The notes under the pieces were generated by a model. It saw only the letters and a list, made by a program, of their open reading frames with translations, was not told where the DNA came from and searched no databases. A stretch of 64,000 nt of DNA. Source: an uncultured Candidatus Saccharibacteria bacterium (lineage in GTDB: Bacteria > Patescibacteriota > Minisyncoccia > Phycocordibacterales > DATDWN01). The DNA lies in the NCBI GenBank assembly GCA_964576615.1, contig CAZNUU010000001.1, positions 164,226 to 228,225 of the forward strand, given 5' to 3'. How positions within the stretch are numbered: position 1 is the stretch's first letter; the number at the start of each line of letters is the position of its first letter. Both the position numbers and the translations under genes were made by a program. This document shows positions 1 through 64,000 of the stretch, piece after piece.

Positions 1-463
1 GATCGTCCTTACTATGGTAGAGAAAAATTTTACCACCCTGAGATTTTAAAAGATCCAAAGAAGCCGGAAGAACAAAATCAACAATTTTTCTTCCCCCATC
101 AGTATCATATGGAGCCGAAACTAGGAAGGTAGCCTTAATTTGCTTTGGAAGCTTTTCCTCAGAGAGGTATTTTGCCAAAAAAAGTCCGCCCAGAGAGTGA
201 CCAATTAGAATTGTATTTTCATAGATGACATTAAGCATCTTGCTAAAAAGTATTTCCCATTCTAGATATTTTGCGTTTCTACTACTCGGCATCCATGGAG
301 TCAAAACATCATATTCCGAGTCCAGATTTGCTTGCAAATTTGTTTTCCAATCGTCTTTACGAAGACGATCCAGATCTATCTTTGCATTCTTAAGAGACTC
401 GATATACTCATCGTAGGTCACCCAAACATCACCACCGTGTATGACTAGAATCTGCTGTTTCAT
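1..463 (-). CDS. alpha/beta-fold serine hydrolase (YdeN/RBBP9-like). The 5' end is complete and the 3' end is cut by the window edge.
   Basis: Reverse-strand translation from ATG at 463-461 reads MKQQILVIHGGDVWVTYDEY...ILIGHSLGG..., with a GHSLGG nucleophile elbow. Its start overlaps the stop of the upstream ATL gene (ATGA). Not in the ORF track because it runs off the edge. Confidence 0.5.
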   Translation of the reverse strand, partial: MKQQILVIHGGDVWVTYDEYIESLKNAKIDLDRLRKDDWKTNLQANLDSEYDVLTPWMPSSRNAKYLEWEILFSKMLNVIYENTILIGHSLGGLFLAKYLSEEKLPKQIKATFLVSAPYDTDGGRKIVDFVLPASLDLLKSQGGKIFLYHSKDD

Positions 464-777
464 TTAAATTCGAATAATTTTTTATGAAAATTTTTTATTT
501 TGTCTTTCTCGATTTCGATTCCTTCTTTTTTGTAAAGTCTCATTCTCTCTTTTCTGTTTTTTTCACTAACCCAGATTCCCCCATTAGCATAAACTATTCT
601 ATGCCAAGGAATTTTATGATTGCCAGCCATCCAGGCCTTACCTAAAATCCCCGTCACTGATTGAGAAGCCATGGGGCCTCTTGCTCCAGCAGCTTTTGCT
701 ATCCTACCATATGTAGTCACCTTGCCCTTTGGCACGGAAAGAGCTAGTTTCAATACACGCTGACTAAAAGTCTGCAT
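460..777 (-). CDS. alkyltransferase-like (ATL) protein: MGMT/Ogt DNA-binding domain with the active-site Cys replaced by Trp (PWHRIV).
   Basis: VPKGKVTTYGRIAKAAG...GNHKIPWHRIV matches the Ogt C-terminal HTH plus the P-C-H-R-V motif with C changed to W, as in the ATL family. Confidence 0.6.
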   Translation of the reverse strand: MQTFSQRVLKLALSVPKGKVTTYGRIAKAAGARGPMASQSVTGILGKAWMAGNHKIPWHRIVYANGGIWVSEKNRKERMRLYKKEGIEIEKDKIKNFHKKLFEFK

Positions 778-783
778 AAATCA

Positions 784-1194
784 TTACTTGAACACAGATG
801 TACAATGAGCGCATCTTTTTGCTTCCTTTGGGATCTCACTTAAGCACTCTGGACACTTTTTTGTACCTGGCTCAGGTGAAATTTCACCTCTTTTCACCCG
901 AGCAGTTAAGGAATTCACAGGCAGGACTACAAAAAAGTAGACAGCTATAGCCACAAGAAGAAATGACAAAAGTTCATTAACAAAATCACCTATCATAAAC
1001 TTGCTCCCGTTTATGGTGAAATAAATTGATGAAAAGTCAGGCAACTTACCGACCGCCCCTATAACAGGAGTAATAATATCTTTAACTAAGGCTGAAACAA
1101 CGGTCCCGAAAGCAGCTCCTATAACCACACCCACAGCCAAGTCAACTACGTTGCCTCGTAGAATAAACGTTTTAAAATCCTTTAGCATTCTCAA
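784..1194 (-). CDS. mscL: large-conductance mechanosensitive channel MscL with a C-terminal CxxC-x13-CxxC tail.
   Basis: The N-terminus MLKDFKTFILRGNVVDLAVGVVIGAAFG is the canonical MscL TM1 signature. The C-terminus KKCPECLSEIPKEAKRCAHC is zinc-ribbon-like. Confidence 0.85.
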   Translation of the reverse strand: MRMLKDFKTFILRGNVVDLAVGVVIGAAFGTVVSALVKDIITPVIGAVGKLPDFSSIYFTINGSKFMIGDFVNELLSFLLVAIAVYFFVVLPVNSLTARVKRGEISPEPGTKKCPECLSEIPKEAKRCAHCTSVFK

Positions 1195-1197
1195 ATC

Positions 1198-1491
1198 TTA
1201 CCACACTCGATAAATTTCTCGAGAACCACTCTCATACATATCTGTATAGCCTTTCATTTTTTCCATCGCTGCTTTCATTTCCTTGGTTGGTTTCATATAT
1301 GCCTCCCAACTTTTCTCATACGCTGCAAGGTCCTTATACTTACTAACCATTATTACTCTATTATACTGGCCAGTCATGTCTGTCAGAATGTTAACCAAAT
1401 TCTTGTCCTTGGCCATAACTTCTTTAAATAATTTTGCCATCTTTGAAGCATTTCCTGGCTTACACACAAACGTATCGTGAACAATGATCAT
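1198..1491 (-). CDS. hypothetical small protein.
   Basis: 97-aa ORF co-oriented with its neighbours; no motif recognised. Confidence 0.35.
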   Translation of the reverse strand: MIIVHDTFVCKPGNASKMAKLFKEVMAKDKNLVNILTDMTGQYNRVIMVSKYKDLAAYEKSWEAYMKPTKEMKAAMEKMKGYTDMYESGSREIYRVW

Positions 1492-1539
1492 ATAAAATAA
1501 TATTAATGATAATAACAGGTATCTTAAAGCAGCCTTTCT

Positions 1540-1989
1540 TTAGCGTCTAGGAGTAGTACTGGCAAAAAACATGCCTGCTGGCCTAATTTGAATACTACTT
1601 GCAGTAAGACTGCCGTCGCTATTAGTTTGACCCATAGCAGTAATATTCTCTCCGATAGATAAATCATTTATCGAACCGGTAACCGTCTTCATCACCTCAG
1701 TACTTGATGCAATTAAAACAATTTTCGTACTACCATCTGGAGACTTGATCGTAATACCAGTGGCATCTTTTGAAATAATCTCCCCACCATTAAACCCACC
1801 CATACCACGAAGCCCCCTGCCCCCGCCAGCTCCAAACTGCACAAATTGACCACTCCTAACTGGGCCCTTATTTTTGGCATAAGTTATCCCGCCATAAAAA
1901 CCGGCAGCAATGAGAACCAAACCGATTATTCCAATCACAATTTTATTATTCATAATATTCATACGATATACATGTATATCTTGGTGCAC
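1540..1989 (-). CDS. hypothetical membrane-anchored Gly-rich protein at the end of the efflux operon.
   Basis: N-terminal TM (IVIGIIGLVLIAAGFYGG) and a GGGRGLRGMGGFNGG stretch; its start overlaps the permease stop. Confidence 0.4.
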   Translation of the reverse strand: MHQDIHVYRMNIMNNKIVIGIIGLVLIAAGFYGGITYAKNKGPVRSGQFVQFGAGGGRGLRGMGGFNGGEIISKDATGITIKSPDGSTKIVLIASSTEVMKTVTGSINDLSIGENITAMGQTNSDGSLTASSIQIRPAGMFFASTTPRR

Positions 1990-3314
1990 TATTCATAACG
2001 CAGTGCATCAATCGGATTTAAAGACGAGGCTTTCCGAGCTGGATACCATCCAAATATTATTCCAATAGCTGCAGAGACTCCGAATGCAAGAAGAATTGAG
2101 CTAAGTGAAACCGATGTCTGTAGTACACCCAAGGCTGTAACAATATACGAACCTAGCGCGCCAATTGCAATCCCAATCATTCCACTTATTAACGTTAAAA
2201 CTATTGCCTCCGTTAAAAATTGTCTGCTGATATCACTTTTGGTCGCCCCGATCGCTTTTCGTAAACCAATTTCTCGAGTTCTTTCAGTTACTGTTGTAAG
2301 CATCATATTCATAATCCCAATACCCCCAACCACCAAGGATATCCCGGCTATGGCCGTGAGGAGAAGCGTGAATGTTCCAGTAACCGAGGAAACAGCAGAT
2401 AATAGATCGTTCTGATTTAACACAGTAAAATCTGCTTGGGACGAGTCGGATATATGATGACGAGTTAAAAGAAGATTGGTGATGTCGTCTTGCACTTCTG
2501 TCATCACAGATGAATCCTGGGCTTGGACACTTACGTTTGAAACATACCTACCGCCTGCTAAATATCTCCCAGCTGTAGAGAGTGGCACAAAAATCATATC
2601 GTCTTGATTGGTAAAGCCTGTACCGCCTTTTGAAACTGTCACGCCAATAACTTTGAACTCTAGTTTATTAATTCTAATTGTTTGTCCAACGGCCTGCGCC
2701 CCTTCCCCAAATAAATCATCTCTTGCTGTAGGCCCGAGGACTGCAACTTTGGCCGCAGAGGAATCATTTGAGTCAGAAATAAAACTGCCTTCGTCGATTT
2801 GAAGATTTCGAACTGTCAGATAAGCTCCAGTAACTCCTACCACGGACGTATTTGTATTTGTGCCTTTGGCTGTAACCTGATATCGCCCCGAAAGTTCTGG
2901 AGAAACCGCGGAAATATTCGAAATGCTTTTTGAGATAGCATCTGAGTCCTCCAGAGTCAGAGTTCTTGCGGCTCCTCGGCCGGTAGAGACACCGAAGCCA
3001 CCCGGGCCTCTTTGTGCGCCGGGTAAAACTTGAATTAAATTTGAGCCGAGAGATTGAATATTCGACTGAATAGAACTTTGCGCACCTTGGCCAATCGAAA
3101 TAAGTGCGATAACAGAGGAGATGCCAATTACGATTCCAAGTACGGTTAAACCAGACCTGACTTTATTTGCAGATAATGCCGTGTACGTTTCATGTAATAA
3201 ATCATTTATGTTCATGGCGAATTCTTTTTTGATTATGAGATTTGTTATCCGAAACAATTTGTCCATCCCGAACCTGAATAATCCTAGAAGCATGCTCCGC
3301 GACCGAATGCTCAT
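1989..3314 (-). CDS. ABC transporter permease, MacB/FtsX family (likely true start about 3218 at MNINDLL).
   Basis: MacB-like periplasmic core followed by a C-terminal FtsX 4-TM domain (…IMNMMLTTVTERTREIGLRKAIGAT…). Confidence 0.8.
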   Translation of the reverse strand: MSIRSRSMLLGLFRFGMDKLFRITNLIIKKEFAMNINDLLHETYTALSANKVRSGLTVLGIVIGISSVIALISIGQGAQSSIQSNIQSLGSNLIQVLPGAQRGPGGFGVSTGRGAARTLTLEDSDAISKSISNISAVSPELSGRYQVTAKGTNTNTSVVGVTGAYLTVRNLQIDEGSFISDSNDSSAAKVAVLGPTARDDLFGEGAQAVGQTIRINKLEFKVIGVTVSKGGTGFTNQDDMIFVPLSTAGRYLAGGRYVSNVSVQAQDSSVMTEVQDDITNLLLTRHHISDSSQADFTVLNQNDLLSAVSSVTGTFTLLLTAIAGISLVVGGIGIMNMMLTTVTERTREIGLRKAIGATKSDISRQFLTEAIVLTLISGMIGIAIGALGSYIVTALGVLQTSVSLSSILLAFGVSAAIGIIFGWYPARKASSLNPIDALRYE

Positions 3315-3990
3315 GCGTTATTAAAATTACCGTCCTACCTTCTTGTTCGTTTAACTTCTGAAATGTGCCCAAGACAATTTCTCCTGTCTTTGTGTCCAAA
3401 TTGCCAGTTGGTTCATCCGCCAAAATAAGGGTTGGATTATTTACCAAAGCTCTAGCAATAGCTACTATCTGTATCTGCCCACCAGAGAGTTCATTTGACC
3501 TATGTAAAAAATGACTTTCTTCGAGTCCGGAAGAAAACAGAGCATCTCTCGCTTTACTTTCTCTCTCTTCACCCACCACTCCAGCATATATAAGCGGCAA
3601 CATAACATTGCGGAGAACAGTGGTTCGCGGCAAAAGATTAAAGGCTTGAAAAACAAATCCAATTTTATCCTTCCGAATTTTCGCAAGCTCATCGTCCTCC
3701 AAAGTGGATACGTCTTTTCCATCCAGAAAATAAGATCCGCTGGTAGGAGTATCTAGACAACCTAAAATATGCATGAGAGTTGATTTACCTGAACCAGAAG
3801 GCCCCATGATGGCCACGAACTCTCCATCTTTAATATTAAAAGTTACACCCTTTAGGGCTTCAAATGCTGCTTCACCTGTACCATAAATCTTTTTGACATC
3901 TTTTATTTCAATCATTTTATCTGGAGATAAATACAGCGTTGCCACCAGCTGCTCTAGTTCCCCCGCTTGTCGTTCTGTTTCCCCCTCCAA
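3202..3990 (-). CDS. ABC transporter ATP-binding protein (MacB/LolD-like); likely start about 3915 at MIEIKDV.
   Basis: Walker [13 protein letters not shown] signature LSGGQ, Walker [12 protein letters not shown]. Confidence 0.85.
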
Positions 3991-5707
3991 ACAATGACGG
4001 AGCCGTTTGAGTTGTGGTTTTTGTAGTTCCGGAAATTGTTCTTGTCACTATTTGCTCCCCAGGATCAAGTCCAGATGTGATTTCTGTATTAGTATCATCA
4101 GAGATACCAACTTCAACCGAAACTTGCCCTGGCGAAGTAGCTGATACGACACCTGTTGATCCGCCAGTATCAGTTAAAGGTGGAGTGAAAACTTGAACAA
4201 AGCTTTGACCATTTAGAGTTTTAACTGCACTCGACGGAACAGATAGAACATCAGCGTGAACATCAGTGATGATTGAAGCATTTGCCGTCATGCCTGACCT
4301 AATCCTCTCGTCCTGACTATCGAATCCGATTTTAATAGCATAAGAGACAACACCTTGGCTTACAGTTCCAACTGTATCTACTTCTGCCACCTTACCTGTA
4401 AGGGTCAGTCCATCAATAGCGTCGAATGTGAGCGTCGTCTTGTCGCCTTCTTTTATTTTTGCAGCATCAACTTCGTTTAAAGATAACTCTGCAATTTTTT
4501 GATTGGTAATGAGCGTAGCAATCGCGGCAGAATTTCCCGCTGAATCATATTTTTTTATAGAAACCTGGCCGATAACTCCATCAAATGGAGCTCGGATAAA
4601 GTAATTTGCCAAAGTATTATTCGCATCCTGTAGAGCATTCTCCGCCTTGGTAACATTGAGCTGCGCACTTCTAAGGTCTAGGGAGTCCGCACCTGCAGTT
4701 ATTTCATTTAAGGATTCTTGTTTCTCTGTTATGGCTTGCTTGTCTTGGGTAAGACTATTTGTGTCAGAGAGAAGACTTGATAAGTGGGATGCAAGTTTAC
4801 TGGAGTATGTATTTAGATTTGTAATCTGGGTATCAGCAAGAGTAATGTGGGTGAGACCATGAGCTTTGTAGGTATCGATATAAAGCTGAATAAAACCATT
4901 GGCACTTTTTACAGCTTTTGCCACAGTAGTACTAGTATCATAGGTTTCTTTCAGAACTTTCTCAATTGAATCTTTGTCTGTAGAGATACTGAGCGCTTGA
5001 TAGTCGTTAAACATCGCATCGTAAGAAGCTTGTGCCGCTAAATAATCACTATATGCTGCATCTCGAAACGACTTTGCTCTTATATCATAAGGATCGACTG
5101 CATTTTTGTAATAATCAATATTCCACTGGGAGCTAGCCGCATCACTACCGGTCAAGATATTTTTTAAATTCAAGATAATATCAGGCAAATCCACAAACGA
5201 ACTAGCTATGTCAGCCTGGCTATTACTATAGAGTGTCGCAAGATTGCTTTGGGCATTAGTTAAGGCATTTTGGGCCTGCGTCAGTGTAAGCTGGGAGGCC
5301 GGTTTTTGTAATTTCTCTAGTGCAATCTGGGCGCTCTCTAAATTTGCCTGTGCATCTCGTACTGACTTTTGCGCATCCCGTGCATCAAGCTCAGCAATTA
5401 GAGTACCGGCCGAAACTTTTTGTCCCGCAATTACTCCAACATATACCACATCACCTGAAACTTTTGACTTAATTGCTAATTCATTTGAAGATGAAACCTG
5501 ACCAGAAGCCGAAACGGAGGAAACGATTGTCGCCTTTTCAGCAGTACCTAAGACGTAGTGGGTTTGGGTGGAAGTGGTGTGCAGTTTTGAGTAAGTAGAG
5601 TAGCCGGCCGAAAGAACTAAAACTGCAATGACAAACGAGGAGACCTTGTGGATCTTCGCCCAAGCTACCCATTTTTTTAAATGCGGATTTGAAAGTATTT
5701 TATTCAT
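3917..5707 (-). CDS. HlyD-family membrane-fusion (periplasmic adaptor) protein, MacA/YknX-like.
   Basis: N-terminal TM, biotinyl-lipoyl-like hairpin (VSGDVVYVGV...AGTLIAELD), a long coiled-coil region and a C-terminal beta-domain with a Gly/Thr-rich tail. Confidence 0.75.
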   Translation of the reverse strand: MNKILSNPHLKKWVAWAKIHKVSSFVIAVLVLSAGYSTYSKLHTTSTQTHYVLGTAEKATIVSSVSASGQVSSSNELAIKSKVSGDVVYVGVIAGQKVSAGTLIAELDARDAQKSVRDAQANLESAQIALEKLQKPASQLTLTQAQNALTNAQSNLATLYSNSQADIASSFVDLPDIILNLKNILTGSDAASSQWNIDYYKNAVDPYDIRAKSFRDAAYSDYLAAQASYDAMFNDYQALSISTDKDSIEKVLKETYDTSTTVAKAVKSANGFIQLYIDTYKAHGLTHITLADTQITNLNTYSSKLASHLSSLLSDTNSLTQDKQAITEKQESLNEITAGADSLDLRSAQLNVTKAENALQDANNTLANYFIRAPFDGVIGQVSIKKYDSAGNSAAIATLITNQKIAELSLNEVDAAKIKEGDKTTLTFDAIDGLTLTGKVAEVDTVGTVSQGVVSYAIKIGFDSQDERIRSGMTANASIITDVHADVLSVPSSAVKTLNGQSFVQVFTPPLTDTGGSTGVVSATSPGQVSVEVGISDDTNTEITSGLDPGEQIVTRTISGTTKTTTQTAPSLFGGGNRTTSGGTRAAGGNAVFISR

Positions 5708-5708
5708 A

Positions 5709-6197
5709 TTAGAAGTTTTTTATAGAAGTGGTTGACTGCGGTGGAGGCAAGAGCCTTATTAGTCTTGCCTCGATCTGAGAATCATTATCAGGTGAACCGA
5801 AAACAATTACAAAATCATCTGGCTTGAGGTCACTTGGTTGTATGGTTTTATCGAAACTTCTGATTTGAGTACTAGTTGAGATAAACACAGTCTTTTCCAT
5901 ATTATCTCTCTCAGAAACTACAAAGGTCGGCAGATTTATACTTACAATTTTCCCGGCCGCACCATTTCCTTCCATGAATTTGTCGTGAAGTGAGATTTGA
6001 AATACTCTATCACCCATGCCGCCTGGCCCGGCAAAAACTCGATAGTAATGATCACCAAAACCATATGAGAATGCAGCTTTTCTGTAACCGAAAAACATGC
6101 CGGCTTGAAAAATAAGCATGGCTAAAAGAGCAATAGAAAGTCCGATTAGGACACCTTTGAACATATTGGATTTAATAAAATCTTTTATATTTTTCAT
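5709..6197 (-). CDS. hypothetical membrane protein.
   Basis: N-terminal TM; lies in the operon between the sigma/anti-sigma pair and the efflux genes. Confidence 0.4.
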   Translation of the reverse strand: MKNIKDFIKSNMFKGVLIGLSIALLAMLIFQAGMFFGYRKAAFSYGFGDHYYRVFAGPGGMGDRVFQISLHDKFMEGNGAAGKIVSINLPTFVVSERDNMEKTVFISTSTQIRSFDKTIQPSDLKPDDFVIVFGSPDNDSQIEARLIRLLPPPQSTTSIKNF

Positions 6198-6198
6198 G

Positions 6199-6573
6199 TT
6201 AATTTGCTGGGACCATTCTTATGCTCGACTTCAAAACAAAAGCCCGCAAGGAATAAAGTAAAACTAGAATAGCTGCGAGCGAGAGTGTAATCTCGGTGAT
6301 AGGAACTGAACTTACGAGCGACATAAAAAATTCTCCTGAGTGAGACAACACTACATCCCTATCACTTATCGCGAGAGAAAGATAATCGTAAAACCCTGTC
6401 TGGGAAAAATCGCTGATTAAATACTTCAAGAGGAGAACAATTGATGAAGCTGAAATGACAATTGTAGTTGTAAGAAATAGCAAATAATTTCGAGATCTTA
6501 TTTTCTCTTCTTTCTGAATACTAAGTATTACTTTTTCTCGAAGACGAGAAGGAGGATTCATATTCCCTTTCAT
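6199..6573 (-). CDS. hypothetical membrane protein; putative anti-sigma factor by position.
   Basis: Sits immediately downstream of the ECF sigma gene and has two TM segments; the call is positional only. Confidence 0.3.
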   Translation of the reverse strand: MKGNMNPPSRLREKVILSIQKEEKIRSRNYLLFLTTTIVISASSIVLLLKYLISDFSQTGFYDYLSLAISDRDVVLSHSGEFFMSLVSSVPITEITLSLAAILVLLYSLRAFVLKSSIRMVPAN

Positions 6574-6638
6574 ACAAAAACAATACGAAAAATAAGTCTA
6601 TTTTGGTGCAGTAAGGCCCTAAACAAGGGAATAGAAGT

Positions 6639-7196
6639 CTATAGAGATAGAGCTAACCTCCTGAGGGAAGCAATAGCTCGTCGATATTGACTTTTTATAG
6701 TATTCGCAGGTCGTCCAAGTATTTTTCCAATCTCTTCAAATGTTAGATCCCTTGACTCTCGTAACATCAGAACTTCCCGATATTTTGGATCAATCTGGGA
6801 TAAAAGTTTTTGAACATAGTCGATATCTTCCGCCCTTTGTATGAGATCAAGCGCGTTTGGTTCTGTATCAATAAGATTGTGAGTTAGGATATTTTTCGCA
6901 TCAGCGTCTTCGAATGCAGAGAGGTTAATCTCTTTCTTTTTTCTCAAGTGGTCAATAGCGGTATTTCTAGCAATTCTAAACAGCCAACTTTTAAAATTGT
7001 TCCCTCTTTTATACTTTCCGATATTTTTCCAGACTTTTATAAATGATTCCTGGGTAGCATCCTCGGCAATCTGCAAATCTCCGGTTAGTCTGTACAAAAA
7101 ATTATAAACATCATCCAGATAGCGACTAACTAAAGTGCTGAGTGCGTTTTCATCACCTTCGATATATGAAGAAATCAGATCTTCGTCTTTAAACAT
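6639..7196 (-). CDS. ECF-type RNA polymerase sigma-70 factor.
   Basis: From MFKDEDLISSYIEGDENA...: region 2 (FLYRLTGD...AEDATQESFIKVW) and region 4 (REVLMLRESRDLTFEEIGKILGRPANTIKSQ). The listed 310-aa ORF N-terminus is a GC-rich artefact. Confidence 0.8.
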   Translation of the reverse strand: MFKDEDLISSYIEGDENALSTLVSRYLDDVYNFLYRLTGDLQIAEDATQESFIKVWKNIGKYKRGNNFKSWLFRIARNTAIDHLRKKKEINLSAFEDADAKNILTHNLIDTEPNALDLIQRAEDIDYVQKLLSQIDPKYREVLMLRESRDLTFEEIGKILGRPANTIKSQYRRAIASLRRLALSL

Positions 7197-7216
7197 GGAG
7201 ACTATTATAGCATACT

Positions 7217-7264
7217 CGCAAAAAAGAAAGAGTCCGCGCAAAGTTGCGCATGTTGCGCGGACTC
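7217..7264 (-). terminator. Rho-independent terminator downstream of the GC-rich gene 7274..7864.
   Basis: 12-bp perfect stem GAGTCCGCGCAA/TTGCGCGGACTC (7230-7264) followed on the minus strand by TTTCTTTTTTG. Confidence 0.7.
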
Positions 7265-7273
7265 TTCGCGGAC

Positions 7274-7864
7274 TTAGGTGAAGGCGAGATAGAGTGTGAC
7301 ACCGGAGAAAATCATGGCGGTGATTTGCACCCACCAAGAATTTTCCTGCATCAGCCTCTCGACCGCTGTTCCTGCTGCATCCTTGTGATGGATGCGCAGG
7401 TGGACCGTGAGACTCGCGATTTCCCAGAGCCCAACTGTTGTGGCCAGCCAACCGCCTGCCCCCAGATACCCCGTGAGATACCACGGGATGGCAAATGCCA
7501 GGAGAACAGGACAGAGAGACCAGGCCTTGAAGTGGCCGGGAATCCAGGGATCCGGAGTTCTGACTGCCCACTCCTTCAGGGCCTCCTTCATCGGATCACT
7601 CATAGGCACAACTGTCACCCCATTGCGATCGGCCAAATCGACCAGCTTCCACATTCTATCGGTCATCTCCCGACCGAAAAACCAGAGCTCGTCGACAAAG
7701 CGGCGCTCGAAGTACCTCTCCAGGTGATCCGAACTCACATCCTCAAGAAAGATCGGGGTTACGATCTCCCTGGAAGCCTGGAGGGCTTCCAGTTCACCCA
7801 TCATCCTTCTCTCGCTTAGGGAATTGCCGCCGGATTCGGCGACCATCACAATCTTCGTGGCCAT
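7274..7864 (-). CDS. hypothetical protein with a C-terminal TM region, in a GC-rich islet.
   Basis: 196-aa ORF in a GC-rich block within a low-GC backbone; ends in hydrophobic helices and is followed by a strong terminator. Confidence 0.45.
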   Translation of the reverse strand: MATKIVMVAESGGNSLSERRMMGELEALQASREIVTPIFLEDVSSDHLERYFERRFVDELWFFGREMTDRMWKLVDLADRNGVTVVPMSDPMKEALKEWAVRTPDPWIPGHFKAWSLCPVLLAFAIPWYLTGYLGAGGWLATTVGLWEIASLTVHLRIHHKDAAGTAVERLMQENSWWVQITAMIFSGVTLYLAFT

Positions 7865-7928
7865 ATTGGCCCTCCTTCTGTCCCTATTTCTACTCTTTTA
7901 TATCTCCCCTGTCAAAGACAGTCTTGCA

Positions 7929-8426
7929 CTAGGCGTTTTCCAAATCCGCAATAATAATTTTCTTCATCTGGAGCATTGCTTGAAGTGATCTCTTGGCTTT
8001 TTCCTTATCCGGATTGTTAAGCCATGGTTCCATGTCAGGCACAATCTGCCAGGAGAAACCATACTTATCCTGAAGCCAACCACATTGTCCAGCTTCCGGA
8101 TCTGCAGAAAGATTGTTCCAGAAATGGTCAATCTCAGCTTGATCTTTGCAGTCGACAAGAAGTGATACTGCATTGTTTGGTTTAAAAATTGGCCCTCCAT
8201 CGAGACACATATAAATTTGGCCTTCTAATTCAAAAACTCCCGTTAAAACTTTACCGCCCATATCTGGCATAGGACCAACTTGCATGTCTGAGGGATATCT
8301 TTTGATATTTATAATTTTTGACTCTACTTTTTTGTTTGGATTATTGTTAAAGACCGATACATAAAAGTTCATTGCTTCTTCTGCACTCTTGTCGAACCAT
8401 AAAAACGGTGTAATTTTTTGTTTCAT
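7929..8426 (-). CDS. VOC-family protein (PhnB-like, 3-demethylubiquinone-9 3-methyltransferase-like domain).
   Basis: ITPFLWFDKSAEEAMNFYVSVF... has the typical N-terminus of this glyoxalase-fold family. Confidence 0.6.
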   Translation of the reverse strand: MKQKITPFLWFDKSAEEAMNFYVSVFNNNPNKKVESKIINIKRYPSDMQVGPMPDMGGKVLTGVFELEGQIYMCLDGGPIFKPNNAVSLLVDCKDQAEIDHFWNNLSADPEAGQCGWLQDKYGFSWQIVPDMEPWLNNPDKEKAKRSLQAMLQMKKIIIADLENA

Positions 8427-8455
8427 AGTTTAATTATAATTATTAATAACTATAT

Positions 8456-8848
8456 TTACAATTGACGACTGATAAACAAAGTAATTACAGAGACCAATCC
8501 CGTCGCAAATCCTCCCCACAACATATCGACTATTGTCGCTACATTTGACCACTCCTTGATTGTGGCAGAATTAACTAGATCATATGTACCGTACGCAACT
8601 AGTCCAAGCACTAGTCCAGAAACAAAAACGTGCATTAAGTTTTTTGAAAGATTCGGCTCGAGGATAATATAAACTATCCCAAAGACATACAAGAAATAAA
8701 AAACTACTATGGGTAAATAATTTATTTTATCCACAAACAAGAAACTCAATTGTTTTCGGTAAAACCCGCTAGCAATCACACCAACCCAAAGAGAGTCCAA
8801 AATCACATAGGATACTAAAGAAATAATGTAAAGTTTTAAAAAAGTCAT
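8456..8848 (-). CDS. small polytopic membrane protein (DUF2177-like).
   Basis: Four predicted TM helices; resembles the DUF2177 pattern. Confidence 0.4.
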   Translation of the reverse strand: MTFLKLYIISLVSYVILDSLWVGVIASGFYRKQLSFLFVDKINYLPIVVFYFLYVFGIVYIILEPNLSKNLMHVFVSGLVLGLVAYGTYDLVNSATIKEWSNVATIVDMLWGGFATGLVSVITLFISRQL

Positions 8849-8854
8849 TTTTTG

Positions 8855-10081
8855 TTAGGGCTTACACGCAAAATACGCACCTATGTATGTGCACGAACCC
8901 CAAACACTTGCACCAACCACACAAGAGGCCCCAGATGACTTACCCTGACATGCATCTATTGCCTCTTGGGGTGGAGCGGGTGGACTTCCACTCCCGGACG
9001 GAGACTGGCCACTACCAGATTGCACACTCCCACTACTTTGGCCTTGCTCACCCCCTCCGCCTGGTTTAAATGTTGAGACTCCTTTAAAACAACTAACCGA
9101 GTAAGGGAAATCCTGGGTTAGAACATAGTGGTATGTATAAGTACTTTTACCATCGAGTGAAATCGTACTTTTGATTCCATGACACTCGTCCAGATCATTT
9201 GTGGTTAGATATTTTCCAGAAGGTAAAAGTGGTCCGGTGATTGGAAAACCATCCAGAGCGAAACCAACCACTTGGGATACTTTTTCTGTTTTAAGTTCAT
9301 TTTCAAACCCGTGATGATGATACTCTCCTGTTTTCTCGGGATGCCCGGCGTATGAATCTTGAACTTCGTGAGCAACAGCATCCCTGTTTTCCGCATCAAA
9401 ACCATCAAACAGCATGACACCATCGTTCATTACACCCACTTCACCGTATATACATTGCGGATTACTTTGGATCATGGGACTAACAGGAAAAGTGAAAGAT
9501 AAATTCTGAGCGGAAATAGAATTTGGATTTCTGTCGTATTGATACGCTGGATCTGTCGACTGAATCGGGAAAACTCCAGTTGTGTGATTTATTGGTAGAT
9601 CATTAAAAGTGATTAGCCTGTTACTCCCAGATATTTTCATGCTGTAACTCGCTTGTGGCCAAGAGACAGAACCAGAGACAGAGACTTTCTCTCCTGGTGT
9701 CCAACTCGAACCATGTATCCAAGACGGATTGCCTTGCGCCCCGCCACCGCTGCCAACATGGCAAAGATAAATGTATCCCTTCTTTGGAGCAGCTGTGACA
9801 TATTTACCATCACCCAGCGGAACAGTACTCACCCAATCAGAACCAGCGGGTATTGTCTCGACGGAGTTGTTTGTTGGACTCGTGTTCGAGGTTGTTGTTT
9901 TTGCCGAAACCGATGATGAAACTGGTGTGGATTTATTGCTTTGCTTTTCTACAGTATTTACATCAGTTGTTGTTAAATCAACACTCGGCAAAACGGAATG
10001 GCTTTGTTTTAGATAAAAATTTATTCCAAAAAAAACTCCAATTACCGCCAAAAAAGCACCTACCCAATAAAAATACTTCAT
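8855..10081 (-). CDS. secreted YHYH-motif domain protein with Ser/Thr/Gly-rich linkers and a Cys-rich C-terminus.
   Basis: N-terminal TM/signal sequence, a YTYHYVLTQDFPYSVSCFKG motif, and a C-terminal ACQGKSSGASCVVGASVWGSCTYIGAYFACKP. Confidence 0.5.
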   Translation of the reverse strand: MKYFYWVGAFLAVIGVFFGINFYLKQSHSVLPSVDLTTTDVNTVEKQSNKSTPVSSSVSAKTTTSNTSPTNNSVETIPAGSDWVSTVPLGDGKYVTAAPKKGYIYLCHVGSGGGAQGNPSWIHGSSWTPGEKVSVSGSVSWPQASYSMKISGSNRLITFNDLPINHTTGVFPIQSTDPAYQYDRNPNSISAQNLSFTFPVSPMIQSNPQCIYGEVGVMNDGVMLFDGFDAENRDAVAHEVQDSYAGHPEKTGEYHHHGFENELKTEKVSQVVGFALDGFPITGPLLPSGKYLTTNDLDECHGIKSTISLDGKSTYTYHYVLTQDFPYSVSCFKGVSTFKPGGGGEQGQSSGSVQSGSGQSPSGSGSPPAPPQEAIDACQGKSSGASCVVGASVWGSCTYIGAYFACKP

Positions 10082-10230
10082 ATCTTGTTACTGCTCATTC
10101 GATCGTAGACAAAGCTCACTACACCTAGACCAAGAACTAGTAATTTACTTGTTAATGAGCCTGTACCTGAAATAAATCCGACTAATGACAACACAACTAA
10201 AACGATACCAACAATTTGAAAAGTTTTCAT
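10078..10230 (-). CDS. small (50 aa) membrane peptide translationally coupled to the YHYH gene.
   Basis: Reverse translation reads MKTFQIVGIVLVVLSLVGFISGTGSLTSKLLVLGLGVVSFVYDRMSSNKI; its stop overlaps the downstream start (ATGA). Confidence 0.35.
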   Translation of the reverse strand: MKTFQIVGIVLVVLSLVGFISGTGSLTSKLLVLGLGVVSFVYDRMSSNKI

Positions 10231-10266
10231 AATTAATAATTATAAACCAAAATCACCACAAATGTT

Positions 10267-10298
10267 AAACCGCCAAGCAACGAAATGCTTGGCGGTTT
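10267..10298. terminator. bidirectional hairpin terminator.
   Basis: 13-bp stem AAACCGCCAAGCA / TGCTTGGCGGTTT lying between convergent genes. Confidence 0.55.
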
Positions 10299-10310
10299 GT
10301 CGAGAGAGAC

Positions 10311-10703
10311 CTATTTCTTCCTCGCCGTGACCGGTTTCTTTCTCTCCTCGAGAAGCTCGTAGACGATGTGCTCGTCAGAGTCCTTCGGTGGAGACTCGAA
10401 AAATTCGTCAGGCAATTCATCGTAAGTATCGTCTCTCATTGCCTGTCCTCGACTCCGACCCATTTCATCGGACCGGCGCCTGAGCTCCTTGGTGTCGAGC
10501 TTGCCGAGTTCAATCTTGCGAGCCCGATACCGCGTTTCCCTCTCGGCCCCACTTGTGGCGAACCTGCTCAAGCCGTCGAGATACCTCGAGATCTCGCCCT
10601 TGTGAGCAATGATCTTCTTTAGCTCCTCATCTGTCAGTTCGCGATCCTCGAGAAGGAGAGCAACAAAGCCACGCGCCCTCTTCCTTTCTTCTTCGTAGGA
10701 CAT
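10311..10703 (-). CDS. hypothetical highly charged protein in a GC-rich islet.
   Basis: 130-aa Arg/Glu-rich ORF in a GC-rich block. Confidence 0.4.
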   Translation of the reverse strand: MSYEEERKRARGFVALLLEDRELTDEELKKIIAHKGEISRYLDGLSRFATSGAERETRYRARKIELGKLDTKELRRRSDEMGRSRGQAMRDDTYDELPDEFFESPPKDSDEHIVYELLEERKKPVTARKK

Positions 10704-10770
10704 GACCTACCTCCGAGGGTACCCTAACAGAGTTTAAAAACTGAAGCAAATGTTAAATTATTTCATACTA

Positions 10771-11142
10771 TTATGAATACCCACCAGCCAGATCGTCCTT
10801 GCCAACAATTAAATGCAAATGAAAGTGATCTGGGAAGGACTTGCCCATTGCTTCTATTATCCAGTGATATCCTTGAGTTGATATATATGACTCTTTTATT
10901 TTCTCTAATTCTTCTCTTTCTTCCGGATTTAGTTCCCTTTCTTTGACGTGTCTCTTACTAACTAAAATATGATGCGTTTTGGCGACGAGATCATAAGGGA
11001 AACGATTGTCGATAATTCTCCAACCATTAAAATCTTTTATGGATTGTTCCTCACACATGGGACAAAACTTCGTAAGGTCGAGGGTTTTAAAATAGTCTTT
11101 GTATTTAATATCACTTTCCGGAGTTCTGAGTGTTTTGATCAT
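10771..11142 (-). CDS. HIT-family (histidine triad) hydrolase-like protein.
   Basis: C-terminal DHFHLHLIV fits the HxHxHxx triad; N-terminal CPMC motif. Confidence 0.55.
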   Translation of the reverse strand: MIKTLRTPESDIKYKDYFKTLDLTKFCPMCEEQSIKDFNGWRIIDNRFPYDLVAKTHHILVSKRHVKERELNPEEREELEKIKESYISTQGYHWIIEAMGKSFPDHFHLHLIVGKDDLAGGYS

Positions 11143-11693
11143 CTGACTATTATACTAGAACTGTTCTTTCTTCTCATTATGAAGTCGCCGTCGACTACTT
11201 TGCCTGTAAACTCAAATCCATAGGACTTGTAAAGTTTCTGAGCACCAATATTTTTCTCCCAGACATCCAGATATACATTCTGTGCTTTTTTTATTTGGTC
11301 GTAACCAAAGGCTTTGTCGAGCAGTTTTTTGCCAATTCCCATTTTCTGGTAATTTTGCAATACGTACAATCTCCGTATCTCTTGATCTCCTTCCTGAAAA
11401 TCGTCGGTAGGATAAGATGAGTCAATCGGACCAAACTCGCAATAACCAATCAGGATATCATTATCTTCCGCAACTATTGCAGTATTATCTTTCAAAGAAT
11501 CTGTAAAATATTTCTCTGAACGCCCCTCCTCCAAAGCAGCCTGTAAATCCTCAGGATTTTTAAAAGTATGTCCAAATGCATCCGTATAAGTCTTGGCTGC
11601 TAAAATAGCCAGATTCGGTATATCTTTTTCTGTAGCTTCCCTTGTTATCATTTTATCTATTGTACCAAACGAAATGCCGGGTAGCGCTTTCAC
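11139..11693 (-). CDS. GNAT family N-acetyltransferase.
   Basis: RRLYVLQNYQKMGIGKKLLDKA (acetyl-CoA binding motif A). Confidence 0.8.
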   Translation of the reverse strand: MKALPGISFGTIDKMITREATEKDIPNLAILAAKTYTDAFGHTFKNPEDLQAALEEGRSEKYFTDSLKDNTAIVAEDNDILIGYCEFGPIDSSYPTDDFQEGDQEIRRLYVLQNYQKMGIGKKLLDKAFGYDQIKKAQNVYLDVWEKNIGAQKLYKSYGFEFTGKVVDGDFIMRRKNSSSIIVR

Positions 11694-12307
11694 GCTACCC
11701 GGTTCTTAAAGTACTGTTCGTTGGCCGACTTGATCTGCCACGCGTCGGCGACAAACACCAGCGAGACTGCCTGTTGCAATGCAAGCCAGAAGTAGCCTTG
11801 CATGAACATGAGGATCCCAGCCGAAGCGTTCATGAGAAAGAACCAACCATACCCGTCGAGGTGATCTTTGGCGAGGCGGTAGGTCCCGACCAGGAAACCT
11901 ACCGTGACACCGAGCTCGACCCACTGACTCACGTGAATCATGAAGCCAAGCTTCCAGACACTGACAGCGACCCCGACGATTGCGGCCACAACCGCAAATC
12001 GATCGAGAATCTTCACTGACAGATCCCTGAACCAGCTCGGCTTCTTGTCCAGGCGCCGAAGCGCGAGAACAAGTCCGAGTACCATAGCCGGTGCGCCACC
12101 CGCTTCAACCAGAGTGACCATCAAATCGTTTTCACGGTAGAGGATCACCAGCCAAGCCGGCAGACCAACGATGTAGACCGCCCACGCCGCGATGTTCCAG
12201 AGACGCCATTCACGACCCTTCTCGGGTGACCTTTCCTTGCGGCTAAGGAAGATCTTGTTGAGAAGGTAGAAAACACCTCCCCAAGTCTGCAGTAATCCTG
12301 TGGTCAA
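11690..12307 (-). CDS. PnuC-like nicotinamide riboside/NMN transporter family membrane protein (GC-rich islet).
   Basis: Polytopic; GWFFLMNASAGILMFMQGYFWLA resembles the PnuC W-x-L-x-N...QG-Y signature. Confidence 0.4.
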   Translation of the reverse strand: MTTGLLQTWGGVFYLLNKIFLSRKERSPEKGREWRLWNIAAWAVYIVGLPAWLVILYRENDLMVTLVEAGGAPAMVLGLVLALRRLDKKPSWFRDLSVKILDRFAVVAAIVGVAVSVWKLGFMIHVSQWVELGVTVGFLVGTYRLAKDHLDGYGWFFLMNASAGILMFMQGYFWLALQQAVSLVFVADAWQIKSANEQYFKNRVA

Positions 12308-12405
12308 TCGCCACCTCCATCTACCCGGACAATATCATTTTTTATGGAAAAGTCAAATATAATTGGAAAAATCACTCAAAAAGTGTAGTATTTAATTTGT
12401 TTTAT

Positions 12406-12476
12406 TGCCGACTCGTCTAACGGTAGGACGTCTCCCTTTGGAGGAGAAAATTGGGGTTCGATTCCCTGGTCGGCAG
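12406..12476 (+). tRNA. tRNA-Gln (anticodon TTG).
   Basis: Cloverleaf with acceptor TGCCGAC/GTCGGCA, D-loop containing GG, anticodon stem TCTCC/GGAGA with loop CTTTGGA, and T-arm GGGG-TTCGATT-CCC. Confidence 0.7.
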
Positions 12477-12478
12477 CT

Positions 12479-12862
12479 ATGGACTTCGCATACATTGGAT
12501 ATTTATTATTTGTGGTTCCTGGATTTTTTCTTGTCTGGACATACAGACATTTTACAAATGCAGAAAAGATAGGGGAATTTGAATATGCAGCATGGAGTTT
12601 TTTCTTTGGAGTATTCCTTTTTATTGCGGATATTTACATATTATCAATCAACAACAAGTCACTACCCCCAATCCCCATAAACAACATTGCTGATCTCTTG
12701 GGAAGTATAATAGGCATATCTCTTGGAATTGTTCTTGGTTCATCATTTTTAATTGGTTACATCGGGGCGTTTATATCAAGAATGGGACTTTTTAGATGGG
12801 TAGATAAGAAATTGTTCAAATTTCTAGATTGGCTAGAAGAAATAGCCCATAACTTTTTATAA
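12479..12862 (+). CDS. hypothetical membrane protein abutting the tRNA-Gln 3' end.
   Basis: 127 aa with multiple TM helices; begins 3 nt after the tRNA. Confidence 0.4.
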   Translation: MDFAYIGYLLFVVPGFFLVWTYRHFTNAEKIGEFEYAAWSFFFGVFLFIADIYILSINNKSLPPIPINNIADLLGSIIGISLGIVLGSSFLIGYIGAFISRMGLFRWVDKKLFKFLDWLEEIAHNFL

Positions 12863-12886
12863 TTTAAACTGTTATATACTATAGTC

Positions 12887-13450
12887 ATGCAAAGATTATT
12901 AAATGTATTTTTTCACTGGATACCACTCGGAGCTACAATAGCCATCCTAGGTATTTGTATTTATGCAGTTGCACAGCAGAATTATAGGCAAGGTTTAAAT
13001 GATCCCCAGATTCAGATGGTCGAAGATGCCCAGACAGCAATTAATTCAGGGCTATCCCCTGTAGAAGTTGTCGGACGTGCTCCTCTATTTGATGCAGAAA
13101 AATCTCTAGCACCATTTATCGTAGTTTATGATTCAAACTACACCCCACTCGAATCTTCAGCATCAGTCGGAAATACTCCTCCAAAACCACCTTCTGGTGT
13201 TTTCGAATACGCCAAAGCTCATGGCGAAGACAGAGTAACCTGGCAACCAAATCCAGATACACGAATAGCTCTAGTCGTAAGACCGACAAAAAATGGCTTC
13301 GTTGCTTCTGGTAGAAATATGCGAGAAGTTGAGGGAAGAATTCGAGATATTGGCAATAAAATTTATCTGGGAATAATTGTCCTTCTTATTTTTACTTTCT
13401 GTCTCGATCTTATTGGAGACATTTACAGGAGACGCCAGATGGCTAAATAA
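12887..13450 (+). CDS. hypothetical membrane-anchored protein.
   Basis: N-terminal TM and C-terminal TM; no motif recognised. Confidence 0.4.
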   Translation: MQRLLNVFFHWIPLGATIAILGICIYAVAQQNYRQGLNDPQIQMVEDAQTAINSGLSPVEVVGRAPLFDAEKSLAPFIVVYDSNYTPLESSASVGNTPPKPPSGVFEYAKAHGEDRVTWQPNPDTRIALVVRPTKNGFVASGRNMREVEGRIRDIGNKIYLGIIVLLIFTFCLDLIGDIYRRRQMAK

Positions 13451-14632
13451 TTACTTGAGATCCAGATAGGAATTTATATAGTGCACAGCAAATCCCCCAA
13501 AACTACTGTAACCTTCAAATGCTGAAGCTAGATTTGTTTTTTGTTTATCTAAATAACTTTTATTCGTGCTGTAAAAAGTTACATAGGATGGCTGAACGTT
13601 TCCGGTCTCTTGGGCAATCACGACTTTTGTTTTAGCTAAGAGCGCATCTTTTATTTCTCCTTTTGAAATGTCTATCGAGCCATCGTCGCCTCGACTAAAA
13701 TTCCGGTATGACATAACAACTAGTTTACTGCCCGAACGTCTGTCCAGTACACGGAGTAAGTGATCAAATGTAAAACCGTTCTCCCCTCTATATGAATACT
13801 CGGGCGTCTCGTTGCTATCGCTATCATAAAAATCCGGCACAACCACAGAGAGTAGTAGGTCCGTATTGTTTAATTTCGCAACAGTTTGGTCAACCAGATT
13901 TACAAAATTATAGAGAGTAACTTGTTTATTCTCTTCGTACTGTGGTAGCAAATACGACTCAACATCATACTGAAACCCCCGAAACTTTTCCGGGTGACTT
14001 TTATTAAACGCGATCACATAATCCAAAACAGCCAGCGGTTTATAAAGATTGCCGAACTCGGCCCAGTTTTGCCAGCCAGCCTCGGCATCTACAGAAATGC
14101 CGTCTTTGTGAGCGTCAGCAATAAATTTTTCAACTGCATTATCAAAAGCTAATTTAGATTTGTCTCTTTTTTCTCCGTTAGGCATGAGAAAAATGTCCAA
14201 ATAGGAATCTATGGAAAGATAAATTGTCTTAATTCCATTTTGTTTAGCACCAGAAATAACAAACTCTTTATAGGCAGGGGTAATATCCATAACTGGTGTC
14301 CAAAGCCAAGTGCCCACCTCCTCTCCTCCATTTATATTGCCAGTATTGTTGGAAACCGAACTTATCACACTCGCCAAAAGCAGATTTTTGTCAAAAACCA
14401 CAGTGTCTTTATATTTCGTATTTGCCTCAGAAATGCTTTTTGGATAATGGATATCAGAGTACTGTCTTGGATAGTAAATTTTTTTCGCTGTTGTTTTAGG
14501 CAAGAGAGCAATCGCCGGTTTTGGCTTTGTAGATTTGAGCGAAACAATAAAAAATCCCCCCATGATAATCACAAAAGCTCCTGCCCAAATCAATCGTTCG
14601 AAACTTAATACAGATTTTTTGCTTTTTTTCAT
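13451..14632 (-). CDS. hypothetical membrane-anchored protein, possibly glycoside-hydrolase-like (TIM-barrel).
   Basis: 393 aa with N-terminal TM; alternating beta/alpha pattern with conserved acidic/aromatic positions. Weak call. Confidence 0.3.
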   Translation of the reverse strand: MKKSKKSVLSFERLIWAGAFVIIMGGFFIVSLKSTKPKPAIALLPKTTAKKIYYPRQYSDIHYPKSISEANTKYKDTVVFDKNLLLASVISSVSNNTGNINGGEEVGTWLWTPVMDITPAYKEFVISGAKQNGIKTIYLSIDSYLDIFLMPNGEKRDKSKLAFDNAVEKFIADAHKDGISVDAEAGWQNWAEFGNLYKPLAVLDYVIAFNKSHPEKFRGFQYDVESYLLPQYEENKQVTLYNFVNLVDQTVAKLNNTDLLLSVVVPDFYDSDSNETPEYSYRGENGFTFDHLLRVLDRRSGSKLVVMSYRNFSRGDDGSIDISKGEIKDALLAKTKVVIAQETGNVQPSYVTFYSTNKSYLDKQKTNLASAFEGYSSFGGFAVHYINSYLDLK

Positions 14633-15648
14633 TTTGCAATACTGACAAGAGCCAACTCAAGTGGCAGGGACTGAATATAGGCTCCGGTGGTTCTCTCGAG
14701 AGCGGTGAGAAGCTCGATTAAAACAGTCGAAGAGAATACTGTGTCCGTCTTTGATATATTACTCACAAACTCAAATTCTTTTTCTGATAAATCTTCCTTA
14801 ACCATACTCGTCTCTCCAAATCTAACCAAAAGTACAGCCCTGGCTGTATGTAAAATAAGCCTTAGAAAAACTGACATGTCGATATTTTGATTGGCCGCTT
14901 TCCTTACAGCACCGAGTCCCAGATCTAAATCCTTCGTTGATATAGAAGTTATGATGTCATGGACAAGTTCAATAGCGGGAGCGCCTGTAACTAAACGAAC
15001 TTCCTCTTCGGAAATTTTTTTATCTTTGGAATAATGAAGAATCTTTTGAACAATTCCCACCGTATCACGAAAAGATCCGTCCCCAAGTAATGCTACAAGC
15101 TCAGCTGATGGTTCGTCCATACTGTAGCCTTCTTTCTTAGCAACGGATATAGCCATTTTTTTAAGAAGATCTTGGCTTGGCTTTTTGAAAGTATAGACTT
15201 CGCAGCGAGACAAGACAGTTTCGGGGATTTTGTGAATTTCTGTTGTGGCAAGAATGAAAATTACATGGGAAGGTGGCTCCTCCAACGTTTTGAGAAGAGC
15301 GTTTGAAGCCGATTTCGAAAGCATGTGAACTTCGTCCAAAATATAGACTTTGTACTTGGATTCAAAAGGCAGAGTGAAAACAGACTCGTTTAGACTACGA
15401 ATGTCTTCCACAGAAGTATTGGATGCCGCGTCTATTTCGTAAATATCGTTTTTACTCGTACCTACTCCTGCAGCAAAAATTCTAGCTACGGATGTCTTCC
15501 CGGTTCCCCGGGTTCCGTAAAAAAGATAAGCGTGTGATATATTGCCGGACTTGGATTCTGCTTCGAGAACTTTAACAACATGATCTTGCCCAATTACATC
15601 AGAGAATTTAGTCGGCCTGTATTTTCTGTAGAGAGTTTGATTTTCCAT
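14629..15648 (-). CDS. dnaX: DNA polymerase III subunit gamma/tau (short form).
   Basis: YRKYRPTKFSDVIGQDHVVKVL, P-loop GTRGTGKTSVARIFA, ILDEVHMLS, and sensor LSRCEVYTF. Confidence 0.85.
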   Translation of the reverse strand: MENQTLYRKYRPTKFSDVIGQDHVVKVLEAESKSGNISHAYLFYGTRGTGKTSVARIFAAGVGTSKNDIYEIDAASNTSVEDIRSLNESVFTLPFESKYKVYILDEVHMLSKSASNALLKTLEEPPSHVIFILATTEIHKIPETVLSRCEVYTFKKPSQDLLKKMAISVAKKEGYSMDEPSAELVALLGDGSFRDTVGIVQKILHYSKDKKISEEEVRLVTGAPAIELVHDIITSISTKDLDLGLGAVRKAANQNIDMSVFLRLILHTARAVLLVRFGETSMVKEDLSEKEFEFVSNISKTDTVFSSTVLIELLTALERTTGAYIQSLPLELALVSIAK

Positions 15649-15665
15649 TGTCGAACTAAGTATAA

Positions 15666-15960
15666 CAATTTTTTTGAAACGAAAAATACCGTCAGAAAGA
15701 CGGCATCGGTCGGGCCACGTGAGATATCGAATTCAAGACATCTCACGTGGCAGGTCGCTTGTTACCGGACTTCTCCCTTCTGCGCCACGCGCCGATGGAG
15801 ATGCGGTGAGGCTAAGGACGGATCTGGGCCAAGACAGAAGCCCGCCTGGGCACATTCTGCCCCCAAATCTCCCACCTGACCGGAGCAAGGGCACGATTGC
15901 GGATTTTTGCCACCATTTTACTGGACTCGCCAGTACTACTGGTGTCTTATGGGGAGATGT
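15666..15960 (-). ncRNA. candidate structured RNA immediately upstream of dnaX, ending in an intrinsic terminator. Possibly SRP RNA by synteny; unproven.
   Basis: GC-rich, with an 11-bp perfect hairpin CCACGTGAGAT...ATCTCACGTGG (15705-15745) and a minus-strand terminator CCGTC-AGAAA-GACGG plus a T-run (15666-15703). A GGTCAGGT segment is only weakly SRP-like. Confidence 0.3.
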
Positions 15961-16035
15961 ATCCCAATCCCTCGCGCTCTCTCTTTCTATACAATCATCC
16001 TTTACGAAAAAAATGTCAAGACAATAAAGTTGTGG

Positions 16036-16320
16036 ATAAAAAGAAAAGCCCCGGCGCGGTTTTCTGCGCCGGGACCCGTTGTTCTTCTTGACTCCATGGT
16101 CTAAGCCCACTATTTTAATCAGGTTAGCGGGAACCTGCCGGGGCGACACGCCCTCGGTGAAATGTTCGCATTTTTCCAAGCCCGGAGCTCCACATTAGCC
16201 AGTAGATATCTCGCGGTGGATGAGCCAGCCTCTTCCTCTCTGCCGGTTTTATCCTAGTTATTCCGGCTCAGTGGGTGTGGCGTGCAATTGCCCAGCATCT
16301 GGGGATCACACAACCATGAC
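16036..16320 (-). ncRNA. candidate structured GC-rich RNA downstream of dus, ending in a strong intrinsic terminator.
   Basis: Minus-strand terminator CCCGGCGC-agaaaacc-GCGCCGGG plus CTTTTCTTTTTAT (16036-16073). A possible TTGACT-N16-TACCAT promoter lies near 16345. Contains AAGCCCGGAGCUCCACA, which resembles the RNase P P4/P5 string, but the motif order does not fit RNase P. Confidence 0.3.
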
Positions 16321-16365
16321 CAGTCCAGGAGCAATGGTAGCACAGTAGAAAATTAAGTCAATCTT

Positions 16366-17334
16366 TTATTTTGATGCCTCAATATAGTCATTTATTACTG
16401 CCTCGACTTCACCTCCGTTATTTGCTTCCATTAATTTCATGCGAAGCTCTTTTGAACCGTCGAAGCCAGCTACATATGCCTTAAAATGTTTTTTCATAAT
16501 TGAAAAACTTTTCTGAGACAATAATTCCTCAAATAATTTTGTATGTTCGATTAATACTCTAAGCCTTTCCTCTATTGAAATCTGATCTCGAGAAATATTT
16601 TTATCAAACAGCCATGGGTTACCAAAAATCGCCCTCCCCAACATAACTCCATCACAACCCGTCTCATCACACTTCCTCCTACCGTCGTCAATGTCTACGA
16701 CATCACCATTTCCAAAAATCAAAGTATCTTTTTTTAGTTCGTCTCTAATCTCTACTGCCCCCTTAACATACTCCCAGTTTGCTGGAACGTTTGACATCTC
16801 CTTCCGCGTCCTGGCATGAATAGTTATCACAGCCGGATTTACTTCCAGAAGTGCCGGTAGCCAGGTTTCTAATTCATTTTTATTGTAACCAACTCTCGTT
16901 TTCACACTAACTGGTAAATTTTTTCCATCTTTTTTAGCACCTTTCATTGCTGCCATAATTATTTCCTGGGCAAGTTTTGGATTTTTAATAAGTGCTGCTC
17001 CCCCACCTTGCTTCTCCACACTTTTATCAGGACAGCCCATATTTATATCGATACCGTCGAAACCAAGATCACAAGCAAGTTCAGTTGCTTTTTGCATCAT
17101 GTCTGGTTTACTTGTAAAAAACTGTGCCACAATTGGCCTTTCGGCATCGGTAAATGCCAGGTCTTTTATCAAATGCTCATAACCTCCCATAAAAAGTCCG
17201 TCGGCTGAGACAAACTCAGTCCACATTACATCCGGTTTGCCATACTTTGCGATGATACGTCGAAAAGCTGGATCCGTAACATCAGCCATTGGAGCTAGAA
17301 CCATTAGAGGTTTTCTTAGATTTTGCCAAAACAT
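16366..17334 (-). CDS. tRNA-dihydrouridine synthase.
   Basis: LAPMADVTDPAFRRI...DINMGCP...TIHARTR matches the Dus TIM-barrel signature. Confidence 0.85.
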   Translation of the reverse strand: MFWQNLRKPLMVLAPMADVTDPAFRRIIAKYGKPDVMWTEFVSADGLFMGGYEHLIKDLAFTDAERPIVAQFFTSKPDMMQKATELACDLGFDGIDINMGCPDKSVEKQGGGAALIKNPKLAQEIIMAAMKGAKKDGKNLPVSVKTRVGYNKNELETWLPALLEVNPAVITIHARTRKEMSNVPANWEYVKGAVEIRDELKKDTLIFGNGDVVDIDDGRRKCDETGCDGVMLGRAIFGNPWLFDKNISRDQISIEERLRVLIEHTKLFEELLSQKSFSIMKKHFKAYVAGFDGSKELRMKLMEANNGGEVEAVINDYIEASK

Positions 17335-17389
17335 CGTTTGACTATATTATATACATTCGTTATAAACAAATCGGAGGCAAGATAAAATC

Positions 17390-18019
17390 ATGTCAAGAAA
17401 ACCAATGCTCGCCGTGATGGCGTCCGGAACAAAAACAGGCGGTGGCTCGGGTTTTGAGAATCTGGTCAAGGCTTCACGGGACGGCAGACTAGACGCTGCT
17501 ATCTTCGTCATTTCTAATCACGAAAATGGCGGAGTACGCGAAAGAGCCAACAAGCTCGGTGTTCCCTTCACCTACTTCCCTGGGCCATGGACCGCGGAGA
17601 ACTACCGCAAGATAACTGAAGGAGCTGATTTCGTAGCTCTTTCTGGTTGGCTCAAGATGGTTTATGGGCTTGATCCCAAGACAACATTCAACATCCACCC
17701 GGGACCACTTCCGAAATTTGGTGGTGACGGAATGTACAGTCACCATGTCCACGAGGCGGTGGTCAGCGCATATCGCAGAGGAGAGATCGCCGAATCAGCT
17801 GTGACAATGCACTTTGTGATCGAAGGTTACGACAAGGGACCGATCTTCTTCGCCGAGAAGGTAGAGATGAGGCCAGACGATACACCAGAGTCACTTCAGG
17901 TCCGTGTCAACATGGCGGAGCATAAATTTCAACCCTTGGTGACTCAAGCTGTGTTACGAGGCGAGGTCAGTTGGGATGGCAAGGATCCTTCCACGCTTGT
18001 ATCGCCGTATCATTTCTGA
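17390..18019 (+). CDS. formyltransferase-domain protein (PurN/GART-like), moderately GC-enriched.
   Basis: N-terminal Rossmann-like region and NIHPGPLPKFGG (PurN NIHPSLLP motif analogue), followed by a hairpin at 18024-18047. Confidence 0.55.
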   Translation: MSRKPMLAVMASGTKTGGGSGFENLVKASRDGRLDAAIFVISNHENGGVRERANKLGVPFTYFPGPWTAENYRKITEGADFVALSGWLKMVYGLDPKTTFNIHPGPLPKFGGDGMYSHHVHEAVVSAYRRGEIAESAVTMHFVIEGYDKGPIFFAEKVEMRPDDTPESLQVRVNMAEHKFQPLVTQAVLRGEVSWDGKDPSTLVSPYHF

Positions 18020-18053
18020 ACAGATCCCCGCTTGAAAGAGCGGGGATAATCCA

Positions 18054-18896
18054 TTATTTCATTTTATAAAAAAGTTTATTGCCAAAACGGAGATCAATAT
18101 AATCTACTGAATCTAAACTATCAGTGAGAGGCTTGGTTTTAAGTAAGGCAGAAAGATTTTGGTAAGTCTCCTCGAGAGGATTTTTTGTATCAAAATAAAT
18201 TTTTAGACCTTTCTGTAAAATTATGGAAAATTGACTATCACTATCGGCTACTAGATAAAGAGGATGAAGATTGAGTGCTTTTATTGAATCGATAAATCCA
18301 GAAATTGCGGCAAACTCAGTACTGGATGAAATATATTCTTTACCTAGAGGATCGCCTGAGACCAACCCGTAGTATTTAAAATAAGCATCACCTGAAAAAA
18401 GAGGGGCTTCCGCAAATACAGTACTGTTTTGGTCTAGAAAATAACATTTCTCTGAATCTTGATAAGTCAGATCGCCGACTATGGCAGGTGGTTTGTCACA
18501 CCAAATAGCATAAGGACTTCTTTCCTTTATAGAAATCTGTAAGGTATGAAAGTCCTTAAGCTGCATGTCTAATGTATCTATTCGTTTGAACTGATCCTTC
18601 AGGTAACTTTCTAGCTTTTTTCTAGGTAACCAGAGTACATTGTTTTTTGGAAATAAATATAAATACGAACCGCTTAAAAAAGAAAGACTTTTGTCACTTA
18701 CCTCCTCTTCGGTCACCAATACTCCTCCGCTTAGTTCAACCTTTGAGAGACAAAACCCTGGTCGATGCGCTGCATATGAAGCCGCAGCTATTAAAAGAAC
18801 CAGTACTATAATTAGAATCAAATACCTTAGCCTTCTTTGATTTCTCTTTTTTTTCAGATACGCCTCGCGTAAAGGCAGAGAACTGGTAGTTATCAT
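18054..18896 (-). CDS. FtsQ/DivIB-like cell-division protein (POTRA domain).
   Basis: Cytoplasmic basic N-terminus, single TM, then LSKVELSGGVLVTEEEV...ISIKERSPYAIW typical of FtsQ POTRA. Confidence 0.5.
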   Translation of the reverse strand: MITTSSLPLREAYLKKKRNQRRLRYLILIIVLVLLIAAASYAAHRPGFCLSKVELSGGVLVTEEEVSDKSLSFLSGSYLYLFPKNNVLWLPRKKLESYLKDQFKRIDTLDMQLKDFHTLQISIKERSPYAIWCDKPPAIVGDLTYQDSEKCYFLDQNSTVFAEAPLFSGDAYFKYYGLVSGDPLGKEYISSSTEFAAISGFIDSIKALNLHPLYLVADSDSQFSIILQKGLKIYFDTKNPLEETYQNLSALLKTKPLTDSLDSVDYIDLRFGNKLFYKMK

Positions 18897-20161
18897 TTTG
18901 AAATAACTTTTTTACCGTTCATATAAGGCTGTAGCACTTCCGGAATTTTTATCGATCCATCGGCCTGCTGATAATTTTCAACAATCATAATAAGTGGACG
19001 ACCTGAGAGGGCGGTATTGTTTAAGGAGTGAACAAATTTTAACTTACCATCTGTATCGCGGTAACGAATATTTAGTCTTCTGGTCTGAAAATCGTGAAAG
19101 TAAGAAGCTGATCCTGTTTCTCGGTAGGTGTTTTCCGAAGGCAGCCAGGCTTCAATGTCATATTTTTTCACCTGTCCTAGTCCTAAGTCCCCAGCGCAAT
19201 TTATGACTACATGGTAAGGGAGACCAAGAGCCTCGGTAAATTCTTCTGCGTTCTTTTGTATTTCTTCGTGAAATTTTACCGACTCTTCGTGAGATGCTTC
19301 ACATAAAACAACCTGTTCAAATTTATAAAATTCGTGAACCCTAAGAATTCCTCTGGTATCTTTACCGTGGGCGCCGGCTTCTCGTCTGTACGCTTCGGAA
19401 AAAGAGAAAAACTTCATTGGCAAATCTTTTTTTTCTAAAATCTCATCCATGAAGTACCCCATGGTTGCTACTTCCGCCGTTCCAGATAGGTATTCTCCAT
19501 CTTGAGTTCTATACAAATCTTCCTCACCCTGAGGCAAATATCCTGTACCTAATAAAAGTTCCCGCTTAAGAAGTGTGGGTACGATCATTGGCACAAAACC
19601 ACCTTTTTTTTCAAAAAAATCCTGAGCGAATCGCCAGAGCGCAAACTGAAGCCTGGCTCCATCACCTTTTAGAAAATACCCTCTGAATCCTGAGACCTTT
19701 ACCCCTCGTTCTAAATCGAGCATGTCGAGGTTGGTCATGAGCTCAATATGATCCTTGGGTTTAAAATCAAACCCGGGAATCTCTCCCCACTTCTTTACCT
19801 CCTTGTTATCTTTATCATCAACCCCTTCTGGCACCGAGACATCCGGAATATTCGGCACAGAAATCATGAGTCTTTGCCAATCGTGCATTATCTCCTTCAG
19901 TTTTTCCTCTTCTTTTTGTAATTCGTCTTTGACCACCTTCATCTCTGCAATCATTTGAGATTTTTTGTCTTTCTCAGGAGTCTTGACTATCTTGTCGTTA
20001 AAATCGTTCTGTTCGGCTCTTTTTTTCTCAATAACTGCTATGAGTTCCCTTCTTTTATCATCCACTAGGATAAGATCATCAACATTAAAATCAAGGTGCT
20101 TCTTCTGGGCAGCCATTTTAATTAGATCCTTGTTTTCCCGAATGAATTTAATATCCAGCAT
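18893..20161 (-). CDS. serS: seryl-tRNA synthetase (start at MLDIKFIREN).
   Basis: N-terminal coiled coil, class II motifs, and ...HSLNNTALSGRPLIMIVENYQ at the C-terminus. Confidence 0.9.
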   Translation of the reverse strand: MLDIKFIRENKDLIKMAAQKKHLDFNVDDLILVDDKRRELIAVIEKKRAEQNDFNDKIVKTPEKDKKSQMIAEMKVVKDELQKEEEKLKEIMHDWQRLMISVPNIPDVSVPEGVDDKDNKEVKKWGEIPGFDFKPKDHIELMTNLDMLDLERGVKVSGFRGYFLKGDGARLQFALWRFAQDFFEKKGGFVPMIVPTLLKRELLLGTGYLPQGEEDLYRTQDGEYLSGTAEVATMGYFMDEILEKKDLPMKFFSFSEAYRREAGAHGKDTRGILRVHEFYKFEQVVLCEASHEESVKFHEEIQKNAEEFTEALGLPYHVVINCAGDLGLGQVKKYDIEAWLPSENTYRETGSASYFHDFQTRRLNIRYRDTDGKLKFVHSLNNTALSGRPLIMIVENYQQADGSIKIPEVLQPYMNGKKVISK

Positions 20162-20196
20162 AATATTAGTGTAACAAAATAGACACAAAATGGAAC

Positions 20197-20218
20197 GGCG
20201 GGCCCCGTAGGACCCGCC
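20197..20218 (-). terminator. hairpin terminator after the GC-rich small gene.
   Basis: GGCGGGTCC-tacg-GGGCCCGCC on the minus strand, followed by a T-rich run. Confidence 0.5.
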
Positions 20219-20227
20219 AAATTACTC

Positions 20228-20485
20228 TTACGTTGTGACTGCCATGTCGCGAGAGGCCGGCCGCAGGCACTTTTCCGCTTCATACGCAAGGACGAAGTAG
20301 CTGAGATCGCCCAGCCTCACCTTCACCATCTCGCGATGTTTCCTGATGCCTTCCACCTGCATCCGCTGGATCTCCCCGTCGGTTACGACCGAGGTCTTGG
20401 CTGGGAGAGACCCCAGCTTTCGAAGTCCGCTCCCCGTGATTTCGCTGAAGTAGTTCAGTCTCCGGCTGATCTGCATTTGTTGCAT
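20228..20485 (-). CDS. small hypothetical protein in a GC-rich islet (start probably at MQQMQISRR).
   Basis: GC-rich ORF; the listed 112-aa ORF extends into a low-GC N-terminal artefact. Confidence 0.3.
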   Translation of the reverse strand: MQQMQISRRLNYFSEITGSGLRKLGSLPAKTSVVTDGEIQRMQVEGIRKHREMVKVRLGDLSYFVLAYEAEKCLRPASRDMAVTT

Positions 20486-20560
20486 ATGCCCTCCAGATAT
20501 TACCTTACATCCTGGCTTGGAGACTGTCAAAACAAGTTTTATTATTGTTAGAATAATAGT

Positions 20561-21412
20561 ATGCAAATTCGTGACCTTCCTAAAAAAGACTGGCCGAAGC
20601 TACTCCTGCAAATAAACGACCCACCTAAGTCTCTGCGAATCATTGGTGAGTTACCAAAGACAGAAAAGTATCTGGCTGTAGTCGGTTCTAGAAAGTACAG
20701 TGAATACGGCAAGGCTGTTTGTGACAAGTTGATTGAGGGGCTGCGTGGTTACTCTATTACTATAGTCTCCGGCCTGGCTCTTGGCATGGATGCGATCGCT
20801 CATCGTGCAGCACTACGAGTGGGGTTACCAACAGTCGGAGTACCTGGCTCAGGTCTTTCCGAGAAAGTTTTATATCCCTCCACCAATCGAAATTTAGCAA
20901 AAGAGATACTAGAAAAAAGCGGGGCGTTAATTTCCGAATTCCCTGATGATTTTAAGGCTACTCCATACAGTTTCCCTCAAAGAAACAGAATCATGGCTGG
21001 AATGTCTCATGCCTCACTTATAGTAGAAGCTGCTCTCCAGTCTGGAACATTGATTACGTCTAAATTTGCAACTGAATATAACCGAGATGTTTTTACCGTG
21101 CCTAATTCTATTTTTTCCAAAACCGGCGAAGGTCCTCATATGTTGCTACGTCTTGGTGCTACACCAATCACCCAACCCGAAGACATTGTTACAGCTCTGG
21201 GATTGGAGTTAAAAGATATAAAAACAAAGAAAGATTACAAAGATTGTTCAAGTGATGAATTAGAAGTTATAAATTTACTGGAAGAACCGATGGAAAGAAA
21301 CGAAATCATAAGGCGACTCGGTAAACCAATCTACGCAACCCAAACTATTTTGGCCACGATGGAAATAAAAGGACTTATTGAGGAAGTAATGGGTGAGATT
21401 CATTTAAAGTGA
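20561..21412 (+). CDS. dprA: DNA-processing protein DprA (Smf).
   Basis: Rossmann-like core with VVGSRKYSEYGKAV...IVSGLALGMDAIAHRAAL. Confidence 0.85.
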   Translation: MQIRDLPKKDWPKLLLQINDPPKSLRIIGELPKTEKYLAVVGSRKYSEYGKAVCDKLIEGLRGYSITIVSGLALGMDAIAHRAALRVGLPTVGVPGSGLSEKVLYPSTNRNLAKEILEKSGALISEFPDDFKATPYSFPQRNRIMAGMSHASLIVEAALQSGTLITSKFATEYNRDVFTVPNSIFSKTGEGPHMLLRLGATPITQPEDIVTALGLELKDIKTKKDYKDCSSDELEVINLLEEPMERNEIIRRLGKPIYATQTILATMEIKGLIEEVMGEIHLK

Positions 21413-21429
21413 AGATCGTGCTATCGTGT

Positions 21430-21731
21430 AAAAGGAGGGCAGATTCATGACCGTGATGGAAAGAACGCCGGCATTCGAAATCTCCGAGGCAGGGACGTTA
21501 ATTGCGACGGAACACTAAGTCGATGCGGGAACCCGAGTCCCCATCGGCAGCAAAAGACGCGCTCGCTACCACGGGCACAGTGTCTCGGTCATTCAGATCG
21601 AGCACGCGAACGAGCAGTTGTATCTCATCGACGACCCGGCGTTTCTGGAACACGTCCAGGAAGAAGCCGACGGCAGAATCGCATCGTAAGTACACCAAAG
21701 GGCTTGGCACCGTGCCGAGCCCTTTTGATTT
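21430..21731 (+). other. GC-rich ~300-bp insertion between dprA and topA, ending in an intrinsic terminator.
   Basis: Composition jumps to GC-rich. Terminator GGGCTTGGC-accgt-GCCGAGCCC plus TTTTGATTT at 21700-21731. Only short overlapping ORFs. Confidence 0.4.
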
Positions 21732-21774
21732 AACAAATTGGACAAAAGAATTTATTTGCTGTACTAATTAAGGA

Positions 21775-23970
21775 ATGTCAAAACTTTTGATCGTCGAATC
21801 TCCAGCAAAAGCAAAAACAATTTCAAAATATCTGGATGGCAAGTACGAAGTTGTAGCGAGTGTCGGACATATTCGGGATTTACCAAAATCAAATAAAAAA
21901 GCCATCGATATCGAAGGTGGTTTTATTCCTCACTACGAAATTACTAAAGGCAAAGAAAAAGTAGTAAACCAGATAAAGGAAAAAGCCGATGAAGCAGACG
22001 AAGTCCTGCTTGCAACTGACCCTGATCGCGAAGGAGAAGCTATTGCTTGGCATGTGGCACAGGCGACTGGCCTTAAAAAACCCAGAAGGGTTGTTTTTTA
22101 CGAGATTACAAAGGATGCAGTGAAGGATGCAATTGAACACCCTCGCGATATTGATATGGACTTGAAGCGAGCTCAGGAAGCTAGGCGCGTGCTAGACAGA
22201 CTGGTGGGTTATGACCTCTCTGGCCTCATCTGGAAGAAAGTTCGTTATGGTCTCTCTGCAGGAAGAGTTCAGTCCCCAGCTTTACGTATAATAATGGAAC
22301 GCGAGAGAGAAATAAGAGCTTTCAAATCACACCCGTACTGGATTATTTCAGCAGAAGTGGAAGGAGAAAAGAAAATCCCTTTTACTATTGTCTGCGAAGA
22401 GGAGCCAACAGATAAACTGCAAGTTGAAAAAATAATGTCGGCTGCAGAGTCAGGTAATTGGCAGGTAAAAGATATTAAAGAAACAGATGTCAAAAAATCT
22501 CCTCGGCCACCTTTTATTACCTCAACTCTTCAACAAGCTGCATCATCCAGACTAGGATTCTCACCATCGAGGACTATGGGTATTGCTCAGAAACTTTACG
22601 AAGCTGGCTTCATCACCTACATGAGAACTGACTCTGTAAATTTGAGTTCTGTGGCAGTAAACCATATAAAAGAAGTAGTGGAGAAAAAATTCGGCAAAGA
22701 ATTTGTAGAGGTGCGAGCTTATGCAGCAAAAAGTAAAAACGCGCAGGAGGCCCATGAAGCAATAAGACCGACAAACTTTGACCTAGAGAATGCAGGGCAT
22801 AATGATGAACAGAAAAAACTTTATAATCTAATCTGGCGCAGATCCGTCAGCTCCCAAATGAAGGACGCACTAACCCTACGCACCAAAATTACAGCAAACA
22901 TTACAGACGGAAAGGATACTATTCCAGATTTCTCAATAACTGGCTCACAAATAAAATTTCCGGGTTGGTTACTCGGCGACCCGGCTTCCCGAGGTGATGA
23001 TGTAGAGTTACCAAAGGTCTTAGTTAAAGAAAAACTCGATTTGAAGAAAATATGGACAGATGAAAAGCAAACAGAACCCCCAGGCAGATATTCTGAAGCA
23101 GGTCTAATTAAGGAGCTTGAAAAAAGAGACATCGGTCGTCCATCTACATACGCAAGTATCATAAAGACTCTGGAAGACCGGGGTTACGTAGAAAAAGTAA
23201 ACAAATCTCTCGTACCAACAGACACTGGTGATGTGGTCTCGAGTTTTCTAGAAGAACACTTCTCTAACTACATTTCTGATAGTTTCACCGCTGAAATGGA
23301 AGATGAACTTGACCTAATTGCGGATGGCAAGGCGGATTATGTAAAAATACTTAGCACTTTCTATAAACCATTCCTGAAAGATGTTAAAAGCAAAGACAAA
23401 TTAGACAAAGTAACAAATCTAGGGGATGCACCACCAGAATTTAAATGTCCGGTATGTGGTAGTCCGATGATCATAAAGCTTTCGCGGGGTGGAAAATTTC
23501 TTTCTTGCTCTAGATACCCAGATTGCGAGGGTTCCCTAACTATAGATGGCAAGGAGATTAAAAAAGAAGAACCGATTGGCACTGATCCTGAATCTGGATT
23601 ACCTATCTATATAATGATCGGCAGATTCGGACCATACGTTCAACTTGGTGAAAAGGTCAAAGGCAAAGGATCTAAAAAAGCACCGAAGCCAAAGATGGCG
23701 AGTATTCCAAAAGAAAAAGATCCTTCTACAGTTACTCTTGAAGATGCTTTGAAATATTTGTCTCTACCACGTATATTGGGAGTTCATCCTGATACCGGCG
23801 AAACTATTACAGCAAACGTGGGACGTTTTGGACCATACATTGTTCACCAAAAAGATTTTAGATCTCTAAAACAGGACGATGTTTATAAAATTGAACTGCC
23901 ACGGGCCCTAGAAATACTGAAAGAAGAGAAAAAAAAGCGTGGTTGGGCAAAGAAGAAAGAAACTAAATAA
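21775..23970 (+). CDS. topA: DNA topoisomerase I.
   Basis: TOPRIM LLIVESPAKAKTISKYL, active-site region, and C-terminal zinc ribbons CPVCGSPMIIKLSRGGKFLSCSRYPDC. Confidence 0.9.
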   Translation: MSKLLIVESPAKAKTISKYLDGKYEVVASVGHIRDLPKSNKKAIDIEGGFIPHYEITKGKEKVVNQIKEKADEADEVLLATDPDREGEAIAWHVAQATGLKKPRRVVFYEITKDAVKDAIEHPRDIDMDLKRAQEARRVLDRLVGYDLSGLIWKKVRYGLSAGRVQSPALRIIMEREREIRAFKSHPYWIISAEVEGEKKIPFTIVCEEEPTDKLQVEKIMSAAESGNWQVKDIKETDVKKSPRPPFITSTLQQAASSRLGFSPSRTMGIAQKLYEAGFITYMRTDSVNLSSVAVNHIKEVVEKKFGKEFVEVRAYAAKSKNAQEAHEAIRPTNFDLENAGHNDEQKKLYNLIWRRSVSSQMKDALTLRTKITANITDGKDTIPDFSITGSQIKFPGWLLGDPASRGDDVELPKVLVKEKLDLKKIWTDEKQTEPPGRYSEAGLIKELEKRDIGRPSTYASIIKTLEDRGYVEKVNKSLVPTDTGDVVSSFLEEHFSNYISDSFTAEMEDELDLIADGKADYVKILSTFYKPFLKDVKSKDKLDKVTNLGDAPPEFKCPVCGSPMIIKLSRGGKFLSCSRYPDCEGSLTIDGKEIKKEEPIGTDPESGLPIYIMIGRFGPYVQLGEKVKGKGSKKAPKPKMASIPKEKDPSTVTLEDALKYLSLPRILGVHPDTGETITANVGRFGPYIVHQKDFRSLKQDDVYKIELPRALEILKEEKKKRGWAKKKETK

Positions 23971-24000
23971 CAAAAGGGTCCTGAAGGATGGTTCAGAACC

Positions 24001-24291
24001 CTACTGGCGGCCAACTTTCAAAAGTTCGACACCGCAGATCGGACAGAACGGCCAGGAAAACTCAACCGCGACGAGATGTTCGTCAATTTCCTTTTCGGTT
24101 TCCCCTTCCGCCAGGTTGTGCCAGGTCGGACACCACCTCTTGCGTGCTTGCTCCAGAGTCGCATACCCTTCTGCATTTAGAGCCAGGATACTGAATCCCC
24201 CATTGCTCTTACCGCAATGCATACAGAAGGGACACCAATTCTCGAGCAAGTGTTCACAATGAGGACAGGTCGGAGACCTCATAGCCCTCAT
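24001..24291 (-). CDS. small zinc-ribbon protein (multiple CxxC) in a GC-rich islet.
   Basis: From MRAMRSPTCPHCEHLLENWCPFCMHCG...WPFCPICG; GC-rich. Confidence 0.35.
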   Translation of the reverse strand: MRAMRSPTCPHCEHLLENWCPFCMHCGKSNGGFSILALNAEGYATLEQARKRWCPTWHNLAEGETEKEIDEHLVAVEFSWPFCPICGVELLKVGRQ

Positions 24292-24395
24292 TGCTCCCTC
24301 GAGCTGTTTTTTGGTCAGTCTCAAATAAACCTCCGGTCTCAGATTAGCATGAAAAAATAATAGCAGAAAGTCCCGGCAGACCTTCTGCTCGGGAC

Positions 24396-24671
24396 CTAAT
24401 GAGTGGTATCGAGAACGACCTTGATTGGAGGCTGTGTGACGACGCCATCCTTGATGTACTTCACACATTCCTGCGGAAGTTGCCCTCCTTGAAGGCACGG
24501 GTTGAGAAACTTCCTCAACTCATCAGGGTAGACGAGCCCATCAGGCTTGCCGAGTGCCTGATAGGTGACATCAGAGTAGTGCTTGGGTGTGAGTCCCATC
24601 GCAACCTGAAAAACGAGGAGAAACGCAATGCCAATCACGAAACCAACAACCGCCGAAGCCATTCTGTTCAC
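24396..24671 (-). CDS. small membrane-anchored hypothetical protein in the same GC-rich islet.
   Basis: N-terminal TM (VVGFVIGIAFLLVFQVAMG) and a C-terminal Cys pair; an overlapping plus-strand ORF is the alternative reading. Confidence 0.3.
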   Translation of the reverse strand: MNRMASAVVGFVIGIAFLLVFQVAMGLTPKHYSDVTYQALGKPDGLVYPDELRKFLNPCLQGGQLPQECVKYIKDGVVTQPPIKVVLDTTH

Positions 24672-24782
24672 ACGACCTCCTCACGGCCACTAATCCTTGG
24701 CCAAGTCTTAAATTAGACTACATTAAAAAACAGTCTTGTCAAGAATTAATTGAAGATAGTTTCAATATATAATTAGCATTTT

Positions 24783-26231
24783 ATGAACGACATCTCCCAG
24801 ATAATAAGTCTCATGCAAAACCCTTCTGCCAAAGATATAGCTTTGGTTGAAAAAGCCTATGACTTTGCAAACCGAATTCACGAGGGACACAAGAGAAATA
24901 ACGGTGACCCGTACTTTACTCACCTATTTGAAACAGCTAAGAACATCGCTTCCCTTGGCATGGGAGCAAGCACAATTGCAGCTGGCTTTTTACATGACTC
25001 AATAGAAGATATGAAGGTTACCCCAGAGGAGATCGGAAAAGAATTTGGTAAAGAAATATTATTTTTGGCCGAGGGTGTGACAAAACTTGGAAAAATAAGG
25101 TATCGGGGCACAAATCGATATAACGAAAGCTTACGAAAACTATTTGTTGCAATGTCTCAGGATATTCGGGTTTTAATAATTAAACTCTGTGATCGTCTTC
25201 ACAACATGCAGACACTGGAATACGTGCCCAAAGAAAAGCAACTTCGTATTGCAAAAGAAACACTTGAGATTTATGCCCCTATCGCTTATCGATTGGGAAT
25301 CAAAAAACTCCAACGGGATTTGGAGGACTTAGCCTTCGCTTATGTTTATCCAAAGGAATACGAAGAGATCAAAAAAATATTAAAGAAAAAGAAAAAGGAG
25401 GTCGAAAAACATTTGGATAAGTCACAAAAGTATCTAAAAAGAGCTTTGGCCGAGCATAGCGTAACAAAATTTAGAATGGATTATCGAGTTAAGAGTATGT
25501 ACTCGCTCTACAAAAAAATCCAGAAATACAAAGGGGATGTGGAAGCAATTTACGATATTTCCGCCCTCCGAATAATGGTCCAAACCATTCCAGAGTGTTA
25601 TAGAGTTTTAGGCATTGTTCATGGTATCTGGAAACCTCTACCGGAAAGAATAAAGGATTATATTGCTTCGCCTAAACTAAACGGTTATCGCTCAATTCAC
25701 ACCACAGTTTTTACCGGAGATGGAAGTATAATTGAGGTCCAGATCAGGACGGAAGAAATGAACAAAGAAGCAGAGTATGGTATCGCCTCCCATATCTCTT
25801 ACAAAGAAGGCAAAGATAGTCCAAGTATTCAGTGGATAAATAAAATACTGCCTAAAAAAAGCGAAGCGCCAAGTTGGGTAAAAGAATTAGTGGAGTTTCA
25901 GAAAAATGCTGGAGACAATTTTGTGGAAGAAATTAAATCTGATTTTTTTGAAGAAAGAATATTCGTATTTACCCCAATTGGAGACGTTATTGATTTGCCC
26001 AAAGGCTCATCGGTGATCGATTTTGCATTCGCCATCCACACAGATATTGGAAGCCATATGTCCGGAGCAAAAATAAATGGCAAAATGGTCGCTATTACTA
26101 GCCAACTTAAAAATGGAGATAGAGTTGAGATTGAAACCAAAAAGACTGCAAAACCAAGTCAGAAGTGGTTGGAGTTTTGTAAAACAACCCTGGCAAAGCG
26201 GAGAATCAACCACGCCCTCGGTGTCAAATAG
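24783..26231 (+). CDS. rel: (p)ppGpp synthetase/hydrolase RSH (Rel/SpoT homolog), short form without an ACT domain.
   Basis: HD domain (H...FLHDSIED), synthetase domain (GYRSIHTTV) and TGS domain (IFVFTPIGDVIDLPKGSSVIDFA). Confidence 0.85.
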   Translation: MNDISQIISLMQNPSAKDIALVEKAYDFANRIHEGHKRNNGDPYFTHLFETAKNIASLGMGASTIAAGFLHDSIEDMKVTPEEIGKEFGKEILFLAEGVTKLGKIRYRGTNRYNESLRKLFVAMSQDIRVLIIKLCDRLHNMQTLEYVPKEKQLRIAKETLEIYAPIAYRLGIKKLQRDLEDLAFAYVYPKEYEEIKKILKKKKKEVEKHLDKSQKYLKRALAEHSVTKFRMDYRVKSMYSLYKKIQKYKGDVEAIYDISALRIMVQTIPECYRVLGIVHGIWKPLPERIKDYIASPKLNGYRSIHTTVFTGDGSIIEVQIRTEEMNKEAEYGIASHISYKEGKDSPSIQWINKILPKKSEAPSWVKELVEFQKNAGDNFVEEIKSDFFEERIFVFTPIGDVIDLPKGSSVIDFAFAIHTDIGSHMSGAKINGKMVAITSQLKNGDRVEIETKKTAKPSQKWLEFCKTTLAKRRINHALGVK

Positions 26232-27258
26232 AAAAATTTTTAACCGAGTAAATATCTTCCTCGGTATTTTCGGCTTTTTCTTTCTCTTCTGGAGTCCTGT
26301 CATCCAAATCTTCTGCGGTCATTGTAGTAGCACGTGAATCATTTACGTAGTTTGGAATATCTTCATTTTTTGGTGGGATAGGATTTTTTTCTATATGTCT
26401 ATCGAGCATTTCGCTGGGAGATTTTAATTTATTTGATTTTATTAAATCCAAAATAGAGTGAAGATCGTCGTTGGAAAAAAAGTCGATTAAAATCTTGCCC
26501 CCATTTTCCCTTTTCTCAATAGAAACTCGAGTACCGAGCGTCTCTGTAAGTTTTTCTTCGAGTTCCTGGGTTTCTGGATCAAGTGTTATACCTTTCTTAC
26601 GGATTTTATCGTAAGCAATTCTTCTGGAAATTGCTTCTGCCTCTCGCACAGTAAGCCTCTTGAACAAAATCTCCTTAAAGAGGGTCATCTGTTCCTCCGG
26701 CCTGTCCCCCAACATCATAAGTGGCCTGGCATGTCCTTCGGAAATCTTTCCTTGAGAGAGTGAATCAAGAATTTCTTTTGGCAACGCGAGAAGACGAACT
26801 GAGTTTGAGACATATTCGCGACTTTTGCCAACTTTTTTACTTATCTCCAAATGTTTAAAACCAAATTCATTTATGAGGCGCTCAAATGCCCTAGCTCTAT
26901 CAACTGGATTTAAATCTTCACGTTGAATGTTTTCAATAATCGCAAGCTCGAGCTTTAGTAAATCATTTCCTTCATCTCCTGTTTTGATAAGAACTGGAAC
27001 CTGAGAGAGTCCGGCTAATTTTGAAGCACGAAGTCTTCTCTCTCCCGCAATTAATTCATATTCCACACCCATACCCCCGTCAGCTCTCTCTACTTCTTTA
27101 CGAGTCACAACTAGAGCTTGAAGAACCCCATACTGCCTGATTGAATCAGCCAGAGACTGAAGTTCTTGTTCATTAAACTCCCTTCTCGGTTGGAAAGGGT
27201 TGGGTACTATTTTATCTACATCAATCCAGAAAATAGAATCGTTATAGAACTGCGACAT
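26224..27258 (-). CDS. parB: ParB/Spo0J-family partition protein with a long acidic C-terminal extension.
   Basis: PNPFQPRREF...LIAGERRLRASKLAG box plus HTH. No parA adjacent; 8-nt convergent overlap with rel. Confidence 0.8.
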   Translation of the reverse strand: MSQFYNDSIFWIDVDKIVPNPFQPRREFNEQELQSLADSIRQYGVLQALVVTRKEVERADGGMGVEYELIAGERRLRASKLAGLSQVPVLIKTGDEGNDLLKLELAIIENIQREDLNPVDRARAFERLINEFGFKHLEISKKVGKSREYVSNSVRLLALPKEILDSLSQGKISEGHARPLMMLGDRPEEQMTLFKEILFKRLTVREAEAISRRIAYDKIRKKGITLDPETQELEEKLTETLGTRVSIEKRENGGKILIDFFSNDDLHSILDLIKSNKLKSPSEMLDRHIEKNPIPPKNEDIPNYVNDSRATTMTAEDLDDRTPEEKEKAENTEEDIYSVKNFSI

Positions 27259-27322
27259 ACAAGTATTTTAACAAATTTTTGACTCTTTAAAAGAGCTATA
27301 GTAGGGTATCTCCGGAGGCTTT

Positions 27323-27862
27323 ATGCCAGAAAACTTGCAGGACCCGACCCCTCCCAAAAAAGAGCGTGGCAACGGAGCGAACGTCATCGCTGTAAATGAG
27401 GTCGGAGGTATTCTCCTCGTCAAACACAACTACGGAGGCGAGCAGTGGGGTCTTCCGGGCGGTGAAATTGAGCGAGGTGAGGCCCCGACTCACGCTGCTT
27501 GTGAAGAGACAGAGGAGGAATCGGGTCTGGTGATTGATCCTCACGATCTCAAACTCATCGGCTGGTTCATCCAGAGACCTAAGGGGGTCGTCTTCCTCTT
27601 CGAGACACGGAAGTACGCCGGGACCGTCATAACAGAACCGAACAACGAAGTCTCAGAGGCTCGCTTTATGAGCCTTAGAGAAATCGTTGACCTTGGCGAG
27701 AAAGTCGGTCTGGCCTATCGAAGAATGATTCTGCGGTATATCCGCTGCATCGAGAGGATCGACCCGATCCCCTACGAAGGACGGCTGGCAGATCCGGTCG
27801 AGTATCCGAAGGATCTTGTCTCGGGCGAGGGAAAGTTCGCCGACATTGTTCACCGAGTCTGA
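27323..27862 (+). CDS. Nudix hydrolase (GC-rich islet) with a non-canonical Nudix box.
   Basis: GGEIERGEAPTHAACEETEEESGL fits GX5EX7REUXEEXGU except that R-E is replaced by E-E. Confidence 0.55.
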   Translation: MPENLQDPTPPKKERGNGANVIAVNEVGGILLVKHNYGGEQWGLPGGEIERGEAPTHAACEETEEESGLVIDPHDLKLIGWFIQRPKGVVFLFETRKYAGTVITEPNNEVSEARFMSLREIVDLGEKVGLAYRRMILRYIRCIERIDPIPYEGRLADPVEYPKDLVSGEGKFADIVHRV

Positions 27863-27927
27863 AAAAGGGGGCCAGAGATGGCCTCCTTTCGCTTGTAAAA
27901 AATAAAATAAAAAATTAAGATAAAAAT

Positions 27928-28608
27928 ATGAAAGCTGTTATCCTAGCCGCTGGAGTTGGCACAAGACTTCTGCCACTTACAGAAACCATTCCAAAAACAT
28001 TAATCCGAATCAATGGTGTGCCAATTATCGACAAAGTTTTGGAGTCCCTACCAGATGAAATAGATGAAATAATTATTGTTGTTGATTACCTAAAAGAAAA
28101 AATTAAAGATCATACAGGCGATAATTTTAAAGATAAAAAAATAATTTTTACGGAGCAAGGTGAATCCAAAGGTACTTTGGCAGCACTTCAGTCTGCAAAA
28201 TATTTGTTTTCTGAAAACGAAAGGTTTTTAGTTTTAAACGGAGATGATATTCATGACAAAGAGGAGCTCATGAGTTACCTGCTTTATCCCCGGTCGTTTG
28301 GAGTGCAGAAAATGATTATGCCAAATTATTATAGTGTTAAGCTCGGCAAGAAAAATCATATTGAGGGTTTTACTGCTCAATCTGAAGAAGAAAAAAGAAA
28401 CGGGGCACTTATTGCAACAGGTGCTTATGTTATTGACTCAAATATTTTTAAGCATCCCGGAGTAATGGTTTTTGGCGGTGAATATGGATTACCGCAAACT
28501 ATACTCGCCCAGAAAGAGGAAACGCCAATTGTTGGCATTGTGACTGAAAAATGGATCCCAATAAATTATGCTTCAGATATTGAGAAGGCAGAGAAGATGT
28601 TAGAATAA
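27928..28608 (+). CDS. sugar-phosphate nucleotidyltransferase (NTP_transferase fold).
   Basis: MKAVILAAGVGTRLLPLTETIPKTLI is the canonical G-x-G-T-R-L motif. Confidence 0.7.
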   Translation: MKAVILAAGVGTRLLPLTETIPKTLIRINGVPIIDKVLESLPDEIDEIIIVVDYLKEKIKDHTGDNFKDKKIIFTEQGESKGTLAALQSAKYLFSENERFLVLNGDDIHDKEELMSYLLYPRSFGVQKMIMPNYYSVKLGKKNHIEGFTAQSEEEKRNGALIATGAYVIDSNIFKHPGVMVFGGEYGLPQTILAQKEETPIVGIVTEKWIPINYASDIEKAEKMLE

Positions 28609-28634
28609 CCTTCGATTCTCGGATGCTCCGTCTG

Positions 28635-28716
28635 TGCCGGGAGAGAGAATCGAACTCTCAAGGATTGCTCCGCACGATTTTGAGTCGTGTGCGTCTACCA
28701 ATTCCGCCATCCCGGC
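28635..28716 (-). tRNA. tRNA-Leu (anticodon CAA).
   Basis: The reverse complement gives GCCGGGA...anticodon loop CT-CAA-AA, a long variable arm, and T-arm GAGTTCGATTCTC; acceptor 3' TCCCGGC-A. Confidence 0.8.
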
Positions 28717-28788
28717 AATTTATATAAATTATCACAAATCTTATTTGCATAAAAGTTTAGGGCCGGCTTCGGCCGACCCCAGAGATAA

Positions 28789-29316
28789 CTACTTACGTAC
28801 AACCAAGCTGACAACAACCCCGAGGGGTTTGCGCTCTTTCCTCCTACGCCTCAACTCGTAATACATTCTCCGTGCTCGATCCGGGTTATGCTCTGGCAGC
28901 CCTCTTACTACCGCCGAGAGCACACTAACCTTGGTCCCAGCCCGGATGATTCTTTTGTATTCCGGGTCGAGGAAATAACCCATTTCCTCGATTGTTTCCT
29001 GAACCCGCCTTAGAGCAGTCGATGACTTTGCAAATGATTTGTCTTTTGCAATTGGCAACCAACCTGCCTGGGTAAACAACCCAATGACAGCTCGCTCTTG
29101 AGAGCGGTTCGTCCCCTTCCAGATTGCATTCAGGATGGAGAGCAAGAAATCCTCGGTGAGTGCGACCATGGTCTGTTCTCGCCGAGCCTCCCAGTTCTTG
29201 AGCCGCTTTTCTAAAGCTACACTGTCTCTCTCCTTTTGTTTTCTTGATTGACCCATTGAGCCCTCTCTAAAGCTGAGTTTGCGAGGAGAAACTATCCGTC
29301 GTATAGTCTTACACAA
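28789..29316 (-). CDS. hypothetical basic protein, moderately GC-enriched, upstream of tRNA-Leu(CAA).
   Basis: 175-aa ORF, Arg/Lys-rich; no motif recognised. Confidence 0.3.
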   Translation of the reverse strand: MCKTIRRIVSPRKLSFREGSMGQSRKQKERDSVALEKRLKNWEARREQTMVALTEDFLLSILNAIWKGTNRSQERAVIGLFTQAGWLPIAKDKSFAKSSTALRRVQETIEEMGYFLDPEYKRIIRAGTKVSVLSAVVRGLPEHNPDRARRMYYELRRRRKERKPLGVVVSLVVRK

Positions 29317-29320
29317 TCAG

Positions 29321-30220
29321 ATGAAGATAGTCAAAAAAGATAGGCTTCTGGTCATATTGGGTCAAACAGCAACTGGCAAAAGTGACCTTGCTGTAAAAAT
29401 CGCCAAAAAATATAACGGTGAGATTATTTCTGCTGACTCCAGGCAAGTTTACAAAGGACTCAATATTGGCACTGGAAAACTTACTAGAAAAGAGATGCGA
29501 GGTGTTCATCACTGGATGATCGATGTGATTTCCCCCAAGAAAACTTTTTCAGTTACAGATTGGAAGAAAATGGCGGAGGAAAGAATTGAAGTAATATTAA
29601 AGAAACACAAATTGCCTATTATCTGTGGTGGCACAGGTTTTTACATTCAGTCGATCGTGGATAATATTGTTTTGCCAGAAGTACCTCCAAACAAAAAATT
29701 GAGAGGAGAGTTAGAAAAAAAATCTGCCTTGGAACTTTTTAACATTCTCGAAAAAGTAGACTCAAACAGAGCCAAAAATATTGATAAGCATAATAAAGTA
29801 AGACTAATAAGAGCAATTGAGATAGCAAAGGCTATGGGCAAGATCCCAAAATTAAAGAAGAATAGAGTTACTTTTGACGTACTACAAATAGGCCTGAAAA
29901 GCGAAAATTTGTCAGAGAATATACACAAAAGACTCATTCGCCGTTTGAAGAAAGGCATGATCACTGAAGCAACAAGGCTTCACAAAAATGGCCTGTCCTT
30001 CAAACGCATGCGAGAACTCGGTCTGGAATACAAATACTTAGCTGACTTATTAGAGAAAAAAATAACAAAAAAAGATTTTATGAAAAAACTTGAAGCAGAT
30101 ATCTGGCGTTATTCAAAAAGACAAATGACCTGGTTCAAGAGAGATAAAAGAATAGAGTGGTTTGACCCAAGTGAAATAAAGAGAATTAATAGACTAATTA
30201 AAAAATTTCTAGTAGCATAA
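29321..30220 (+). CDS. miaA: tRNA dimethylallyltransferase.
   Basis: P-loop GQTATGKSDLAV, and ISADSRQVYKGLNIGT. Confidence 0.85.
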   Translation: MKIVKKDRLLVILGQTATGKSDLAVKIAKKYNGEIISADSRQVYKGLNIGTGKLTRKEMRGVHHWMIDVISPKKTFSVTDWKKMAEERIEVILKKHKLPIICGGTGFYIQSIVDNIVLPEVPPNKKLRGELEKKSALELFNILEKVDSNRAKNIDKHNKVRLIRAIEIAKAMGKIPKLKKNRVTFDVLQIGLKSENLSENIHKRLIRRLKKGMITEATRLHKNGLSFKRMRELGLEYKYLADLLEKKITKKDFMKKLEADIWRYSKRQMTWFKRDKRIEWFDPSEIKRINRLIKKFLVA

Positions 30221-30228
30221 AACGGTCT

Positions 30229-30299
30229 GGGGGGTTAGTTAAGTGGCATAACTACGGTCTCCAAAACCGTTGTCGGGAGTTCGATTCTTCCACCCCCCG
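30229..30299 (+). tRNA. tRNA-Trp (anticodon CCA).
   Basis: Acceptor GGGGGGT/ACCCCCC, D-arm GTTA-AGTGGCA-TAAC, anticodon stem ACGGT/ACCGT with loop CT-CCA-AA, and T-arm GGGAG-TTCGATT-CTTCC. Confidence 0.8.
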
Positions 30300-30398
30300 C
30301 TTTCATGCAAAGCTTGCTTTGCGTGGGAGAATCGAAGGCCGGAGCGCGACGGCGCGAGGCGGGGTCGAAAGTAAAGTCAGCAGACTTTGACTTGTGAC

Positions 30399-30418
30399 CG
30401 ATTCTTCCACCCCCCGCC
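30399..30418 (+). repeat. direct repeat of the tRNA-Trp 3' end (att-like).
   Basis: CGATTCTTCCACCCCCCGC at 30281-30300 recurs at 30399-30418, 98 bp downstream. Confidence 0.7.
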
Positions 30419-30451
30419 ACAACAAAAATTCGCCTTATGGGCGAATTTTTG

Positions 30452-30607
30452 TTATTTCTTTACTTCTTTAAATACAACTCTCTTTCGCAATTTCTTGCTG
30501 TATTTTTTAAGCTCGATTTTTCGCTCTACTTTTCTTTTATTCTTGGAAGTCCAATAAACTTCGCCTGTTTCCTTATTCTTTATCTGTATTAATCTATCCT
30601 GTGACAT
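30452..30607 (-). CDS. rpmG: 50S ribosomal protein L33.
   Basis: Unlisted 51-aa ORF: MSQDRLIQIKNKETGEVYWTSKNKRKVERKIELKKYSKKLRKRVVFKEVKK (L33 KNKRN...LELKKY pattern). Followed by hairpin AAAAATTCGCC-ttatg-GGCGAATTTTT at 30424-30450. Confidence 0.7.
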   Translation of the reverse strand: MSQDRLIQIKNKETGEVYWTSKNKRKVERKIELKKYSKKLRKRVVFKEVKK

Positions 30608-30664
30608 AGTTTCTTCAAACTATCAGAAAACCCATAAAAAGGCAATCTATTGAGTCGATACACA

Positions 30665-31444
30665 TTATTCAAACTCAACAAGTATCGGGCTGTGGTCTGA
30701 TACCTCATAAGGTAATACTTTAAAATTAGTGATCTTTATTCCGTCACTCACAAAGACATAGTCCGCCAATCTATGTTTCTTTTTATATAGACTTGTTCTG
30801 GTAGACGTAACATTGTTTTCTCTGATTAGGTTCCGCAGACCAAATTCTTCAAATTTTTTGAGACTTTCTGTATCTGGTAATAGATTAAAGTCACCACATA
30901 ATATGAAAGGGTTATTTAATGTTTTAAGGAATTTAATTATGTTGTCAGATTGTACTAAACGATCTTCAGTATCAGTTTTACCCTTTCCGTTCCAAATACC
31001 GTGAAAGTTAATTACAGTTATCGGTCCATTTTTAGCATTTATAGTCGCATACTGGACATTTCTAGCATGATTACCAACATCTCCTGTTGGTATATAGCTT
31101 CTATCCTTGTATACAAAAAAATCTCCCTCTTCCCTCAAACCCAAATCATTCTTAATAAACATACCTAAGCCATAATGAGTCCCGTAATGTGGCCTAAAAA
31201 AACCCATGTGATTAGTCAGGGTTTTTTGAAGTCTCAAAAACATATCCTCCATCATGTCTTTGAGCACTACTCCCCCAACTATTGCATTTACAAGAGATGC
31301 ATACATTTGTTTCTGATTCTCCTCATTGACATTCCAAACTTCTTGCAAGCAAAAAATATCTATTTTATTTTTATGCTCTTCAAAAAAATCCAGAAAAATA
31401 GAATCAACCCTCCCACCCCAGGTATTTAAAGTAATTAACTTCAT
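30665..31444 (-). CDS. endonuclease/exonuclease/phosphatase (EEP) family protein.
   Basis: MKLITLNTWGG...IFCLQEV start, and C-terminal SDHSPI. Confidence 0.7.
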   Translation of the reverse strand: MKLITLNTWGGRVDSIFLDFFEEHKNKIDIFCLQEVWNVNEENQKQMYASLVNAIVGGVVLKDMMEDMFLRLQKTLTNHMGFFRPHYGTHYGLGMFIKNDLGLREEGDFFVYKDRSYIPTGDVGNHARNVQYATINAKNGPITVINFHGIWNGKGKTDTEDRLVQSDNIIKFLKTLNNPFILCGDFNLLPDTESLKKFEEFGLRNLIRENNVTSTRTSLYKKKHRLADYVFVSDGIKITNFKVLPYEVSDHSPILVEFE

Positions 31445-31452
31445 AAAAAGGG

Positions 31453-31535
31453 TGCGCCGGGCAGGATTCGAACCTGCGTAGCCCGAAGGCGACAGATTTA
31501 CAGTCTGTTGTAATTGACCACTCTACCACCGACGC
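31453..31535 (-). tRNA. tRNA-Tyr (anticodon GTA).
   Basis: The reverse complement gives GCGTCGG...anticodon loop CT-GTA-AA, a long variable arm CGCCTTCGGGCTACG, and T-arm CAGGTTCGAATCCTG. Confidence 0.8.
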
Positions 31536-31575
31536 AATACAAAAAAGATTAACACATTACCTGAACAATTTCCAT

Positions 31576-34260
31576 TTAAGCCACTGCGCCTTCTTGTACA
31601 AAACCTTCAGTTACAAATGATCCGTTCTTGCCTTTTTTCACAGAGAAAGTGAACTCATCCCCTTTCATATCGACTGTAATCGATCCACCTTTTGCTAAAC
31701 CCTTACTTACCATAAGTGAAGCGATCTGGGTCAGGATTTTTGTTTGAATCAATCTTTTTAGGGGTCTTGCGCCGTATTGCGGACTGTAACCTTCTTTTGC
31801 CAAATGATCCATGACTGCATTAGTTAGAGTTAATTTAATCTCTTTTTGAAGAAGCCTCTCACGCACAATATCTACTTGAATTCTGACAATCTCTTTTATG
31901 GCTTCGTGACTTAGGATATCGAAAACAATTATGTCATCTAGTCGATTCAAAAACTCTGGTCTGAAGTGATCTTTTAAGGCATCCAGAACGCGAGCTTTAG
32001 CATCTGCGTAGTTTGCCTTCTCATTACTACCATAAGCAAAACCAATTTTTTCCATTTTATCTATAAACTTTGCGCCAATATTGGAAGTAAGAATTATCAC
32101 TGTATTTCGGAAGTTAACTACCCTACCCTTTGCATCAGTTAAGCGACCATTGTCTAAAACCTGAAGCAAAATATTAAACACTTCTGGGTGTGCCTTTTCG
32201 ATTTCATCAAAGAGAACAACAGAGTATGGTCTATGACGAATCATCTCTGTTATAGTTCCACCTTCTTCGTGACCTACATAACCCGGAGGAGCACCGATAA
32301 TTTTTGAGACAGAGTGTTTTTCCATAAACTCTGACATATCTATTCGGATCAAGGATTTCTCATCATTAAAGAGAAACTCTGCTAAAGCCTTGGTAAGTTC
32401 TGTCTTACCTACACCCGTTGGACCAAGAAACAGAAAAGAACCGATTGGTCGGTTAGGGTCAGAAATACCAGCTCGACTTCTTTTTACTGTATCTGAAATC
32501 TTCTTAACTGCTTCGTCTTGACCCACAATTCGTTTCTTTAATACGTCATCCATCCTGTTTAATTTGTCAGCTTCTTCTTCCAGCATTCTAGAGACAGGTA
32601 TACCAGTCCATTTTGAAACAATCATAGCAATATCGTTTTCTGTGATTTCTTCCTTTAAAATCCTGCGAGAACTTTGGAGCTTTTTTAGTTTCTTTGATTT
32701 GGTATCCAGATCTCGCTCCAGAGCTGGAATTTTGACATAGCGAATTTCCGCAGCCCGAGATAAATCTGGCCTTGCCTCTGCTGCCTCAGCTTCACGACGC
32801 AATTCCTCTAGCTGTTTCTTTATGGCTTTGATATCGGAGACGGTTTCCTTCTCGTTGTTCCATTTTAGTTCAATCTCCCCTGTTTCCTCCTTGAGATCAG
32901 CGATTTGTTTATCTATTTCTTTTAGTCTTGCTTTTGATTTTGGATCAGTTTCCTTTTTGAGAGCTTCGTGTTCTATCTGTAATTTCACAATACTTGAATG
33001 AGCTTTCTGCAAAACTGGGGGCTTATTTTCCATCGCAATTTTCAAATACGAAGCAGATTCATCAATTAAGTCCACCGCTTTATCAGGCAAAAATCTGTCG
33101 GTAATGTATCTAGTAGAAAGATTCACAGCCGCAACTATCGCTTCATCTGTGATTCTAACCCCGTGGTAAAGTTCATATTTTTCCTTGAGACCTCTAAGTA
33201 TTGTTATGGCATCCTCTACCGAAGGCTCGTTTACATAAACAGGCTGAAAACGTCGGGTTAGAGCGGGATCTTTTTCAATATGCTTTTGGTATTCTTTGAG
33301 TGTAGTTGCGCCAATGGCCCGGAGTTCCCCCCTCGCCAAAGCCGGTTTTAGCATATTCGATGCATCGAGGGAGCCTTCTGCAGAACCAGCACCAACTATG
33401 GTGTGAATTTCATCCACAAAAAGAATTATTTTGCCATCCGACCTCTCAATCTCTTTTAAAATATTTTTTAGCCTCTCTTCAAACTCACCTCTGTATTTTG
33501 TCCCAGCAATAAGTAAGCCAAGGTCTAATGACACAAGCTCTTTATCTTTAAGCGACTCTGGCACTTCTCCCATGGACATACGTAAAGCCAAGCCTTCTAC
33601 AATAGCGGTCTTGCCTACTCCGGCCTCACCAATCAAAATCGGATTATTTTTTGTCCGACGAGAAAGGATTTGAATAATCCTTGAGATTTCATCGTCTCTG
33701 CCAATAACTGGATCTAATTTATTTTGCTGAGCAAGCTTAGTTAAATTTCTGGTAAATTTCGAAAGTGCTTTAAATTTCTTTGGCGCCTCATGTGTCGTCG
33801 GCGAAGCTGCCCTTATCTCTTCTATTACTCGTAGTACCGAGTCTTTGTTTATTTTAAATTTATGAAGAAGATCTTTGGCTGGAGATGAAACTTCAGTTAA
33901 AGCTAGAAAAAGGTGCTCGGTTGAAACAAATTCATCACTTAGAGCAGTTAACTCCTTGGTTGAAGCTTCGATAGTCTGTGCTAACTCCGGAGTTAGATAA
34001 ATCTGATACGATGCAGAAAGTGTTTGCCCTGCCTCAACACCTTCAATCGATTCGAGTAGTGAGTCGGTAAGTAAAATAGTATCTACTTCTAGTTTATCCA
34101 AAATCGAAGTAACCACGCTCTCCTCCTGAAGGATAAGTGCAGTTAAAAGGTGGAGAGGATTTACATGATTCTGACCTCGTTCAATAGCGAGTTCGTGAGC
34201 TTTTCTGATTGCTTCCTTAGCCTTGGTTGTAAAGTGATTAAATGGTGGCATAGCCTTCAA
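31576..34260 (-). CDS. clpB: ATP-dependent chaperone ClpB.
   Basis: Clp_N repeats, two AAA+ modules (GEAGVGKT and GPTGVGKT), a long M-domain coiled coil, and 894 aa. Confidence 0.9.
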
Positions 34261-34405
34261 TTATATAGACGAAAGAATCTTTATATTTGGCGCAACATCT
34301 CTTGGATCTGGGATTTTATTTTCGTCGTGTTGTACAGCAATTATATAGGCCAAAAATCGAAAAGTCAAGAAAAATAGCCTTATTTTTAGTTGTTTTTTGA
34401 CAATC

Positions 34406-35215
34406 CTACCAAGTCGAGATTTCTTTTCTTAGAAACGATACTGGAGTAAATGACCTTGCAGAGTCCGAGGAGAGTTTAATGCCGATTATGTCACCAGAGA
34501 GATTAAAGACTGGGCTACCGTCAACTAAATCCTTGGTAGAAAGATCCGTATCGATATCTATAAGTGTTTTTGCTGTGCTTGAAGAAGTGTTTGAGTTTTT
34601 TGTTTGGAGCGAAACTACACGACCGACAGATACTGCATTCTCAGTCTCGCCTCCTAGGCCAATCACAGTCTGACCAAGTTTTGGCTCAGTGTCCGAAAAG
34701 GATGTGGCTGTAAATATGTAACTTTTTGTTTTATCTGAAGAAATTACTTTAAACTCGATAAAATTCGTTTGTTTATCAACCCCCAATGGGTTTAACTGAA
34801 ACTCTGACCCATCACTGAAAGTCCCGTAATATGTGTTATCTGCCAGGATAGTATTTTTGTCCGCCGCGATAACTCCATCTTTGTTTACCACAAGACCAAT
34901 CCCATAAAATGTTGCCGCCCCGTCTTTGTCTTTGGCTTTTATCCTGACAATGCTTTTTACATTTTTATCAATTGAAGTTAGGACTTGGTCTTCCTCTTTA
35001 ACTACCACTGTAGTAATCTCCTTTTGCCCCGGAGTTACTACCCCGGGGGTTGTGACAGTCTCGATAGTTTTTTCTACAACTCGGTTGATATTTCGAGTAA
35101 CCTCAAGAGGCGCTTCTTGAAGAAGATAATTTGTCATAATTCCCGTAGCAATCGAAGTTACAAAAGATATGAGGAGTGTGAGGAGAATAATTTGATTCTT
35201 ATTTAGATCTTCCAT
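34406..35215 (-). CDS. membrane-anchored protein with a degenerate trypsin-like (S1/HtrA-like) fold.
   Basis: VDGSPVFNLSGDIIGI resembles GNSGGPLxNxxGEVIGI but lacks a clear catalytic His/Ser context. Confidence 0.3.
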   Translation of the reverse strand: MEDLNKNQIILLTLLISFVTSIATGIMTNYLLQEAPLEVTRNINRVVEKTIETVTTPGVVTPGQKEITTVVVKEEDQVLTSIDKNVKSIVRIKAKDKDGAATFYGIGLVVNKDGVIAADKNTILADNTYYGTFSDGSEFQLNPLGVDKQTNFIEFKVISSDKTKSYIFTATSFSDTEPKLGQTVIGLGGETENAVSVGRVVSLQTKNSNTSSSTAKTLIDIDTDLSTKDLVDGSPVFNLSGDIIGIKLSSDSARSFTPVSFLRKEISTW

Positions 35216-35221
35216 TGGGAT

Positions 35222-36391
35222 TTATTTTAGCACATTTTGTAAAACACTAACCAATCTATCTATATCGCCCATTTTGCTCTGTCGCCCCAGAGTAAACCTG
35301 AGACTTGATTCACTACAATCTTTTTTACCCAGACTAGATATTACGTAAGATGACGAATCCTCCTTTAGAGTCTGACAAGAAGACGAATAGGAGGCGGAAA
35401 TTCCTAAAACATCGAGAGAAATAACAAGAAATTCGGCATCTTTACCAGGGAAACAGATGTTTACATTGTTTGGAAGCCTATCTTTTTGTGGGCCATTTAA
35501 GGTAGAGCCCGGGAACGTCTTCAAAATTTTTTCAATTGCATAATCTCGAATTGAACTAAGTCTAGAAACTTCACTATTTTTTATTTCTTCAGTAATCTCG
35601 ATTGCTTTAGCCAAGCCTAAAGCAGCGGCTACGTTTTCTGTTCCACTACGCAAATTTTTTTCTTGCCCACCACCAAATATAATCGGCGCGATCTCAACTG
35701 TAGATTTAATATACAGCGCTCCCGTTCCTCGTGGACCATAAATCTTTATTCCGTCCAAAGTAAGAAGGTCGACACCTAACTTCAAGACATCCACTGGTAA
35801 ATATGAAATCGCCTGGCAAGCATCGGTGTGAAAATACGGGAATGAAGAATTATTCTTGTGTTTATATTCCCTTATGACTTTTGCAATTTCTTTTATGTTT
35901 TGAATCGAGCCAATTTCGTTATTCGCATACATAATTGAAACCAGGATTGTATTTTCTTTGATAGAATGGCGAACATCGTTCGGGTCAACAATACCCTCAG
36001 TGGAAACGGGCAAAATAGTAACCTCACCCCCGCGTCGTTCAATTTCCCTTACACACTCCAAAATCGAGGAGTGCTCAATTGAAGATGTAATCATATGAGG
36101 AATAAATCCGTCTCTTCTATTTTTTTCAAAAATTCCAATTAGCGCCAAGTTATTCCCCTCTGTTCCGCCACTTGTAAACACGACTTCCTCACTTCTTGCA
36201 TTAAGAATGTTAGCAATACTTTTTCTTGCACTCTCCAATTCTTTTTTTGCAAAAAGCGCCTCTTCATATAGTGCAGAGGGATTAGCAAAGGATTTTTCTT
36301 CATACTGCCTCATAACCCTGGAGACTCTCTTGTCCAAAGGAGTTATTGAAGCATAGTCTAGAAAAATTCTTTTTTTTCGCCCAAATAACAT
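35222..36391 (-). CDS. cysteine desulfurase (class V aminotransferase; IscS/NifS/SufS-like).
   Basis: FLDYASITPLD...FTSGGTEGNNLAL and a PLP-lysine region. Confidence 0.85.
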   Translation of the reverse strand: MLFGRKKRIFLDYASITPLDKRVSRVMRQYEEKSFANPSALYEEALFAKKELESARKSIANILNARSEEVVFTSGGTEGNNLALIGIFEKNRRDGFIPHMITSSIEHSSILECVREIERRGGEVTILPVSTEGIVDPNDVRHSIKENTILVSIMYANNEIGSIQNIKEIAKVIREYKHKNNSSFPYFHTDACQAISYLPVDVLKLGVDLLTLDGIKIYGPRGTGALYIKSTVEIAPIIFGGGQEKNLRSGTENVAAALGLAKAIEITEEIKNSEVSRLSSIRDYAIEKILKTFPGSTLNGPQKDRLPNNVNICFPGKDAEFLVISLDVLGISASYSSSCQTLKEDSSSYVISSLGKKDCSESSLRFTLGRQSKMGDIDRLVSVLQNVLK

Positions 36392-36426
36392 GCGATTATA
36401 TTACTCTCTGTCTTCATAAATCACAA

Positions 36427-36614
36427 ATTGCAAAAACATTGCGCAGGAAATTAGAAAACAAAGACGAAAGCGTCAGTCTGGAGACACTGTTTGAGGCGAT
36501 AGCCGAGTTTGTCGAGAAGACGAGTTTGAGGATATTGTTTTCTTGATTTCCGAGCATAGTAAAATTGCACCAGCAATTTATACGTATTTTTGCAATTTGT
36601 GATTTAGTTTCTTT
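36427..36614 (+). ncRNA. conserved structured intergenic element, copy A (paralog of 59822..59994).
   Basis: Closed by a perfect 19-bp inverted repeat AAATCACAAATTGCAAAAA / TTTTTGCAATTTGTGATTT. The interior shares CATTGCRCAGGAAATTAG, GAGACACTGTTTGAG, CGAGTTTGNCGAGAAG and TTGTTTTCTTGATTT with copy B; internal hairpins covary. Confidence 0.5.
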
Positions 36615-36650
36615 TTTGCAAATCACAACAAAATATGCCATAATTCCTGG

Positions 36651-37118
36651 ATGTTTTTAGACCCACTATTTATAAAATACGCAGTAATTGGTCTTTTTAT
36701 AATTCTGGTGGGATGGCAAATTCGACTTGAAATAAAGATAAAAAAACTTCTTATTGGCAAGAATTCGAAATCACTTGAGGATTCGATTGTAGCTGCTGGC
36801 ACAAACCTTGAAAAACTAAACAATTTCCAAAAGGAGGCTGCCTCATACTTTACCAACATTGAAAGAAGACTTCGCAGAAGTATCCAAGCAGTAGAGACAG
36901 TTCGTTTTAATCCCTTCAAGGGCACAGGAGACGGAGGAAACCAGAGCTTTTCTACTTCTTTTGTCTCCGAAAATGGCGATGGGGTCGTAATCTCTAGTCT
37001 TTATTCCAGGGAGAGAATTGGCATTTTTTCTAAACCAGTCGAAAAGTTCCAGAGTCAATTCGAGTTAACCGAAGAAGAGAAAGAGGTTATAAATAATTCC
37101 AAAAGTTCGCTTGGCTAA
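36651..37118 (+). CDS. hypothetical membrane-anchored protein.
   Basis: 155 aa, N-terminal TM; directly downstream of repeat element A and upstream of infB. Confidence 0.4.
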   Translation: MFLDPLFIKYAVIGLFIILVGWQIRLEIKIKKLLIGKNSKSLEDSIVAAGTNLEKLNNFQKEAASYFTNIERRLRRSIQAVETVRFNPFKGTGDGGNQSFSTSFVSENGDGVVISSLYSRERIGIFSKPVEKFQSQFELTEEEKEVINNSKSSLG

Positions 37119-37150
37119 GCCCAGTGTCATGAACCAGAAAATTAACTTTT

Positions 37151-38665
37151 ATGCAGAAAGAAAACACACATCTTACAGAGAGGGATCCTGTCGTGGCGAT
37201 AATGGGTCACATCGATCATGGTAAATCCACGCTACTTTCATATATTCGAAAAAGCAATAAACCGCTTGGCGAAGCTGGTGGAATAACTCAGCACGTCTCA
37301 GCGTACGAAGTCGAGCACAAGACAAAAGAGGGTAAAACTCATAAAATCACTTTTATTGATACCCCGGGTCATGAAGCCTTTGGGGGGATAAGAAAAAGAG
37401 GAGCTGGTGTTGCGGACATTGCTATCTTAGTTGTAGCCGGAGATGATGGCGTTAAACCTCAAACCTTAGATGCCTTGAAAGCAATCAAAGCAAGCGGTAC
37501 ACCTTATATTGTTGCGATAAATAAAATAGATAAGCCAGATGTAAATATTGAGAAAACAAAACAAAGCTTGGCAGAGAATGAAATATATATTGAAGGTTAC
37601 GGTGGAGACATACCTTCAGTTTCCGTGTCAGCAAAGACTGGTGAAGGTGTCTCTGAGTTACTAGATTTAATTTCGCTTGCCGCAGAGCTGGAGAATCTAA
37701 AGGGTGATAAAAATAAACTGGCCGAAGGCATTGTTATTGAAAGTAATCGCGACACCAAAAAAGGAATATCCGCTACCTGTATTATAAAAGATGGTAGTCT
37801 AAAAAAAGGTATGTTTGTAACCTCGGGCGAAGCTTCAAGTCCAATTCGGATCATGGAAAATTATCTCGGAAAACCGATAGATAGCGCTTCATTTTCCGCT
37901 CCAGTAAAGATAATCGGTTGGGACTCCATCCCAGAAGTCGGTGCTAAGTTTTCAGCACATAACGAAAGAGAAGAAGCTAGATCTGCAGTTGAGGCTGAGA
38001 AGTCAAAACCAAAAAATAAAAAGGGTGAAAAATTAGAGGAAATCGCAGAGGGAGAAGTTAAGGGCTTAGTCTATCTAGTAATTAAAGCGGACACATCAAG
38101 TAGTCTAGAGGCGATAGTAGGTGAGATCGAGAAAATGCCTAAGGATAAAGTGACGGTAAAAATAATTTCTTCTGGTGTTGGTACAGTCTCGGAAGGTGAT
38201 ATTCGCCTGGCAGATGGTAGCCTAAAATCAACCGTGGTAGGGTTTCAAACCAAAACAGATCCTTTGGCTAAAAACTTGGCCGAGAGAAACTCAATCGAAA
38301 TTCAAAACTTTGATGTTATTTATAAATTAACTGACTGGCTAAAGGAAAAAGTAGAATTAAACGTACCGAAAGTAAAAACTGTAGAAACTATCGGACGTGC
38401 CAAAGTCCTGAAAATATTTAGCAAAGTAAAGGATAGGCAGATAGTAGGAGGAAGAGTTGAAGAAGGTGTAATAGCGCTTGGCTCTATGGTAAAAATCCTG
38501 CGAAAAGATGCAGAAATTGTAGAGGGAAAAATAAAAGAGTTACAACAAAACAAAAAAAATGTAAGTGAAGTCAATGTTGGTAGTGAATTCGGAACATTAA
38601 TTGAAGCTAAAATTGAGATTGCCCCTGGAGATTACATTAAAAGTTTTACTGTTGTTGAAAAATAA
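37151..38665 (+). CDS. infB: translation initiation factor IF-2 (short form).
   Basis: G domain with GHIDHGKSTLL, DTPGHEAF and NKID, plus C-terminal beta-barrels. Confidence 0.9.
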   Translation: MQKENTHLTERDPVVAIMGHIDHGKSTLLSYIRKSNKPLGEAGGITQHVSAYEVEHKTKEGKTHKITFIDTPGHEAFGGIRKRGAGVADIAILVVAGDDGVKPQTLDALKAIKASGTPYIVAINKIDKPDVNIEKTKQSLAENEIYIEGYGGDIPSVSVSAKTGEGVSELLDLISLAAELENLKGDKNKLAEGIVIESNRDTKKGISATCIIKDGSLKKGMFVTSGEASSPIRIMENYLGKPIDSASFSAPVKIIGWDSIPEVGAKFSAHNEREEARSAVEAEKSKPKNKKGEKLEEIAEGEVKGLVYLVIKADTSSSLEAIVGEIEKMPKDKVTVKIISSGVGTVSEGDIRLADGSLKSTVVGFQTKTDPLAKNLAERNSIEIQNFDVIYKLTDWLKEKVELNVPKVKTVETIGRAKVLKIFSKVKDRQIVGGRVEEGVIALGSMVKILRKDAEIVEGKIKELQQNKKNVSEVNVGSEFGTLIEAKIEIAPGDYIKSFTVVEK

Positions 38666-38770
38666 CTTGTCCCGTATTGAAAATGAATGACTCGAATAAT
38701 CATAGTACTATTAAACAATGCAAACCTATTGGATTAACAAGTTGTTTAGTTATAATTTTCTAATACTGGG

Positions 38771-39091
38771 ATGAGCACAAAAGACGAGAGGGTGAAAGAG
38801 ATTTTGAGAGACTTAGGTGCAAGATTTTTGGAATTAAATGCAAACAAAAGTTCCCTACTCACCGTAACGAGAGTTGAATTAACGAAAGACCGAAAACATG
38901 CTACTATCTTTTTTACAGTTTTCCCTGACAATTTAGAGAAAACTGCACTTGAGTTCGCCAAGAGAAAAAGGAGTGAATTTAAGGAATTCGTAATTGAGAA
39001 ATCAAGTCTTGGCCGAGTACCAAACCTGGATTTCCAAATTGACGAAGGAGAAAAAAATCGACAGCGGATAGATAGTCTTCTAAATGAATAA
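38771..39091 (+). CDS. rbfA: ribosome-binding factor A.
   Basis: KH-like VKEILRDLGARFLELN...LTVTRVELTKDRKHATIFF; conserved infB-rbfA order. Confidence 0.8.
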   Translation: MSTKDERVKEILRDLGARFLELNANKSSLLTVTRVELTKDRKHATIFFTVFPDNLEKTALEFAKRKRSEFKEFVIEKSSLGRVPNLDFQIDEGEKNRQRIDSLLNE

Positions 39092-39430
39092 GGCGTAGTA
39101 GCCAAGTAGCATGAGCATAGCGAACTAGTAAAAAGCCAAGGGTCTGCATGCAGACAAATCTGAAATAATTTCAGATAATGAAGAACGAAGTAAATAGTGG
39201 CGTAGTAGCCAAGATAGCAAGGCAAAGGTCTGCAAAACCTTTATGCGGCGGCGCACATCCGCCCTACGCCTCCAGGCGAGGAAGCAAGCAAATTTATTTG
39301 CTTGCTTGCGGATGTGCGAGCCGCAGATATATTTTTTCAGTAGAAAAAATAATCGAGGCGGGGTCGCGAAATTTTGCAAGCGACGGCGAGCAAAATATTT
39401 GTGACCGCATCCGTCTTCGCATTTATATTT
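39092..39430 (+). repeat. GC-rich highly structured region with a tandem imperfect repeat, upstream of tRNA-Leu(TAA).
   Basis: GGCGTAGTAGCCAAGTAGCA...GGTCTGCA repeated at 39094 and 39198; palindrome GTCTGCATGCAGAC; hairpin ATCTGAAAT-aa-TTTCAGAT; 11-bp stem CGCACATCCGC...GCGGATGTGCG enclosing hairpin GCAAGCAAA-ttta-TTTGCTTGC. Confidence 0.4.
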
Positions 39431-39431
39431 T

Positions 39432-39513
39432 GCCCGGATGGCGGAACTGGTATACGCGCACGACTTAAAATCGTGTCTCGCAAGGGATGTGGGTTCGATT
39501 CCCACTCCGGGCA
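39432..39513 (+). tRNA. tRNA-Leu (anticodon TAA).
   Basis: GCCCGGA...anticodon stem CACGA/TCGTG with loop CT-TAA-AA, a long variable arm, T-arm GGGTTCGATTCCC, and acceptor TCCGGGC-A. Confidence 0.8.
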
Positions 39514-39536
39514 CAAATTTCCATTTATTTTAATAA

Positions 39537-39566
39537 TTGACAGATACATATAAACCGTGCTATAAT
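39537..39566 (+). promoter_or_regulatory. consensus sigma-70-type promoter with a strong Shine-Dalgarno, driving the GC-rich ORF at 39586.
   Basis: TTGACA (39537-42), 18-bp spacer, TATAAT (39561-66), then AAGGAGG (39572-78) 7 nt before the ATG. Confidence 0.6.
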
Positions 39567-39585
39567 TGAAAAAGGAGGCAGACTC

Positions 39586-39915
39586 ATGGAACTTGTTCCG
39601 TACCACCTGGCAGCCATCGTGGCTGGTCAGATCGCGCAGCAGGACTTCAGGGTAACCCTCAGCGAGTACATCTCGCGTAAAGGAAGCCCTTGGGTCATCA
39701 CCGTCGGGGAATCCTACTGGCAACGGCACCTGGTGATCGAAACGGTCATCCATGGTGGCAACGATGCCACGTTGGCGATTCTCGCCAACGAACAGTCAGT
39801 CTTGCGTACCCTCGACATCGACACGACGAAGGTCGACCGCAGGGTCTCGCTCAAGGAGCTCCTCGCCGGACGCTACAGTGGCATAAGGCAGGCTCTCGAT
39901 GCCGTTCATGCGTAG
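39586..39915 (+). CDS. hypothetical protein (109 aa), strongly GC-rich cargo gene.
   Basis: ORF with a perfect promoter and RBS, followed by two hairpins (39929-39955 and 39964-39995); no recognisable motif. Confidence 0.45.
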   Translation: MELVPYHLAAIVAGQIAQQDFRVTLSEYISRKGSPWVITVGESYWQRHLVIETVIHGGNDATLAILANEQSVLRTLDIDTTKVDRRVSLKELLAGRYSGIRQALDAVHA

Positions 39916-40000
39916 CGATGTTCGAAACGAGTGGGAGAGATGTATTCTCCCACTCGGCACTCTCGATAATTCAGAAGAGTTATCGGGATTTTTTGTATTT

Positions 40001-40039
40001 AAAAATCAATAGCCGAGAAACGTGAACCGTTTCTCGGCT
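40001..40039 (-). terminator. Rho-independent terminator for the minus-strand gene 40054..40671.
   Basis: 12-bp stem AGCCGAGAAACG/CGTTTCTCGGCT followed on the minus strand by a T-run. Confidence 0.65.
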
Positions 40040-40053
40040 AGAAGCTCAACCAC

Positions 40054-40671
40054 TTACGGGACCTCCCTACGAACGTGATAAGCCCCCCTGAGAAGAGAAG
40101 CTGAGATCACAAATAACGTGAGCGTAGAGAAGCACCAGAAAATGATCTTTGGTAGATCATCAGCTGGTGGGAGTCCAGTCCGCAGTAAGAGCCCTGAAAT
40201 GAACAGTGCTCCGACTGTAAACGCCGCCGCCATACCTTCGAATCGCAGAATCTCCTTACGCTGATAAGACCTTTGAGGCCTCGACAGCATTCCAATGGCG
40301 AGAGCCACCAGCAAGACTGTTGAGATTGTGATCACAACATCAGGAACTTCAAAACCAAACCAGCTTTTGAAAATCCTGATGATGAAGGGCTGCGGAACTC
40401 CCCCAATCCAGTTATCCTTGACGAATTCGGGATTGGAGAGACCTCGCAGGTAGGCCGAGAGCAGAGTGAGAGGACAGATGAAGTTGAACGGAATTTGCGC
40501 AAGACCGACTGTGATCAGGACAGCTCGATTGTACTTGAAGATCCTCGAGTAGCGAGAAGACAACGCAAAAAATGGACCAACTGCCATACCCACCATGATT
40601 ACAAGCACGACGAGGTGGAAAAAATCCACCAACATAGCCAGCCTTTCATAGAAGTTCATAACTTCCTCCAT
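40054..40671 (-). CDS. hypothetical polytopic membrane protein, GC-enriched, directly 3' of tRNA-Lys.
   Basis: 205 aa with about 5 TM helices. Confidence 0.4.
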   Translation of the reverse strand: MEEVMNFYERLAMLVDFFHLVVLVIMVGMAVGPFFALSSRYSRIFKYNRAVLITVGLAQIPFNFICPLTLLSAYLRGLSNPEFVKDNWIGGVPQPFIIRIFKSWFGFEVPDVVITISTVLLVALAIGMLSRPQRSYQRKEILRFEGMAAAFTVGALFISGLLLRTGLPPADDLPKIIFWCFSTLTLFVISASLLRGAYHVRREVP

Positions 40672-40723
40672 TGCGGATAATACGATTTAAATCGCTAATG
40701 TCAAATTCAGAAAAAACTTATTA

Positions 40724-40800
40724 GTGGTGCGCCCACCAGGGATCGAACCTGGGACATTCTCCTTAAGAGGGAGCTACTCTACCAGCTGAGTTATGGGCGC
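40724..40800 (-). tRNA. tRNA-Lys (anticodon CTT) with encoded CCA.
   Basis: The reverse complement gives GCGCCCATAACTCAGCTGGTAGAGTAGCTCC-CTCTTAA-GGAGAATGTCCCAGGTTCGATCCCTGGTGGGCGCACCA. Confidence 0.85.
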
Positions 40801-40839
40801 AGTATTTTTATTATACTCACTTTTATTCAGACTTCAATT

Positions 40840-40871
40840 TCTATATCATACGATATATCGTATGATATAGA
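40840..40871. promoter_or_regulatory. 32-bp perfect palindrome (operator-like), copy 1.
   Basis: TCTATATCATACGATATATCGTATGATATAGA, 2 nt beyond the regulator stop and about 40 nt upstream of the tRNA-Lys 5' end. Confidence 0.6.
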
Positions 40872-40872
40872 T

Positions 40873-41259
40873 TTAAAATTGCAAAAAATGTTTAAATCTA
40901 TCTCTGCCAACTCTAGGAGGTATTATTTTTTTGATTAATGTTTGGAAACTTTTTTGAAGCTTTATTTCTTTTATAATATTGTCATACTTCCCTATCTCAT
41001 AGCTATCTGAGATTCTGGCTACGGTCGATGGACTAACTTGTAATATATTTTCAATTGCATAAGAAGTTTCACCCTCATCAATCATAACTATCATAGCCAG
41101 TCTTTTAGCAAGCATTATTTTCTCTGTTTTGGTCAATACCTCATCAAAAAATACTTTTGTTTTACCAGACCGAACAAGATTTTGAATATTTTTATACAGT
41201 TGCTTGTTTATTTCTATAAATTTATTCCTTTCTAATAATTTTTTTGAAATATGTGGCAT
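40873..41259 (-). CDS. TrpR-family YerC/YecD-like HTH DNA-binding protein.
   Basis: ...VFFDEVLTKTEKIMLAKRLAMIVMIDEGETSYAIENILQVSPSTVARISD... matches the YerC pattern (FFDDLLTPNE...LAKRL...GxTYxEIxxxTGxSxxTVxR). Confidence 0.5.
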   Translation of the reverse strand: MPHISKKLLERNKFIEINKQLYKNIQNLVRSGKTKVFFDEVLTKTEKIMLAKRLAMIVMIDEGETSYAIENILQVSPSTVARISDSYEIGKYDNIIKEIKLQKSFQTLIKKIIPPRVGRDRFKHFLQF

Positions 41260-41264
41260 TTATA

Positions 41265-41288
41265 TATCATACGATATATCGTATGATA
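41265..41288. promoter_or_regulatory. 24-bp perfect palindrome (operator-like), copy 2, identical core to copy 1.
   Basis: TATCATACGATATATCGTATGATA, 5 nt upstream of the regulator ATG and about 50 nt upstream of tRNA-Leu(TAG). Confidence 0.6.
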
Positions 41289-41339
41289 AGAACAACTAGT
41301 TATATTGGGATGTTTGTGATATATTTCCTCTATTAATTT

Positions 41340-41420
41340 GGGCGAGTGGTGAAATGGCAGACACGCATGCCTTAGGAGCATGTCCCGCAAGGGGTGGAGG
41401 TTCAAGTCCTCTCTCGCCCA
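41340..41420 (+). tRNA. tRNA-Leu (anticodon TAG).
   Basis: GGGCGAG...anticodon stem CATGC/GCATG with loop CT-TAG-GA, long variable arm TCCCGCAAGGGGTG, T-arm GGAGGTTCAAGTCCTCT; followed by terminator AAACTGGC-gttca-GCCAGTTTTTG (41425-41449). Confidence 0.8.
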
Positions 41421-41617
41421 CAAGAAACTGGCGTTCAGCCAGTTTTTGTGCGGACTAGAGAGGACTTGAAGACCGATTGAGATATTTTTGGAGTTACGAG
41501 CAAAAATATCCAATTGGGATACTGATCGTGTAACGATCAAGTCCGCTTGCTAAAAATAGTTCCTGAACTATTTGACTTTTTTTAAAAAATCGATAGATTG
41601 GCCGAAGAGAGGATGAC

Positions 41618-41851
41618 ATGGCAAACAGAAAACCACGTCGCCGAGCTTCAGAAAGACTCATTCGGATAACCACAGATCTGGAGAAGGAAGACTACCAAGA
41701 TCTAATGGATCTAGGACGCAAGCGGCTTGCCTCGAGCCAGGCTGTCCTGGTGCGCAAAGCAATTCGACTCCTTGCGGCACTGGAAAAGGGGGAGATCTTC
41801 CTCACAACACGAAATGGAGAAAAAATACCCAAGTCAGTGATCTTCTCCTAA
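41618..41851 (+). CDS. small ribbon-helix-helix (CopG/Arc/ParD-like) protein, GC-enriched.
   Basis: Beta-strand ERLIRITTDL followed by two helices (EDYQDLMDLGRK, SSQAVLVRKAIRLLAA); terminator at 41871-41900. Confidence 0.4.
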   Translation: MANRKPRRRASERLIRITTDLEKEDYQDLMDLGRKRLASSQAVLVRKAIRLLAALEKGEIFLTTRNGEKIPKSVIFS

Positions 41852-41884
41852 TACGAGGTTCTGAACCAGAAACCGGCACAACGC

Positions 41885-42367
41885 GTGTCGGTTTTCATTT
41901 ATGTTACAATTTATAAAGCAATGCATTCTCACTACAGAAAATTGACAGTGATGGTTATCCTCTCTTTTGTTGCGATGTATTTTCTCATGTTTGCAATGGT
42001 GAATACTTTCGATAATGTTTTCATTGGCATAAACCAGTTCTATATGGCAGGCCTCATGACTTCGGCAATGGTTTTAATTGAACTTGGGATAATGGGTTCA
42101 ATGTATGGAAACAAAAGAGTAAATACAATTATTTGTATCGTAAGTCTTGTAGCGTTAGTTGGTTTCTGGTCAGCGATAAGAAGTCAGCACGCAATCAGAG
42201 ATAGAGAATTTTTGAAATCGATGATTCCCCACCACGCGGGCGCTATACTTATGTGTAGTGAGGCAAAGTTAAGTGACCCAGATGTAATAAAACTTTGTCA
42301 AAATATTATAAAAGGTCAGCAAAGTGAGATTGATTTTATGAAATTAAAACTTAATCAAACAAAATAA
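41885..42367 (+). CDS. DUF305-family membrane protein.
   Basis: MIPHHAGAILMC matches the DUF305 HH motif; three TM helices. Confidence 0.5.
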   Translation: MSVFIYVTIYKAMHSHYRKLTVMVILSFVAMYFLMFAMVNTFDNVFIGINQFYMAGLMTSAMVLIELGIMGSMYGNKRVNTIICIVSLVALVGFWSAIRSQHAIRDREFLKSMIPHHAGAILMCSEAKLSDPDVIKLCQNIIKGQQSEIDFMKLKLNQTK

Positions 42368-42368
42368 A

Positions 42369-42569
42369 ATGACATACCCAGAATTTGTAGAGGAACTTAT
42401 AAATCGTTTCGGAGAGCAAGGAGTTTTAATGGCCTTGCGCGCAGAAGTTGGATTCCTACGACGTTTTATGGAAAAGCAAAATTTTCCGGACTTTCAAAAG
42501 GATCAAGAAAAAATGATTGAGGATTTCCTAGATCGCCACCCAAAAGGCCATCAAATGAGACATCATTAA
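42369..42569 (+). CDS. small hypothetical protein coupled to the DUF305 gene.
   Basis: 66 aa; 1-nt gap after the upstream stop. Confidence 0.3.
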   Translation: MTYPEFVEELINRFGEQGVLMALRAEVGFLRRFMEKQNFPDFQKDQEKMIEDFLDRHPKGHQMRHH

Positions 42570-42715
42570 TTCTGCCTAATTCTAACTTTATTATTAGCCA
42601 TATTTTTCCCTTTTCCATACTTGACTTTTAGATATTTTGTGATACAATGGCCCTAGGGTTGGGTCGGAATTTTCGACCTTTAACATATATGCAAGTTACT
42701 TGAGAGGAGAGAGAT

Positions 42716-43936
42716 ATGAATGGTGTGAGACCACAGCGACTTCCGGAGAGCCACGCGAAAGCGGCGCTCATCCTGATGGTCGCACTCGTGGTGAATCTGG
42801 CGCTTTTCGGGACAGCGGTCCTCATGATCCTCTTCGGAAGAAGTACGGGATCGTGGTGGGATACGCTTTCACAGGTCAACTTGGAAACGGGAGGGGTCTT
42901 GATCCTTCTCATCCAAGTCTTTCACGCTTTAAACAGCGTGAAGAACGTGAACCTCAACCAGCAGGCAATTCTGCTGCTGTTTGGGGCATTCGTGAAGTAC
43001 GTCGAGCCGGGGCTCATTTATGTGCCCTGGGGTTTCTGCAGGTTGCTTCGAGCGACCACCGAGACGATCGAGAAAGACGTCCCGGCAGACTCACGGTTCA
43101 TAGACCACAGCGATGTTACCGATCAGACCACCGGTGGAACGGGAGTAATCCGAAAGGGCTACTTCCCTCCCATTCGAGTGACCTTTGCACCAGCAAAGGC
43201 TGCGGAAACAATCGAGGTGGGCGGTGAGAGGATCACGATTCCGGCGGACGATCCCTACGGCAAGAGAAATACTGCCGAAGTGGAGTTCTCCTACGGTTTC
43301 GAGATCTACGACTACGCGCGAGTGGTAAAGCGGTTCGGCACTGACGATCCAATCGGCAAGGCCAAGAACCAGCTGGACGACGTCGGCATCGGAGTCGTAA
43401 ACGACGAGTTGTCGCGAATGACAACCGCCAGAGCGATGATGAGTCAATCAGCGGTAGCGAACAAGATCCGGGATACTCAGTCTACCGAATCGGCAGACTG
43501 GGGAGTTCAGATCCTCTTCGTTCGCTTGAAGCCGTTTGGGTTCAGTCACAAACTGAACACTGCGGTCAGACAAGCAGCGGAGTCGTTTGCGCTGAAACAG
43601 GCAGTCGTCGTCGCCTCAGAAGGCGAACGTGAGAGACTCACCAACGTCGGCACGGGCACAGCAGAAGCAGAACGTCTGCTTTTGGAGGCACGGGCCAAGG
43701 GTGAAGCGGCGCTCGCCAAGGTCGCAGAGACACCTGGTGGCAAGTACGCCATGGCGGTCCGAGAAATCGGGCAGGCTGTGACGGCTGCCAGGGCAGTCGT
43801 CGTTCCGGGAGATAATCTCCTCGGAGCGGTGGCAAGTGCTGCGGCACTGGTCAAACAAGTCGGTGACGTAACGGAAACCGGCACAACCGGCTCAGCAAGC
43901 GGAAGCAACACGCGACCGCCTGCATCGAGACCATGA
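42716..43936 (+). CDS. SPFH/band-7 (stomatin/flotillin-like) membrane protein, strongly GC-rich.
   Basis: N-terminal TM, then AILLLFGAFVKYVEPGLIYVPWGFCRLL...(SPFH core) and a flotillin-like Ala/Glu coiled coil ERLLLEARAKGEAALAKVAE. Confidence 0.6.
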   Translation: MNGVRPQRLPESHAKAALILMVALVVNLALFGTAVLMILFGRSTGSWWDTLSQVNLETGGVLILLIQVFHALNSVKNVNLNQQAILLLFGAFVKYVEPGLIYVPWGFCRLLRATTETIEKDVPADSRFIDHSDVTDQTTGGTGVIRKGYFPPIRVTFAPAKAAETIEVGGERITIPADDPYGKRNTAEVEFSYGFEIYDYARVVKRFGTDDPIGKAKNQLDDVGIGVVNDELSRMTTARAMMSQSAVANKIRDTQSTESADWGVQILFVRLKPFGFSHKLNTAVRQAAESFALKQAVVVASEGERERLTNVGTGTAEAERLLLEARAKGEAALAKVAETPGGKYAMAVREIGQAVTAARAVVVPGDNLLGAVASAAALVKQVGDVTETGTTGSASGSNTRPPASRP

Positions 43937-43946
43937 GGTGTGAGAG

Positions 43947-44714
43947 ATGATCATCGCAGCGGTCGTCGTGGTGCTCGCAGCCATTTACATTTGGCTGCGA
44001 GCACAACAAGATCGAGACAGCAGAGGTATTGCGCGGGAGAGGCAGGAAGCCCCTCCCGACCAGGCAGATACGCCCCCGCAACCCGAAAGGGATGCGGATG
44101 GCGACTTCCCTTGGTACAAGTGGTGGAAGAGGCCCGGGTGGTGGAAAGAGAACATCTTTACCATTCCACTCGGAATCCTCCTCGGCCACATCATCGTCGC
44201 TGTCGCGACTCCAGATTTGTACTTCGAGTACATCTGGAGTTCGTGGCAGTTCTGGGCGCTGCAAGCGGTGATCGTTATCGCCGCCTGGATGATTCCGCAA
44301 GGAAATGTCCAGTACCATCCGAAGCTTGGCAAGATCATTGTCGTTACCGCTCTGCTAGCTGTTGTATATGTCTGGGGAAACAAAGCCCTGGATGATGCAC
44401 AGAAAAGCGCAGCGGCATCGAACAATGCTCAAGCCAGCTCATCGACCCAGAACACCCCGCCACCGAACAACGGAGGCAGGATCGTGATCACCGCCCCGCC
44501 GGTCTCGCAAGAGCCGACGGGTCGCATCGCACTACCACCGAGAGCCGTGCTCTCGGCGAACAAGCCGTTCACAATTTTTCAACTCGACGAGAGGGGAAAA
44601 GAGGCCTCCTACGACGGAGGTCCGGGCATGGAGGGGGTTCATCTCCCGCCATCTCCCTACGCCAGGTTCCGGTCAAAATCAGAAGAACCGGTCCTGATAA
44701 CCTTCATCCAGTAA
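43947..44714 (+). CDS. polytopic membrane protein, possible NfeD-like SPFH partner, GC-rich.
   Basis: 4 TM helices plus a C-terminal soluble beta-rich segment; followed by terminator CCCCCCCGCA-tacg-TGCGGGGGGG (44742-44765). Confidence 0.35.
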   Translation: MIIAAVVVVLAAIYIWLRAQQDRDSRGIARERQEAPPDQADTPPQPERDADGDFPWYKWWKRPGWWKENIFTIPLGILLGHIIVAVATPDLYFEYIWSSWQFWALQAVIVIAAWMIPQGNVQYHPKLGKIIVVTALLAVVYVWGNKALDDAQKSAAASNNAQASSSTQNTPPPNNGGRIVITAPPVSQEPTGRIALPPRAVLSANKPFTIFQLDERGKEASYDGGPGMEGVHLPPSPYARFRSKSEEPVLITFIQ

Positions 44715-44780
44715 CTGTACGCAGTTTGTACATTCATATAGCCCCCCCGCATACGTGCGGGGGGGATTCGTTTATACGAG

Positions 44781-45065
44781 TTAGAGATTTAGAAACGATC
44801 TAGCCGTAGGAACATCACTTGGCGCAATGCCAAAAGTATCGAGGGTGAATTTTATAAGACCGTAGACAGAAAACATTATAACTAGACCCACAATACTCCA
44901 GAGTATTGCATTACGAGCCTCGTCCCTATCCGTAGAGTCAGCACCGAGCCTGAGAAATCGAACAACACTGTAGAAAAAATATGCAAAGGCTAGGGCAAAG
45001 CCGAGCGTAATTATGGGATTGAGAATAACACTATTTACATTATAGAGAAAAGTCGTGATAGTCAC
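44781..45065 (-). CDS. pilin-like small membrane protein, paralog A (no signal peptide; possibly truncated).
   Basis: Shares the two-helix core LxFALAFAYFFYSV...AILWSIVGLVIMFSVYGL with five upstream paralogs. Confidence 0.4.
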   Translation of the reverse strand: MTITTFLYNVNSVILNPIITLGFALAFAYFFYSVVRFLRLGADSTDRDEARNAILWSIVGLVIMFSVYGLIKFTLDTFGIAPSDVPTARSFLNL

Positions 45066-45073
45066 GAGAAACT

Positions 45074-45421
45074 TTATGAGTTAGGAAGCTTAGGTAGGTT
45101 GATGTTTGTATCTGTAAGACCAAACGTATTAACCAAGAAGTTGATTAGACCGTAGACAGCAATCATCACAGCCAAAGCTACGACACCCCAGATCATTATA
45201 CTTCTTCCCTCTGCAGCAGCCTTTGGATCGCTACCAACATTTCGGATGTATTTAATAAGACCCCAGAAGAAGTAGATAATAGCTAGACCGAAAAGAATCG
45301 GCAGTACTCGATCTAATACCTCTGTCTTAAACTGACTAAGTAAAGTACCCAGACCAGTTAGGCTTGCGGCAAAAGCCAAGGCAGGGCCAAAAACTAACAC
45401 TGAATAAGCAATTTTTTTCAT
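45074..45421 (-). CDS. VirB2/TrbC-like pilin-family small membrane protein, paralog B.
   Basis: Sec signal peptide (…ALAFA), then hydrophobic helix 1 (PILFGLAIIYFFWGLIKYI), polar loop (NVGSDPKAAAEGRS) and helix 2 (IMIWGVVALAVMIAVYGL). Confidence 0.45.
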   Translation of the reverse strand: MKKIAYSVLVFGPALAFAASLTGLGTLLSQFKTEVLDRVLPILFGLAIIYFFWGLIKYIRNVGSDPKAAAEGRSIMIWGVVALAVMIAVYGLINFLVNTFGLTDTNINLPKLPNS

Positions 45422-45505
45422 ATCTTAATGTAAATAACCTGTAATATCTTAATTATATAGTAAATAGTAAGGAAAACAAGCTAGTTGTGGATAAAAAGAA
45501 TAGCG

Positions 45506-45859
45506 TTATGGCCCAAATATACCGCTAAAATCACCGCCTGGTCTTATACCTAGAGCATCACCTATTGCAAACAATATTCCGTATATAGCAACGAATACAA
45601 ATAGAGCGACAATCCCCCAGATAATCTTATTTTTACCGTCCTCTCTGGTCTTATCGTTACCGGCATCATTTAAGATAAACTGGGCCAAGCCCCAGAAGAA
45701 GTAGACTATCGAGAGGCCAAAAAGAATCGGAACTATGCTCGATAGAATTTGCATTATTTCTTGGAGCAACCCCTTTATTCCATTTAATTGGGCAAAAGCT
45801 AAATTAGGTAACAAGACTAATAATGTATATTTTATTTTTTTCATATTTTTATGGACCAC
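45506..45859 (-). CDS. VirB2/TrbC-like pilin-family small membrane protein, paralog C.
   Basis: Signal peptide …NLAFA; VPILFGLSIVYFFWGLAQFIL ... IIWGIVALFVFVAIYGIL. Confidence 0.45.
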   Translation of the reverse strand: MVHKNMKKIKYTLLVLLPNLAFAQLNGIKGLLQEIMQILSSIVPILFGLSIVYFFWGLAQFILNDAGNDKTREDGKNKIIWGIVALFVFVAIYGILFAIGDALGIRPGGDFSGIFGP

Positions 45860-46202
45860 CTTTTAAATATGGTATGGCTGAGGCGGGACCAAAGCCAAGG
45901 TCACTTGCAATAAAACTGGTAATTGTTCTGAAAGTGAGAAGAATGAATAATGCCAAGATACCCCAAAGCATGTAGCTTTTACCCTTTTCTATATTTTCAT
46001 GACTATCCGAGTGGAGAATAAATTTGGAGAGCCCCCAAAAGAAAACAATGAAGGCAAGCGAAAAAAGAACAGGAACTAGAAGACCAATGGCACTAACAAT
46101 ATATTTTATTGTAGCCCCCAGAGTAGTGGAAAATAAGGAAAAAGCAAAAACTGGAATTGGACACAGAATCAAGAAAACAATTATAGATCTTATTTTTTTC
46201 AT
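45849..46202 (-). CDS. VirB2/TrbC-like pilin-family small membrane protein, paralog D.
   Basis: Signal peptide …VFAFS; VPVLFSLAFIVFFWGLSKFIL ... YMLWGILALFILLTF. Confidence 0.45.
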   Translation of the reverse strand: MKKIRSIIVFLILCPIPVFAFSLFSTTLGATIKYIVSAIGLLVPVLFSLAFIVFFWGLSKFILHSDSHENIEKGKSYMLWGILALFILLTFRTITSFIASDLGFGPASAIPYLKGGP

Positions 46203-46203
46203 G

Positions 46204-46581
46204 CTATGGACAAGGGAAGGAACCCGTTGCTACCACACTACAGACTGTACTCTGGATAACGAGTGAGATGCCAGCTGCCCCAAGAAGAATACCCGCACCA
46301 ACTAGTGCCCATAGTAGCCTCTGATGTGCTTCTTCTATTTTTTTTGGATTGCCTTGCGCAGTTAGATAAGTAAAACCTGCCCAGATAATCCAAAGTACGA
46401 CGACGATAGCGGCAACCGGCATTACAATCTTGTTCAAAATAACAGAAAGGAGCTGGGGTAAGGTATTTGCGCCACTTAGCGGGTTCGGAATAGAGGTGCC
46501 AGATCCTATTGTTTGAGCATATAAAACACCCGGTAAAAGATAGGCAAGATATTTAGTTTTTGTGAGAAGTTTCATACTCAA
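46204..46581 (-). CDS. VirB2/TrbC-like pilin-family small membrane protein, paralog E (C-terminal Cys pair).
   Basis: Signal peptide …VLYAQ; IVMPVAAIVVVLWIIWAGFTYL ... LLWALVGAGILLGAAG; ends CSVVATGSFPCP. Confidence 0.4.
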   Translation of the reverse strand: MSMKLLTKTKYLAYLLPGVLYAQTIGSGTSIPNPLSGANTLPQLLSVILNKIVMPVAAIVVVLWIIWAGFTYLTAQGNPKKIEEAHQRLLWALVGAGILLGAAGISLVIQSTVCSVVATGSFPCP

Positions 46582-46583
46582 TA

Positions 46584-47036
46584 TTATATTAAATTTGGAA
46601 TACTGCTGTTAAGTAAAGTTGAGGTGATTAAGTGGACAATGAGCCAAGCACCAAGGATAACCGCTATACCAATTGCACACTTAAGAAGTGTCTGGTTTGC
46701 CTCCGATCTTTTGCCGGGATTGGGACCTGAGATCATATACTTCCAGCCCGCAAAGGCAATCACAATCACAGTAAACAAAAGTGCAGTGACTGTTCCAAAG
46801 TTAACAATATTTATTACTTCCGGAATGAGATCTTTGTAAAAATCACAATCACCTGCTCTGCCTGTACTACCCCCCGTGCATTCCCAAACGATGCCAGTCT
46901 TACCACCAGAGCCTGCAGCCTGAGCATGAATTGTAAAAGGCAGAACAAAAAGAAATAATGTCGGAATAATTAGGAGAAAGAATGAAAAAATTTTTCTATT
47001 TAAAAACATACTACTGTATTTGGCTATTAAGTTCAT
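46584..47036 (-). CDS. VirB2/TrbC-like pilin-family small membrane protein, paralog F (Cys pair after the signal peptide).
   Basis: Signal peptide …TIHAQA; VWECTGGSTGRAGDCDF; TVTALLFTVIVIAFAGWKYM ... LLKCAIGIAVILGAWL. Confidence 0.4.
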   Translation of the reverse strand: MNLIAKYSSMFLNRKIFSFFLLIIPTLFLFVLPFTIHAQAAGSGGKTGIVWECTGGSTGRAGDCDFYKDLIPEVINIVNFGTVTALLFTVIVIAFAGWKYMISGPNPGKRSEANQTLLKCAIGIAVILGAWLIVHLITSTLLNSSIPNLI

Positions 47037-48300
47037 CGTTAGCTCTTTCTAGGGCTTCAGTTGAGCGTAAGTTTCCGCTTGTTACTCCCTCAATCATATC
47101 ACGGAAGGTATTCGAACTTGCCTTCGGATCTGGATCAAGCCAAGATTTTGAAATTAGAGCTGAGTTATAGAAAACAACTTTGAAGGCATCTGAGGGTCTA
47201 CTCGCCAAGAGGTCCCGACGAACCGGTGGTAAGTTAGTAATAGGTGCAAGAGCATTGATAGCCGCTGGCTCTATCAAAGCAAGAACAGCAGTGTAGGCAC
47301 CAGCAAGTTGTTTTGACTGCTTCACAATAGATAGAGAATAAATATGAGCATAGACAGTTTGTCTTTCCGCATCTCTGATCTGAGGTACAACCGATACATC
47401 AAAATTTAAATTAGGATTTTTTTGCTGAATGCCAAATATTTCACTAGCAAAACCTATGTACATCGACAATTTACCTGACAAAAAGAATGTAAGTGAGTTA
47501 GGCAGCGATCTGTTCCAGGTGTAGTTCGGAGATGTTGGGTTAGAGAATTGGGTGTAGAAATTTAGAGCGGATTGGCCAGGCCTAACTGGATAATTGAACT
47601 GAGCAGTAAGTTGTGACTTCACCCCATCCTTGGTTCTAGCTACGATAGGCGTCCCGGCCTGAAGCAAAAGCGTCGCAAAAACTTCTTTGGAATTAAGAAT
47701 ATTTCGCCACTCACCTAAGGCAATGGTTGAAGTCAGCACGTTTCCAGATGTGTCTTTGCGAGTTATTTTATCTAGCATAGGTGTAATCTCATCCCAATAT
47801 TTTGGCGATTGCGAAATGAGAGCATTTGAAAACATATCCCTATTCCAATACATCACCATTGGATCAACCATAAAAGGCAGAGCTAAAACTCCTTCGGGGG
47901 TAAGATATAGTTCCCCACCCTCAATAAAAGTATCCTTGAATGTTCTCTCAGAATAATTAGCAAAAGGTATGACAAAGAGCTTGTTTCTTTCTTTATACAA
48001 ATATTCATCTCGTAAAATAACAATATCTGGACCACTGCCTTCGGCTAGTGCTTCCGTAAATTCAGCATCAAAAGTTGTGGGGTCTTTCTCCACGTACTCA
48101 ACTTTGATGGTTTTACTATGTGCGACCGAAGAAGCAATATATGCTGCGTGAAACTGATCAGCAGAAATCGGCCCCCAGATTACCAGGTTTGACTCCCCTG
48201 TTGATCCCACTTTGGAAATAGCAAAAAGAACAATCCCAATAACCATACTCAAGACAAAGACTGCAATCACGACTATTTTAAATGTACTGGTTTCGTTCAT
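47011..48300 (-). CDS. membrane-anchored extracellular solute-binding protein (ABC-type SBP family 1-like), orphan.
   Basis: N-terminal TM anchor, then two-lobe periplasmic binding fold (…IVILRDEYL..., WNRDMF...); its 3' end overlaps paralog F. Confidence 0.55.
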   Translation of the reverse strand: MNETSTFKIVVIAVFVLSMVIGIVLFAISKVGSTGESNLVIWGPISADQFHAAYIASSVAHSKTIKVEYVEKDPTTFDAEFTEALAEGSGPDIVILRDEYLYKERNKLFVIPFANYSERTFKDTFIEGGELYLTPEGVLALPFMVDPMVMYWNRDMFSNALISQSPKYWDEITPMLDKITRKDTSGNVLTSTIALGEWRNILNSKEVFATLLLQAGTPIVARTKDGVKSQLTAQFNYPVRPGQSALNFYTQFSNPTSPNYTWNRSLPNSLTFFLSGKLSMYIGFASEIFGIQQKNPNLNFDVSVVPQIRDAERQTVYAHIYSLSIVKQSKQLAGAYTAVLALIEPAAINALAPITNLPPVRRDLLASRPSDAFKVVFYNSALISKSWLDPDPKASSNTFRDMIEGVTSGNLRSTEALERANDELNSQIQ

Positions 48301-48824
48301 AACTTCTTAAAAATTATTCCATAATGATGGCTACCGGCCGAGATCTCTTTGTCCTGACTAAATCCAACTTTTTCAAACATTTCTTTAACCACATTTTTCT
48401 TGACGACACTTTCCGGTTTTGGACCAATCCCTCCGAATGAATCCGTCCACTCCACCAAAAGCACTCTGCCACCAGGTTTTAGAATTCTTTTAGCTTCATT
48501 TATTGTCTCGTTTTTTTTCTCCAGTTGAAAAAGTAGATTACATATTAAAACGAGGTCAACCGATCCATCTCGCAGTTTGGTGCCGTTTGGCTTTTCCACA
48601 TCACCCCAGATAACTTCAACATTATATAGACCCTCGTGAACGGCGGAATTTTTTAATTTAGAAAGAAGATCCTTTTGAATATCTACGGAATAGACACGTC
48701 CCGTAGACATAAGAGCCTTGGCCACCTGGAAACTATAAGAACCAGAGCCTGAGCCGAAGTCAGCAATGTCCATCCCAGGCTGTATTCCAGATTGCTCAAT
48801 AATTCTGACAGGGTCAGAGAACAT
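48297..48824 (-). CDS. class I SAM-dependent methyltransferase.
   Basis: Motif I DIADFGSGSGSYSF, followed by VYSVDIQ and LLVEW. Confidence 0.7.
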   Translation of the reverse strand: MFSDPVRIIEQSGIQPGMDIADFGSGSGSYSFQVAKALMSTGRVYSVDIQKDLLSKLKNSAVHEGLYNVEVIWGDVEKPNGTKLRDGSVDLVLICNLLFQLEKKNETINEAKRILKPGGRVLLVEWTDSFGGIGPKPESVVKKNVVKEMFEKVGFSQDKEISAGSHHYGIIFKKL

Positions 48825-48923
48825 ACCTTTATTATATGATTAAAAAATTGCTATCGCACTTAGGTTTTCAACATAAACACGAAGGCTCCACACTTATGAA
48901 GCTGTGAAGCTTCGTGTAGAGCC

Positions 48924-49352
48924 TTACCTATCGCAACTGACGATGACACCGGCACTTCTCTTTTCGCCGACGAAGGCCTGACAGGTGATAGAGACCCCGT
49001 CTACCTTTATCGTAAGAAGTATCATGTTGACAACTCCGCCGGGGCGACGCTTGCCTTTGACCCTCTGCCACCTTTCGTTGATGGGAACATCCAGAGCTTT
49101 GTCGAAGTCGTGGTACGAGACCTCGACGGCGTCGAGACCACGGTGGACATGGTCATCCAGAATCTCGAATCCGCCCTGACCATCGTTTCGAACGATGACC
49201 AATTCACGTGAGAATTCGATCGCAACCATGTTACCGGCAGCGATTGAACCCATCGAATCCGACGTGTACACGAAGCTTTTGGTCGAGTCCGTAGCAGGGC
49301 TCTCGATGCAGGCACTCATGGCCAGAACCAGAGATACAAGGATCAATCTCAT
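48924..49352 (-). CDS. putative lipoprotein, strongly GC-rich islet.
   Basis: Signal peptide with lipobox-like LAMSAC; a beta-rich body. Confidence 0.35.
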   Translation of the reverse strand: MRLILVSLVLAMSACIESPATDSTKSFVYTSDSMGSIAAGNMVAIEFSRELVIVRNDGQGGFEILDDHVHRGLDAVEVSYHDFDKALDVPINERWQRVKGKRRPGGVVNMILLTIKVDGVSITCQAFVGEKRSAGVIVSCDR

Positions 49353-49423
49353 TGAAACCTCCTAGATAGATACTAACACAATAGTAACAATAAGTCAATA
49401 AAACTTTCAAATTTGAAAGTCTT

Positions 49424-51883
49424 CTATAAGCAAATAAGTGAAGCAATCCTATCTCCCTCTCGCAATTTCATCACCCTAACTCCTTGAGTTTGTCTGCCGT
49501 GAACAGGAATCTCTTTGGCATCCACTCGGATAACTTGTGATTTCTTGGAGATGGCCACAATTTCACCCTGACCTTCTGCAAAAACTTTGGCAGAAATCAA
49601 ATCCCCTGTCTTTGCATTAACCTTAGCTGTTTTTATGCCAGAACCACCTCTGTTTTGAACCTTATACTCATCAATATCAGTGCACTTACCATAACCATTT
49701 GCGGAAATAACCATGATGCTGGCGTTGTTCAATTCATTTGGCACAACTTCAGCGGAAATTACTTGATCACCTTTTTTAAGTTTTATTGCCCAAACTCCCA
49801 TAGCCGTCCTGCCCATTTCCCGAATATCAGATTCCTTAAAATGAATTGACTGACCTTTGGCTGTTACTACCATAACTGTGTCTTTCTTTCTTACAATGTT
49901 CGCCGAGATCAGAGCATCACCCTCTTCCAGTTTAATCGCAATGATTCCAGAAATTCTTACGTCTTCAAAACTTTTTGTAGCGACTTTTTTGGATACGCCA
50001 TTTTTTGTAACCATCATGACAGAACTTTCGGAACCCTTAACTTGTTTTGGCACAGGCAAAATTGAGGTAATCTTCTCTTCCCCTGAAAGTGGCAAGAAAT
50101 TCACGATGGATTTCCCTTTTGTTGCCCGACGACCCTCTGGAATGTCGTACATTTTGGTTTGATAAACTTTGCCTTTGTTTGTGAAAAAGAGTAGATCCGA
50201 GTGAGTGGAAGCAATAAGTAGATTGGTCACAAAGTCCTCCTCTTTTGTATCAAGGTCAACGACACCAACTCCTCCTCTTTTTTGTTTCCTAAACTCATCC
50301 GGATTTGTTCTCTTTATATAACCTCCCGCTGTAAGAACTAATGCATTTTCCTCATCGGGAATTAAATCCTCTTGGGATAGAATTGTTGCTCCACCTTTTA
50401 CAATTTTTGTCCTTCTTTCATCACCATATTTTTCTTTTATTTCCTCCGATTCTTTCTTTATGATACTTAAAATTTTCTTAGGTGAAGAAAGGATAGATTT
50501 CATTTCTTCGATAAATTCTTGAACAGTTTTTAGCTCATCCTCAATTTTCTTTCTCTCGAGTCCCGCCAAACGTGAAAGTTTCATCTCCAAAATAGCATTT
50601 GCTTGAATAGCTGAGAATTTAAACTGAGCCATGAGGTTTTTATGTGCCTCTGGAGTATCTTTGGAACTTTTTATGAGTTTAATAATCGCATCTATATGAT
50701 CAAGAGCTTTTTTGAGACCAAGTAAAATATGCTCTCTTTCTTCTGCCTTCCTTAAGTCATACTCTGACCTGCGTCTTATCACAGTCACTCTATGAGAGAC
50801 AAATTCCTCCAGGATGCCCTTAAGCGACATTGTCTCTGGTACTCCGTTAACTAAAGCCACCATGTTGTAATGAAATGTATCTTCCAGCTGAGTATGTTTA
50901 TAAAGATAATTTAAAACTGTCTGAGGATGCGCGGAAGATTTTAAGTCAATAACAATTCTAATGTCTTTGGCAGACTCGTCGCGCACATCTTTTATTTCTA
51001 TTTTCTTATCGCGATAAAGTTCGGCAATTTTAACCAGAAGATCTGCTTTGTTTACTCGAAATGGAATTGAGGAGATGACAATTTGGTAGTTTCCAGCTTT
51101 GTTTTCAACGATTTCAGCAACACCTCTGACAACCACAGGGCCCTTGCCGTTGGCATAAGCATGATTTATATCTTTTTGGTTAAAGGCCACAGCTCCAATT
51201 GGGAAATCTGGCCCTTTAATAAACTGGAGCAGATCTTCGGTTGCAGCATCCTTGTTGTCCGCCATGTGAATCACAGCATCCATCACTTCATTTAGGTTGT
51301 GAGGTGGAATATTAGTTGCCATTCCAACGGCAATGCCCAATGTCCCATTCAAAAGCAAGTTCGGCACAGCAGTCGGCAAAACTTTTGGCTCTTTTTTCGT
51401 GCCGTCGTAGTTTGGAATAAAATCAACAGTCTCTTTTTCAATATCACGTAAAAGTTCCGCGGCAAGTTTGGACATTTTTGCTTCGGTGTATCTGTAAGCG
51501 GCAGCATTATCACCATCAATTGATCCGAAGTTTCCTTGGCCAGTAATTAACGGATAGCGCATGGTAAAGTCCTGGGCCATTTTTACCATCGAGTCGTAAA
51601 CGGCCACATCACCATGAGGATGGTAATCTCCAATCACCGCTCCCACGACTGTTGCAGACTTTCTGGTCTTGGCTCCAGAAGTTAAACCTTCCTGATGCAT
51701 GGCATAAAGAATTCTGCGGTGCACTGGTTTTAGACCATCTCGCACATCTGGAAGCGCACGGTCAGTAATCACCGACATCGCATAGTCGATAAAAGAAGTC
51801 TTCATTTCGTCCGTAATTTCCTGCGAAATAACGTTCATTTGTATAGGTGATTTTATGCCCTCTTCTGTGTCCTTTTTAGCCAT
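49424..51883 (-). CDS. gyrA: DNA gyrase subunit A.
   Basis: [21 protein letters not shown], active-site [28 protein letters not shown], and C-terminal beta-pinwheel repeats. Confidence 0.95.
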
Positions 51884-51936
51884 ATTATTAGGTATATTTT
51901 AGCATATTCCAGCTTTTATTTCAAACGAAAAAATGG

Positions 51937-52287
51937 TTAATTTTGAGTGGTAGTACTAACGTCGTCCTTTGCAGGTATTTCAGGTGAAGAACTGGCCGAA
52001 TAATAAGTTGGCCCAGATGAGAAGGCAGTCATCGCTTCTTTTAATTTTTGATACTGGTCTTTTATGCCTGTCATACCCTGCGAGAAAAAACTTGTAAAGT
52101 TATCTGTGGGATTTGCTTGAATACTTGATATCTTACTTTGTTTCTCTTGGGTATCGACAAAATCAGGATAGATAACAGAGAGCCAAACCACAAAAATAAT
52201 TCCAGCAAAAGAAAAAGCTGTGAAAAAAGCGATCTGTTTTTTCACCCTTGCTGGTTTTTTTCTTATTTTATCTAAGAAGTTAAACAT
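51937..52287 (-). CDS. hypothetical membrane-anchored protein.
   Basis: 116 aa, N-terminal TM. Confidence 0.4.
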   Translation of the reverse strand: MFNFLDKIRKKPARVKKQIAFFTAFSFAGIIFVVWLSVIYPDFVDTQEKQSKISSIQANPTDNFTSFFSQGMTGIKDQYQKLKEAMTAFSSGPTYYSASSSPEIPAKDDVSTTTQN

Positions 52288-52456
52288 ATTGTTGAAAATG
52301 AAATTTTTTGAGCATTCGCAAACTTTTGTATCAGATAAAAATAATTTTTGAAGTCCGAAGCACGTGACCGTAGGGCGACCGAAGGGAGTCTGCGAAAGGA
52401 CAAAGAAAATTATTCATTATCTGTCAAAAGTTGAGGACGCGAAAAAAATTCCATTT

Positions 52457-53098
52457 TCATATTGCTTCAAGCACAACCACCTCCCCCTCCATCTCAGCAA
52501 TATCTTTTTTCTTTATGGTGAGCTTATCTAAAGCCTTGGTACCTTCTGCGCCTTCTTCTTTTAGAAATGTTTTGAGGGCGTTCTTGTCTCCAACTTCGCC
52601 ATAATGACTGGGGATAATAATCCCTGGCTCAAACTGAACCGCCAGCTTGTGCGCGGAGGAAGCATCCAGTACTCCATCACCACCAGTTGGCACAAATAGT
52701 ATATCAACACCATCAATAGCTTCTTTTGTCTCAGCTTTGAGCTCTTTTTCAGAGAGAGCTCCCAAAAAACACAGATTCATCCCCTCCAGCGAGACCGTAT
52801 ATATAGTATTGATATGCTCCTCTCCTCCATATTTGGACTTCGAGGGAATCCCTTTTATGAAAACATCCGAAACTTCATACTCACCCGGACCACTTATGAG
52901 AAATGATTCTTTGTCGCCTCGGGAAGTTGTTTCAGCCCCGTTGTGCTCAGGAGAATTTAAAGAGACCAGTGTAATGTCAGCACCAAATCTAGAATTTTTA
53001 AATTTAGAATCTTTCGAAACAGGATTGACCGCTATTGTGGTGTTGCCAAATGTAACCTTAAAATAATCCACTCCGTGATATGTGATAATCATGTCCAC
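52457..53098 (-). CDS. MBL-fold metallo-hydrolase.
   Basis: MIITYHGVDYFKVTFGNTTIAVNP... is a beta-lactamase-like fold start; conserved Asp/His positions. Confidence 0.6.
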   Translation of the reverse strand: MDMIITYHGVDYFKVTFGNTTIAVNPVSKDSKFKNSRFGADITLVSLNSPEHNGAETTSRGDKESFLISGPGEYEVSDVFIKGIPSKSKYGGEEHINTIYTVSLEGMNLCFLGALSEKELKAETKEAIDGVDILFVPTGGDGVLDASSAHKLAVQFEPGIIIPSHYGEVGDKNALKTFLKEEGAEGTKALDKLTIKKKDIAEMEGEVVVLEAI

Positions 53099-53164
53099 AG
53101 TTTATCAAGAAAAGTCTCGATGGCAAGGTTTGACAGAAAATTTCACTTAAGTATCATTGAACCC

Positions 53165-53483
53165 GGAAGGGGTAGGAAGAAAACAATAGTGATTCCCCAT
53201 GGGAAACCTGGGGCTTACAAAACAGCCCAAACCTGAGGCAAACCGGAGTAATCCGCGAGAACCGCAGGGGTTGTAGGATCCCGCAAAGTCCCGCTTCGTT
53301 TGGTAGGGACTAAGGAGTTACCAACCGGCTCGACCGGCTCCCGCGCGATACCTGAGTAATGATCTGTCACCGCATGCGGGGCAGAGGCATGAAACCACGT
53401 GACGAGGACAATTCGCACGTAAGGCTAAACTGACCCCCTTCCAGCTAATGCGGCGCGCAATGTGTGCGCCGTTTTCTTTTTTC
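53165..53483 (+). ncRNA. candidate GC-rich structured ncRNA with its own promoter and intrinsic terminator (family unknown).
   Basis: Promoter TTGACA-N16-TATCAT at 53130-53157. P1-like closure CCGGAAGGGG (53163) with CCCCTTCCAG (53434-43). Internal hairpins CCCCATGG-gaaa-CCTGGGG and GGGCT-uacaaaaca-GCCC. Terminator GGCGCGCA-atg-TGTGCGCC plus GTTTTCTTTTTTC (53452-53483). The string AAAGUCCCGCUUC...GUAGGGAC is weakly RNase-P-like. Confidence 0.35.
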
Positions 53484-53532
53484 TTTATTTAAAGTGTTTC
53501 AAATTCAATATTTGACATAATTATATAAATGT

Positions 53533-53775
53533 GTGAGTATTGACCATAGAGAGGAGATGCTGATGGCCAAGGAAGATCGTGGTTTTGCGTCGATGGATTC
53601 GAAGAAGCAGCGAGAAATCGCGAGCAAAGGTGGGAGAGCGGCACACGAGAAAGGTACCGCCCACGAGTGGGACGCGAACGAAGCTCGTGAAGCAGGTCGC
53701 AAAGGCGGCCACGAAACCCAGAAACGTCGGAAAAAGCAGGGTCTACCAGCGTGGATCAGGAAGAAGAAAAAATAA
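53533..53775 (+). CDS. KGG-repeat general stress protein (YciG-like), GC-rich.
   Basis: ASKGGRAAHEKG...AGRKGGHETQKRR are KGG motifs; terminator at 53788-53819. Confidence 0.5.
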   Translation: MSIDHREEMLMAKEDRGFASMDSKKQREIASKGGRAAHEKGTAHEWDANEAREAGRKGGHETQKRRKKQGLPAWIRKKKK

Positions 53776-53966
53776 GTTCGGTACCGAGGCGGCGTGCAAC
53801 GTGCGCGCCGCTTTTGTTTGCACAAATACCTATGACTTAGAACCAACGACACTAATGCTACAATATACTGTAGCATTAGAGATAATGACTTTTTATAAAT
53901 GAAGTCGAATATATTAAAACAAGAAAAGGTTCGACTCGGAGAGCGTCTAACCCCCCTTGTCGAACC

Positions 53967-54293
53967 TTACTTTTTCGAAAACTTCACGTGTCGGAACTCC
54001 TCACTCCGGAATCGGCCGATGTCCGATTCGGAGATCCCCTCTTGTTTCATTGCCTCTTCGAGGGCGGACCCCTTGGCAAGGCTTCGGCTGAAGAAGCCTG
54101 AGAGCTCGTCGAGGGAAACTTCCTCGCCGGCGAGGACCTTCTTCGCCGTTCTTGCCTGGGTCCGCCGATCTGCCTCTTGAGCCTTCTTCAGCCCCGGAAC
54201 GGCGATCGCTGCGATGATTCCGACAAACAGGATGACGATGAGAAACTCGATCAGGGTGAATCCTTTGATCGAACGCGCACGAGAAACTGTCAT
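53967..54293 (-). CDS. type IV pilin/pseudopilin-like protein (prepilin N-terminal methylation motif), GC-rich.
   Basis: MTVSRARSIKG|FTLIEFLIVILFVGIIAAIAVP is a class III signal peptide; GGAGG RBS before this Met; terminator hairpin AGGTTCGAC...GTCGAACCT downstream. Confidence 0.5.
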   Translation of the reverse strand: MTVSRARSIKGFTLIEFLIVILFVGIIAAIAVPGLKKAQEADRRTQARTAKKVLAGEEVSLDELSGFFSRSLAKGSALEEAMKQEGISESDIGRFRSEEFRHVKFSKK

Positions 54294-54404
54294 CTCAACC
54301 TCCTCCACCTTTATACCACCAGTATTTAATATGTCAAGCTATCCAAACTTCCTCATTTTTGTATACTTAAAGCCGTATTTTATTAGCCACTATATACGCT
54401 AAAT

Positions 54405-55571
54405 TTGGCTCTTCCCGAGGATACTGACCGAGACCAAGCCGTCTATAGAAAAATACTCATGGCAAAAGCCGTTTTAGACGAGGAAAAAGAGGAGGTAACT
54501 TCTGGGGCACAAAAGGAGGACCTCATGACTCACATTTTAAATACGAGCCTAACTCCCCCATCTGTAGATGATGTGGTGGAAGGCAAAGTAATTGGCGTAG
54601 AGAAAGCCAAGGTCTTTATCGATATCCCGCCTTTTGGAACCGGAATAATTTATGGCCGTGAATTTATAAATGCGCGTGACATAATAAAAAAAATAAATAT
54701 TGGTGATACAGTTGCGGGAAAAGTTATAGGTATTTCTAACAAAGATGGCTACATTGAAATCTCTCTTAAAGAAGCTCGCCAGGCGCTCATTTGGTCAGAG
54801 GCGGAGGACGCAATCCGAGATAAGAAAATATTTGAACTCGCTGTCCAAGAAGCAAACAAAGGTGGACTTATTTTAACTTGGCAAGGAATCACGGGATTTT
54901 TGCCAGCATCCCAGCTGAAAACAGAGCACTACCCACGCGTTGCGGATGGAGATAAGGACAGAATTTTGGAGGAATTGAAAAAACTAGTTGGTCAGAAAAT
55001 TTCAGTTGCAATAATCGGTGCATCGCCAAAGGAGGGCAAACTTATCTTCTCCGAAAAGAATCCGGAGCAGAAAAACAAAGACTATATTATTGGCAAATAC
55101 GCACTAGGCGACGAAGTCGTAGGCGAAGTTACGGGCATGGTTGATTTCGGTGTATTCGTAAAACTAGAAGAAGGACTTGAAGGTCTAGTTCACATATCTG
55201 AGATTGATTGGGCATTGGTTGAGAACCCAAAACTACTATTCCACATTGGTGAAAAAGTAAAAGTAAAAATTATAGAAATAAAAGACGGTAAGATTTCACT
55301 CTCAATTAAAGCTCTCAAGGAAAATCCTTGGAAAGACGCCGAAAAGAAATACAAAAAAGATGATGCGGTGGACGGGGTGATTATTAAATTTAACAAACAC
55401 GGCGCTCTTGCTTCGATTGAAGAAGGTATCGCTGGACTAGTTCACATCTCAGAATTTGGAAGTGATCAGATTATGCATGACAAACTGGAACTTGGTAAAA
55501 GTTACAAATTTAAAATAACTATGTTTGACGCCAAAGAGCAGAAGATGACATTAAGTTTTGTGGAAAAATAA
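54405..55571 (+). CDS. rpsA: 30S ribosomal protein S1 (four S1 domains).
   Basis: Repeated S1 OB folds (GKVIGVEKAKVFIDI, GDTVAGKVIGIS, DEVVGEVTGMVDFGVFVKL, DAVDGVIIKFNKHGALASI); terminator at 55581-55605. Confidence 0.7.
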   Translation: MALPEDTDRDQAVYRKILMAKAVLDEEKEEVTSGAQKEDLMTHILNTSLTPPSVDDVVEGKVIGVEKAKVFIDIPPFGTGIIYGREFINARDIIKKINIGDTVAGKVIGISNKDGYIEISLKEARQALIWSEAEDAIRDKKIFELAVQEANKGGLILTWQGITGFLPASQLKTEHYPRVADGDKDRILEELKKLVGQKISVAIIGASPKEGKLIFSEKNPEQKNKDYIIGKYALGDEVVGEVTGMVDFGVFVKLEEGLEGLVHISEIDWALVENPKLLFHIGEKVKVKIIEIKDGKISLSIKALKENPWKDAEKKYKKDDAVDGVIIKFNKHGALASIEEGIAGLVHISEFGSDQIMHDKLELGKSYKFKITMFDAKEQKMTLSFVEK

Positions 55572-55605
55572 AAATGAGAAGGGGCGGCATCGGCCGCCCT
55601 TTTTC

Positions 55606-55863
55606 TTATGCCTCCAGCCTACGCAGGAGACTGCCATGCACCGAAAGAGCAACTCGCCCTTCGGGCGTCCAGATCGTGACATGATAACTGCCTGCCCCCA
55701 TCTCCATCAGATGATCGAGTGCAGACTCTGCTGTCACGAAGTGACCGTCGATTCTCGTTGTCGCTGACTGAGCCACCATTCGAAAAGGAGCTGGTGACAT
55801 CGGCAAGTGACAATCTGGATCAGGTGTCATCTCTCCTGGTCTACGCGGTCCAATTGGTGCCAT
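55606..55863 (-). CDS. hypothetical protein in a GC-rich islet (uncertain).
   Basis: 85-aa ORF in a GC-rich block; overlapping alternative frames exist. Confidence 0.2.
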   Translation of the reverse strand: MAPIGPRRPGEMTPDPDCHLPMSPAPFRMVAQSATTRIDGHFVTAESALDHLMEMGAGSYHVTIWTPEGRVALSVHGSLLRRLEA

Positions 55864-55931
55864 AATCCCCCCAAATTGAATCCTAACATAAGCATTTTGA
55901 GCGCACGACTTTCATCGTGCGCTCTCGTGTC

Positions 55932-56321
55932 TTACCCGACTACATGAAGATTGTCGTGTTCGTCATCTTGCGGAGGAGCTGACCTTCCACCTCGAAGTGC
56001 ATCACCCTCAGCACGGACTCTGGCAACTCTGGCTTCAACCCTCCTCTGCTGCCGTCGGATGTGAGCAACGACGCTCGCCACCTCACCACTCAGCAGATGT
56101 GGGCTGTATGTGTAGATCGTGCTTTGCTGGGCTTGCCAGAGCTCCGCGATGGCATCGTGGTTCTCTGGGATCTTCGTCGCCAAGATCAATTTGGCCAGGA
56201 TGTTCATGGCATTCGCAGTATTTGCCTGCGGTATGACATTAGTGATTGAGAGATGGAACGGCTTGGTACCGTCATCATCCATCACATCTTTTCCTTGACC
56301 GAGAAAAACTCCGTCACTCAT
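55932..56321 (-). CDS. hypothetical protein in a GC-rich islet (uncertain).
   Basis: 129-aa ORF; an overlapping plus-frame ORF is the alternative reading. Confidence 0.25.
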   Translation of the reverse strand: MSDGVFLGQGKDVMDDDGTKPFHLSITNVIPQANTANAMNILAKLILATKIPENHDAIAELWQAQQSTIYTYSPHLLSGEVASVVAHIRRQQRRVEARVARVRAEGDALRGGRSAPPQDDEHDNLHVVG

Positions 56322-56353
56322 GACAGTCTCCTTTCCGTGATTACCCTACCACA

Positions 56354-56941
56354 TTAGTTAAACTCTGTCATCATTTTCTGCAAGCCGTCTGAGATAAAAG
56401 TCTCAAGGGCTTGATTTATTTTTTTGGATAATTTTTTGAGCATAGTCGTTTCTTCAGGTTTCCATTTACCCATTATGACCTTGGTCACAGCTTCTTCCCC
56501 ACTAGGCTTTTTTATTTTGCCGCTTTGAGTAATTGGGGAGATCCCGACACGGATACGTGTAAACTTTTCAGTCTTTAATGCTTTTATGATTGACTCCAAA
56601 CCTTTGTGACCCCCCGAAGATTTATTGAAAGAAATTTTTAGAGTACCAAATGGCAAATCCAAGTCATCGTAAATCACTACAACTTTTTCTGCTGCTTTCT
56701 GACTTTTTACCAAAGCTCCCACCGCCTTACCAGAGTTGTTCATAAAAGTATTTGGTAAAAGCAAAGTTACCTGATTTTTCCCAAGTTTCACCTTTGAAAC
56801 TGTCGCGTTTAGTTTTTTATCTTCCTTCCACTCTGCACCGAGGGACTTGCCGAACCATTCTAAGAGAATTCGGCCAGTGTTGTGCCGACTGTCCTTGTAT
56901 TCTTCCCCTGGATTTCCTAGACCGACAAATATATATGACAT
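56354..56941 (-). CDS. pth: peptidyl-tRNA hydrolase (start at MSYIFVGLGNPG).
   Basis: FVGLGNPGEEYKDSRHNTG...; upstream extended -10 TGTGGTACAAT. Confidence 0.85.
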   Translation of the reverse strand: MSYIFVGLGNPGEEYKDSRHNTGRILLEWFGKSLGAEWKEDKKLNATVSKVKLGKNQVTLLLPNTFMNNSGKAVGALVKSQKAAEKVVVIYDDLDLPFGTLKISFNKSSGGHKGLESIIKALKTEKFTRIRVGISPITQSGKIKKPSGEEAVTKVIMGKWKPEETTMLKKLSKKINQALETFISDGLQKMMTEFN

Positions 56942-57103
56942 GAAGGGATTGTACCACACTAAAAATCTCGTTGAAGCGTATCTTTTTTCGAGCATTCGCA
57001 GGCGGGTAGCCGAGACAGAACAAAAAGCCAACAGGCTTTTATGTGGTGAGAAAAAAGATAAGCTGAATAAGAGATTTTTGGAACTAAATCACGCAAATTC
57101 CCA

Positions 57104-57739
57104 TTGTGTCAAATAAGTTTCGCCTGTATACTTCTCTTCATGAATCAAGAAGAAACCCAAAATCTCTCAAATTCTTCTTCTACTTCTTCCCAAAAAAGCA
57201 CTTTTAAAGAAATCCTGAAAGAAATTTTAATTTTTGGGGCAATCGCGATCGGCATTGTCATGCCTTTTCGAATTTACATAGCAGAACCATACCTGGTTGA
57301 CGGCAGATCCATGTCGCCGACGTTTGAAACAGCTGACTATTTGATAGTAGATAAAATTAATTCTGGCATTGGAAAATTAGACAGAAATTCGGTGGTAGTT
57401 TTCAAATACCCGGACGACACATCCAAAAGTTTTATAAAAAGAATAATCGGACTACCCGGAGAAACGGTCAAAATCGAAGATAATAAGGTAACAATTGTAA
57501 ATAATGATCATCCGGAAGGATTTGGTTTGGATCAATCATATATAGTGCACAAATCCGTCGGCTCTTATGAGAAAACTTTAGATGCAGATGAATATTTCGT
57601 TATGGGTGATAATCGAGCTGAGAGTTTTGATTCAAGATCCTGGGGACCACTCCCCCAAAAAGATATTTTAGGTAAACCAATCTTACGACTTTTCCCTTTT
57701 ACCAAAATAAGTTTTATGCCGGGAGAGCTAAAAAATTAA
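57104..57739 (+). CDS. lepB: signal peptidase I.
   Basis: N-terminal TM, catalytic Ser box DGRSMSPTF, box D/E KRIIGLPGE...GDNRAESFDSR. Confidence 0.8.
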   Translation: MCQISFACILLFMNQEETQNLSNSSSTSSQKSTFKEILKEILIFGAIAIGIVMPFRIYIAEPYLVDGRSMSPTFETADYLIVDKINSGIGKLDRNSVVVFKYPDDTSKSFIKRIIGLPGETVKIEDNKVTIVNNDHPEGFGLDQSYIVHKSVGSYEKTLDADEYFVMGDNRAESFDSRSWGPLPQKDILGKPILRLFPFTKISFMPGELKN

Positions 57740-57754
57740 TTCTGACCTAAGTCC

Positions 57755-58966
57755 ATGGCTAAGAAGGAAGAGAAAAAAGAAAAAATTCATCTTGAGACCA
57801 TAACTGATAAAATTGGCGAAATCGCTGTCCATTATGGTTTTACGGTAATAAAGCCACCCCATATCACATCGGAAGATATTTCAAAGGCCAAACAATTTAA
57901 GGATTTTGATTTTTACGAAGACGCGGTAGAGAAAATTGCCATGACCAGGTGGTATATGGAAAATAGACTAGACCTCGAGATTCAACCCGTACTCTTGCAC
58001 TACAAGAAACCCCTGCCTGGAAGTAGCGTAAGGAAAAAACCTTCTGTTGAGACTTATGGTTTTGAAATCATGGGAAGTTATAAATCCACCTCCGAGGCAC
58101 TTTTAGTTAAATGCGCCATCGCGGTTTTAGAAGAAGCTGGCTATAACAATCTTTGCATCGACATAAATAGTATAGGTGACAGAGAATCGATCGGTAGATT
58201 TGAACGAGAGGTTCATTCCTATATAAGGAAAAACGGCAACAATTTACCTGCAAAAATAAAACAAGAACTTAAAAAAAATCATTATGAATTACTCTCGAAG
58301 CCTCTGGATGATGAGAAAGATTTTTTCAAAAATTTCCCTCAACCGATCTCAGCTCTTTCAGATGTAAGTAGGATACATTTTAAAGAAGTCCTAGAATGTG
58401 TTGAAGCTTTTAATGTCACATATAAGATCAAGCCAAATATTTTATCCAACAAGCTGTTCGCCGCTTATACAGTTATGGAGATACGAGACCTAAGCAAGGG
58501 CGAGGATGGTGAACTACTCGCTTATGGTTATCGCTACAATCATTTAGCCAAGAAACTCGGAGGAAAAAGAGAAATCCCAACTGTCGGCCTCACCGTAATG
58601 GTTAAAAAGAATCCTAAATTAGCTAAAAAAATTCCAGTAAAGAAGATTAAAAAACCTCATTTTTATTTGGCTCAGCTGGGAAACTTAGCCAAGATAAAAG
58701 CACTAAATATTGTTGAGATGCTTCGCAAAGAAAAAATACCGGTTGGACACTCGATTACAAAAGATAAAATAACTGGACAGCTTTCTGGAGCTGAATTTAT
58801 GAAAGCAACCCATGTTCTGGTTATGGGGCAAAAGGAAGCGATTGAGAACAGCATGATTGTGAGAAGCCTCATAAACAGAGAGCAAGAAACAGTCTCGATC
58901 GATGAACTATCTGAGTTTTTAAAGAAAATTGAAAGTGGTAAGAAGAGTTTGGTAAAAAAACGCTAG
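57755..58966 (+). CDS. histidyl-tRNA-synthetase-like protein (class II aaRS fold with anticodon-binding domain), apparently degenerate catalytic motifs.
   Basis: Motif-1-like IAVHYGFTVIKPP; ETYGFEIMGS~CDFDIIGS; motif-3-like AYGYRYNHLAKKLGG (vs GGGRYDGL); the C-terminus KKPHFYLAQLG...HVLVMGQKEAIENSMIVRSLINREQETVSIDEL resembles the HisRS/ThrRS anticodon-binding domain. Confidence 0.45.
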   Translation: MAKKEEKKEKIHLETITDKIGEIAVHYGFTVIKPPHITSEDISKAKQFKDFDFYEDAVEKIAMTRWYMENRLDLEIQPVLLHYKKPLPGSSVRKKPSVETYGFEIMGSYKSTSEALLVKCAIAVLEEAGYNNLCIDINSIGDRESIGRFEREVHSYIRKNGNNLPAKIKQELKKNHYELLSKPLDDEKDFFKNFPQPISALSDVSRIHFKEVLECVEAFNVTYKIKPNILSNKLFAAYTVMEIRDLSKGEDGELLAYGYRYNHLAKKLGGKREIPTVGLTVMVKKNPKLAKKIPVKKIKKPHFYLAQLGNLAKIKALNIVEMLRKEKIPVGHSITKDKITGQLSGAEFMKATHVLVMGQKEAIENSMIVRSLINREQETVSIDELSEFLKKIESGKKSLVKKR

Positions 58967-59180
58967 ACTAGTTTCATTTTTCAGTTTCAGAGCTTCCGCA
59001 GGCTGCAAGCAGGGTTCTGTCAACGTCCCGCTAAAGTTTTGTAATCAAAATTTAGGCGGGCTCATTGACAGATTGCAGCCGAGGACAGCTGAAAAAGCTC
59101 GCTGGAGCTTTTGAGGGTGCGATGAAATTGAAAAATGAAACTAGTTGAACAAATCCGATGATTATGTTAAGGTATTCCCC

Positions 59181-59426
59181 ATGATAAATGCAGAAGTAAC
59201 CAGAAACGGCAACGAAAATAACGTAAATCTAATAAGGAGATTCACCAAAAAGGTCCAGGCCTCGGGTGTATTGCCACGTGTAAGAGGGATCAGATATGCC
59301 TCTAGAAAAGCATCCGAATACGTAAAACAAAAGAAAACCCTAAAGACACTTAGGAAGAGAGAAGAAATTAGCGAGTTGATTCGTATGGGTAAAATGCCAG
59401 AGTTTGGTACACGAGGTAAAAAGTAA
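59181..59426 (+). CDS. rpsU: 30S ribosomal protein S21-like.
   Basis: MINAEVTRNGNENNVNLIRRFTKKVQASGVLPRVRGIRYASRKASE... follows the S21 pattern (ALRRFKR..EKAGVL.E.RRR..YEKP); preceded by a long imperfect hairpin at 59015-59095. Confidence 0.5.
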   Translation: MINAEVTRNGNENNVNLIRRFTKKVQASGVLPRVRGIRYASRKASEYVKQKKTLKTLRKREEISELIRMGKMPEFGTRGKK

Positions 59427-59809
59427 TGCCAGTTGAGTTAACGATCACAAATAAGTCAAAAAGCACGCCTCCCAGCGTGCCTTTTGCAAAGATAAAGGAC
59501 TCAATTCTAGGTAAAAAATACGAACTCTCCTTGGTGTTTGTGGTAGGAAAAGAGTCCCAAAAACTTAATAAAAAATATAGAGGAAAAAACAAACCAACAA
59601 ATGTTTTAAGCTTTGAACTCGAGAAAACTGCAGGCGAGATCTTCATTTGTTTGCCTGTTGTTAAAAAAGAAACAGTTAAATTTGGTATAGATTTCAAGAG
59701 TTTGACGACCCTCCTATTTATCCACGGATTACTTCATTTAAAAGGACTGAATCATGGTAGGATAATGGATAAGGCTGAAGAAAAATTCCAAAGGAAATTT
59801 GGAATTTAA
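59426..59809 (+). CDS. ybeY: rRNA maturation endoribonuclease YbeY.
   Basis: VLSF...GEIFIC...HGLLHLKGLNH (H-x3-H-x5-H metal site). Confidence 0.8.
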   Translation: MPVELTITNKSKSTPPSVPFAKIKDSILGKKYELSLVFVVGKESQKLNKKYRGKNKPTNVLSFELEKTAGEIFICLPVVKKETVKFGIDFKSLTTLLFIHGLLHLKGLNHGRIMDKAEEKFQRKFGI

Positions 59810-59821
59810 AACTTGTTTCGA

Positions 59822-59994
59822 CTCAAAATTTTTTAGAGCATTGCACAGGAAATTAGGAAACAACAGTGAGTCACGCCAGCCAGAGACACTGTTTGAGCGA
59901 AGCGAGTTTGGCGAGAAGCCAGTGACGAACGCTTTGTTTTCTTGATTTACGAGGATAGCAATTTGCTAGCAAGCAAAATATGCGTGCTCTCAAA
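59822..59994 (+). ncRNA. conserved structured intergenic element, copy B (paralog of 36427..36614), immediately upstream of ftsA.
   Basis: Closed by inverted repeat CTCAAAATTTTTTAGAGCA / TGCTCTCAAAAAATTTTAAGG. Shares conserved blocks with copy A. Internal hairpins GTGA-g-TCAC (A: GACG-aaag-CGTC) and TTTGCT-agca-AGCAAA (A: AATTGC-acca-GCAATT) covary. Confidence 0.5.
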
Positions 59995-60017
59995 AAATTT
60001 TAAGGATAAACCCCATT

Positions 60018-61196
60018 ATGCGTAACATTACAGCAGGAATAGATATAGGAAGCTACCAAGTCAAGGTAGTAGTGGCCGAACTCGTCAAAGAAAATGGGAA
60101 GCAAGTAACTAAGATTTTAGGAACCGGCATGACAGAGTCAAAAGGACTTCGTCATGGTTACATTATTAACAACGCAGAAGTAACTCAAAGTATTATTGCG
60201 GCTGTGAGGTTAGCCGAAAAAGCATCAGGTGTAAAAATAAACAGGGCTTATGTTTCCGTGGGAGGAATTGGTCTCTCTGGAGTAACTTCTACTGCAAGCA
60301 TTATTATTAGCAAAGCCGATCAGCAGATCACTGACCTTGATATTGAAAAGTTAACCAAGCTGGGAGAGGACAACCTGCCCATAACTCAAACTCAAAATCA
60401 CAAGATCCTACACAGTATCCCACTACAATACAAAATCGACGGGAAAGCAGTTTTAGCAAAATCCCCCATCGACATGAAAGGCACAAAGCTAGAGGTAAAA
60501 ACTCTTTTCATCACTTGCCTTGAGCCGCACTTAAATGATCTCCTGGAAGCAGTGGAGGAGGCTGGCATCGAGGTTATCGATGTTATGGCCTCACCTATTG
60601 CTGCCTCTTTTGTAACTTTAACTAAACAACAAAAGATGGCTGGTTGTGTTCTAGCAAACATTGGTGCGGAAACAATTTCCATCGTGGTGTTCGAAAACAA
60701 TATTCCGATTTCACTTGAAGTTTTCCCGATTGGTGGAGCCGATATCACCAACGACATCGCACTTGGCCTAAAAATACCGCTGGAAGAAGCTGAGAACATA
60801 AAGTTGGGAGGTTTCGGCATAAATTCTGTGCCAAGAAAAAAACTAGAAGAAATTATTTCTGCGAGATTGGCCGACATGTTCGAACTTATTGATAATCATC
60901 TTAAAAAAATAGGACGTAACGGACTACTGCCAGCCGGAATTTTCATAACTGGAGGCGGAGGTGGTATCGGTTCAATCGAAGACTTTGCAAAAATCTCACT
61001 TAAACTTCCTTCTCGCATTGCCGGGATAACACAACCTGAACAAAAGAGCACAATAAAAGATTCTACTTGGGCAGTTGCTTACGGACTTTGTATGCTGGGA
61101 CTGTCAAAAGAGGATAAAAATAATTTAGGCATAAAAGGAAATTTAGGAAAAGGAGGCCGAAAACTTTTAGGTTGGTTTCAACAATTTTTGCCATAA
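60018..61196 (+). CDS. ftsA: cell division protein FtsA.
   Basis: Actin-fold GIDIGSYQVKVVVAE, SVGGIGL, GGADITNDIA and FITGGGG. Confidence 0.9.
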   Translation: MRNITAGIDIGSYQVKVVVAELVKENGKQVTKILGTGMTESKGLRHGYIINNAEVTQSIIAAVRLAEKASGVKINRAYVSVGGIGLSGVTSTASIIISKADQQITDLDIEKLTKLGEDNLPITQTQNHKILHSIPLQYKIDGKAVLAKSPIDMKGTKLEVKTLFITCLEPHLNDLLEAVEEAGIEVIDVMASPIAASFVTLTKQQKMAGCVLANIGAETISIVVFENNIPISLEVFPIGGADITNDIALGLKIPLEEAENIKLGGFGINSVPRKKLEEIISARLADMFELIDNHLKKIGRNGLLPAGIFITGGGGGIGSIEDFAKISLKLPSRIAGITQPEQKSTIKDSTWAVAYGLCMLGLSKEDKNNLGIKGNLGKGGRKLLGWFQQFLP

Positions 61197-61365
61197 GAGC
61201 CCCGTGAGATAAGTTAATTTCTCCATAAATTCTCATTTTTTTGTCCCAAAATAGCCTAAAAATGGCTTAAATTATGGACATAAATATCTCACGGGGTCAA
61301 TTGCTTTTATAGGGGTTCTTTATGCTATAGTACTCACAACTAACAGACCAAAATAATAAATTTAT

Positions 61366-62499
61366 ATGCCCCAAGTTAAACCAGATATCGAAAGTTTTGC
61401 CCGAATAAAAGTGCTGGGAATCGGTGGTTCCGGGAAAAATGCCATAAACCACATGATTAATTCCAGGGTTAAAGGCGTAGATTTCGTGGCTATAAACACA
61501 GACTCGCAGGATCTCCATCAAGTTCAAGCCAAACAAAAAATTCATATCGGAAAAAATTTAACCCGAGGACTTGGGGCAGGCATGAACCCAGAACTTGGCA
61601 AAAGAGCAGTTGAAGAAACAAAAGAAGAAGTGCAAGAAGCCGTAAAAGGCGCAGACATGGTTTTCGTAACTTACGGTTTAGGCGGAGGCACAGGCACTGG
61701 CGCAGGCCCGATCGTAGCAAGAGTTGCAAAAGAAATGGGCGCATTAACAGTTGCAGTGGTAACTAAACCATTTTTCTTTGAGGGACAACAGAGAATGAAA
61801 TTGGCCGATGTTGGTCTCGAGGAACTAAGGCAAGCAGTCGACGCAACCATAGTTATTCCAAACGACAGACTTCTTTCAAGTATCACCAAAGAAACTTCCG
61901 CCAAACACGCTTTTGCAATGTGTGACGACGTCTTGAAGTCTGCAGTGGAAGGAATTTCAGATCTCATAACTACTCCTGGAATAATCAACATCGACTTTGC
62001 AGATATTAAAGCAATCATGGCTGACGCTGGTTCTGCACTTATGGGAATTGGCACCGCAACCGGAGAAAAGAGAGCCGAGGAAGCCGCAAAAATGGCAATC
62101 AACTCCCCTCTTCTAGAAGTCTCTATAAACGGCGCAAAAGGTGTCCTATTTTCAATCGCTGGTGGAGAAGATCTTGGCATGTTTGAGATTCAAGACGCTG
62201 CAAAAATTATTACAGAATCAGTCGATCCTAACGCAAAAATTATATTTGGTACCGTAAAAGACGAGAAGCTAAAGAAGGGTGAAGTTAAAATCACAGTTAT
62301 TGCATCAAACTTCCCAGATAACTTCAACAAGAAAACTCTTTTCCAGGCTGCTGCAGCAGTACAACCACCAAAAGAAGCTCAGGAAAAAGGTAAAATCTAT
62401 AATTCAGTTCCATCTCCTACAGCTGATACCAAACTGGAAGAAGAAGACGACGAATGGGGTGCCGTTCCAGCTTTTCTACGCAGATCTAAGCTAAAGTAA
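61366..62499 (+). CDS. ftsZ: cell division GTPase FtsZ.
   Basis: GIGGSGKNA, tubulin signature GGGTGTGAGP, NTDSQDL. Confidence 0.95.
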   Translation: MPQVKPDIESFARIKVLGIGGSGKNAINHMINSRVKGVDFVAINTDSQDLHQVQAKQKIHIGKNLTRGLGAGMNPELGKRAVEETKEEVQEAVKGADMVFVTYGLGGGTGTGAGPIVARVAKEMGALTVAVVTKPFFFEGQQRMKLADVGLEELRQAVDATIVIPNDRLLSSITKETSAKHAFAMCDDVLKSAVEGISDLITTPGIINIDFADIKAIMADAGSALMGIGTATGEKRAEEAAKMAINSPLLEVSINGAKGVLFSIAGGEDLGMFEIQDAAKIITESVDPNAKIIFGTVKDEKLKKGEVKITVIASNFPDNFNKKTLFQAAAAVQPPKEAQEKGKIYNSVPSPTADTKLEEEDDEWGAVPAFLRRSKLK

Positions 62500-62531
62500 G
62501 AGAAAGCCGCGTGGGTACGCGGCATTGAGGG

Positions 62532-62657
62532 AGTGCTCAGACGGTAACAGGTCTGGGTCGGTTTTTGACCAGTTAGGTAAGGACACTTCGTGAAGCAGCT
62601 GGTTCAAGGCTGAGTCGAGACAGCTGGCAGACATGTCATTGCAGGTTCTGAGCACTC
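62532..62657 (+). other. structured element downstream of ftsZ bounded by a 10-bp inverted repeat.
   Basis: GAGTGCTCAG (62532-41) ... CTGAGCACTC (62648-57) enclosing CAGCTG...CAGCTG; downstream hairpin CTTGTCAAG-aaaggtgc-CTTGACAAG. Confidence 0.3.
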
Positions 62658-62851
62658 TAGATAAATTATAGCATATTTTATATATAACGCTCACCAAATA
62701 ATTTTTCAGACCGTTCACTTTTCCAGCGAAAAGTTCACTTAGTCCTCGGCATCTACTTGTCAAGAAAGGTGCCTTGACAAGACCATGCTAGAAGCCTGCG
62801 GAGTCTGAAAAATTATTTGGTTCGCTGGAGAATTGCTGTATACTAAATCTT

Positions 62852-63775
62852 ATGCTTTACGATTTAATAATCATCGGCGCGGGGCCTGCAGGAGTTTCGG
62901 CGGGGGTGTACGCTGCAAGAAAAAAACTAAAAACTCTGCTTATTGCCCCAGAATTTGGCGGTCAGTCCATCGTTTCTGAAGGTATCGAAAACTGGATAGG
63001 CACAGTAAAAATCCCTGGTGCAGAACTTGCCCACAATCTAAAAAATCATCTAGCTGCCTATGCAGCGGATTCGGTAAAAATAAACGAAATGGAATGGGTG
63101 CAGGATATACAAAAATCTGCTGATAATTTCAAAGTAATAACAGACAAAGGTGAGTACGAAGCTAAAACCGTCCTCATTGCCACCGGAAGCACTAGACGAA
63201 AGCTTGATGTTCCAGGAGCAGCAGAGTTCGATAATAAAGGCCTGACCTATTGCGCTTCCTGCGACGGTCCCTTGTTTGCCGGTCAGGATGTAGTAGTGGT
63301 TGGTGGTGGTAATGCTGCATTTGAGACAGCCGCCCAGCTTCTCGCCTATTGTAAATCAGTGACACTTCTGAATCGAACGGAGAATTTGAAAGCGGACGAG
63401 ATTACTGTAACCAAGCTCAAGAAAAATCCTCATTTTCAAATAATTCTTAACTCTGTTCCAAAAGAAGTTAAGGGTGATCAATTTGTAAAAAGTATTGTGT
63501 ATGAAAATGCTGTAACAAAAGAAAGACATGAACTACTAACAGCTGGAATTTTTGTAGAGATTGGTCTTCTCCCAACAACCGATTTTGCAAAAAATATTCT
63601 AGAGTTAAATAAAATCGGCCAGATACCGACAGATCCGAGAACTCAACAGACTGCCGTGGAGGGAATCTGGGCTGCCGGAGACTGCACGGATGGACTTTAC
63701 CACCAAAACAATATTGCTTCCGGTGATGGGGTGAGGGCATTAGAAGATATCTACATGACGCTTCATACAAAATAA
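62852..63775 (+). CDS. trxB: thioredoxin-disulfide reductase-like FAD/NAD(P) oxidoreductase.
   Basis: FAD site IIIGAGPAGVSAG, redox CASCDG, NAD(P) site VVVVGGGNAAFE, and AAGDC. Confidence 0.8.
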   Translation: MLYDLIIIGAGPAGVSAGVYAARKKLKTLLIAPEFGGQSIVSEGIENWIGTVKIPGAELAHNLKNHLAAYAADSVKINEMEWVQDIQKSADNFKVITDKGEYEAKTVLIATGSTRRKLDVPGAAEFDNKGLTYCASCDGPLFAGQDVVVVGGGNAAFETAAQLLAYCKSVTLLNRTENLKADEITVTKLKKNPHFQIILNSVPKEVKGDQFVKSIVYENAVTKERHELLTAGIFVEIGLLPTTDFAKNILELNKIGQIPTDPRTQQTAVEGIWAAGDCTDGLYHQNNIASGDGVRALEDIYMTLHTK

Positions 63776-64000
63776 GTAAAATCAGCTCATCTACGTTTAT
63801 TTATTTTGTGGGATTCGATAAAAAGAAAGGGCCTCACCGAGGTGAAGCCCTTCAAACTGAACACTGGGATACCCAGTGCGAAAGAACGGATTTTTGTTGA
63901 GTGGGCCGAGGCAACACTCAACAGAAACGTATTAAGATCAGGGAGAGTGATTGGAGAGAAACTGGTACCAGTTCCTCGATCCGCACACCCTCTAAAACCT

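What the first reader, a model, noticed from the sequence alone, without database searches (positions are those of the whole stretch)
7274..56321. Mosaic of more than 15 sharply bounded GC-rich single-gene islets in a low-GC backbone
Housekeeping genes here look about 38-40% GC by eye. The following blocks look about 55-62% GC: 7274-7864, 10311-10703, 11690-12307, 20228-20485, 21430-21770, 24000-24700, 27320-27865, 39100-39520, 39586-39915, 40054-40671, 41618-41851, 42700-44760, 48924-49352, 53100-54310 and 55600-56330. 17390-18019 and 28789-29316 are more moderate. The composition switches exactly at gene boundaries. Many islets have their own strong RBS or promoter, are followed by GC-rich stem terminators, and several abut tRNA genes. 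Cargo includes PnuC-like, Nudix, PurN-like, SPFH and a possible NfeD-like partner, a type IV pilin, a KGG stress protein, a zinc ribbon, RHH and lipoprotein genes. This fine-scale mosaic is unusual for a reduced CPR-like genome. It suggests either massive recent horizontal acquisition from a high-GC donor or a chimeric sequence. Because the islets are only 0.3-2 kb with native flanks on both sides, a simple assembly chimera is unlikely.
Basis: seen in the sequence. Interest (0 to 1): 0.75.

Follow-up and report, generated by a model that had tools for sequence, protein, structure and literature searches.

The report
GC-rich single-gene slots in Paceibacteria
A small AT-rich groundwater bacterium carries about 20 sharply bounded GC-rich one-gene units in fixed gaps between housekeeping genes; relatives have them in the same gaps, and they use different start signals from the rest of the genome, so they look like a long-kept second class of genes rather than recent foreign DNA or an assembly error.

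Summary
Fifty-four backbone ORFs have GC3 0.34±0.03 and 16 islet ORFs have 0.62±0.08, with no overlap. Islets cover 18% of the window, and the switch happens within 60 bp.

It is not a chimera. Independent Logan assemblies reproduce the junctions of three islets.

It is not one recent import from a high-GC donor:
- Related Paceibacteria genomes carry GC-rich units in the same inter-operon slots.
- The SPFH+partner module is clade-wide and always GC-enriched.
- The PurN-like gene is vertically inherited, yet its GC3 excess ranges from +0.05 to +0.28 between lineages.
- Four islets shared with the sister genome keep GC4 0.60 although synonymous sites are near saturation.
- No donor was found for any of the four islet proteins searched; one ORFan matches only itself.

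Each islet is a monocistronic unit with a GGAGG ribosome-binding site and a strong terminator hairpin, and about half also show a TTGACx promoter. Backbone genes show no Shine-Dalgarno enrichment and often look leaderless. This split holds across about 100 related loci.

Best reading: a maintained, fast-turning-over gene class with its own base-composition equilibrium. The force that keeps it GC-rich is unresolved.

The parts
7274..7864 (-). ORFan islet, 196 aa, with C-terminal TM segments. It has a TTGACA-N17-TAGAAA promoter, a GGAGG SD, and a terminator hairpin at about 7235-7250. It sits upstream of a leaderless-type sigma-70-family (ECF-like) gene at 6639-7196.
   Evidence: GC3 is about 0.68. 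No Pfam, PHROG or PADLOC match. Only a self hit among 5.8e9 protein clusters. Junctions reproduced by Logan contig L167. Terminator.
10311..10703 (-). Islet ORF, 130 aa, highly charged, with an SD and a terminator hairpin.
   Evidence: GC 0.54, GC3 0.66. No family match. Terminator MFE -23 kcal/mol.
11690..12307 (-). Islet ORF, 205-aa multi-pass membrane protein. Promoter at 12329-12356 and terminator at 11677-11702. It lies 98 nt from tRNA-Gln.
   Evidence: GC 0.56, GC3 0.68. Only weak Pfam matches: Trep_Strep E=1.7e-4 and NMN_transporter E=0.021. Promoter and terminator.
15649..16365 (-). Two GC-rich units of about 300 nt with no convincing ORF, each with a promoter-like site and a terminator. 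They could be sRNAs or decayed genes. This is the ruvB|dus slot.
   Evidence: GC 0.52. Promoter at 16334-16361 and terminators at 16046-16077 and 15685-15707. Fold z-scores are -3.5 and -4.9. No Rfam match. The slot is GC-rich in L161, L162, L082 and L086, but the sequence is not conserved.
17390..18019 (+). PurN-like formyltransferase islet (moderate), with a TTGACT promoter, a GGAGG SD and a terminator hairpin.
   Evidence: Pfam Formyl_trans_N E=2.6e-17. 1651 homologues; those with a source name are Patescibacteria. Same slot and same promoter in 6 genomes, protein identity tracks the flanks, and GC3 excess ranges from +0.05 to +0.28. Logan contigs L165 and L166 are 100% identical across it.
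20228..20485 (-). Islet ORF, 85 aa, with promoter, SD and terminator. Shared with the sister genome at 58% aa identity.
   Evidence: Covered by L165 and L166.
21448..21690 (+). Small islet ORF upstream of topA with a GGAGG SD and a terminator. It is interrupted by an in-frame TAA at 21517-21519, while the orthologue in the sister genome is intact.
   Evidence: 72% aa identity to L161 10422-10664. The dprA|topA slot is GC-rich in 48% of 21 related loci.
24001..24291 (-). Islet ORF, 96 aa, zinc-ribbon-like.
   Evidence: Pfam Zn_ribbon_3 E=1.2e-5, below the Pfam cut-off. Start coordinate. Terminator.
24396..24671 (-). Islet ORF, 91 aa, with an N-terminal membrane anchor.
   Evidence: Translation. 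Promoter, SD and terminator. No Pfam match.
27323..27862 (+). Nudix hydrolase islet with promoter, SD and terminator.
   Evidence: Pfam NUDIX E=6.9e-17. GC 0.55, GC3 0.62. A homologue at 44% identity, also GC-rich (0.53 in a 0.36 background), lies in a similar slot in L085. Best non-self hit in 1.84e9 representatives is 54-57% identical.
28789..29316 (-). Moderate islet ORF of up to 175 aa, with a terminator. It lies 72 nt from tRNA-Leu.
   Evidence: GC 0.50, GC3 0.54. No family match. Terminator.
39586..39915 (+). ORFan islet, 109 aa, 71 nt after tRNA-Leu, with promoter, SD and terminator.
   Evidence: The 300-bp window 39601-39900 has GC 0.59. No hit in 80 related loci. No family match.
40054..40671 (-). 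Islet ORF, 205-aa membrane protein, 53 nt from tRNA-Lys, convergent with the islet at 39586.
   Evidence: GC 0.49, GC3 0.56. Weak DUF2784 match. No hit in 80 related loci.
41618..41851 (+). Islet ORF, 77 aa.
   Evidence: GC 0.50. No significant Pfam match. Promoter, SD and terminator.
42716..44714 (+). Two-gene islet: an SPFH/Band 7 protein (42716-43936) and a membrane partner (43947-44714). A conserved CTTGACTTTT...TGATAnAAT promoter lies upstream and a strong terminator follows. It sits next to a cluster of T4SS-pilin-like paralogues.
   Evidence: Pfam Band_7 E=4.4e-8. GC 0.57, GC3 0.65-0.66. The module occupies the same slot in 45 or more loci with a mean GC excess of +0.09. Its GC is decoupled from host GC (slope 0.375, against about 1.0 for core families). 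Alleles are incongruent with GyrA.
48924..49352 (-). Islet ORF, 142 aa, with a lipoprotein-like signal. It is absent from the sister genome. The insertion maps exactly between the gyrA stop codon and the conserved promoter of the downstream gene.
   Evidence: alignment by eye; no hit in 80 loci. GC 0.53, GC3 0.64.
53100..53500 (.). GC-rich stretch with no convincing ORF, in the S1|w52457 slot.
   Evidence: No Rfam match.
53533..53775 (+). KGG-repeat general-stress protein islet. Shared with the sister genome at 83% aa identity, where it is also GC-rich (0.62).
   Evidence: Pfam KGG E=3.6e-14..
53967..54308 (-). Type IV pilin-like islet ORF, 113 aa.
   Evidence: N_methyl motif E=8.5e-4, below the Pfam cut-off. 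PHROG pilin E=7e-9. GC 0.56, GC3 0.69. No hit in 80 related loci.
55606..56321 (-). Two ORFan islet ORFs (55932-56321, 129 aa; 55606-55863, 85 aa) in the pth(w56354)|S1 slot.
   Evidence: GC 0.53-0.55. No hits in 80 related loci. The slot is GC-rich in 40% of 35 related loci, with non-homologous content.
39199..39514 (+). tRNA-Cys and tRNA-Leu.
   Evidence: ARAGORN and Rfam.

Best explanation
The islets are a long-standing second class of genes in this Paceibacteria lineage. They are not fresh foreign DNA.

Anatomy. Each islet is a self-contained transcription unit that sits in one of a limited set of inter-operon slots conserved across the clade. A full unit runs: sigma-70-type TTGACx promoter (found within 120 nt for about half of the islets), a short 5'UTR with a strong GGAGG Shine-Dalgarno site, a GC-rich ORF, and a GC-rich hairpin terminator. 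The AT-rich backbone is organised differently. Its genes sit in operons, show no SD enrichment, often have a -10 box directly in front of the ATG (leaderless type), and rarely have terminators.

Cargo. The slot cargo is mostly small envelope, membrane or stress proteins: SPFH plus partner, pilin-like, lipoprotein-like, KGG, Nudix and several ORFans. It turns over quickly. Alleles are deeply diverged and, for SPFH, incongruent with the species tree. This points to allelic replacement by homologous recombination through the conserved flanks and promoters, together with rapid divergence.

Composition. The GC-richness is an equilibrium property of the transcribed unit, kept for longer than synonymous sites take to saturate.

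What is shown: the compositional bimodality, the unit anatomy, slot conservation, allele incongruence, stationarity of GC4, the vertical PurN-like gene with lineage-specific synonymous GC, and the clade-wide SD versus leaderless-type split.

What is inferred: that islet mRNAs are leadered and SD-translated while backbone mRNAs are leaderless or SD-independent, and that a class-specific force holds islet GC high. That force is most likely selection on the mRNA. A strong 5' SD, a GC-rich body and a 3' hairpin are all known mRNA-stabilising features, and the split in start signals suggests a distinct translation regime. Recombination-associated GC bias may contribute. The nature of this force is the weakest step.
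For: - Bimodality and sharp edges.
- Unit anatomy. 95% of islets have a hairpin of -14 kcal/mol or stronger within 70 nt downstream, against 11% of backbone genes. GGAG-type SD: 75% vs 2% (6 of 55 under a lenient test). TTGACx promoter: 50% vs 2%.
- The dichotomy across about 100 related low-GC loci. Core ORFs (n=953) have SD at 8%, against an internal control of 11%, and a -10 box 5-12 nt before the start at 33%. GC-rich ORFs (n=96) have SD at 60%, against a control of 23%, and the -10 box at 2%. Fisher p=2e-32.
- SD-positive ORFs have a GC excess of +0.057 vs +0.001 (p=1e-21). This also holds inside conserved families.
- Slots. S1|w52457 is GC-rich in 50% of 38 loci, w56354|S1 in 40% of 35, dprA|topA in 48% of 21, and gyrA|w48297 in 24% of 46. 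Control junctions score 0-6% (maps).
- Backbone genes are syntenic in 35-80 loci, while 8 islet ORFs have no hit in any of them.
- SPFH module. It stays in its slot and is GC-enriched in nearly all low-GC hosts. The slope of module GC on host GC is 0.375, against about 1.0 for core families. L002 and L003 share 96% GyrA identity but 24.5% SPFH identity, whereas L003 and L010 share 89% and 57.5%. The window and L001 share 97% and 23%, whereas the window and L014 share 83% and 44%.
- Stationarity. Backbone 4-fold S/W states between the window and the sister genome are 93% randomised, so only 0.27 (CI 0.17-0.34) of an ancestral GC deviation would survive per lineage. Yet the four shared islets have GC4 0.60 in both lineages, against 0.36 for the backbone.
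- PurN-like gene. Same slot and same promoter in 6 genomes. Protein identity tracks the flanks (Spearman 0.70, p=0.004). GC3 excess runs from +0.05 to +0.28 while GC1 and GC2 stay constant. The lowest-GC version (L162) lacks both the SD and the terminator hairpin, and the four highest-GC versions have both.
- No donors.
- No mobility genes or border repeats.
- Junctions reproduced independently.
Against: - The cause of the high GC is not demonstrated. No expression, mRNA half-life, TSS or population-polymorphism data were available.
- Selection strong enough to hold GC4 at 0.60 (roughly 4Nes of 1) is surprising for fast-evolving accessory genes.
- In the closest genome pair (L038 and L040), one islet diverges faster than its flanks: 78% vs about 91% nucleotide identity, with indels. 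This fits relaxed constraint or exchange better than strong synonymous constraint.
- Several islets (7274, 39586, 48924, 53967, 55606, 55932) have no counterpart in the sister genome or elsewhere. They could be genuinely recent gains from an unsampled source.
- ORF calls and start sites are crude (longest ORF), and 'leaderless' is inferred from sequence only.
- The 16S anti-SD could not be checked because it is not in the window.
- In L162 the PurN-like gene has a low GC excess while the topA-upstream ORF has GC3 0.68, so the amplitude is not uniform within a genome.
Confidence: 0.5

Rival explanations
1. Continuous import from a GC-rich mobile gene pool, moron-like. The islets would be cargo repeatedly delivered by unsampled phages, plasmids or higher-GC relatives of this clade, and inserted or swapped at a few permissive inter-operon sites. 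Their GC of about 0.55 and their SD-type signals would reflect that pool rather than the host.
For: - The units have exactly the moron architecture of promoter, gene and terminator, with deviant composition, placed between genes that are adjacent in relatives (concept in PMC3594210).
- Module GC is largely independent of host GC and extrapolates to a 'pool' value near 0.55.
- SPFH alleles are incongruent with GyrA.
- Shared islets are less diverged at 4-fold sites than the backbone (id4 0.47 vs 0.36), which is compatible with exchange after the split.
- Many islets are ORFans.
- High-GC members of the clade exist (L042 58%, L044 53%, L073 55%).
- A published survey finds that most HGT into Patescibacteria comes from other Patescibacteria (PMC12455944).
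Against: - Islet families stay in their own slots rather than moving between sites.
- No cross-genome islet match exceeds backbone identity, so there is no sign of recent transfer among 160 loci.
- The highest SPFH identity between any two genomes is 57.5%.
- PHROG matches are generic only (formyltransferase, Nudix, pilin), with none to phage structural or replication proteins.
- No integrase or repeats.
- Core genes of high-GC relatives also mostly lack SD (16%), so those genomes are not an obvious source of SD-led genes.
- The PurN-like gene is vertically inherited yet shares the islet features.
- The model does not explain why the pool itself would be GC-rich.
Confidence: 0.2
2. One reading: a massive recent horizontal acquisition from a foreign high-GC donor such as Actinobacteria, Proteobacteria or the host organism, not yet ameliorated.
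For: - Composition, codon usage and amino-acid usage of the islets resemble a genome of about 55-60% GC.
- Eight islet ORFs are absent from all 80 related loci.
- SD-led gene organisation is typical of many non-CPR bacteria.
Against: - No donor-like homologues: SPFH 42%, Nudix 54-57%, and the ORFan matches only itself.
- The named relatives of the PurN-like gene are Patescibacteria, and its identity pattern is vertical.
- At least six islets predate the split from the sister species, whose synonymous sites are saturated, and they are still GC-rich. A relic would need an ancestral GC4 above 1.
- The same slots are GC-rich in many species.
- Promoters upstream of the islets are conserved, backbone-type sequence.
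Confidence: 0.07
3. Reversed mutation-selection balance. Mutation or repair bias in this lineage would drive DNA towards about 55-60% GC. The AT-rich backbone would be held by selection, for example for unstructured mRNAs needed for SD-independent or leaderless initiation, or for AT-ending optimal codons. Weakly constrained, SD-led accessory genes would simply drift to the neutral GC.
For: - Islets evolve fast, and one is near the neutral rate in a close pair.
- Amino-acid composition shifts along with GC3.
- ORF-less blocks (15649-16365, 53100-53500) and a broken ORF (21448-21690) are also GC-rich.
- Module GC is decoupled from host GC.
- The clade contains genomes from 30% to 58% GC.
Against: - Fast-evolving backbone genes stay AT-rich. 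The T4SS-pilin paralogues and hypothetical genes at 58-64% identity to the sister have GC3 0.28-0.37, so there is a gap rather than a continuum.
- Long ORF-free stretches in related loci are not GC-rich (mean dGC -0.015). That test is biased towards AT-rich sequence.
- Mutation is AT-biased in nearly all bacteria studied (established knowledge: Hershberg & Petrov 2010).
Confidence: 0.1
4. GC-biased gene conversion at recombination hot spots. The slots would recombine often, and GC-biased repair of heteroduplexes would raise their GC.
For: - Allele shuffling at the SPFH slot.
- Recombination rate correlates with GC in bacteria (PMC4450053, PMC11879095).
- Bimodal GC3 gene classes in grasses are attributed to this process (PMC5031598).
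Against: - There is no spill-over into flanking genes, and the edges are sharper than 60 bp. The AT-rich promoters sit between the GC-rich ORFs and the backbone.
- Alleles are too diverged to form heteroduplexes across species.
- It does not explain the coupling with SD and terminators.
- The PurN-like gene shows no sign of exchange.
Confidence: 0.08
5. Assembly or binning chimera: reads from a high-GC organism spliced into a low-GC contig.
For: The source is a metagenome-assembled contig. Islet and backbone compositions are as different as two separate organisms.
Against: - Three independent Logan contigs from two sequencing runs match the window across both junctions of three islets.
- Islets are 0.3-2 kb with native flanks on both sides.
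- The same slots are GC-rich in dozens of MAGs from different projects and assemblers.
- Islet promoters and UTRs are continuous with conserved backbone sequence.
Confidence: 0.01

Closest known systems
Phage 'morons' (Hendrix/Juhala; reviewed in PMC3594210)
   Same: Each is an autonomous one-gene transcription unit with its own promoter and factor-independent terminator. It is inserted between two genes that are adjacent in relatives, and its base composition differs clearly from its neighbours. The cargo is accessory, not part of the backbone's core function.
   Different: These units lie in a cellular chromosome with no prophage context and no phage-structural PHROG matches. The same slots are used across a whole clade. 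The GC-richness is stationary over saturating divergence rather than a fresh signature. At least one unit (PurN-like) is vertically inherited. The units also differ from the backbone in translation-initiation signals.
Replacement-type flexible genomic islands / hypervariable regions (e.g. O-antigen or pilin-glycosylation islands of marine bacteria; own knowledge)
   Same: The same chromosomal locus occurs in all relatives, the flanks are conserved, the content is deeply diverged or non-homologous, there is a bias towards envelope proteins, and alleles do not follow the species tree.
   Different: These are one or two genes (0.3-2 kb) rather than tens of kb. There are many scattered slots rather than a few. 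Composition is GC-richer than the core, whereas such islands are usually AT-richer. Each gene has its own promoter, SD and terminator.
Classical horizontally acquired islands undergoing amelioration (Lawrence & Ochman 1997; own knowledge)
   Same: Atypical GC, GC3, codon usage and oligonucleotide signature. Patchy presence among relatives. Some units sit next to tRNA genes.
   Different: There is no identifiable donor, no integrase, transposase or direct repeats. The compositional deviation persists where amelioration should have erased it. An orthologue in the same slot shows graded GC between lineages.
Bimodal GC3 gene classes in grasses and vertebrate isochores (PMC5031598, PMC2895627)
   Same: Two classes of genes with distinct, stable GC3 coexist in one genome.
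   Different: This is a bacterium. The units are single genes with edges sharper than 60 bp and no regional gradient. The class is also marked by its expression signals.
Integron gene cassettes
   Same: Small, mostly single-gene accessory units of varied and often unknown function.
   Different: There are no attC sites, no integrase and no tandem array. These units carry their own promoters, whereas cassettes are usually promoterless.

Membership tests
Recently acquired genomic island (un-ameliorated HGT) | Base composition and codon usage deviate from the host genome | tested here: met
   GC3 0.62 vs 0.34, and tetranucleotide r=-0.05.
Recently acquired genomic island (un-ameliorated HGT) | Closest homologues lie in a donor lineage outside the host clade | tested here: not met
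   SPFH best non-self hit is 42%. The ORFan at 7274 matches only itself. The Nudix best hit is 54-57%. The named PurN-like relatives are Patescibacteria. Only four islet proteins were searched.
Recently acquired genomic island (un-ameliorated HGT) | The deviation is transient, decaying towards host composition on the time-scale of synonymous substitution | tested here: not met
   Four islets shared with the sister genome keep GC4 0.60 in both lineages, although only 0.27 of an ancestral deviation should survive.
Recently acquired genomic island (un-ameliorated HGT) | Mobility machinery or integration scars (integrase, transposase, direct repeats, tRNA-3' duplication) | tested here: not met
   No such Pfam domains in about 50 proteins scanned. 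No border repeats. Four islets lie near tRNAs, but without duplicated tRNA ends.
Phage moron | Independent transcription unit with its own promoter and intrinsic terminator | tested here: met
   Sequence level only: 95% have terminator hairpins and 50% have TTGACx promoters, against 11% and 2% for the backbone.
Phage moron | Inserted between genes that are adjacent in related genomes | tested here: met
   Islet 48924-49352 vs L001. Slot maps.
Phage moron | Resides in a phage or prophage genome | tested here: not met
   The flanks are gyrA, topA, serS, S1, pth and similar genes. No PHROG matches to phage structural or replication proteins.
Replacement-type flexible genomic island | Same locus in relatives, with conserved flanks and divergent content | tested here: met
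Replacement-type flexible genomic island | Alleles exchanged by homologous recombination (phylogenetic incongruence with the core) | tested here: inconclusive
   Pairwise identities for SPFH are incongruent. No tree reconciliation or breakpoint mapping was done. PurN-like is congruent with its flanks.
Integron cassette array | attC recombination sites and an IntI integrase | tested here: not met
   No shared inverted-repeat motif at the 3' ends, which look like ordinary terminator hairpins followed by T runs. No integrase found.
Diversity-generating retroelement target | Adenine-specific mutagenesis, a TR/VR repeat pair and a reverse transcriptase | tested here: not met
   Third positions lose A and T equally (A 0.185, T 0.194). 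No TR/VR-like repeats. No RT among the proteins scanned.
GC-rich structured RNA genes in an AT-rich genome | No coding periodicity, a conserved structure, and a known family or covariation | tested here: inconclusive
   True for the tRNAs in block 39100-39520. 15649-16365 folds better than shuffles (z -3.5 and -4.9), but has no Rfam hit and no alignable homologues for a covariation test. Most islets show strong coding periodicity (GC3>GC1>GC2), so they are not RNA genes.
Leaderless / SD-independent translation (backbone) versus SD-led translation (islets) | Transcription start at or next to the start codon, and absence or presence of SD:anti-SD pairing | not testable with these tools
   Only sequence proxies are available: a -10 box 5-12 nt before the ATG in 33% of core ORFs vs 2% of islets, and SD enrichment only in islets. 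This needs TSS mapping and the 16S 3' end.

The most novel reading that the evidence does not exclude
These Paceibacteria would run two gene-expression 'grammars' in one genome.

One is an AT-rich, operonic housekeeping set translated without SD, or as leaderless mRNAs. The other is a set of GC-rich, monocistronic, SD-dependent, terminator-capped genes.

Under this reading, selection on the mRNA itself keeps the second set GC-rich. The selected trait could be long mRNA half-life or a separate translation regime that can be switched globally, for example during stress, dormancy or host attachment.

The GC islets would then be a regulon defined by composition rather than a record of gene transfer. 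It would also be a rare case of gene-specific GC content held by selection in a bacterium.
Probability: 0.3. Interest if true: 0.85.

Novelty: new variant of a known kind. Interest (0 to 1): 0.68.

Why it matters
Atypical GC is the standard marker of recent gene transfer, and accessory genes are normally AT-richer than the core.

Here the flexible genes of an ultra-small, AT-rich symbiont-type bacterium are GC-richer, and they stay so after synonymous sites have saturated. One vertically inherited gene shows the same shift. The same genes also differ from the core in how translation appears to start.

If this holds genome-wide, three things follow:
- Composition-based HGT and contamination detectors (island finders, MAG-cleaning tools) will systematically mislabel native genes in these lineages.
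- It would give a tractable case for the old question of what sets GC content within a bacterial genome, whether selection, repair bias or gene flow, because both compartments share one cell and one replication machinery.
- It singles out about 20 small envelope and stress proteins per 64 kb as the fast-evolving interface of an uncultured episymbiont.

Tried and rejected
- **Exact look-up of window proteins** (SPFH, IF-2): not on record under my start coordinates.
- **Rfam.** At gathering thresholds it found only tRNAs. At E<=1 it found nothing credible for three GC-rich regions.
- **PHROGs and PADLOC.** PHROG matches were generic (formyltransferase, Nudix, pilin) with no phage structural or replication proteins. 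PADLOC gave only one weak hit, Nudix to PDC-S07.
- **DGR-like adenine mutagenesis:** rejected, because A and T are depleted equally at third positions.
- **DNA-uptake-sequence-like motif or any shared k-mer in islets:** none found.
- **att, attC or terminal repeats at islet borders:** none found.
- **Recent islet transfer between genomes:** no cross-genome nucleotide hit above backbone identity.
- **Movement of islet families between slots:** families stay in their slots, with one possible exception, fam33.
- **Donor inference from amino-acid composition of 120 PurN-like homologues:** uninformative.
- **Gene-conversion spill-over into flanks:** absent.
- **Transcription-associated deamination as the cause of backbone AT-richness:** unlikely, because backbone third positions are strand-symmetric.
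- **GC of long ORF-free stretches as a proxy for neutral GC:** the test is biased towards AT-rich sequence and gave no support for a GC-ward neutral equilibrium.
- **Alignment of the ruvB|dus spacer across five genomes:** too diverged for a covariation test.
- **Literature searches:** no description of GC-rich islets or of an SD/leaderless split in Patescibacteria.
- **Structure prediction:** not attempted, because the ORFans have no alignments.

Full report

Yes. The window is 41.9% GC. A 300-bp profile shows discrete blocks of 0.50-0.60 GC in a 0.33-0.44 background. Per-ORF statistics give 54 backbone ORFs with GC 0.389±0.030 and GC3 0.344±0.034 (maximum 0.42). Sixteen islet ORFs have GC 0.543±0.029 and GC3 0.62±0.08 (minimum 0.48). 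The two sets do not overlap, and islet GC3 lies 3.9-11.7 backbone SD above the backbone mean.

Islets share a signature with each other (tetranucleotide r=0.84 between two halves of the set) but not with the backbone (r=-0.05). They use CTC/CTG, ATC and AAG where the backbone uses TTA/CTT, ATT and AAA. Their proteins are richer in G, A, R and P.

Most islets show the coding pattern GC3>GC1>GC2, so they are genuine protein genes shaped under GC pressure. GC-rich segments cover 18% of the window. The switch is complete within 60 bp: backbone GC3 next to an islet is 0.37, and islet GC3 is 0.56 in its terminal 30 nt.

Because I defined the two sets by GC, the real validation is that they also differ in independent features (section 5).

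Corrections to the list:
- Block 39100-39520 is tRNA-Cys plus tRNA-Leu.
- 21430-21770 is a small ORF with an in-frame TAA.
- 24000-24700 holds two small ORFs.
- 53100-54310 holds about 400 nt without a good ORF, a KGG protein (Pfam E=3.6e-14) and a pilin-like gene.
- 15649-16365 is an additional GC-rich block that was not listed.

**2. Organism and artefact check**

The backbone encodes GyrA, TopA, SerRS, ClpB, IF-2, S1, RelA/SpoT, ParB, RuvB, Dus and DprA. GyrA relatives are Paceibacterota/Parcubacteria MAGs in the Zambryskibacteria neighbourhood. The closest, GCA_964594005.1 (loci L001 and L161), has 97% GyrA identity.

Islet proteins occur at 100% identity on an NCBI contig of 236,541 bp. 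Logan assemblies of runs SRR12313480 and SRR12313479 match window 17166-20724 and 17351-20566 at 100%. A third contig matches 7023-8183 in 1160 of 1161 columns. Together they span both junctions of three islets. With the cross-study recurrence described below, a chimera is excluded as far as public data allow.

**3. The islets sit in conserved slots, and the pattern is clade-wide**

Backbone genes from 39 to 62 kb are syntenic in 35-80 of 80 GyrA-centred loci. Eight islet ORFs have no hit in any of them.

Yet many relatives are themselves mosaic, and their GC-rich pieces lie at the same junctions. Among low-GC loci the fraction with a GC-rich insert is:
- S1|w52457: 50% of 38 loci
- pth|S1: 40% of 35
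- dprA|topA: 48% of 21
- gyrA|w48297: 24% of 46
- five control junctions: 0-6%

The content of a slot is non-homologous or extremely diverged between genomes. Islet families stay in their own slot.

**4. These are not recent imports**

*(a) SPFH module.* An SPFH (Band 7) gene plus a membrane partner follows the T4SS-pilin-like paralogue cluster in at least 45 loci. The module has a mean GC excess of +0.09 and is driven by a conserved promoter. Its GC barely follows host GC: the slope is 0.375, against about 1.0 with r>0.93 for core families.

Its alleles do not follow the species tree:

| Pair | GyrA identity | SPFH identity |
|---|---|---|
| L002 / L003 | 96% | 24.5% |
| L003 / L010 | 89% | 57.5% |
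| window / L001 | 97% | 23% |
| window / L014 | 83% | 44% |

*(b) Islets shared with the sister genome.* Six islets have counterparts in the sister genome: PurN-like at 79%, KGG at 83%, the topA-upstream ORF at 72%, i20228 at 58%, the SPFH partner at 38% and SPFH at 23%.

Backbone 4-fold sites between the two genomes are near saturation (K4 1.1 to above 2). Their S/W state is 93% randomised, so a lineage would keep only 0.27 (CI 0.17-0.34) of an ancestral GC deviation. The four alignable shared islets nevertheless have GC4 0.60 in both genomes, against 0.36 for the backbone. A relic would need an ancestral GC4 above 1. Their own S/W differences are also close to saturation. So GC of about 0.6 is their stationary composition.

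*(c) The PurN-like gene.* It occupies the same slot (dus|purN|x|serS) behind the same TTGACT promoter in six genomes. Its protein identity tracks the flanking genes (Spearman 0.70, p=0.004). GC1 and GC2 are constant, but GC3 excess runs from +0.05 to +0.28. The lowest-GC version (L162) lacks both the SD and the terminator hairpin, and the four highest-GC versions have both. This is a vertically inherited gene whose synonymous composition differs by lineage.

*(d) No donors.* SPFH's best non-self hit is 42% identical and the Nudix best hit is 54-57%. The ORFan at 7274 matches only itself among 5.8 billion clusters. PurN-like has 1651 relatives, and those with a source name are Patescibacteria.

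*(e) No mobility signs.* There are no integrases, transposases or RTs among about 50 scanned proteins and no border repeats. PHROG matches are generic only, and PADLOC gave one weak hit. No islet is more similar between two genomes than their backbones are.

**5. Anatomy: a different expression grammar**

Comparison with L001 places islet 48924-49352 exactly between the gyrA stop codon and the conserved promoter of the next gene. It brings its own TTGACT-N17-TAGTAT promoter, an AGGAGG site, the ORF and a hairpin.

Across the window:

| Feature | Islets | Backbone |
|---|---|---|
| Downstream hairpin of -14 kcal/mol or stronger | 95% | 11% |
| GGAG-type SD | 75% | 2% (6 of 55, lenient test) |
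| TTGACx promoter within 120 nt | 50% | 2% |

Backbone genes that begin a transcription unit carry a TATAAT-like box 6-12 nt before the ATG. This is the expected arrangement for leaderless mRNAs.

The split holds in about 100 related low-GC loci. Core ORFs (n=953) have SD at 8%, no higher than an internal-ATG control at 11%, and a start-adjacent -10 box at 33%. GC-rich ORFs (n=96) have SD at 60%, against a control of 23%, and the -10 box at 2% (Fisher p=2e-32). Conversely, SD-positive ORFs have a GC excess of +0.057 vs +0.001 (p=1e-21), and this holds even within conserved families. Core genes of the clade's high-GC members also mostly lack SD (16%), so those genomes are not an obvious source of SD-led genes.

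**6. What it most likely is and how it works**

The evidence fits a maintained second compartment. It consists of leadered, SD-dependent, terminator-capped single-gene units in conserved inter-operon slots. The cargo is small envelope, membrane and stress proteins.

The cargo turns over quickly. In the closest genome pair, an islet is 78% identical with indels, where its flanks are about 91% identical. For SPFH at least, alleles are swapped between lineages, presumably by homologous recombination through the conserved promoter and the downstream gene.

The GC-rich state belongs to the transcribed unit. Promoters stay AT-rich and conserved, and the GC-rich stretch begins at the UTR and ORF and ends with the hairpin.

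What keeps it GC-rich is not shown. My preferred inference is selection acting on the mRNA. A strong 5' SD, a GC-rich body and a 3' hairpin are all established stabilisers of bacterial mRNAs (own knowledge: STAB-SD elements, and the AU preference of RNase E and RNase Y). The contrast in start signals also suggests a separately controllable translation regime. Recombination-associated GC bias may add to this (PMC4450053, PMC11879095).

**7. Rivals**

- *GC-rich mobile pool (moron-like import).* It explains the architecture, the decoupling from host GC and the ORFans. It does not explain slot fidelity, the absence of recent transfers, the vertical PurN-like gene, or why the pool would be GC-rich.
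- *Recent foreign HGT.* Refuted for the shared islets. It remains possible for individual ORFans.
- *GC-ward neutral equilibrium with a selected AT-rich backbone.* It would explain the fast evolution, the GC-rich ORF-less blocks and the broken ORF. However, fast-evolving backbone genes remain AT-rich, and long ORF-free stretches are not GC-rich, although that test is biased.
- *gBGC.* Disfavoured by the razor-sharp edges.
- *DGR-type mutagenesis.* Excluded.
- *Chimera.* Excluded.

**8. Comparison with known systems and novelty**

The closest concepts are phage morons, which share the unit architecture but sit in a phage context (PMC3594210), and replacement-type flexible islands, which share the locus logic but differ in scale and show the opposite GC sign. 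The two-class GC3 picture resembles grasses (PMC5031598), but here it occurs at single-gene resolution in a bacterium.

I found no report of GC-rich islets, or of an SD versus leaderless split, in Patescibacteria. A survey of HGT in groundwater Patescibacteria reports mostly intra-phylum transfers but does not describe this pattern (PMC12455944).

I rate it a new variant of a known kind, namely flexible slots or moron-like units, with an unexplained and potentially important compositional and translational twist.

**Limits.** ORF calls are longest-ORF heuristics. 'Leaderless' and 'SD-led' are sequence inferences. Only a 64-kb window and loci of about 22 kb or less from relatives were examined. 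Only four islet proteins were searched against the large databases.

Noticed in passing
window 15649-16365 (- strand): Two GC-rich units of about 300 nt lie between ruvB and dus. Each has a promoter-like site and a strong terminator but no convincing ORF. They fold better than shuffled controls (z -3.5 and -4.9) and have no Rfam match. The first promoter (TTGACTTAATTTT...) is conserved in L162, while the transcribed part is unrelated. They could be novel sRNAs or decayed genes.
   Followed up: partly
window 21448-21690, stop at 21517-21519: The small GC-rich ORF upstream of topA has an in-frame TAA where the sister genome (L161 10410-10667) encodes Phe. The rest of the ORF is conserved (72% aa). 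It may be a recent pseudogene, a sequencing error or a split gene.
   Followed up: partly
window-wide; e.g. 7196, 11142, 13450, 15648, 17334, 20561, 24783, 36391, 48824, 51883: Backbone genes show no Shine-Dalgarno enrichment, and many have a TATAAT-like box 6-12 nt before the ATG. This suggests that leaderless mRNAs are the default in this Paceibacteria clade. I found no description of this in the searched literature.
   Followed up: partly
window 40837-40867 and 41258-41288: Two copies (97% identical) of a 31-nt repeat, each containing the same 26-nt perfect palindrome (TATCATACGATATATCGTATGATA core), flank a very AT-rich (GC 0.28) Trp-repressor-family gene at 40873-41259. They are probably operator sites.
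   Followed up: no
window 44781-47036: Six tandem small genes. The three that were scanned match Pfam T4SS_pilin (PF18895). These paralogues are fast-evolving (58-73% identity to the sister) yet remain AT-rich. The GC-rich SPFH module always sits next to this cluster.
   Followed up: partly
window 6639-7196: A sigma-70-family (ECF-like) sigma factor gene with a leaderless-type start lies immediately downstream of the ORFan membrane protein islet 7274-7864. A functional pairing such as an anti-sigma factor was not tested.
   Followed up: no
window 53100-53500 and 30301-30470: Further GC-rich stretches without convincing ORFs. One lies in the S1|w52457 slot and the other next to tRNA-Trp. There is no Rfam hit for the first, and the second was searched only at Rfam gathering thresholds, with no hit.
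   Followed up: no
L005 (JBEBJM010000007.1): A contig deposited as a 'Nitrospira sp.' MAG is syntenic with these Paceibacteria and has 85% GyrA identity. It is probably a mis-binned contig.
   Followed up: no
L171 (Logan SRR12113384 contig, 56% GC): A PurN-like homologue (66% identity) lies on a high-GC contig about 600 nt upstream of a reverse-transcriptase (RVT_1) gene. The context differs from the dus|purN|serS slot.
   Followed up: no
window 7244-7819 (+), 11642-12019 (+), 43091-44425 (-): Long antisense ORFs overlap the GC-rich islet genes. This is the usual artefact of stop-poor GC3-rich sequence and is not evidence of overlapping genes. Naive ORF lists will double-count here.
   Followed up: partly
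related loci, family 'fam33' (e.g. L124 12821-13606, L045 15848-16087): This was the only GC-enriched family found in two different slot contexts (TopA loci and GyrA loci). It is a possible example of movement between slots.
   Followed up: no

What the first reader, a model, noticed from the sequence alone, without database searches (positions are those of the whole stretch)
15649..16365. About 700-nt GC-rich structured spacer between dnaX and dus containing two minus-strand terminator-bounded candidate RNAs
The spacer is non-coding; the listed 148-aa ORF is implausible. It has two GC-rich blocks (15690-15960 and 16075-16340) split by an AT-rich stretch. Each block ends in a minus-strand intrinsic terminator: CCGTC-agaaa-GACGG plus T-run at 15666-15703, directly before the dnaX ATG, and CCCGGCGC-N8-GCGCCGGG plus T-run at 16036-16073. 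In many bacteria the SRP RNA gene (ffs/scr) lies immediately upstream of dnaX on the same strand, so the 15690-15960 block is a candidate long-form SRP RNA; it has a GGUCAGGU segment but not the full GGAA helix-8 motif. The 16075-16340 block contains AAGCCCGGAGCUCCACAUUAGCCA, which resembles RNase P P4/P5, but the motif order does not fit RNase P.
Basis: partly seen in the sequence, partly recalled or inferred. Interest (0 to 1): 0.55.

Follow-up and report, generated by a model that had tools for sequence, protein, structure and literature searches.

The report
Two unclassified structured RNA genes
The gap between dus and dnaX in this Parcubacteria (candidate phyla radiation) genome holds two separate, strongly folded non-coding RNA genes of about 300 nt that match no known RNA family, including the proposed SRP RNA and RNase P RNA, but have fast-evolving counterparts at the same place in related genomes.

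Summary
Window 15649-16365 is non-coding and has two GC-rich blocks, each ending in a minus-strand intrinsic terminator. The organism is a Zambryskibacteria-like Parcubacterium.

Rfam 15 gives no SRP, RNase P, tmRNA or 6S match in the spacer, even at E<=10, and none in the equivalent regions of relatives. ARAGORN finds no tmRNA. There is no SRP helix-8 motif and no RNase P CR-I motif.

I read the spacer as two stand-alone RNA genes. RNA-A (~16327->16037) follows a TTGACT-16-TACCAT promoter. RNA-B (~15985->15676) is followed by dnaX's own extended -10 promoter.

Both fold better than shuffles (z -3.0 and -4.7). Neither has detectable nucleotide homologs in 103 related loci. Each does share motifs and helices with a lineage-specific RNA at the same position:
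- RNA-A has the 12-mer GGCUCAUCCACC next to a covarying helix.
- RNA-B has a CCACG...CGUGG hairpin followed by CCCGAYCRA and a terminator.

Function is unknown. The most likely role is trans-acting, protein-binding or compactly folded stable RNAs. A heavily diverged SRP RNA (RNA-B) is an unexcluded minority reading.

The parts
16334..16361 (-). Promoter-like site for RNA-A: TTGACT, 16-nt spacer, TG, TACCAT. It starts right after the dus stop codon.
   Evidence: 9 of 12 matches, TG before the -10. The -35 and spacer (TTGACTTAATTTTCTACTGTG) resemble the conserved promoter CTTGACTTATTTT...TATGAT in front of the first RNA in L005, L007, L010, L013, L019, L022, L028, L048 and L071.
16037..16327 (-). 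RNA-A, a predicted transcript of about 290 nt (ends inferred, not mapped). It is a multibranched fold closed by pairing of the 5' GACUGGUCAUGG with the 3' CCAUGGAGUC.
   Evidence: Fold of 16040-16330: -111.5 kcal/mol, z = -3.04, 2 of 200 shuffles as good. No coding signal. No Rfam hit.
16170..16248 (-). Conserved core of RNA-A: GAGAGGAAGAGGCU-GGCUCAUCCACC-[helix and insert]-CGGGCUUGG. The 12-mer lies at 16215-16226.
   Evidence: The exact 12-mer GGCUCAYCYACC also occurs in the first RNA of L005, L007, L013, L032 and L071, with one chance match elsewhere in about 0.64 Mb. The flanking helix is 91.7% paired, and 3 of its 7 pairs change on both sides. Model R2 scores the window at 53 bits; the window is one of the seed sequences. 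R2 also finds non-seed members: L041 (E 3e-4), L038 (6e-4) and L025 (0.02). In the window itself this helix has 2 internal mismatches.
16036..16077 (-). Intrinsic terminator of RNA-A: GGGUCCCGGCGC-AGAAAACC-GCGCCGGGGCUU followed by UUCUUUUUAU.
   Evidence: 12 pairs, 9 of them G-C.
15986..16019 (-). Promoter region of RNA-B inside the AT-rich stretch. The -35 TTGACA is at 16014-16019. The -10 is uncertain (GATTGT, TTGTAT or TATAGA).
   Evidence: Read from the sequence; one-mismatch match to CTTGACWTAWWWW. It did not pass the two-hexamer scan, so the start of RNA-B is the least certain boundary.
15676..15985 (-). RNA-B, a predicted transcript of about 300 nt. It has a lineage-specific 5' extension, a helix GGUGGG/CCUCACC enclosing a hairpin, a short hairpin GCGC-GUG-GCGC flanked by AGAAGGGAG, then GUAACAAG, a long 3' hairpin and the terminator.
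   Evidence: Fold of 15676-15990: -133.9 kcal/mol, z = -4.65, 0 of 100 shuffles as good. Short patches are shared with the closest relative L002: CCCAGAUC[CU]GUC, UAGCCUCAC, GUAACAAG and the CCGUC...GACGG terminator.
15706..15750 (-). 3' module of RNA-B: a perfect 15-bp hairpin (CCACGUGAGAUGUCU-UGAAUUCG-AUAUCUCACGUGG) followed by CCCGACCGA.
   Evidence: The pattern CCACG-N6-36-CGTGG-N0-1-CCCGAYCRA occurs once in the window, against 0 in 100 shuffles. Among 224 fetched loci it occurs only at the equivalent spot of the RNA in front of dnaX in L007, L032 and L054, plus L001, which is the same genome. CCACG..CGUGG hairpins occur only in these spacer RNAs.
15676..15707 (-). Intrinsic terminator of RNA-B: GAUGCCGUC-UUUCU-GACGGUAUU followed by UUUCGUUUCA.
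   Evidence: 9 pairs. It is homologous to the terminator in L002 (79% identity over 47 nt).
15659..15667 (-). dnaX's own extended -10 promoter element (TGTTATACT), 10 nt before the ATG at 15648. It implies a leaderless or near-leaderless dnaX mRNA.
   Evidence: TGnTATACT lies 6-10 nt before the dnaX ATG, always downstream of a terminator hairpin, in most of the 51 related genome loci. That this is the start of transcription is an inference.
15733..16179 (-). A 148-aa ORF that a gene caller called on the Logan copy. It is spurious and is not part of the feature.
   Evidence: No GC periodicity, no Pfam hit, no homolog apart from its own copy. It spans terminator A and promoter B.

Best explanation
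The spacer carries two independent genes for stable, structured non-coding RNAs on the minus strand: RNA-A (~16327->16037) and RNA-B (~15985->15676). Each has its own promoter-like site and its own intrinsic terminator. They are separate from dnaX, which has its own extended -10 promoter directly after terminator B.

RNA-A and RNA-B are fast-evolving members of two lineage-specific RNA families that occupy the dus-dnaX spacer in Zambryskibacteria-like Parcubacteria. I call these families 'RNA 1' (just after dus) and 'RNA 2' (just before dnaX). Neither family is in Rfam.

Inferred mode of action: they work in trans as compactly folded RNAs or as scaffolds for proteins. The likely functional surfaces are the elements that stay constant while the helices around them covary:
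- in RNA-A, the apparently single-stranded GGCUCAUCCACC and the downstream GGCUUGG;
- in RNA-B and its relatives, a purine-rich internal loop (AGGUAAUG / CUGCAAAG in relatives, which from memory resembles an expanded tetraloop receptor), an AGUAG/CUGA junction, and the CCACG hairpin with its CCCGAYCGA tail.

Shown: the gene boundaries by sequence signals, non-coding status, excess folding energy, absence of any known-family match, and shared motifs and covarying helices in relatives. Inferred: that the RNAs are transcribed, that they act in trans, and that they bind protein or fold into a tertiary structure.
For: Signals:
- Promoter and both terminators.
- dnaX promoter conserved downstream of a terminator in most related loci.

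Non-coding status.

Structure:
- z = -4.65 and -3.04 against dinucleotide shuffles.

Families:
- Many related loci have GC-rich, terminator-bounded blocks upstream of dnaX.
- RNA 1 core: the 12-mer is shared by the window and five other loci. The flanking helix is 91.7% paired, falling to 48-55% when the partner is slid by one column, with compensatory changes in 3 pairs. Model R2 finds further members.
- RNA 2: on L007, L054, L032 and L071, 36 pairs are 88.6% paired, 11 pairs change on both sides, and 0 of 500 shuffles reach this. The window shares the 3' module uniquely.

Not required in cis for dnaX:
- In L032 and L071 a small ORF lies between RNA 2 and dnaX.
- In L004, L006, L016, L017, L025 and L053 a Zn-ribbon ORF takes the place of RNA 2.
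- L002 lacks RNA 1.

No known family.
Against: - There are no expression data.
- The -10 element of RNA-B's promoter is poor, so its 5' end is uncertain.
- The window's RNAs have no statistically detectable homolog by blastn, nhmmer or tblastx.
- Model R1, built from four RNA 2 members, does not find RNA-B. RNA-B's membership therefore rests on position, motif order and the 3' module.
- In RNA-A the family's covarying helix has two mismatches.
- The covariation counts rest on only 4-8 related sequences.
- Function is not established. A ~300-nt RNA directly upstream of dnaX is where ffs lies in Firmicutes and Actinobacteria (my own knowledge), and I could not show a canonical SRP RNA elsewhere in this genome.
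Confidence: 0.6

Rival explanations
1. RNA-B is this lineage's SRP RNA (ffs), so diverged that the Rfam models and the usual helix-8 consensus no longer recognise it.
For: - Position and strand directly upstream of dnaX, which is the classical ffs-dnaX arrangement in Firmicutes and Actinobacteria (my own knowledge, not tested here).
- Size of about 300 nt, with its own promoter and terminator.
- In relatives, RNA 2 has a 5' helix enclosing two hairpins, followed by a long irregular hairpin with conserved internal loops near its tip. This loosely resembles an Alu domain plus helix 5/8.
- No canonical SRP RNA was seen in the 64-kb window or in about 260 kb of related loci.
Against: - No match to Bacteria_small_SRP or Bacteria_large_SRP at E<=10 in the window, L010, L027 or L007.
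- No GNRA tetraloop with an AGG/AGCA loop.
- Extreme sequence turnover between genomes whose DnaX is 90% identical, which is unlike SRP RNA.
- RNA 2 is missing from the spacer in several relatives.
- There is an extra 3' hairpin module, and the fold is not a single rod.
- The loci sampled all come from one region, so the absence of ffs there says little.
Confidence: 0.1
2. RNA-A and/or RNA-B is another diverged housekeeping RNA: RNase P RNA, 6S RNA or tmRNA.
For: - RNA-A has a closing helix between its 5' and 3' ends and a multibranched fold.
- It carries short strings that recall RNase P CR-I and CR-V (GAGGAAGAGGCUGGCUC and GGGCUUAG).
- The sizes are within range of reduced RNase P RNAs (my own knowledge).
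Against: - No RNase P, 6S or tmRNA model match even at E<=10.
- ARAGORN is negative.
- The CR-I-like and CR-V-like strings cannot form helix P4, and their order does not fit RNase P (inspection).
- GAGGAAAGUCC with up to 2 mismatches is absent from the spacer.
- RNA 1 is absent from the spacer of the closest relative L002 and appears to be tandemly duplicated in L038.
- The folds are not rod-like, as a 6S RNA would be.
Confidence: 0.07
3. The blocks are cis-acting elements rather than RNA genes in their own right. RNA-A would be a structured 3' UTR of dus. RNA-B would be a leader with an attenuator, or an insulator, that sets dnaX expression by read-through or promoter occlusion.
For: - All the elements lie on the same strand as dus and dnaX.
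- Terminator B ends about 10 nt before dnaX's -10 element.
- A terminator followed by the dnaX promoter recurs across relatives.
- RNA-B's own promoter is weak by consensus.
Against: - A strong, conserved TTGACT...TATGAT promoter precedes the first RNA, right after the dus stop codon.
- dnaX has its own conserved extended -10 element.
- Other genes separate RNA 2 from dnaX in L032 and L071 or replace it in six loci, and RNA 1 is absent in L002.
- No riboswitch or T-box model matches.
- There is no overlap between terminator and an antiterminator: the long hairpin and the terminator are separate.
Confidence: 0.1
4. The blocks are non-functional GC-rich DNA: decayed remnants of the GC-rich accessory genes that litter this genome, or of a mobile element.
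For: - The window holds many GC-rich insertions between core genes.
- The spacer sequences have no nucleotide homologs.
- The content of the spacer varies between relatives.
Against: - Promoter and terminators are intact.
- Folding energy is well beyond that of composition-matched shuffles.
- Motifs are shared and helices covary with RNAs at the same position in other genera.
- There is no residual protein similarity.
- There are no repeats of the spacer elsewhere in the window.
Confidence: 0.08

Closest known systems
Bacterial SRP RNA (ffs/scr; Rfam RF00169 small type, RF01854 large Bacillus type)
   Same: - It lies immediately upstream of dnaX on the same strand.
- It is a stand-alone gene with a promoter and an intrinsic terminator.
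- Its size of about 300 nt is like the large type.
- In relatives, a 5' helix encloses two hairpins and is followed by a long irregular hairpin with conserved internal loops.
   Different: - No covariance-model match.
- No helix-8 GNRA tetraloop or AGG/AGCA loop.
- It is not a single rod with paired ends.
- It has an extra CCACG hairpin plus CCCGAYCGA module before the terminator.
- Sequence turnover is far faster than for SRP RNA.
- It is absent from the spacer in several relatives.
Bacterial RNase P RNA (RF00010, RF00011)
   Same: RNA-A is multibranched, with a helix pairing its 5' and 3' ends. It has short strings that recall CR-I and CR-V.
   Different: - No model match.
- No P4 pairing.
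- The motif order is wrong.
- It is only about 290 nt long.
- Family members are missing or duplicated in relatives.
Orphan structured ncRNAs found as GC-rich intergenic regions in AT-rich genomes (for example OLE, raiA, ROOL, GOLLD and the Breaker-laboratory motif classes)
   Same: - GC-rich intergenic islands in a 42% GC genome.
- Complex folds with covarying helices and conserved loops.
- Narrow phylogenetic range.
- No known function.
- Palindromic apical loops in some members, which could mediate self-association.
   Different: - No sequence or structure match to any of these families in Rfam 15.
- They are smaller (about 300 nt).
- Two different families lie in tandem at a fixed locus.
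- Primary-sequence divergence is unusually fast.

Membership tests
SRP RNA (RF00169 / RF01854) | Significant match to the family covariance model | tested here: not met
   No hit at gathering score or at E<=10 on 15550-16450. None in relatives.
SRP RNA (RF00169 / RF01854) | Helix 8 with a GNRA tetraloop and the conserved AGG / AGCA symmetric loop (the Ffh binding site) | tested here: not met
   The pattern search finds no consistent match upstream of dnaX in the window or in 51 loci. GGUYCGRAAGGAAGCAG with up to 3 mismatches is absent from the spacer. The GGUCAGGU in RNA-B is not followed by a tetraloop helix.
SRP RNA (RF00169 / RF01854) | Gene immediately upstream of dnaX (a synteny typical of Firmicutes and Actinobacteria, not a defining feature) | tested here: met
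   RNA-B ends 28 nt before the dnaX ATG on the same strand. That this synteny marks ffs is my own background knowledge.
SRP RNA (RF00169 / RF01854) | Binding to Ffh and one essential copy per genome | not testable with these tools
   Only 64 kb of the genome is available, and there is no biochemistry.
RNase P RNA (RF00010 / RF00011) | Covariance-model match, and the CR-I (GAGGAAAGUCC) and CR-V strands forming helix P4 | tested here: not met
   No model hit. GAGGAAAGTCC with up to 2 mismatches has no match in 15649-16365. The look-alike strings in RNA-A cannot pair with each other (inspection).
tmRNA | tRNA-like domain with a T-arm and CCA end, plus a tag reading frame | tested here: not met
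   ARAGORN finds none in the spacer or in the whole window. No Rfam hit.
6S RNA (RF00013) | Model match; a rod of about 180-200 nt with a large central bubble | tested here: not met
   No Rfam hit. The minimum-energy and centroid folds are multibranched, and the RNAs are about 290-310 nt long.
Riboswitch / T-box / leader attenuator of dnaX | A known aptamer or leader model; the terminator competes with an antiterminator; the element is obligatorily linked in cis to the regulated gene | tested here: not met
   No model hit. The terminator is a separate hairpin. dnaX has its own promoter. The linkage is broken in L032, L071 and six other loci.
Protein-coding gene (148-aa ORF) | Codon-position bias, homologs, and no internal transcription signals | tested here: not met
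'RNA 1' family of the dus-dnaX spacer (defined here) | GAAAGGAG-like stretch, then GGCUCAYCYACC, a covarying helix and GGCU(A/U)GG; located after dus behind a TTGACT promoter | tested here: met
   The window is one of the sequences the model was built from, and its helix has 2 mismatches.
'RNA 2' family of the dus-dnaX spacer (defined here) | A 5' helix enclosing hairpins; a rod with conserved internal loops; a CCACG..CGUGG hairpin followed by CCCGAYCRA; a terminator in front of the dnaX promoter | tested here: inconclusive
   The 3' module and the position are met, and patches are shared with L002. Model R1 does not detect RNA-B, the second hairpin is missing, and the rod is much reduced in the window.

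The most novel reading that the evidence does not exclude
RNA-A and RNA-B, possibly together with a third similar unit at 53163-53485 (+), belong to previously undescribed classes of compactly folded ~300-nt RNAs specific to Paceibacteria/Parcubacteria. The pointers are conserved loops that resemble tertiary-contact motifs, a shared 3' hairpin module and, in some members, palindromic apical loops. Together these suggest a dedicated RNP or a self-associating RNA with a function not yet known in bacteria. An even more surprising sub-case is that RNA-B is the lineage's SRP RNA with a remodelled Ffh-binding site (about 0.1).
Probability: 0.45. Interest if true: 0.7.

Novelty: new member of a known kind. 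Interest (0 to 1): 0.55.

Why it matters
Candidate phyla radiation bacteria make up a large share of bacterial diversity, yet their non-coding RNA repertoire is almost unexplored. I found no paper describing these RNAs.

If these are real RNAs, a fixed locus in Zambryskibacteria-like genomes encodes two unclassified structured RNA families that keep their architecture while their sequence turns over very fast. That makes them good material for covariation-based structure determination and for asking what such small-genome symbionts need them for.

The result also carries a practical warning. The ffs-dnaX synteny rule cannot be carried over to this phylum without a model match. Gene callers also place a spurious 148-aa protein on this spacer.

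Tried and rejected
- **Rfam.** Whole window at gathering score. Permissive scans of the spacer, L010 (19), L027 (36), L007 (76) and window 53100-55950 (86). Gathering scans of 36 related loci (14, 54). Only tRNAs and chance or terminator-type hits were found.
- **ARAGORN**: no tmRNA.
- **Sequence searches.** blastn, nhmmer and tblastx of the spacer against 103 related loci found only the same genome, plus a 47-nt terminator match to L002.
- **k-mer search** for motifs shared by all upstream regions: none.
- **SRP helix-8 and RNase P CR-I pattern searches**: negative.
- **RNase P reading of L002's CUGUCUUUGACAGAACUAGCCUCA** as P18 plus the P4 3' strand: rejected, because ACAGAAC is not conserved in the other members and no P4 partner exists.
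- **Split, permuted or two-piece RNase P or tmRNA:** the motif order does not fit any rotation.
- **tRNA gene interrupted by a group I intron:** there is no acceptor or T-arm sequence at either end.
- **Small-ORF or SD reading of GAAAGGAG:** there is no consistent start codon or reading frame.
- **Complement of the RNA-A 12-mer as a target site in the window**: no more matches than chance.
- **Model R1** (four RNA 2 members) reached only L023 (E 0.003), with L012 and L013 marginal, and missed the window.
- **RNAalifold on a 7-sequence MAFFT alignment** failed because of indels.
- **A 14-mer scan of viral contigs** gave only chance-level hits and was ignored.
- **Palindromic-loop (kissing-dimer) idea:** only 3 of about 10 distinct hairpins show it, so it is kept only as a note.
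- **Literature searches** found nothing on these RNAs.
Full report
**Context.** DnaX homologs identify the organism as a Parcubacteria/Zambryskibacteria-like member of the candidate phyla radiation. The window averages 42% GC. On the minus strand the order of genes is dus (16366-17334), the 717-nt spacer, dnaX (14629-15648; 339 aa), and a 393-aa ORF that overlaps the dnaX stop codon. An independent Logan assembly carries the identical spacer, so it is not an assembly artefact.

**The observation.** All the descriptive claims hold.
- GC rises to 0.61 and 0.55 in two blocks separated by a dip.
- The 148-aa ORF is not credible. It crosses terminator A and promoter B. It has flat codon-position GC (0.55/0.52/0.51), whereas genuine GC-rich genes of this window have GC2 about 0.4 and GC3 of 0.54-0.69. 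It has no Pfam hit and no homolog among 5.8 billion proteins other than its own copy. tblastx finds nothing in relatives.

Both blocks fold far better than dinucleotide shuffles: RNA-B z = -4.65 and RNA-A z = -3.04.

**Transcription-unit anatomy.**
- A TTGACT-16-(TG)TACCAT promoter-like site starts directly after the dus stop codon. Its -35 and spacer resemble a strongly conserved promoter (CTTGACTTATTTT...TATGAT) in front of the first spacer RNA in many relatives.
- RNA-A then runs about 290 nt to terminator A.
- The AT-rich stretch holds a TTGACA -35 and a poor -10 for RNA-B.
- RNA-B runs about 300 nt to terminator B.
- Right after terminator B comes TGTTATACT, 10 nt before the dnaX ATG. The arrangement 'hairpin, U-run, A-rich stretch, TGnTATACT, 6-10 nt, ATG' recurs in most of the 51 related genome loci.

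So dnaX has its own promoter and a leaderless or near-leaderless mRNA (an inference), and the RNAs are separate units.

**Test of the proposed identities.**
- Rfam 15 finds only tRNAs in the window.
- A permissive scan of 15550-16450 at E<=10 gives only weak hits that rest on the terminator.
- ARAGORN finds no tmRNA.
- The positionally equivalent RNAs of relatives are equally unmatched.
- A pattern for the SRP helix-8 site and a near-consensus search find nothing relevant.
- The RNase P CR-I consensus is absent from the spacer.

**Comparative evidence.** I fetched 51 genome loci and 52 metagenome loci around DnaX relatives. The spacer RNAs have no detectable nucleotide homolog in any of them. 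This includes L002, whose DnaX is 90% identical. No 8- or 9-mer is shared across the upstream regions.

Even so, many loci have one or two GC-rich, terminator-bounded blocks between dus and dnaX. Reading them side by side shows two recurring RNA types.

*'RNA 1' (after dus).* Its core is GAAAGGAG, then GGCUCAUCCACC, a helix with a variable insert, and GGCU(A/U)GG.
- The exact 12-mer GGCUCAYCYACC is present in RNA-A (16215-16226) and in L005, L007, L013, L032 and L071. There is one stray match in about 0.64 Mb.
- The adjoining helix covaries: CCCAGU/ACUGGG, CCAAGUU/AACUUGG and CCCAA[UC]/AGUUGGG. It is 91.7% paired, against 48-55% when slid by one column.
- A model of this core finds further members in L041, L038 and L025.

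*'RNA 2' (before dnaX).* Its parts, in order, are:
- a helix enclosing two hairpins joined by AUC;
- an AGUAG...CUGA-flanked helix that covaries (AGCG/CGCU, GGCGG/CCGCC, GUAGAU/AUCUAC, GCAGA/UCUGC);
- a rod with a conserved internal loop AGGUAAUG / CUGCAAAG around a covarying helix;
- a long perfect CCACGG...CCGUGG hairpin;
- CCCGAUCGA and a terminator.

On four members, 36 pairs are 88.6% paired and 11 of them change on both sides.

*RNA-B compared with RNA 2.* RNA-B shares the 3' module uniquely. With L002 it shares CCCAGAUC[CU]GUC, UAGCCUCAC, GUAACAAG and the terminator. It has lost the second hairpin, has a much shorter rod and carries a 5' extension of about 110 nt. A model built from four members does not detect it. 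RNA-A's family membership is therefore well supported, and RNA-B's is probable but not proven.

**What they are not in cis.** The content of the spacer varies between genomes.
- L002 has only RNA 2.
- L005 has only RNA 1.
- L032 and L071 have a small basic ORF between RNA 2 and dnaX.
- L004, L006, L016, L017, L025 and L053 have a small Zn-ribbon ORF where RNA 2 would be.
- L038 seems to have two RNA 1 cores in tandem.

This argues against an obligatory leader or attenuator role for dnaX. It also argues, though more weakly, against single-copy essential housekeeping RNAs fixed at this site.

**Interpretation.** The best-supported reading is two stand-alone genes for stable structured RNAs of lineage-specific families that are not in Rfam.

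What stays constant while the helices covary are loops and junctions. That is the pattern expected for protein-binding or tertiary-contact surfaces. The AGGUAAUG/CUGCAAAG loop resembles, from memory, an expanded 11-nt tetraloop receptor, and the AGUAG/CUGA junction resembles a loop-E-type motif. Both comparisons are leads, not tests.

I therefore favour trans-acting RNP scaffolds or compactly folded RNAs (confidence 0.6 for 'novel stand-alone structured ncRNA genes'). The specific biochemical role is unknown.

The main rival is a radically diverged SRP RNA for RNA-B (about 0.1). It is kept alive by the synteny prior and by a loosely SRP-like layout. It fails every feature that could be tested here.

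**Broader note.** The same window holds at least one further unit of the same style at 53163-53485 (+). It has an 11/12 promoter match, a terminator, a closing helix between its 5' and 3' ends, z = -3.0 and no Rfam match. Unknown ~300-nt RNAs may therefore be a general feature of this genome.

Most other GC-rich islands of the window, by contrast, are small accessory protein genes with clear coding periodicity.

**Limits.**
- There are no expression data.
- Only 64 kb of the genome is available.
- The alignments hold 4-8 sequences, and some helices were placed by hand.
- The ffs-dnaX synteny and the motif resemblances come from my own knowledge.

Noticed in passing
window 53130-53485 (+): A third candidate ncRNA gene. 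It has a TTGACA-16-TATCAT promoter (11 of 12 matches) at 53130-53157 and a terminator at 53450-53472 followed by a T-run. The unit is about 320 nt, with no ORF showing coding periodicity. It folds at z = -3.0 with a closing helix GGAAGGGGU/ACCCCCUUCC. It contains CCCGCAAAGUC, the same 11-mer as in L007's RNA 2. There is no Rfam match.
   Followed up: partly
window 55572-55935 (-): A GC-rich (0.54) gap that folds at z = -3.5. It begins with a perfect 11-bp hairpin and ends at a hairpin (55582-55599) that could terminate transcripts from both strands. Its 85-aa ORF lacks the GC3 bias of real genes here. Whether it is an RNA or a small protein is unresolved.
   Followed up: partly
window 7274-7864, 10311-10703, 11690-12121, 17390-18019, 24001-24468, 27323-27862, 28789-29256, 42716-44714, 48924-49352, 53967-54293, 55932-56321: Many short genes with GC of 0.51-0.57 lie between core genes of GC 0.35-0.43. 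They show coding-type GC3 bias. A few have Pfam hits (NUDIX, Band 7/SPFH, formyl transferase), but most have none. They look like a population of compositionally foreign accessory genes inserted between core genes, including within a block of consecutive minus-strand genes that I did not annotate.
   Followed up: partly
window 15646-15667 and the dnaX starts of L002-L052: dnaX is preceded by TGnTATACT only 6-10 nt before the ATG, with no Shine-Dalgarno sequence, in most related loci. This suggests leaderless or near-leaderless dnaX mRNAs across this clade.
   Followed up: partly
window 13451-14632 (-): A 393-aa ORF with no Pfam hit overlaps the stop codon of the short (339-aa) dnaX by 4 nt. 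It might be a separately encoded C-terminal part of the tau subunit.
   Followed up: no
L004, L006, L016, L017, L025, L053, L077 (between the first spacer RNA and dnaX); L032 and L071 (between RNA 2 and dnaX): A small Zn-ribbon ORF, with a ...FERQM... motif in several loci, occupies the slot that RNA 2 holds in other genomes. In L032 and L071 a small, very basic ORF sits between RNA 2 and dnaX. The dus-dnaX spacer is a hot spot of variable small genes.
   Followed up: no
L038 2950-3310: Two RNA 1-type cores appear to lie in tandem. The model detects only the second (E 6e-4). The first was seen by eye.
   Followed up: no
window 15722-15733 (loop of the RNA-B hairpin); L007, L054, L032 and L071 hairpin loops: The apical loops of the CCACG hairpin carry different 6-nt palindromes: GAAUUC in the window, GAGCUC in L007/L054/L032 and UGGCCA in L071. 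The loop of the rod's apical helix is ACCGGU or ACUCGAGU. This is compatible with kissing-loop self-association, but only about 3 of 10 distinct hairpins show it.
   Followed up: partly
window 39199-39274 (+): ARAGORN calls a tRNA-Cys here that the Rfam gathering-score scan did not list.
   Followed up: no
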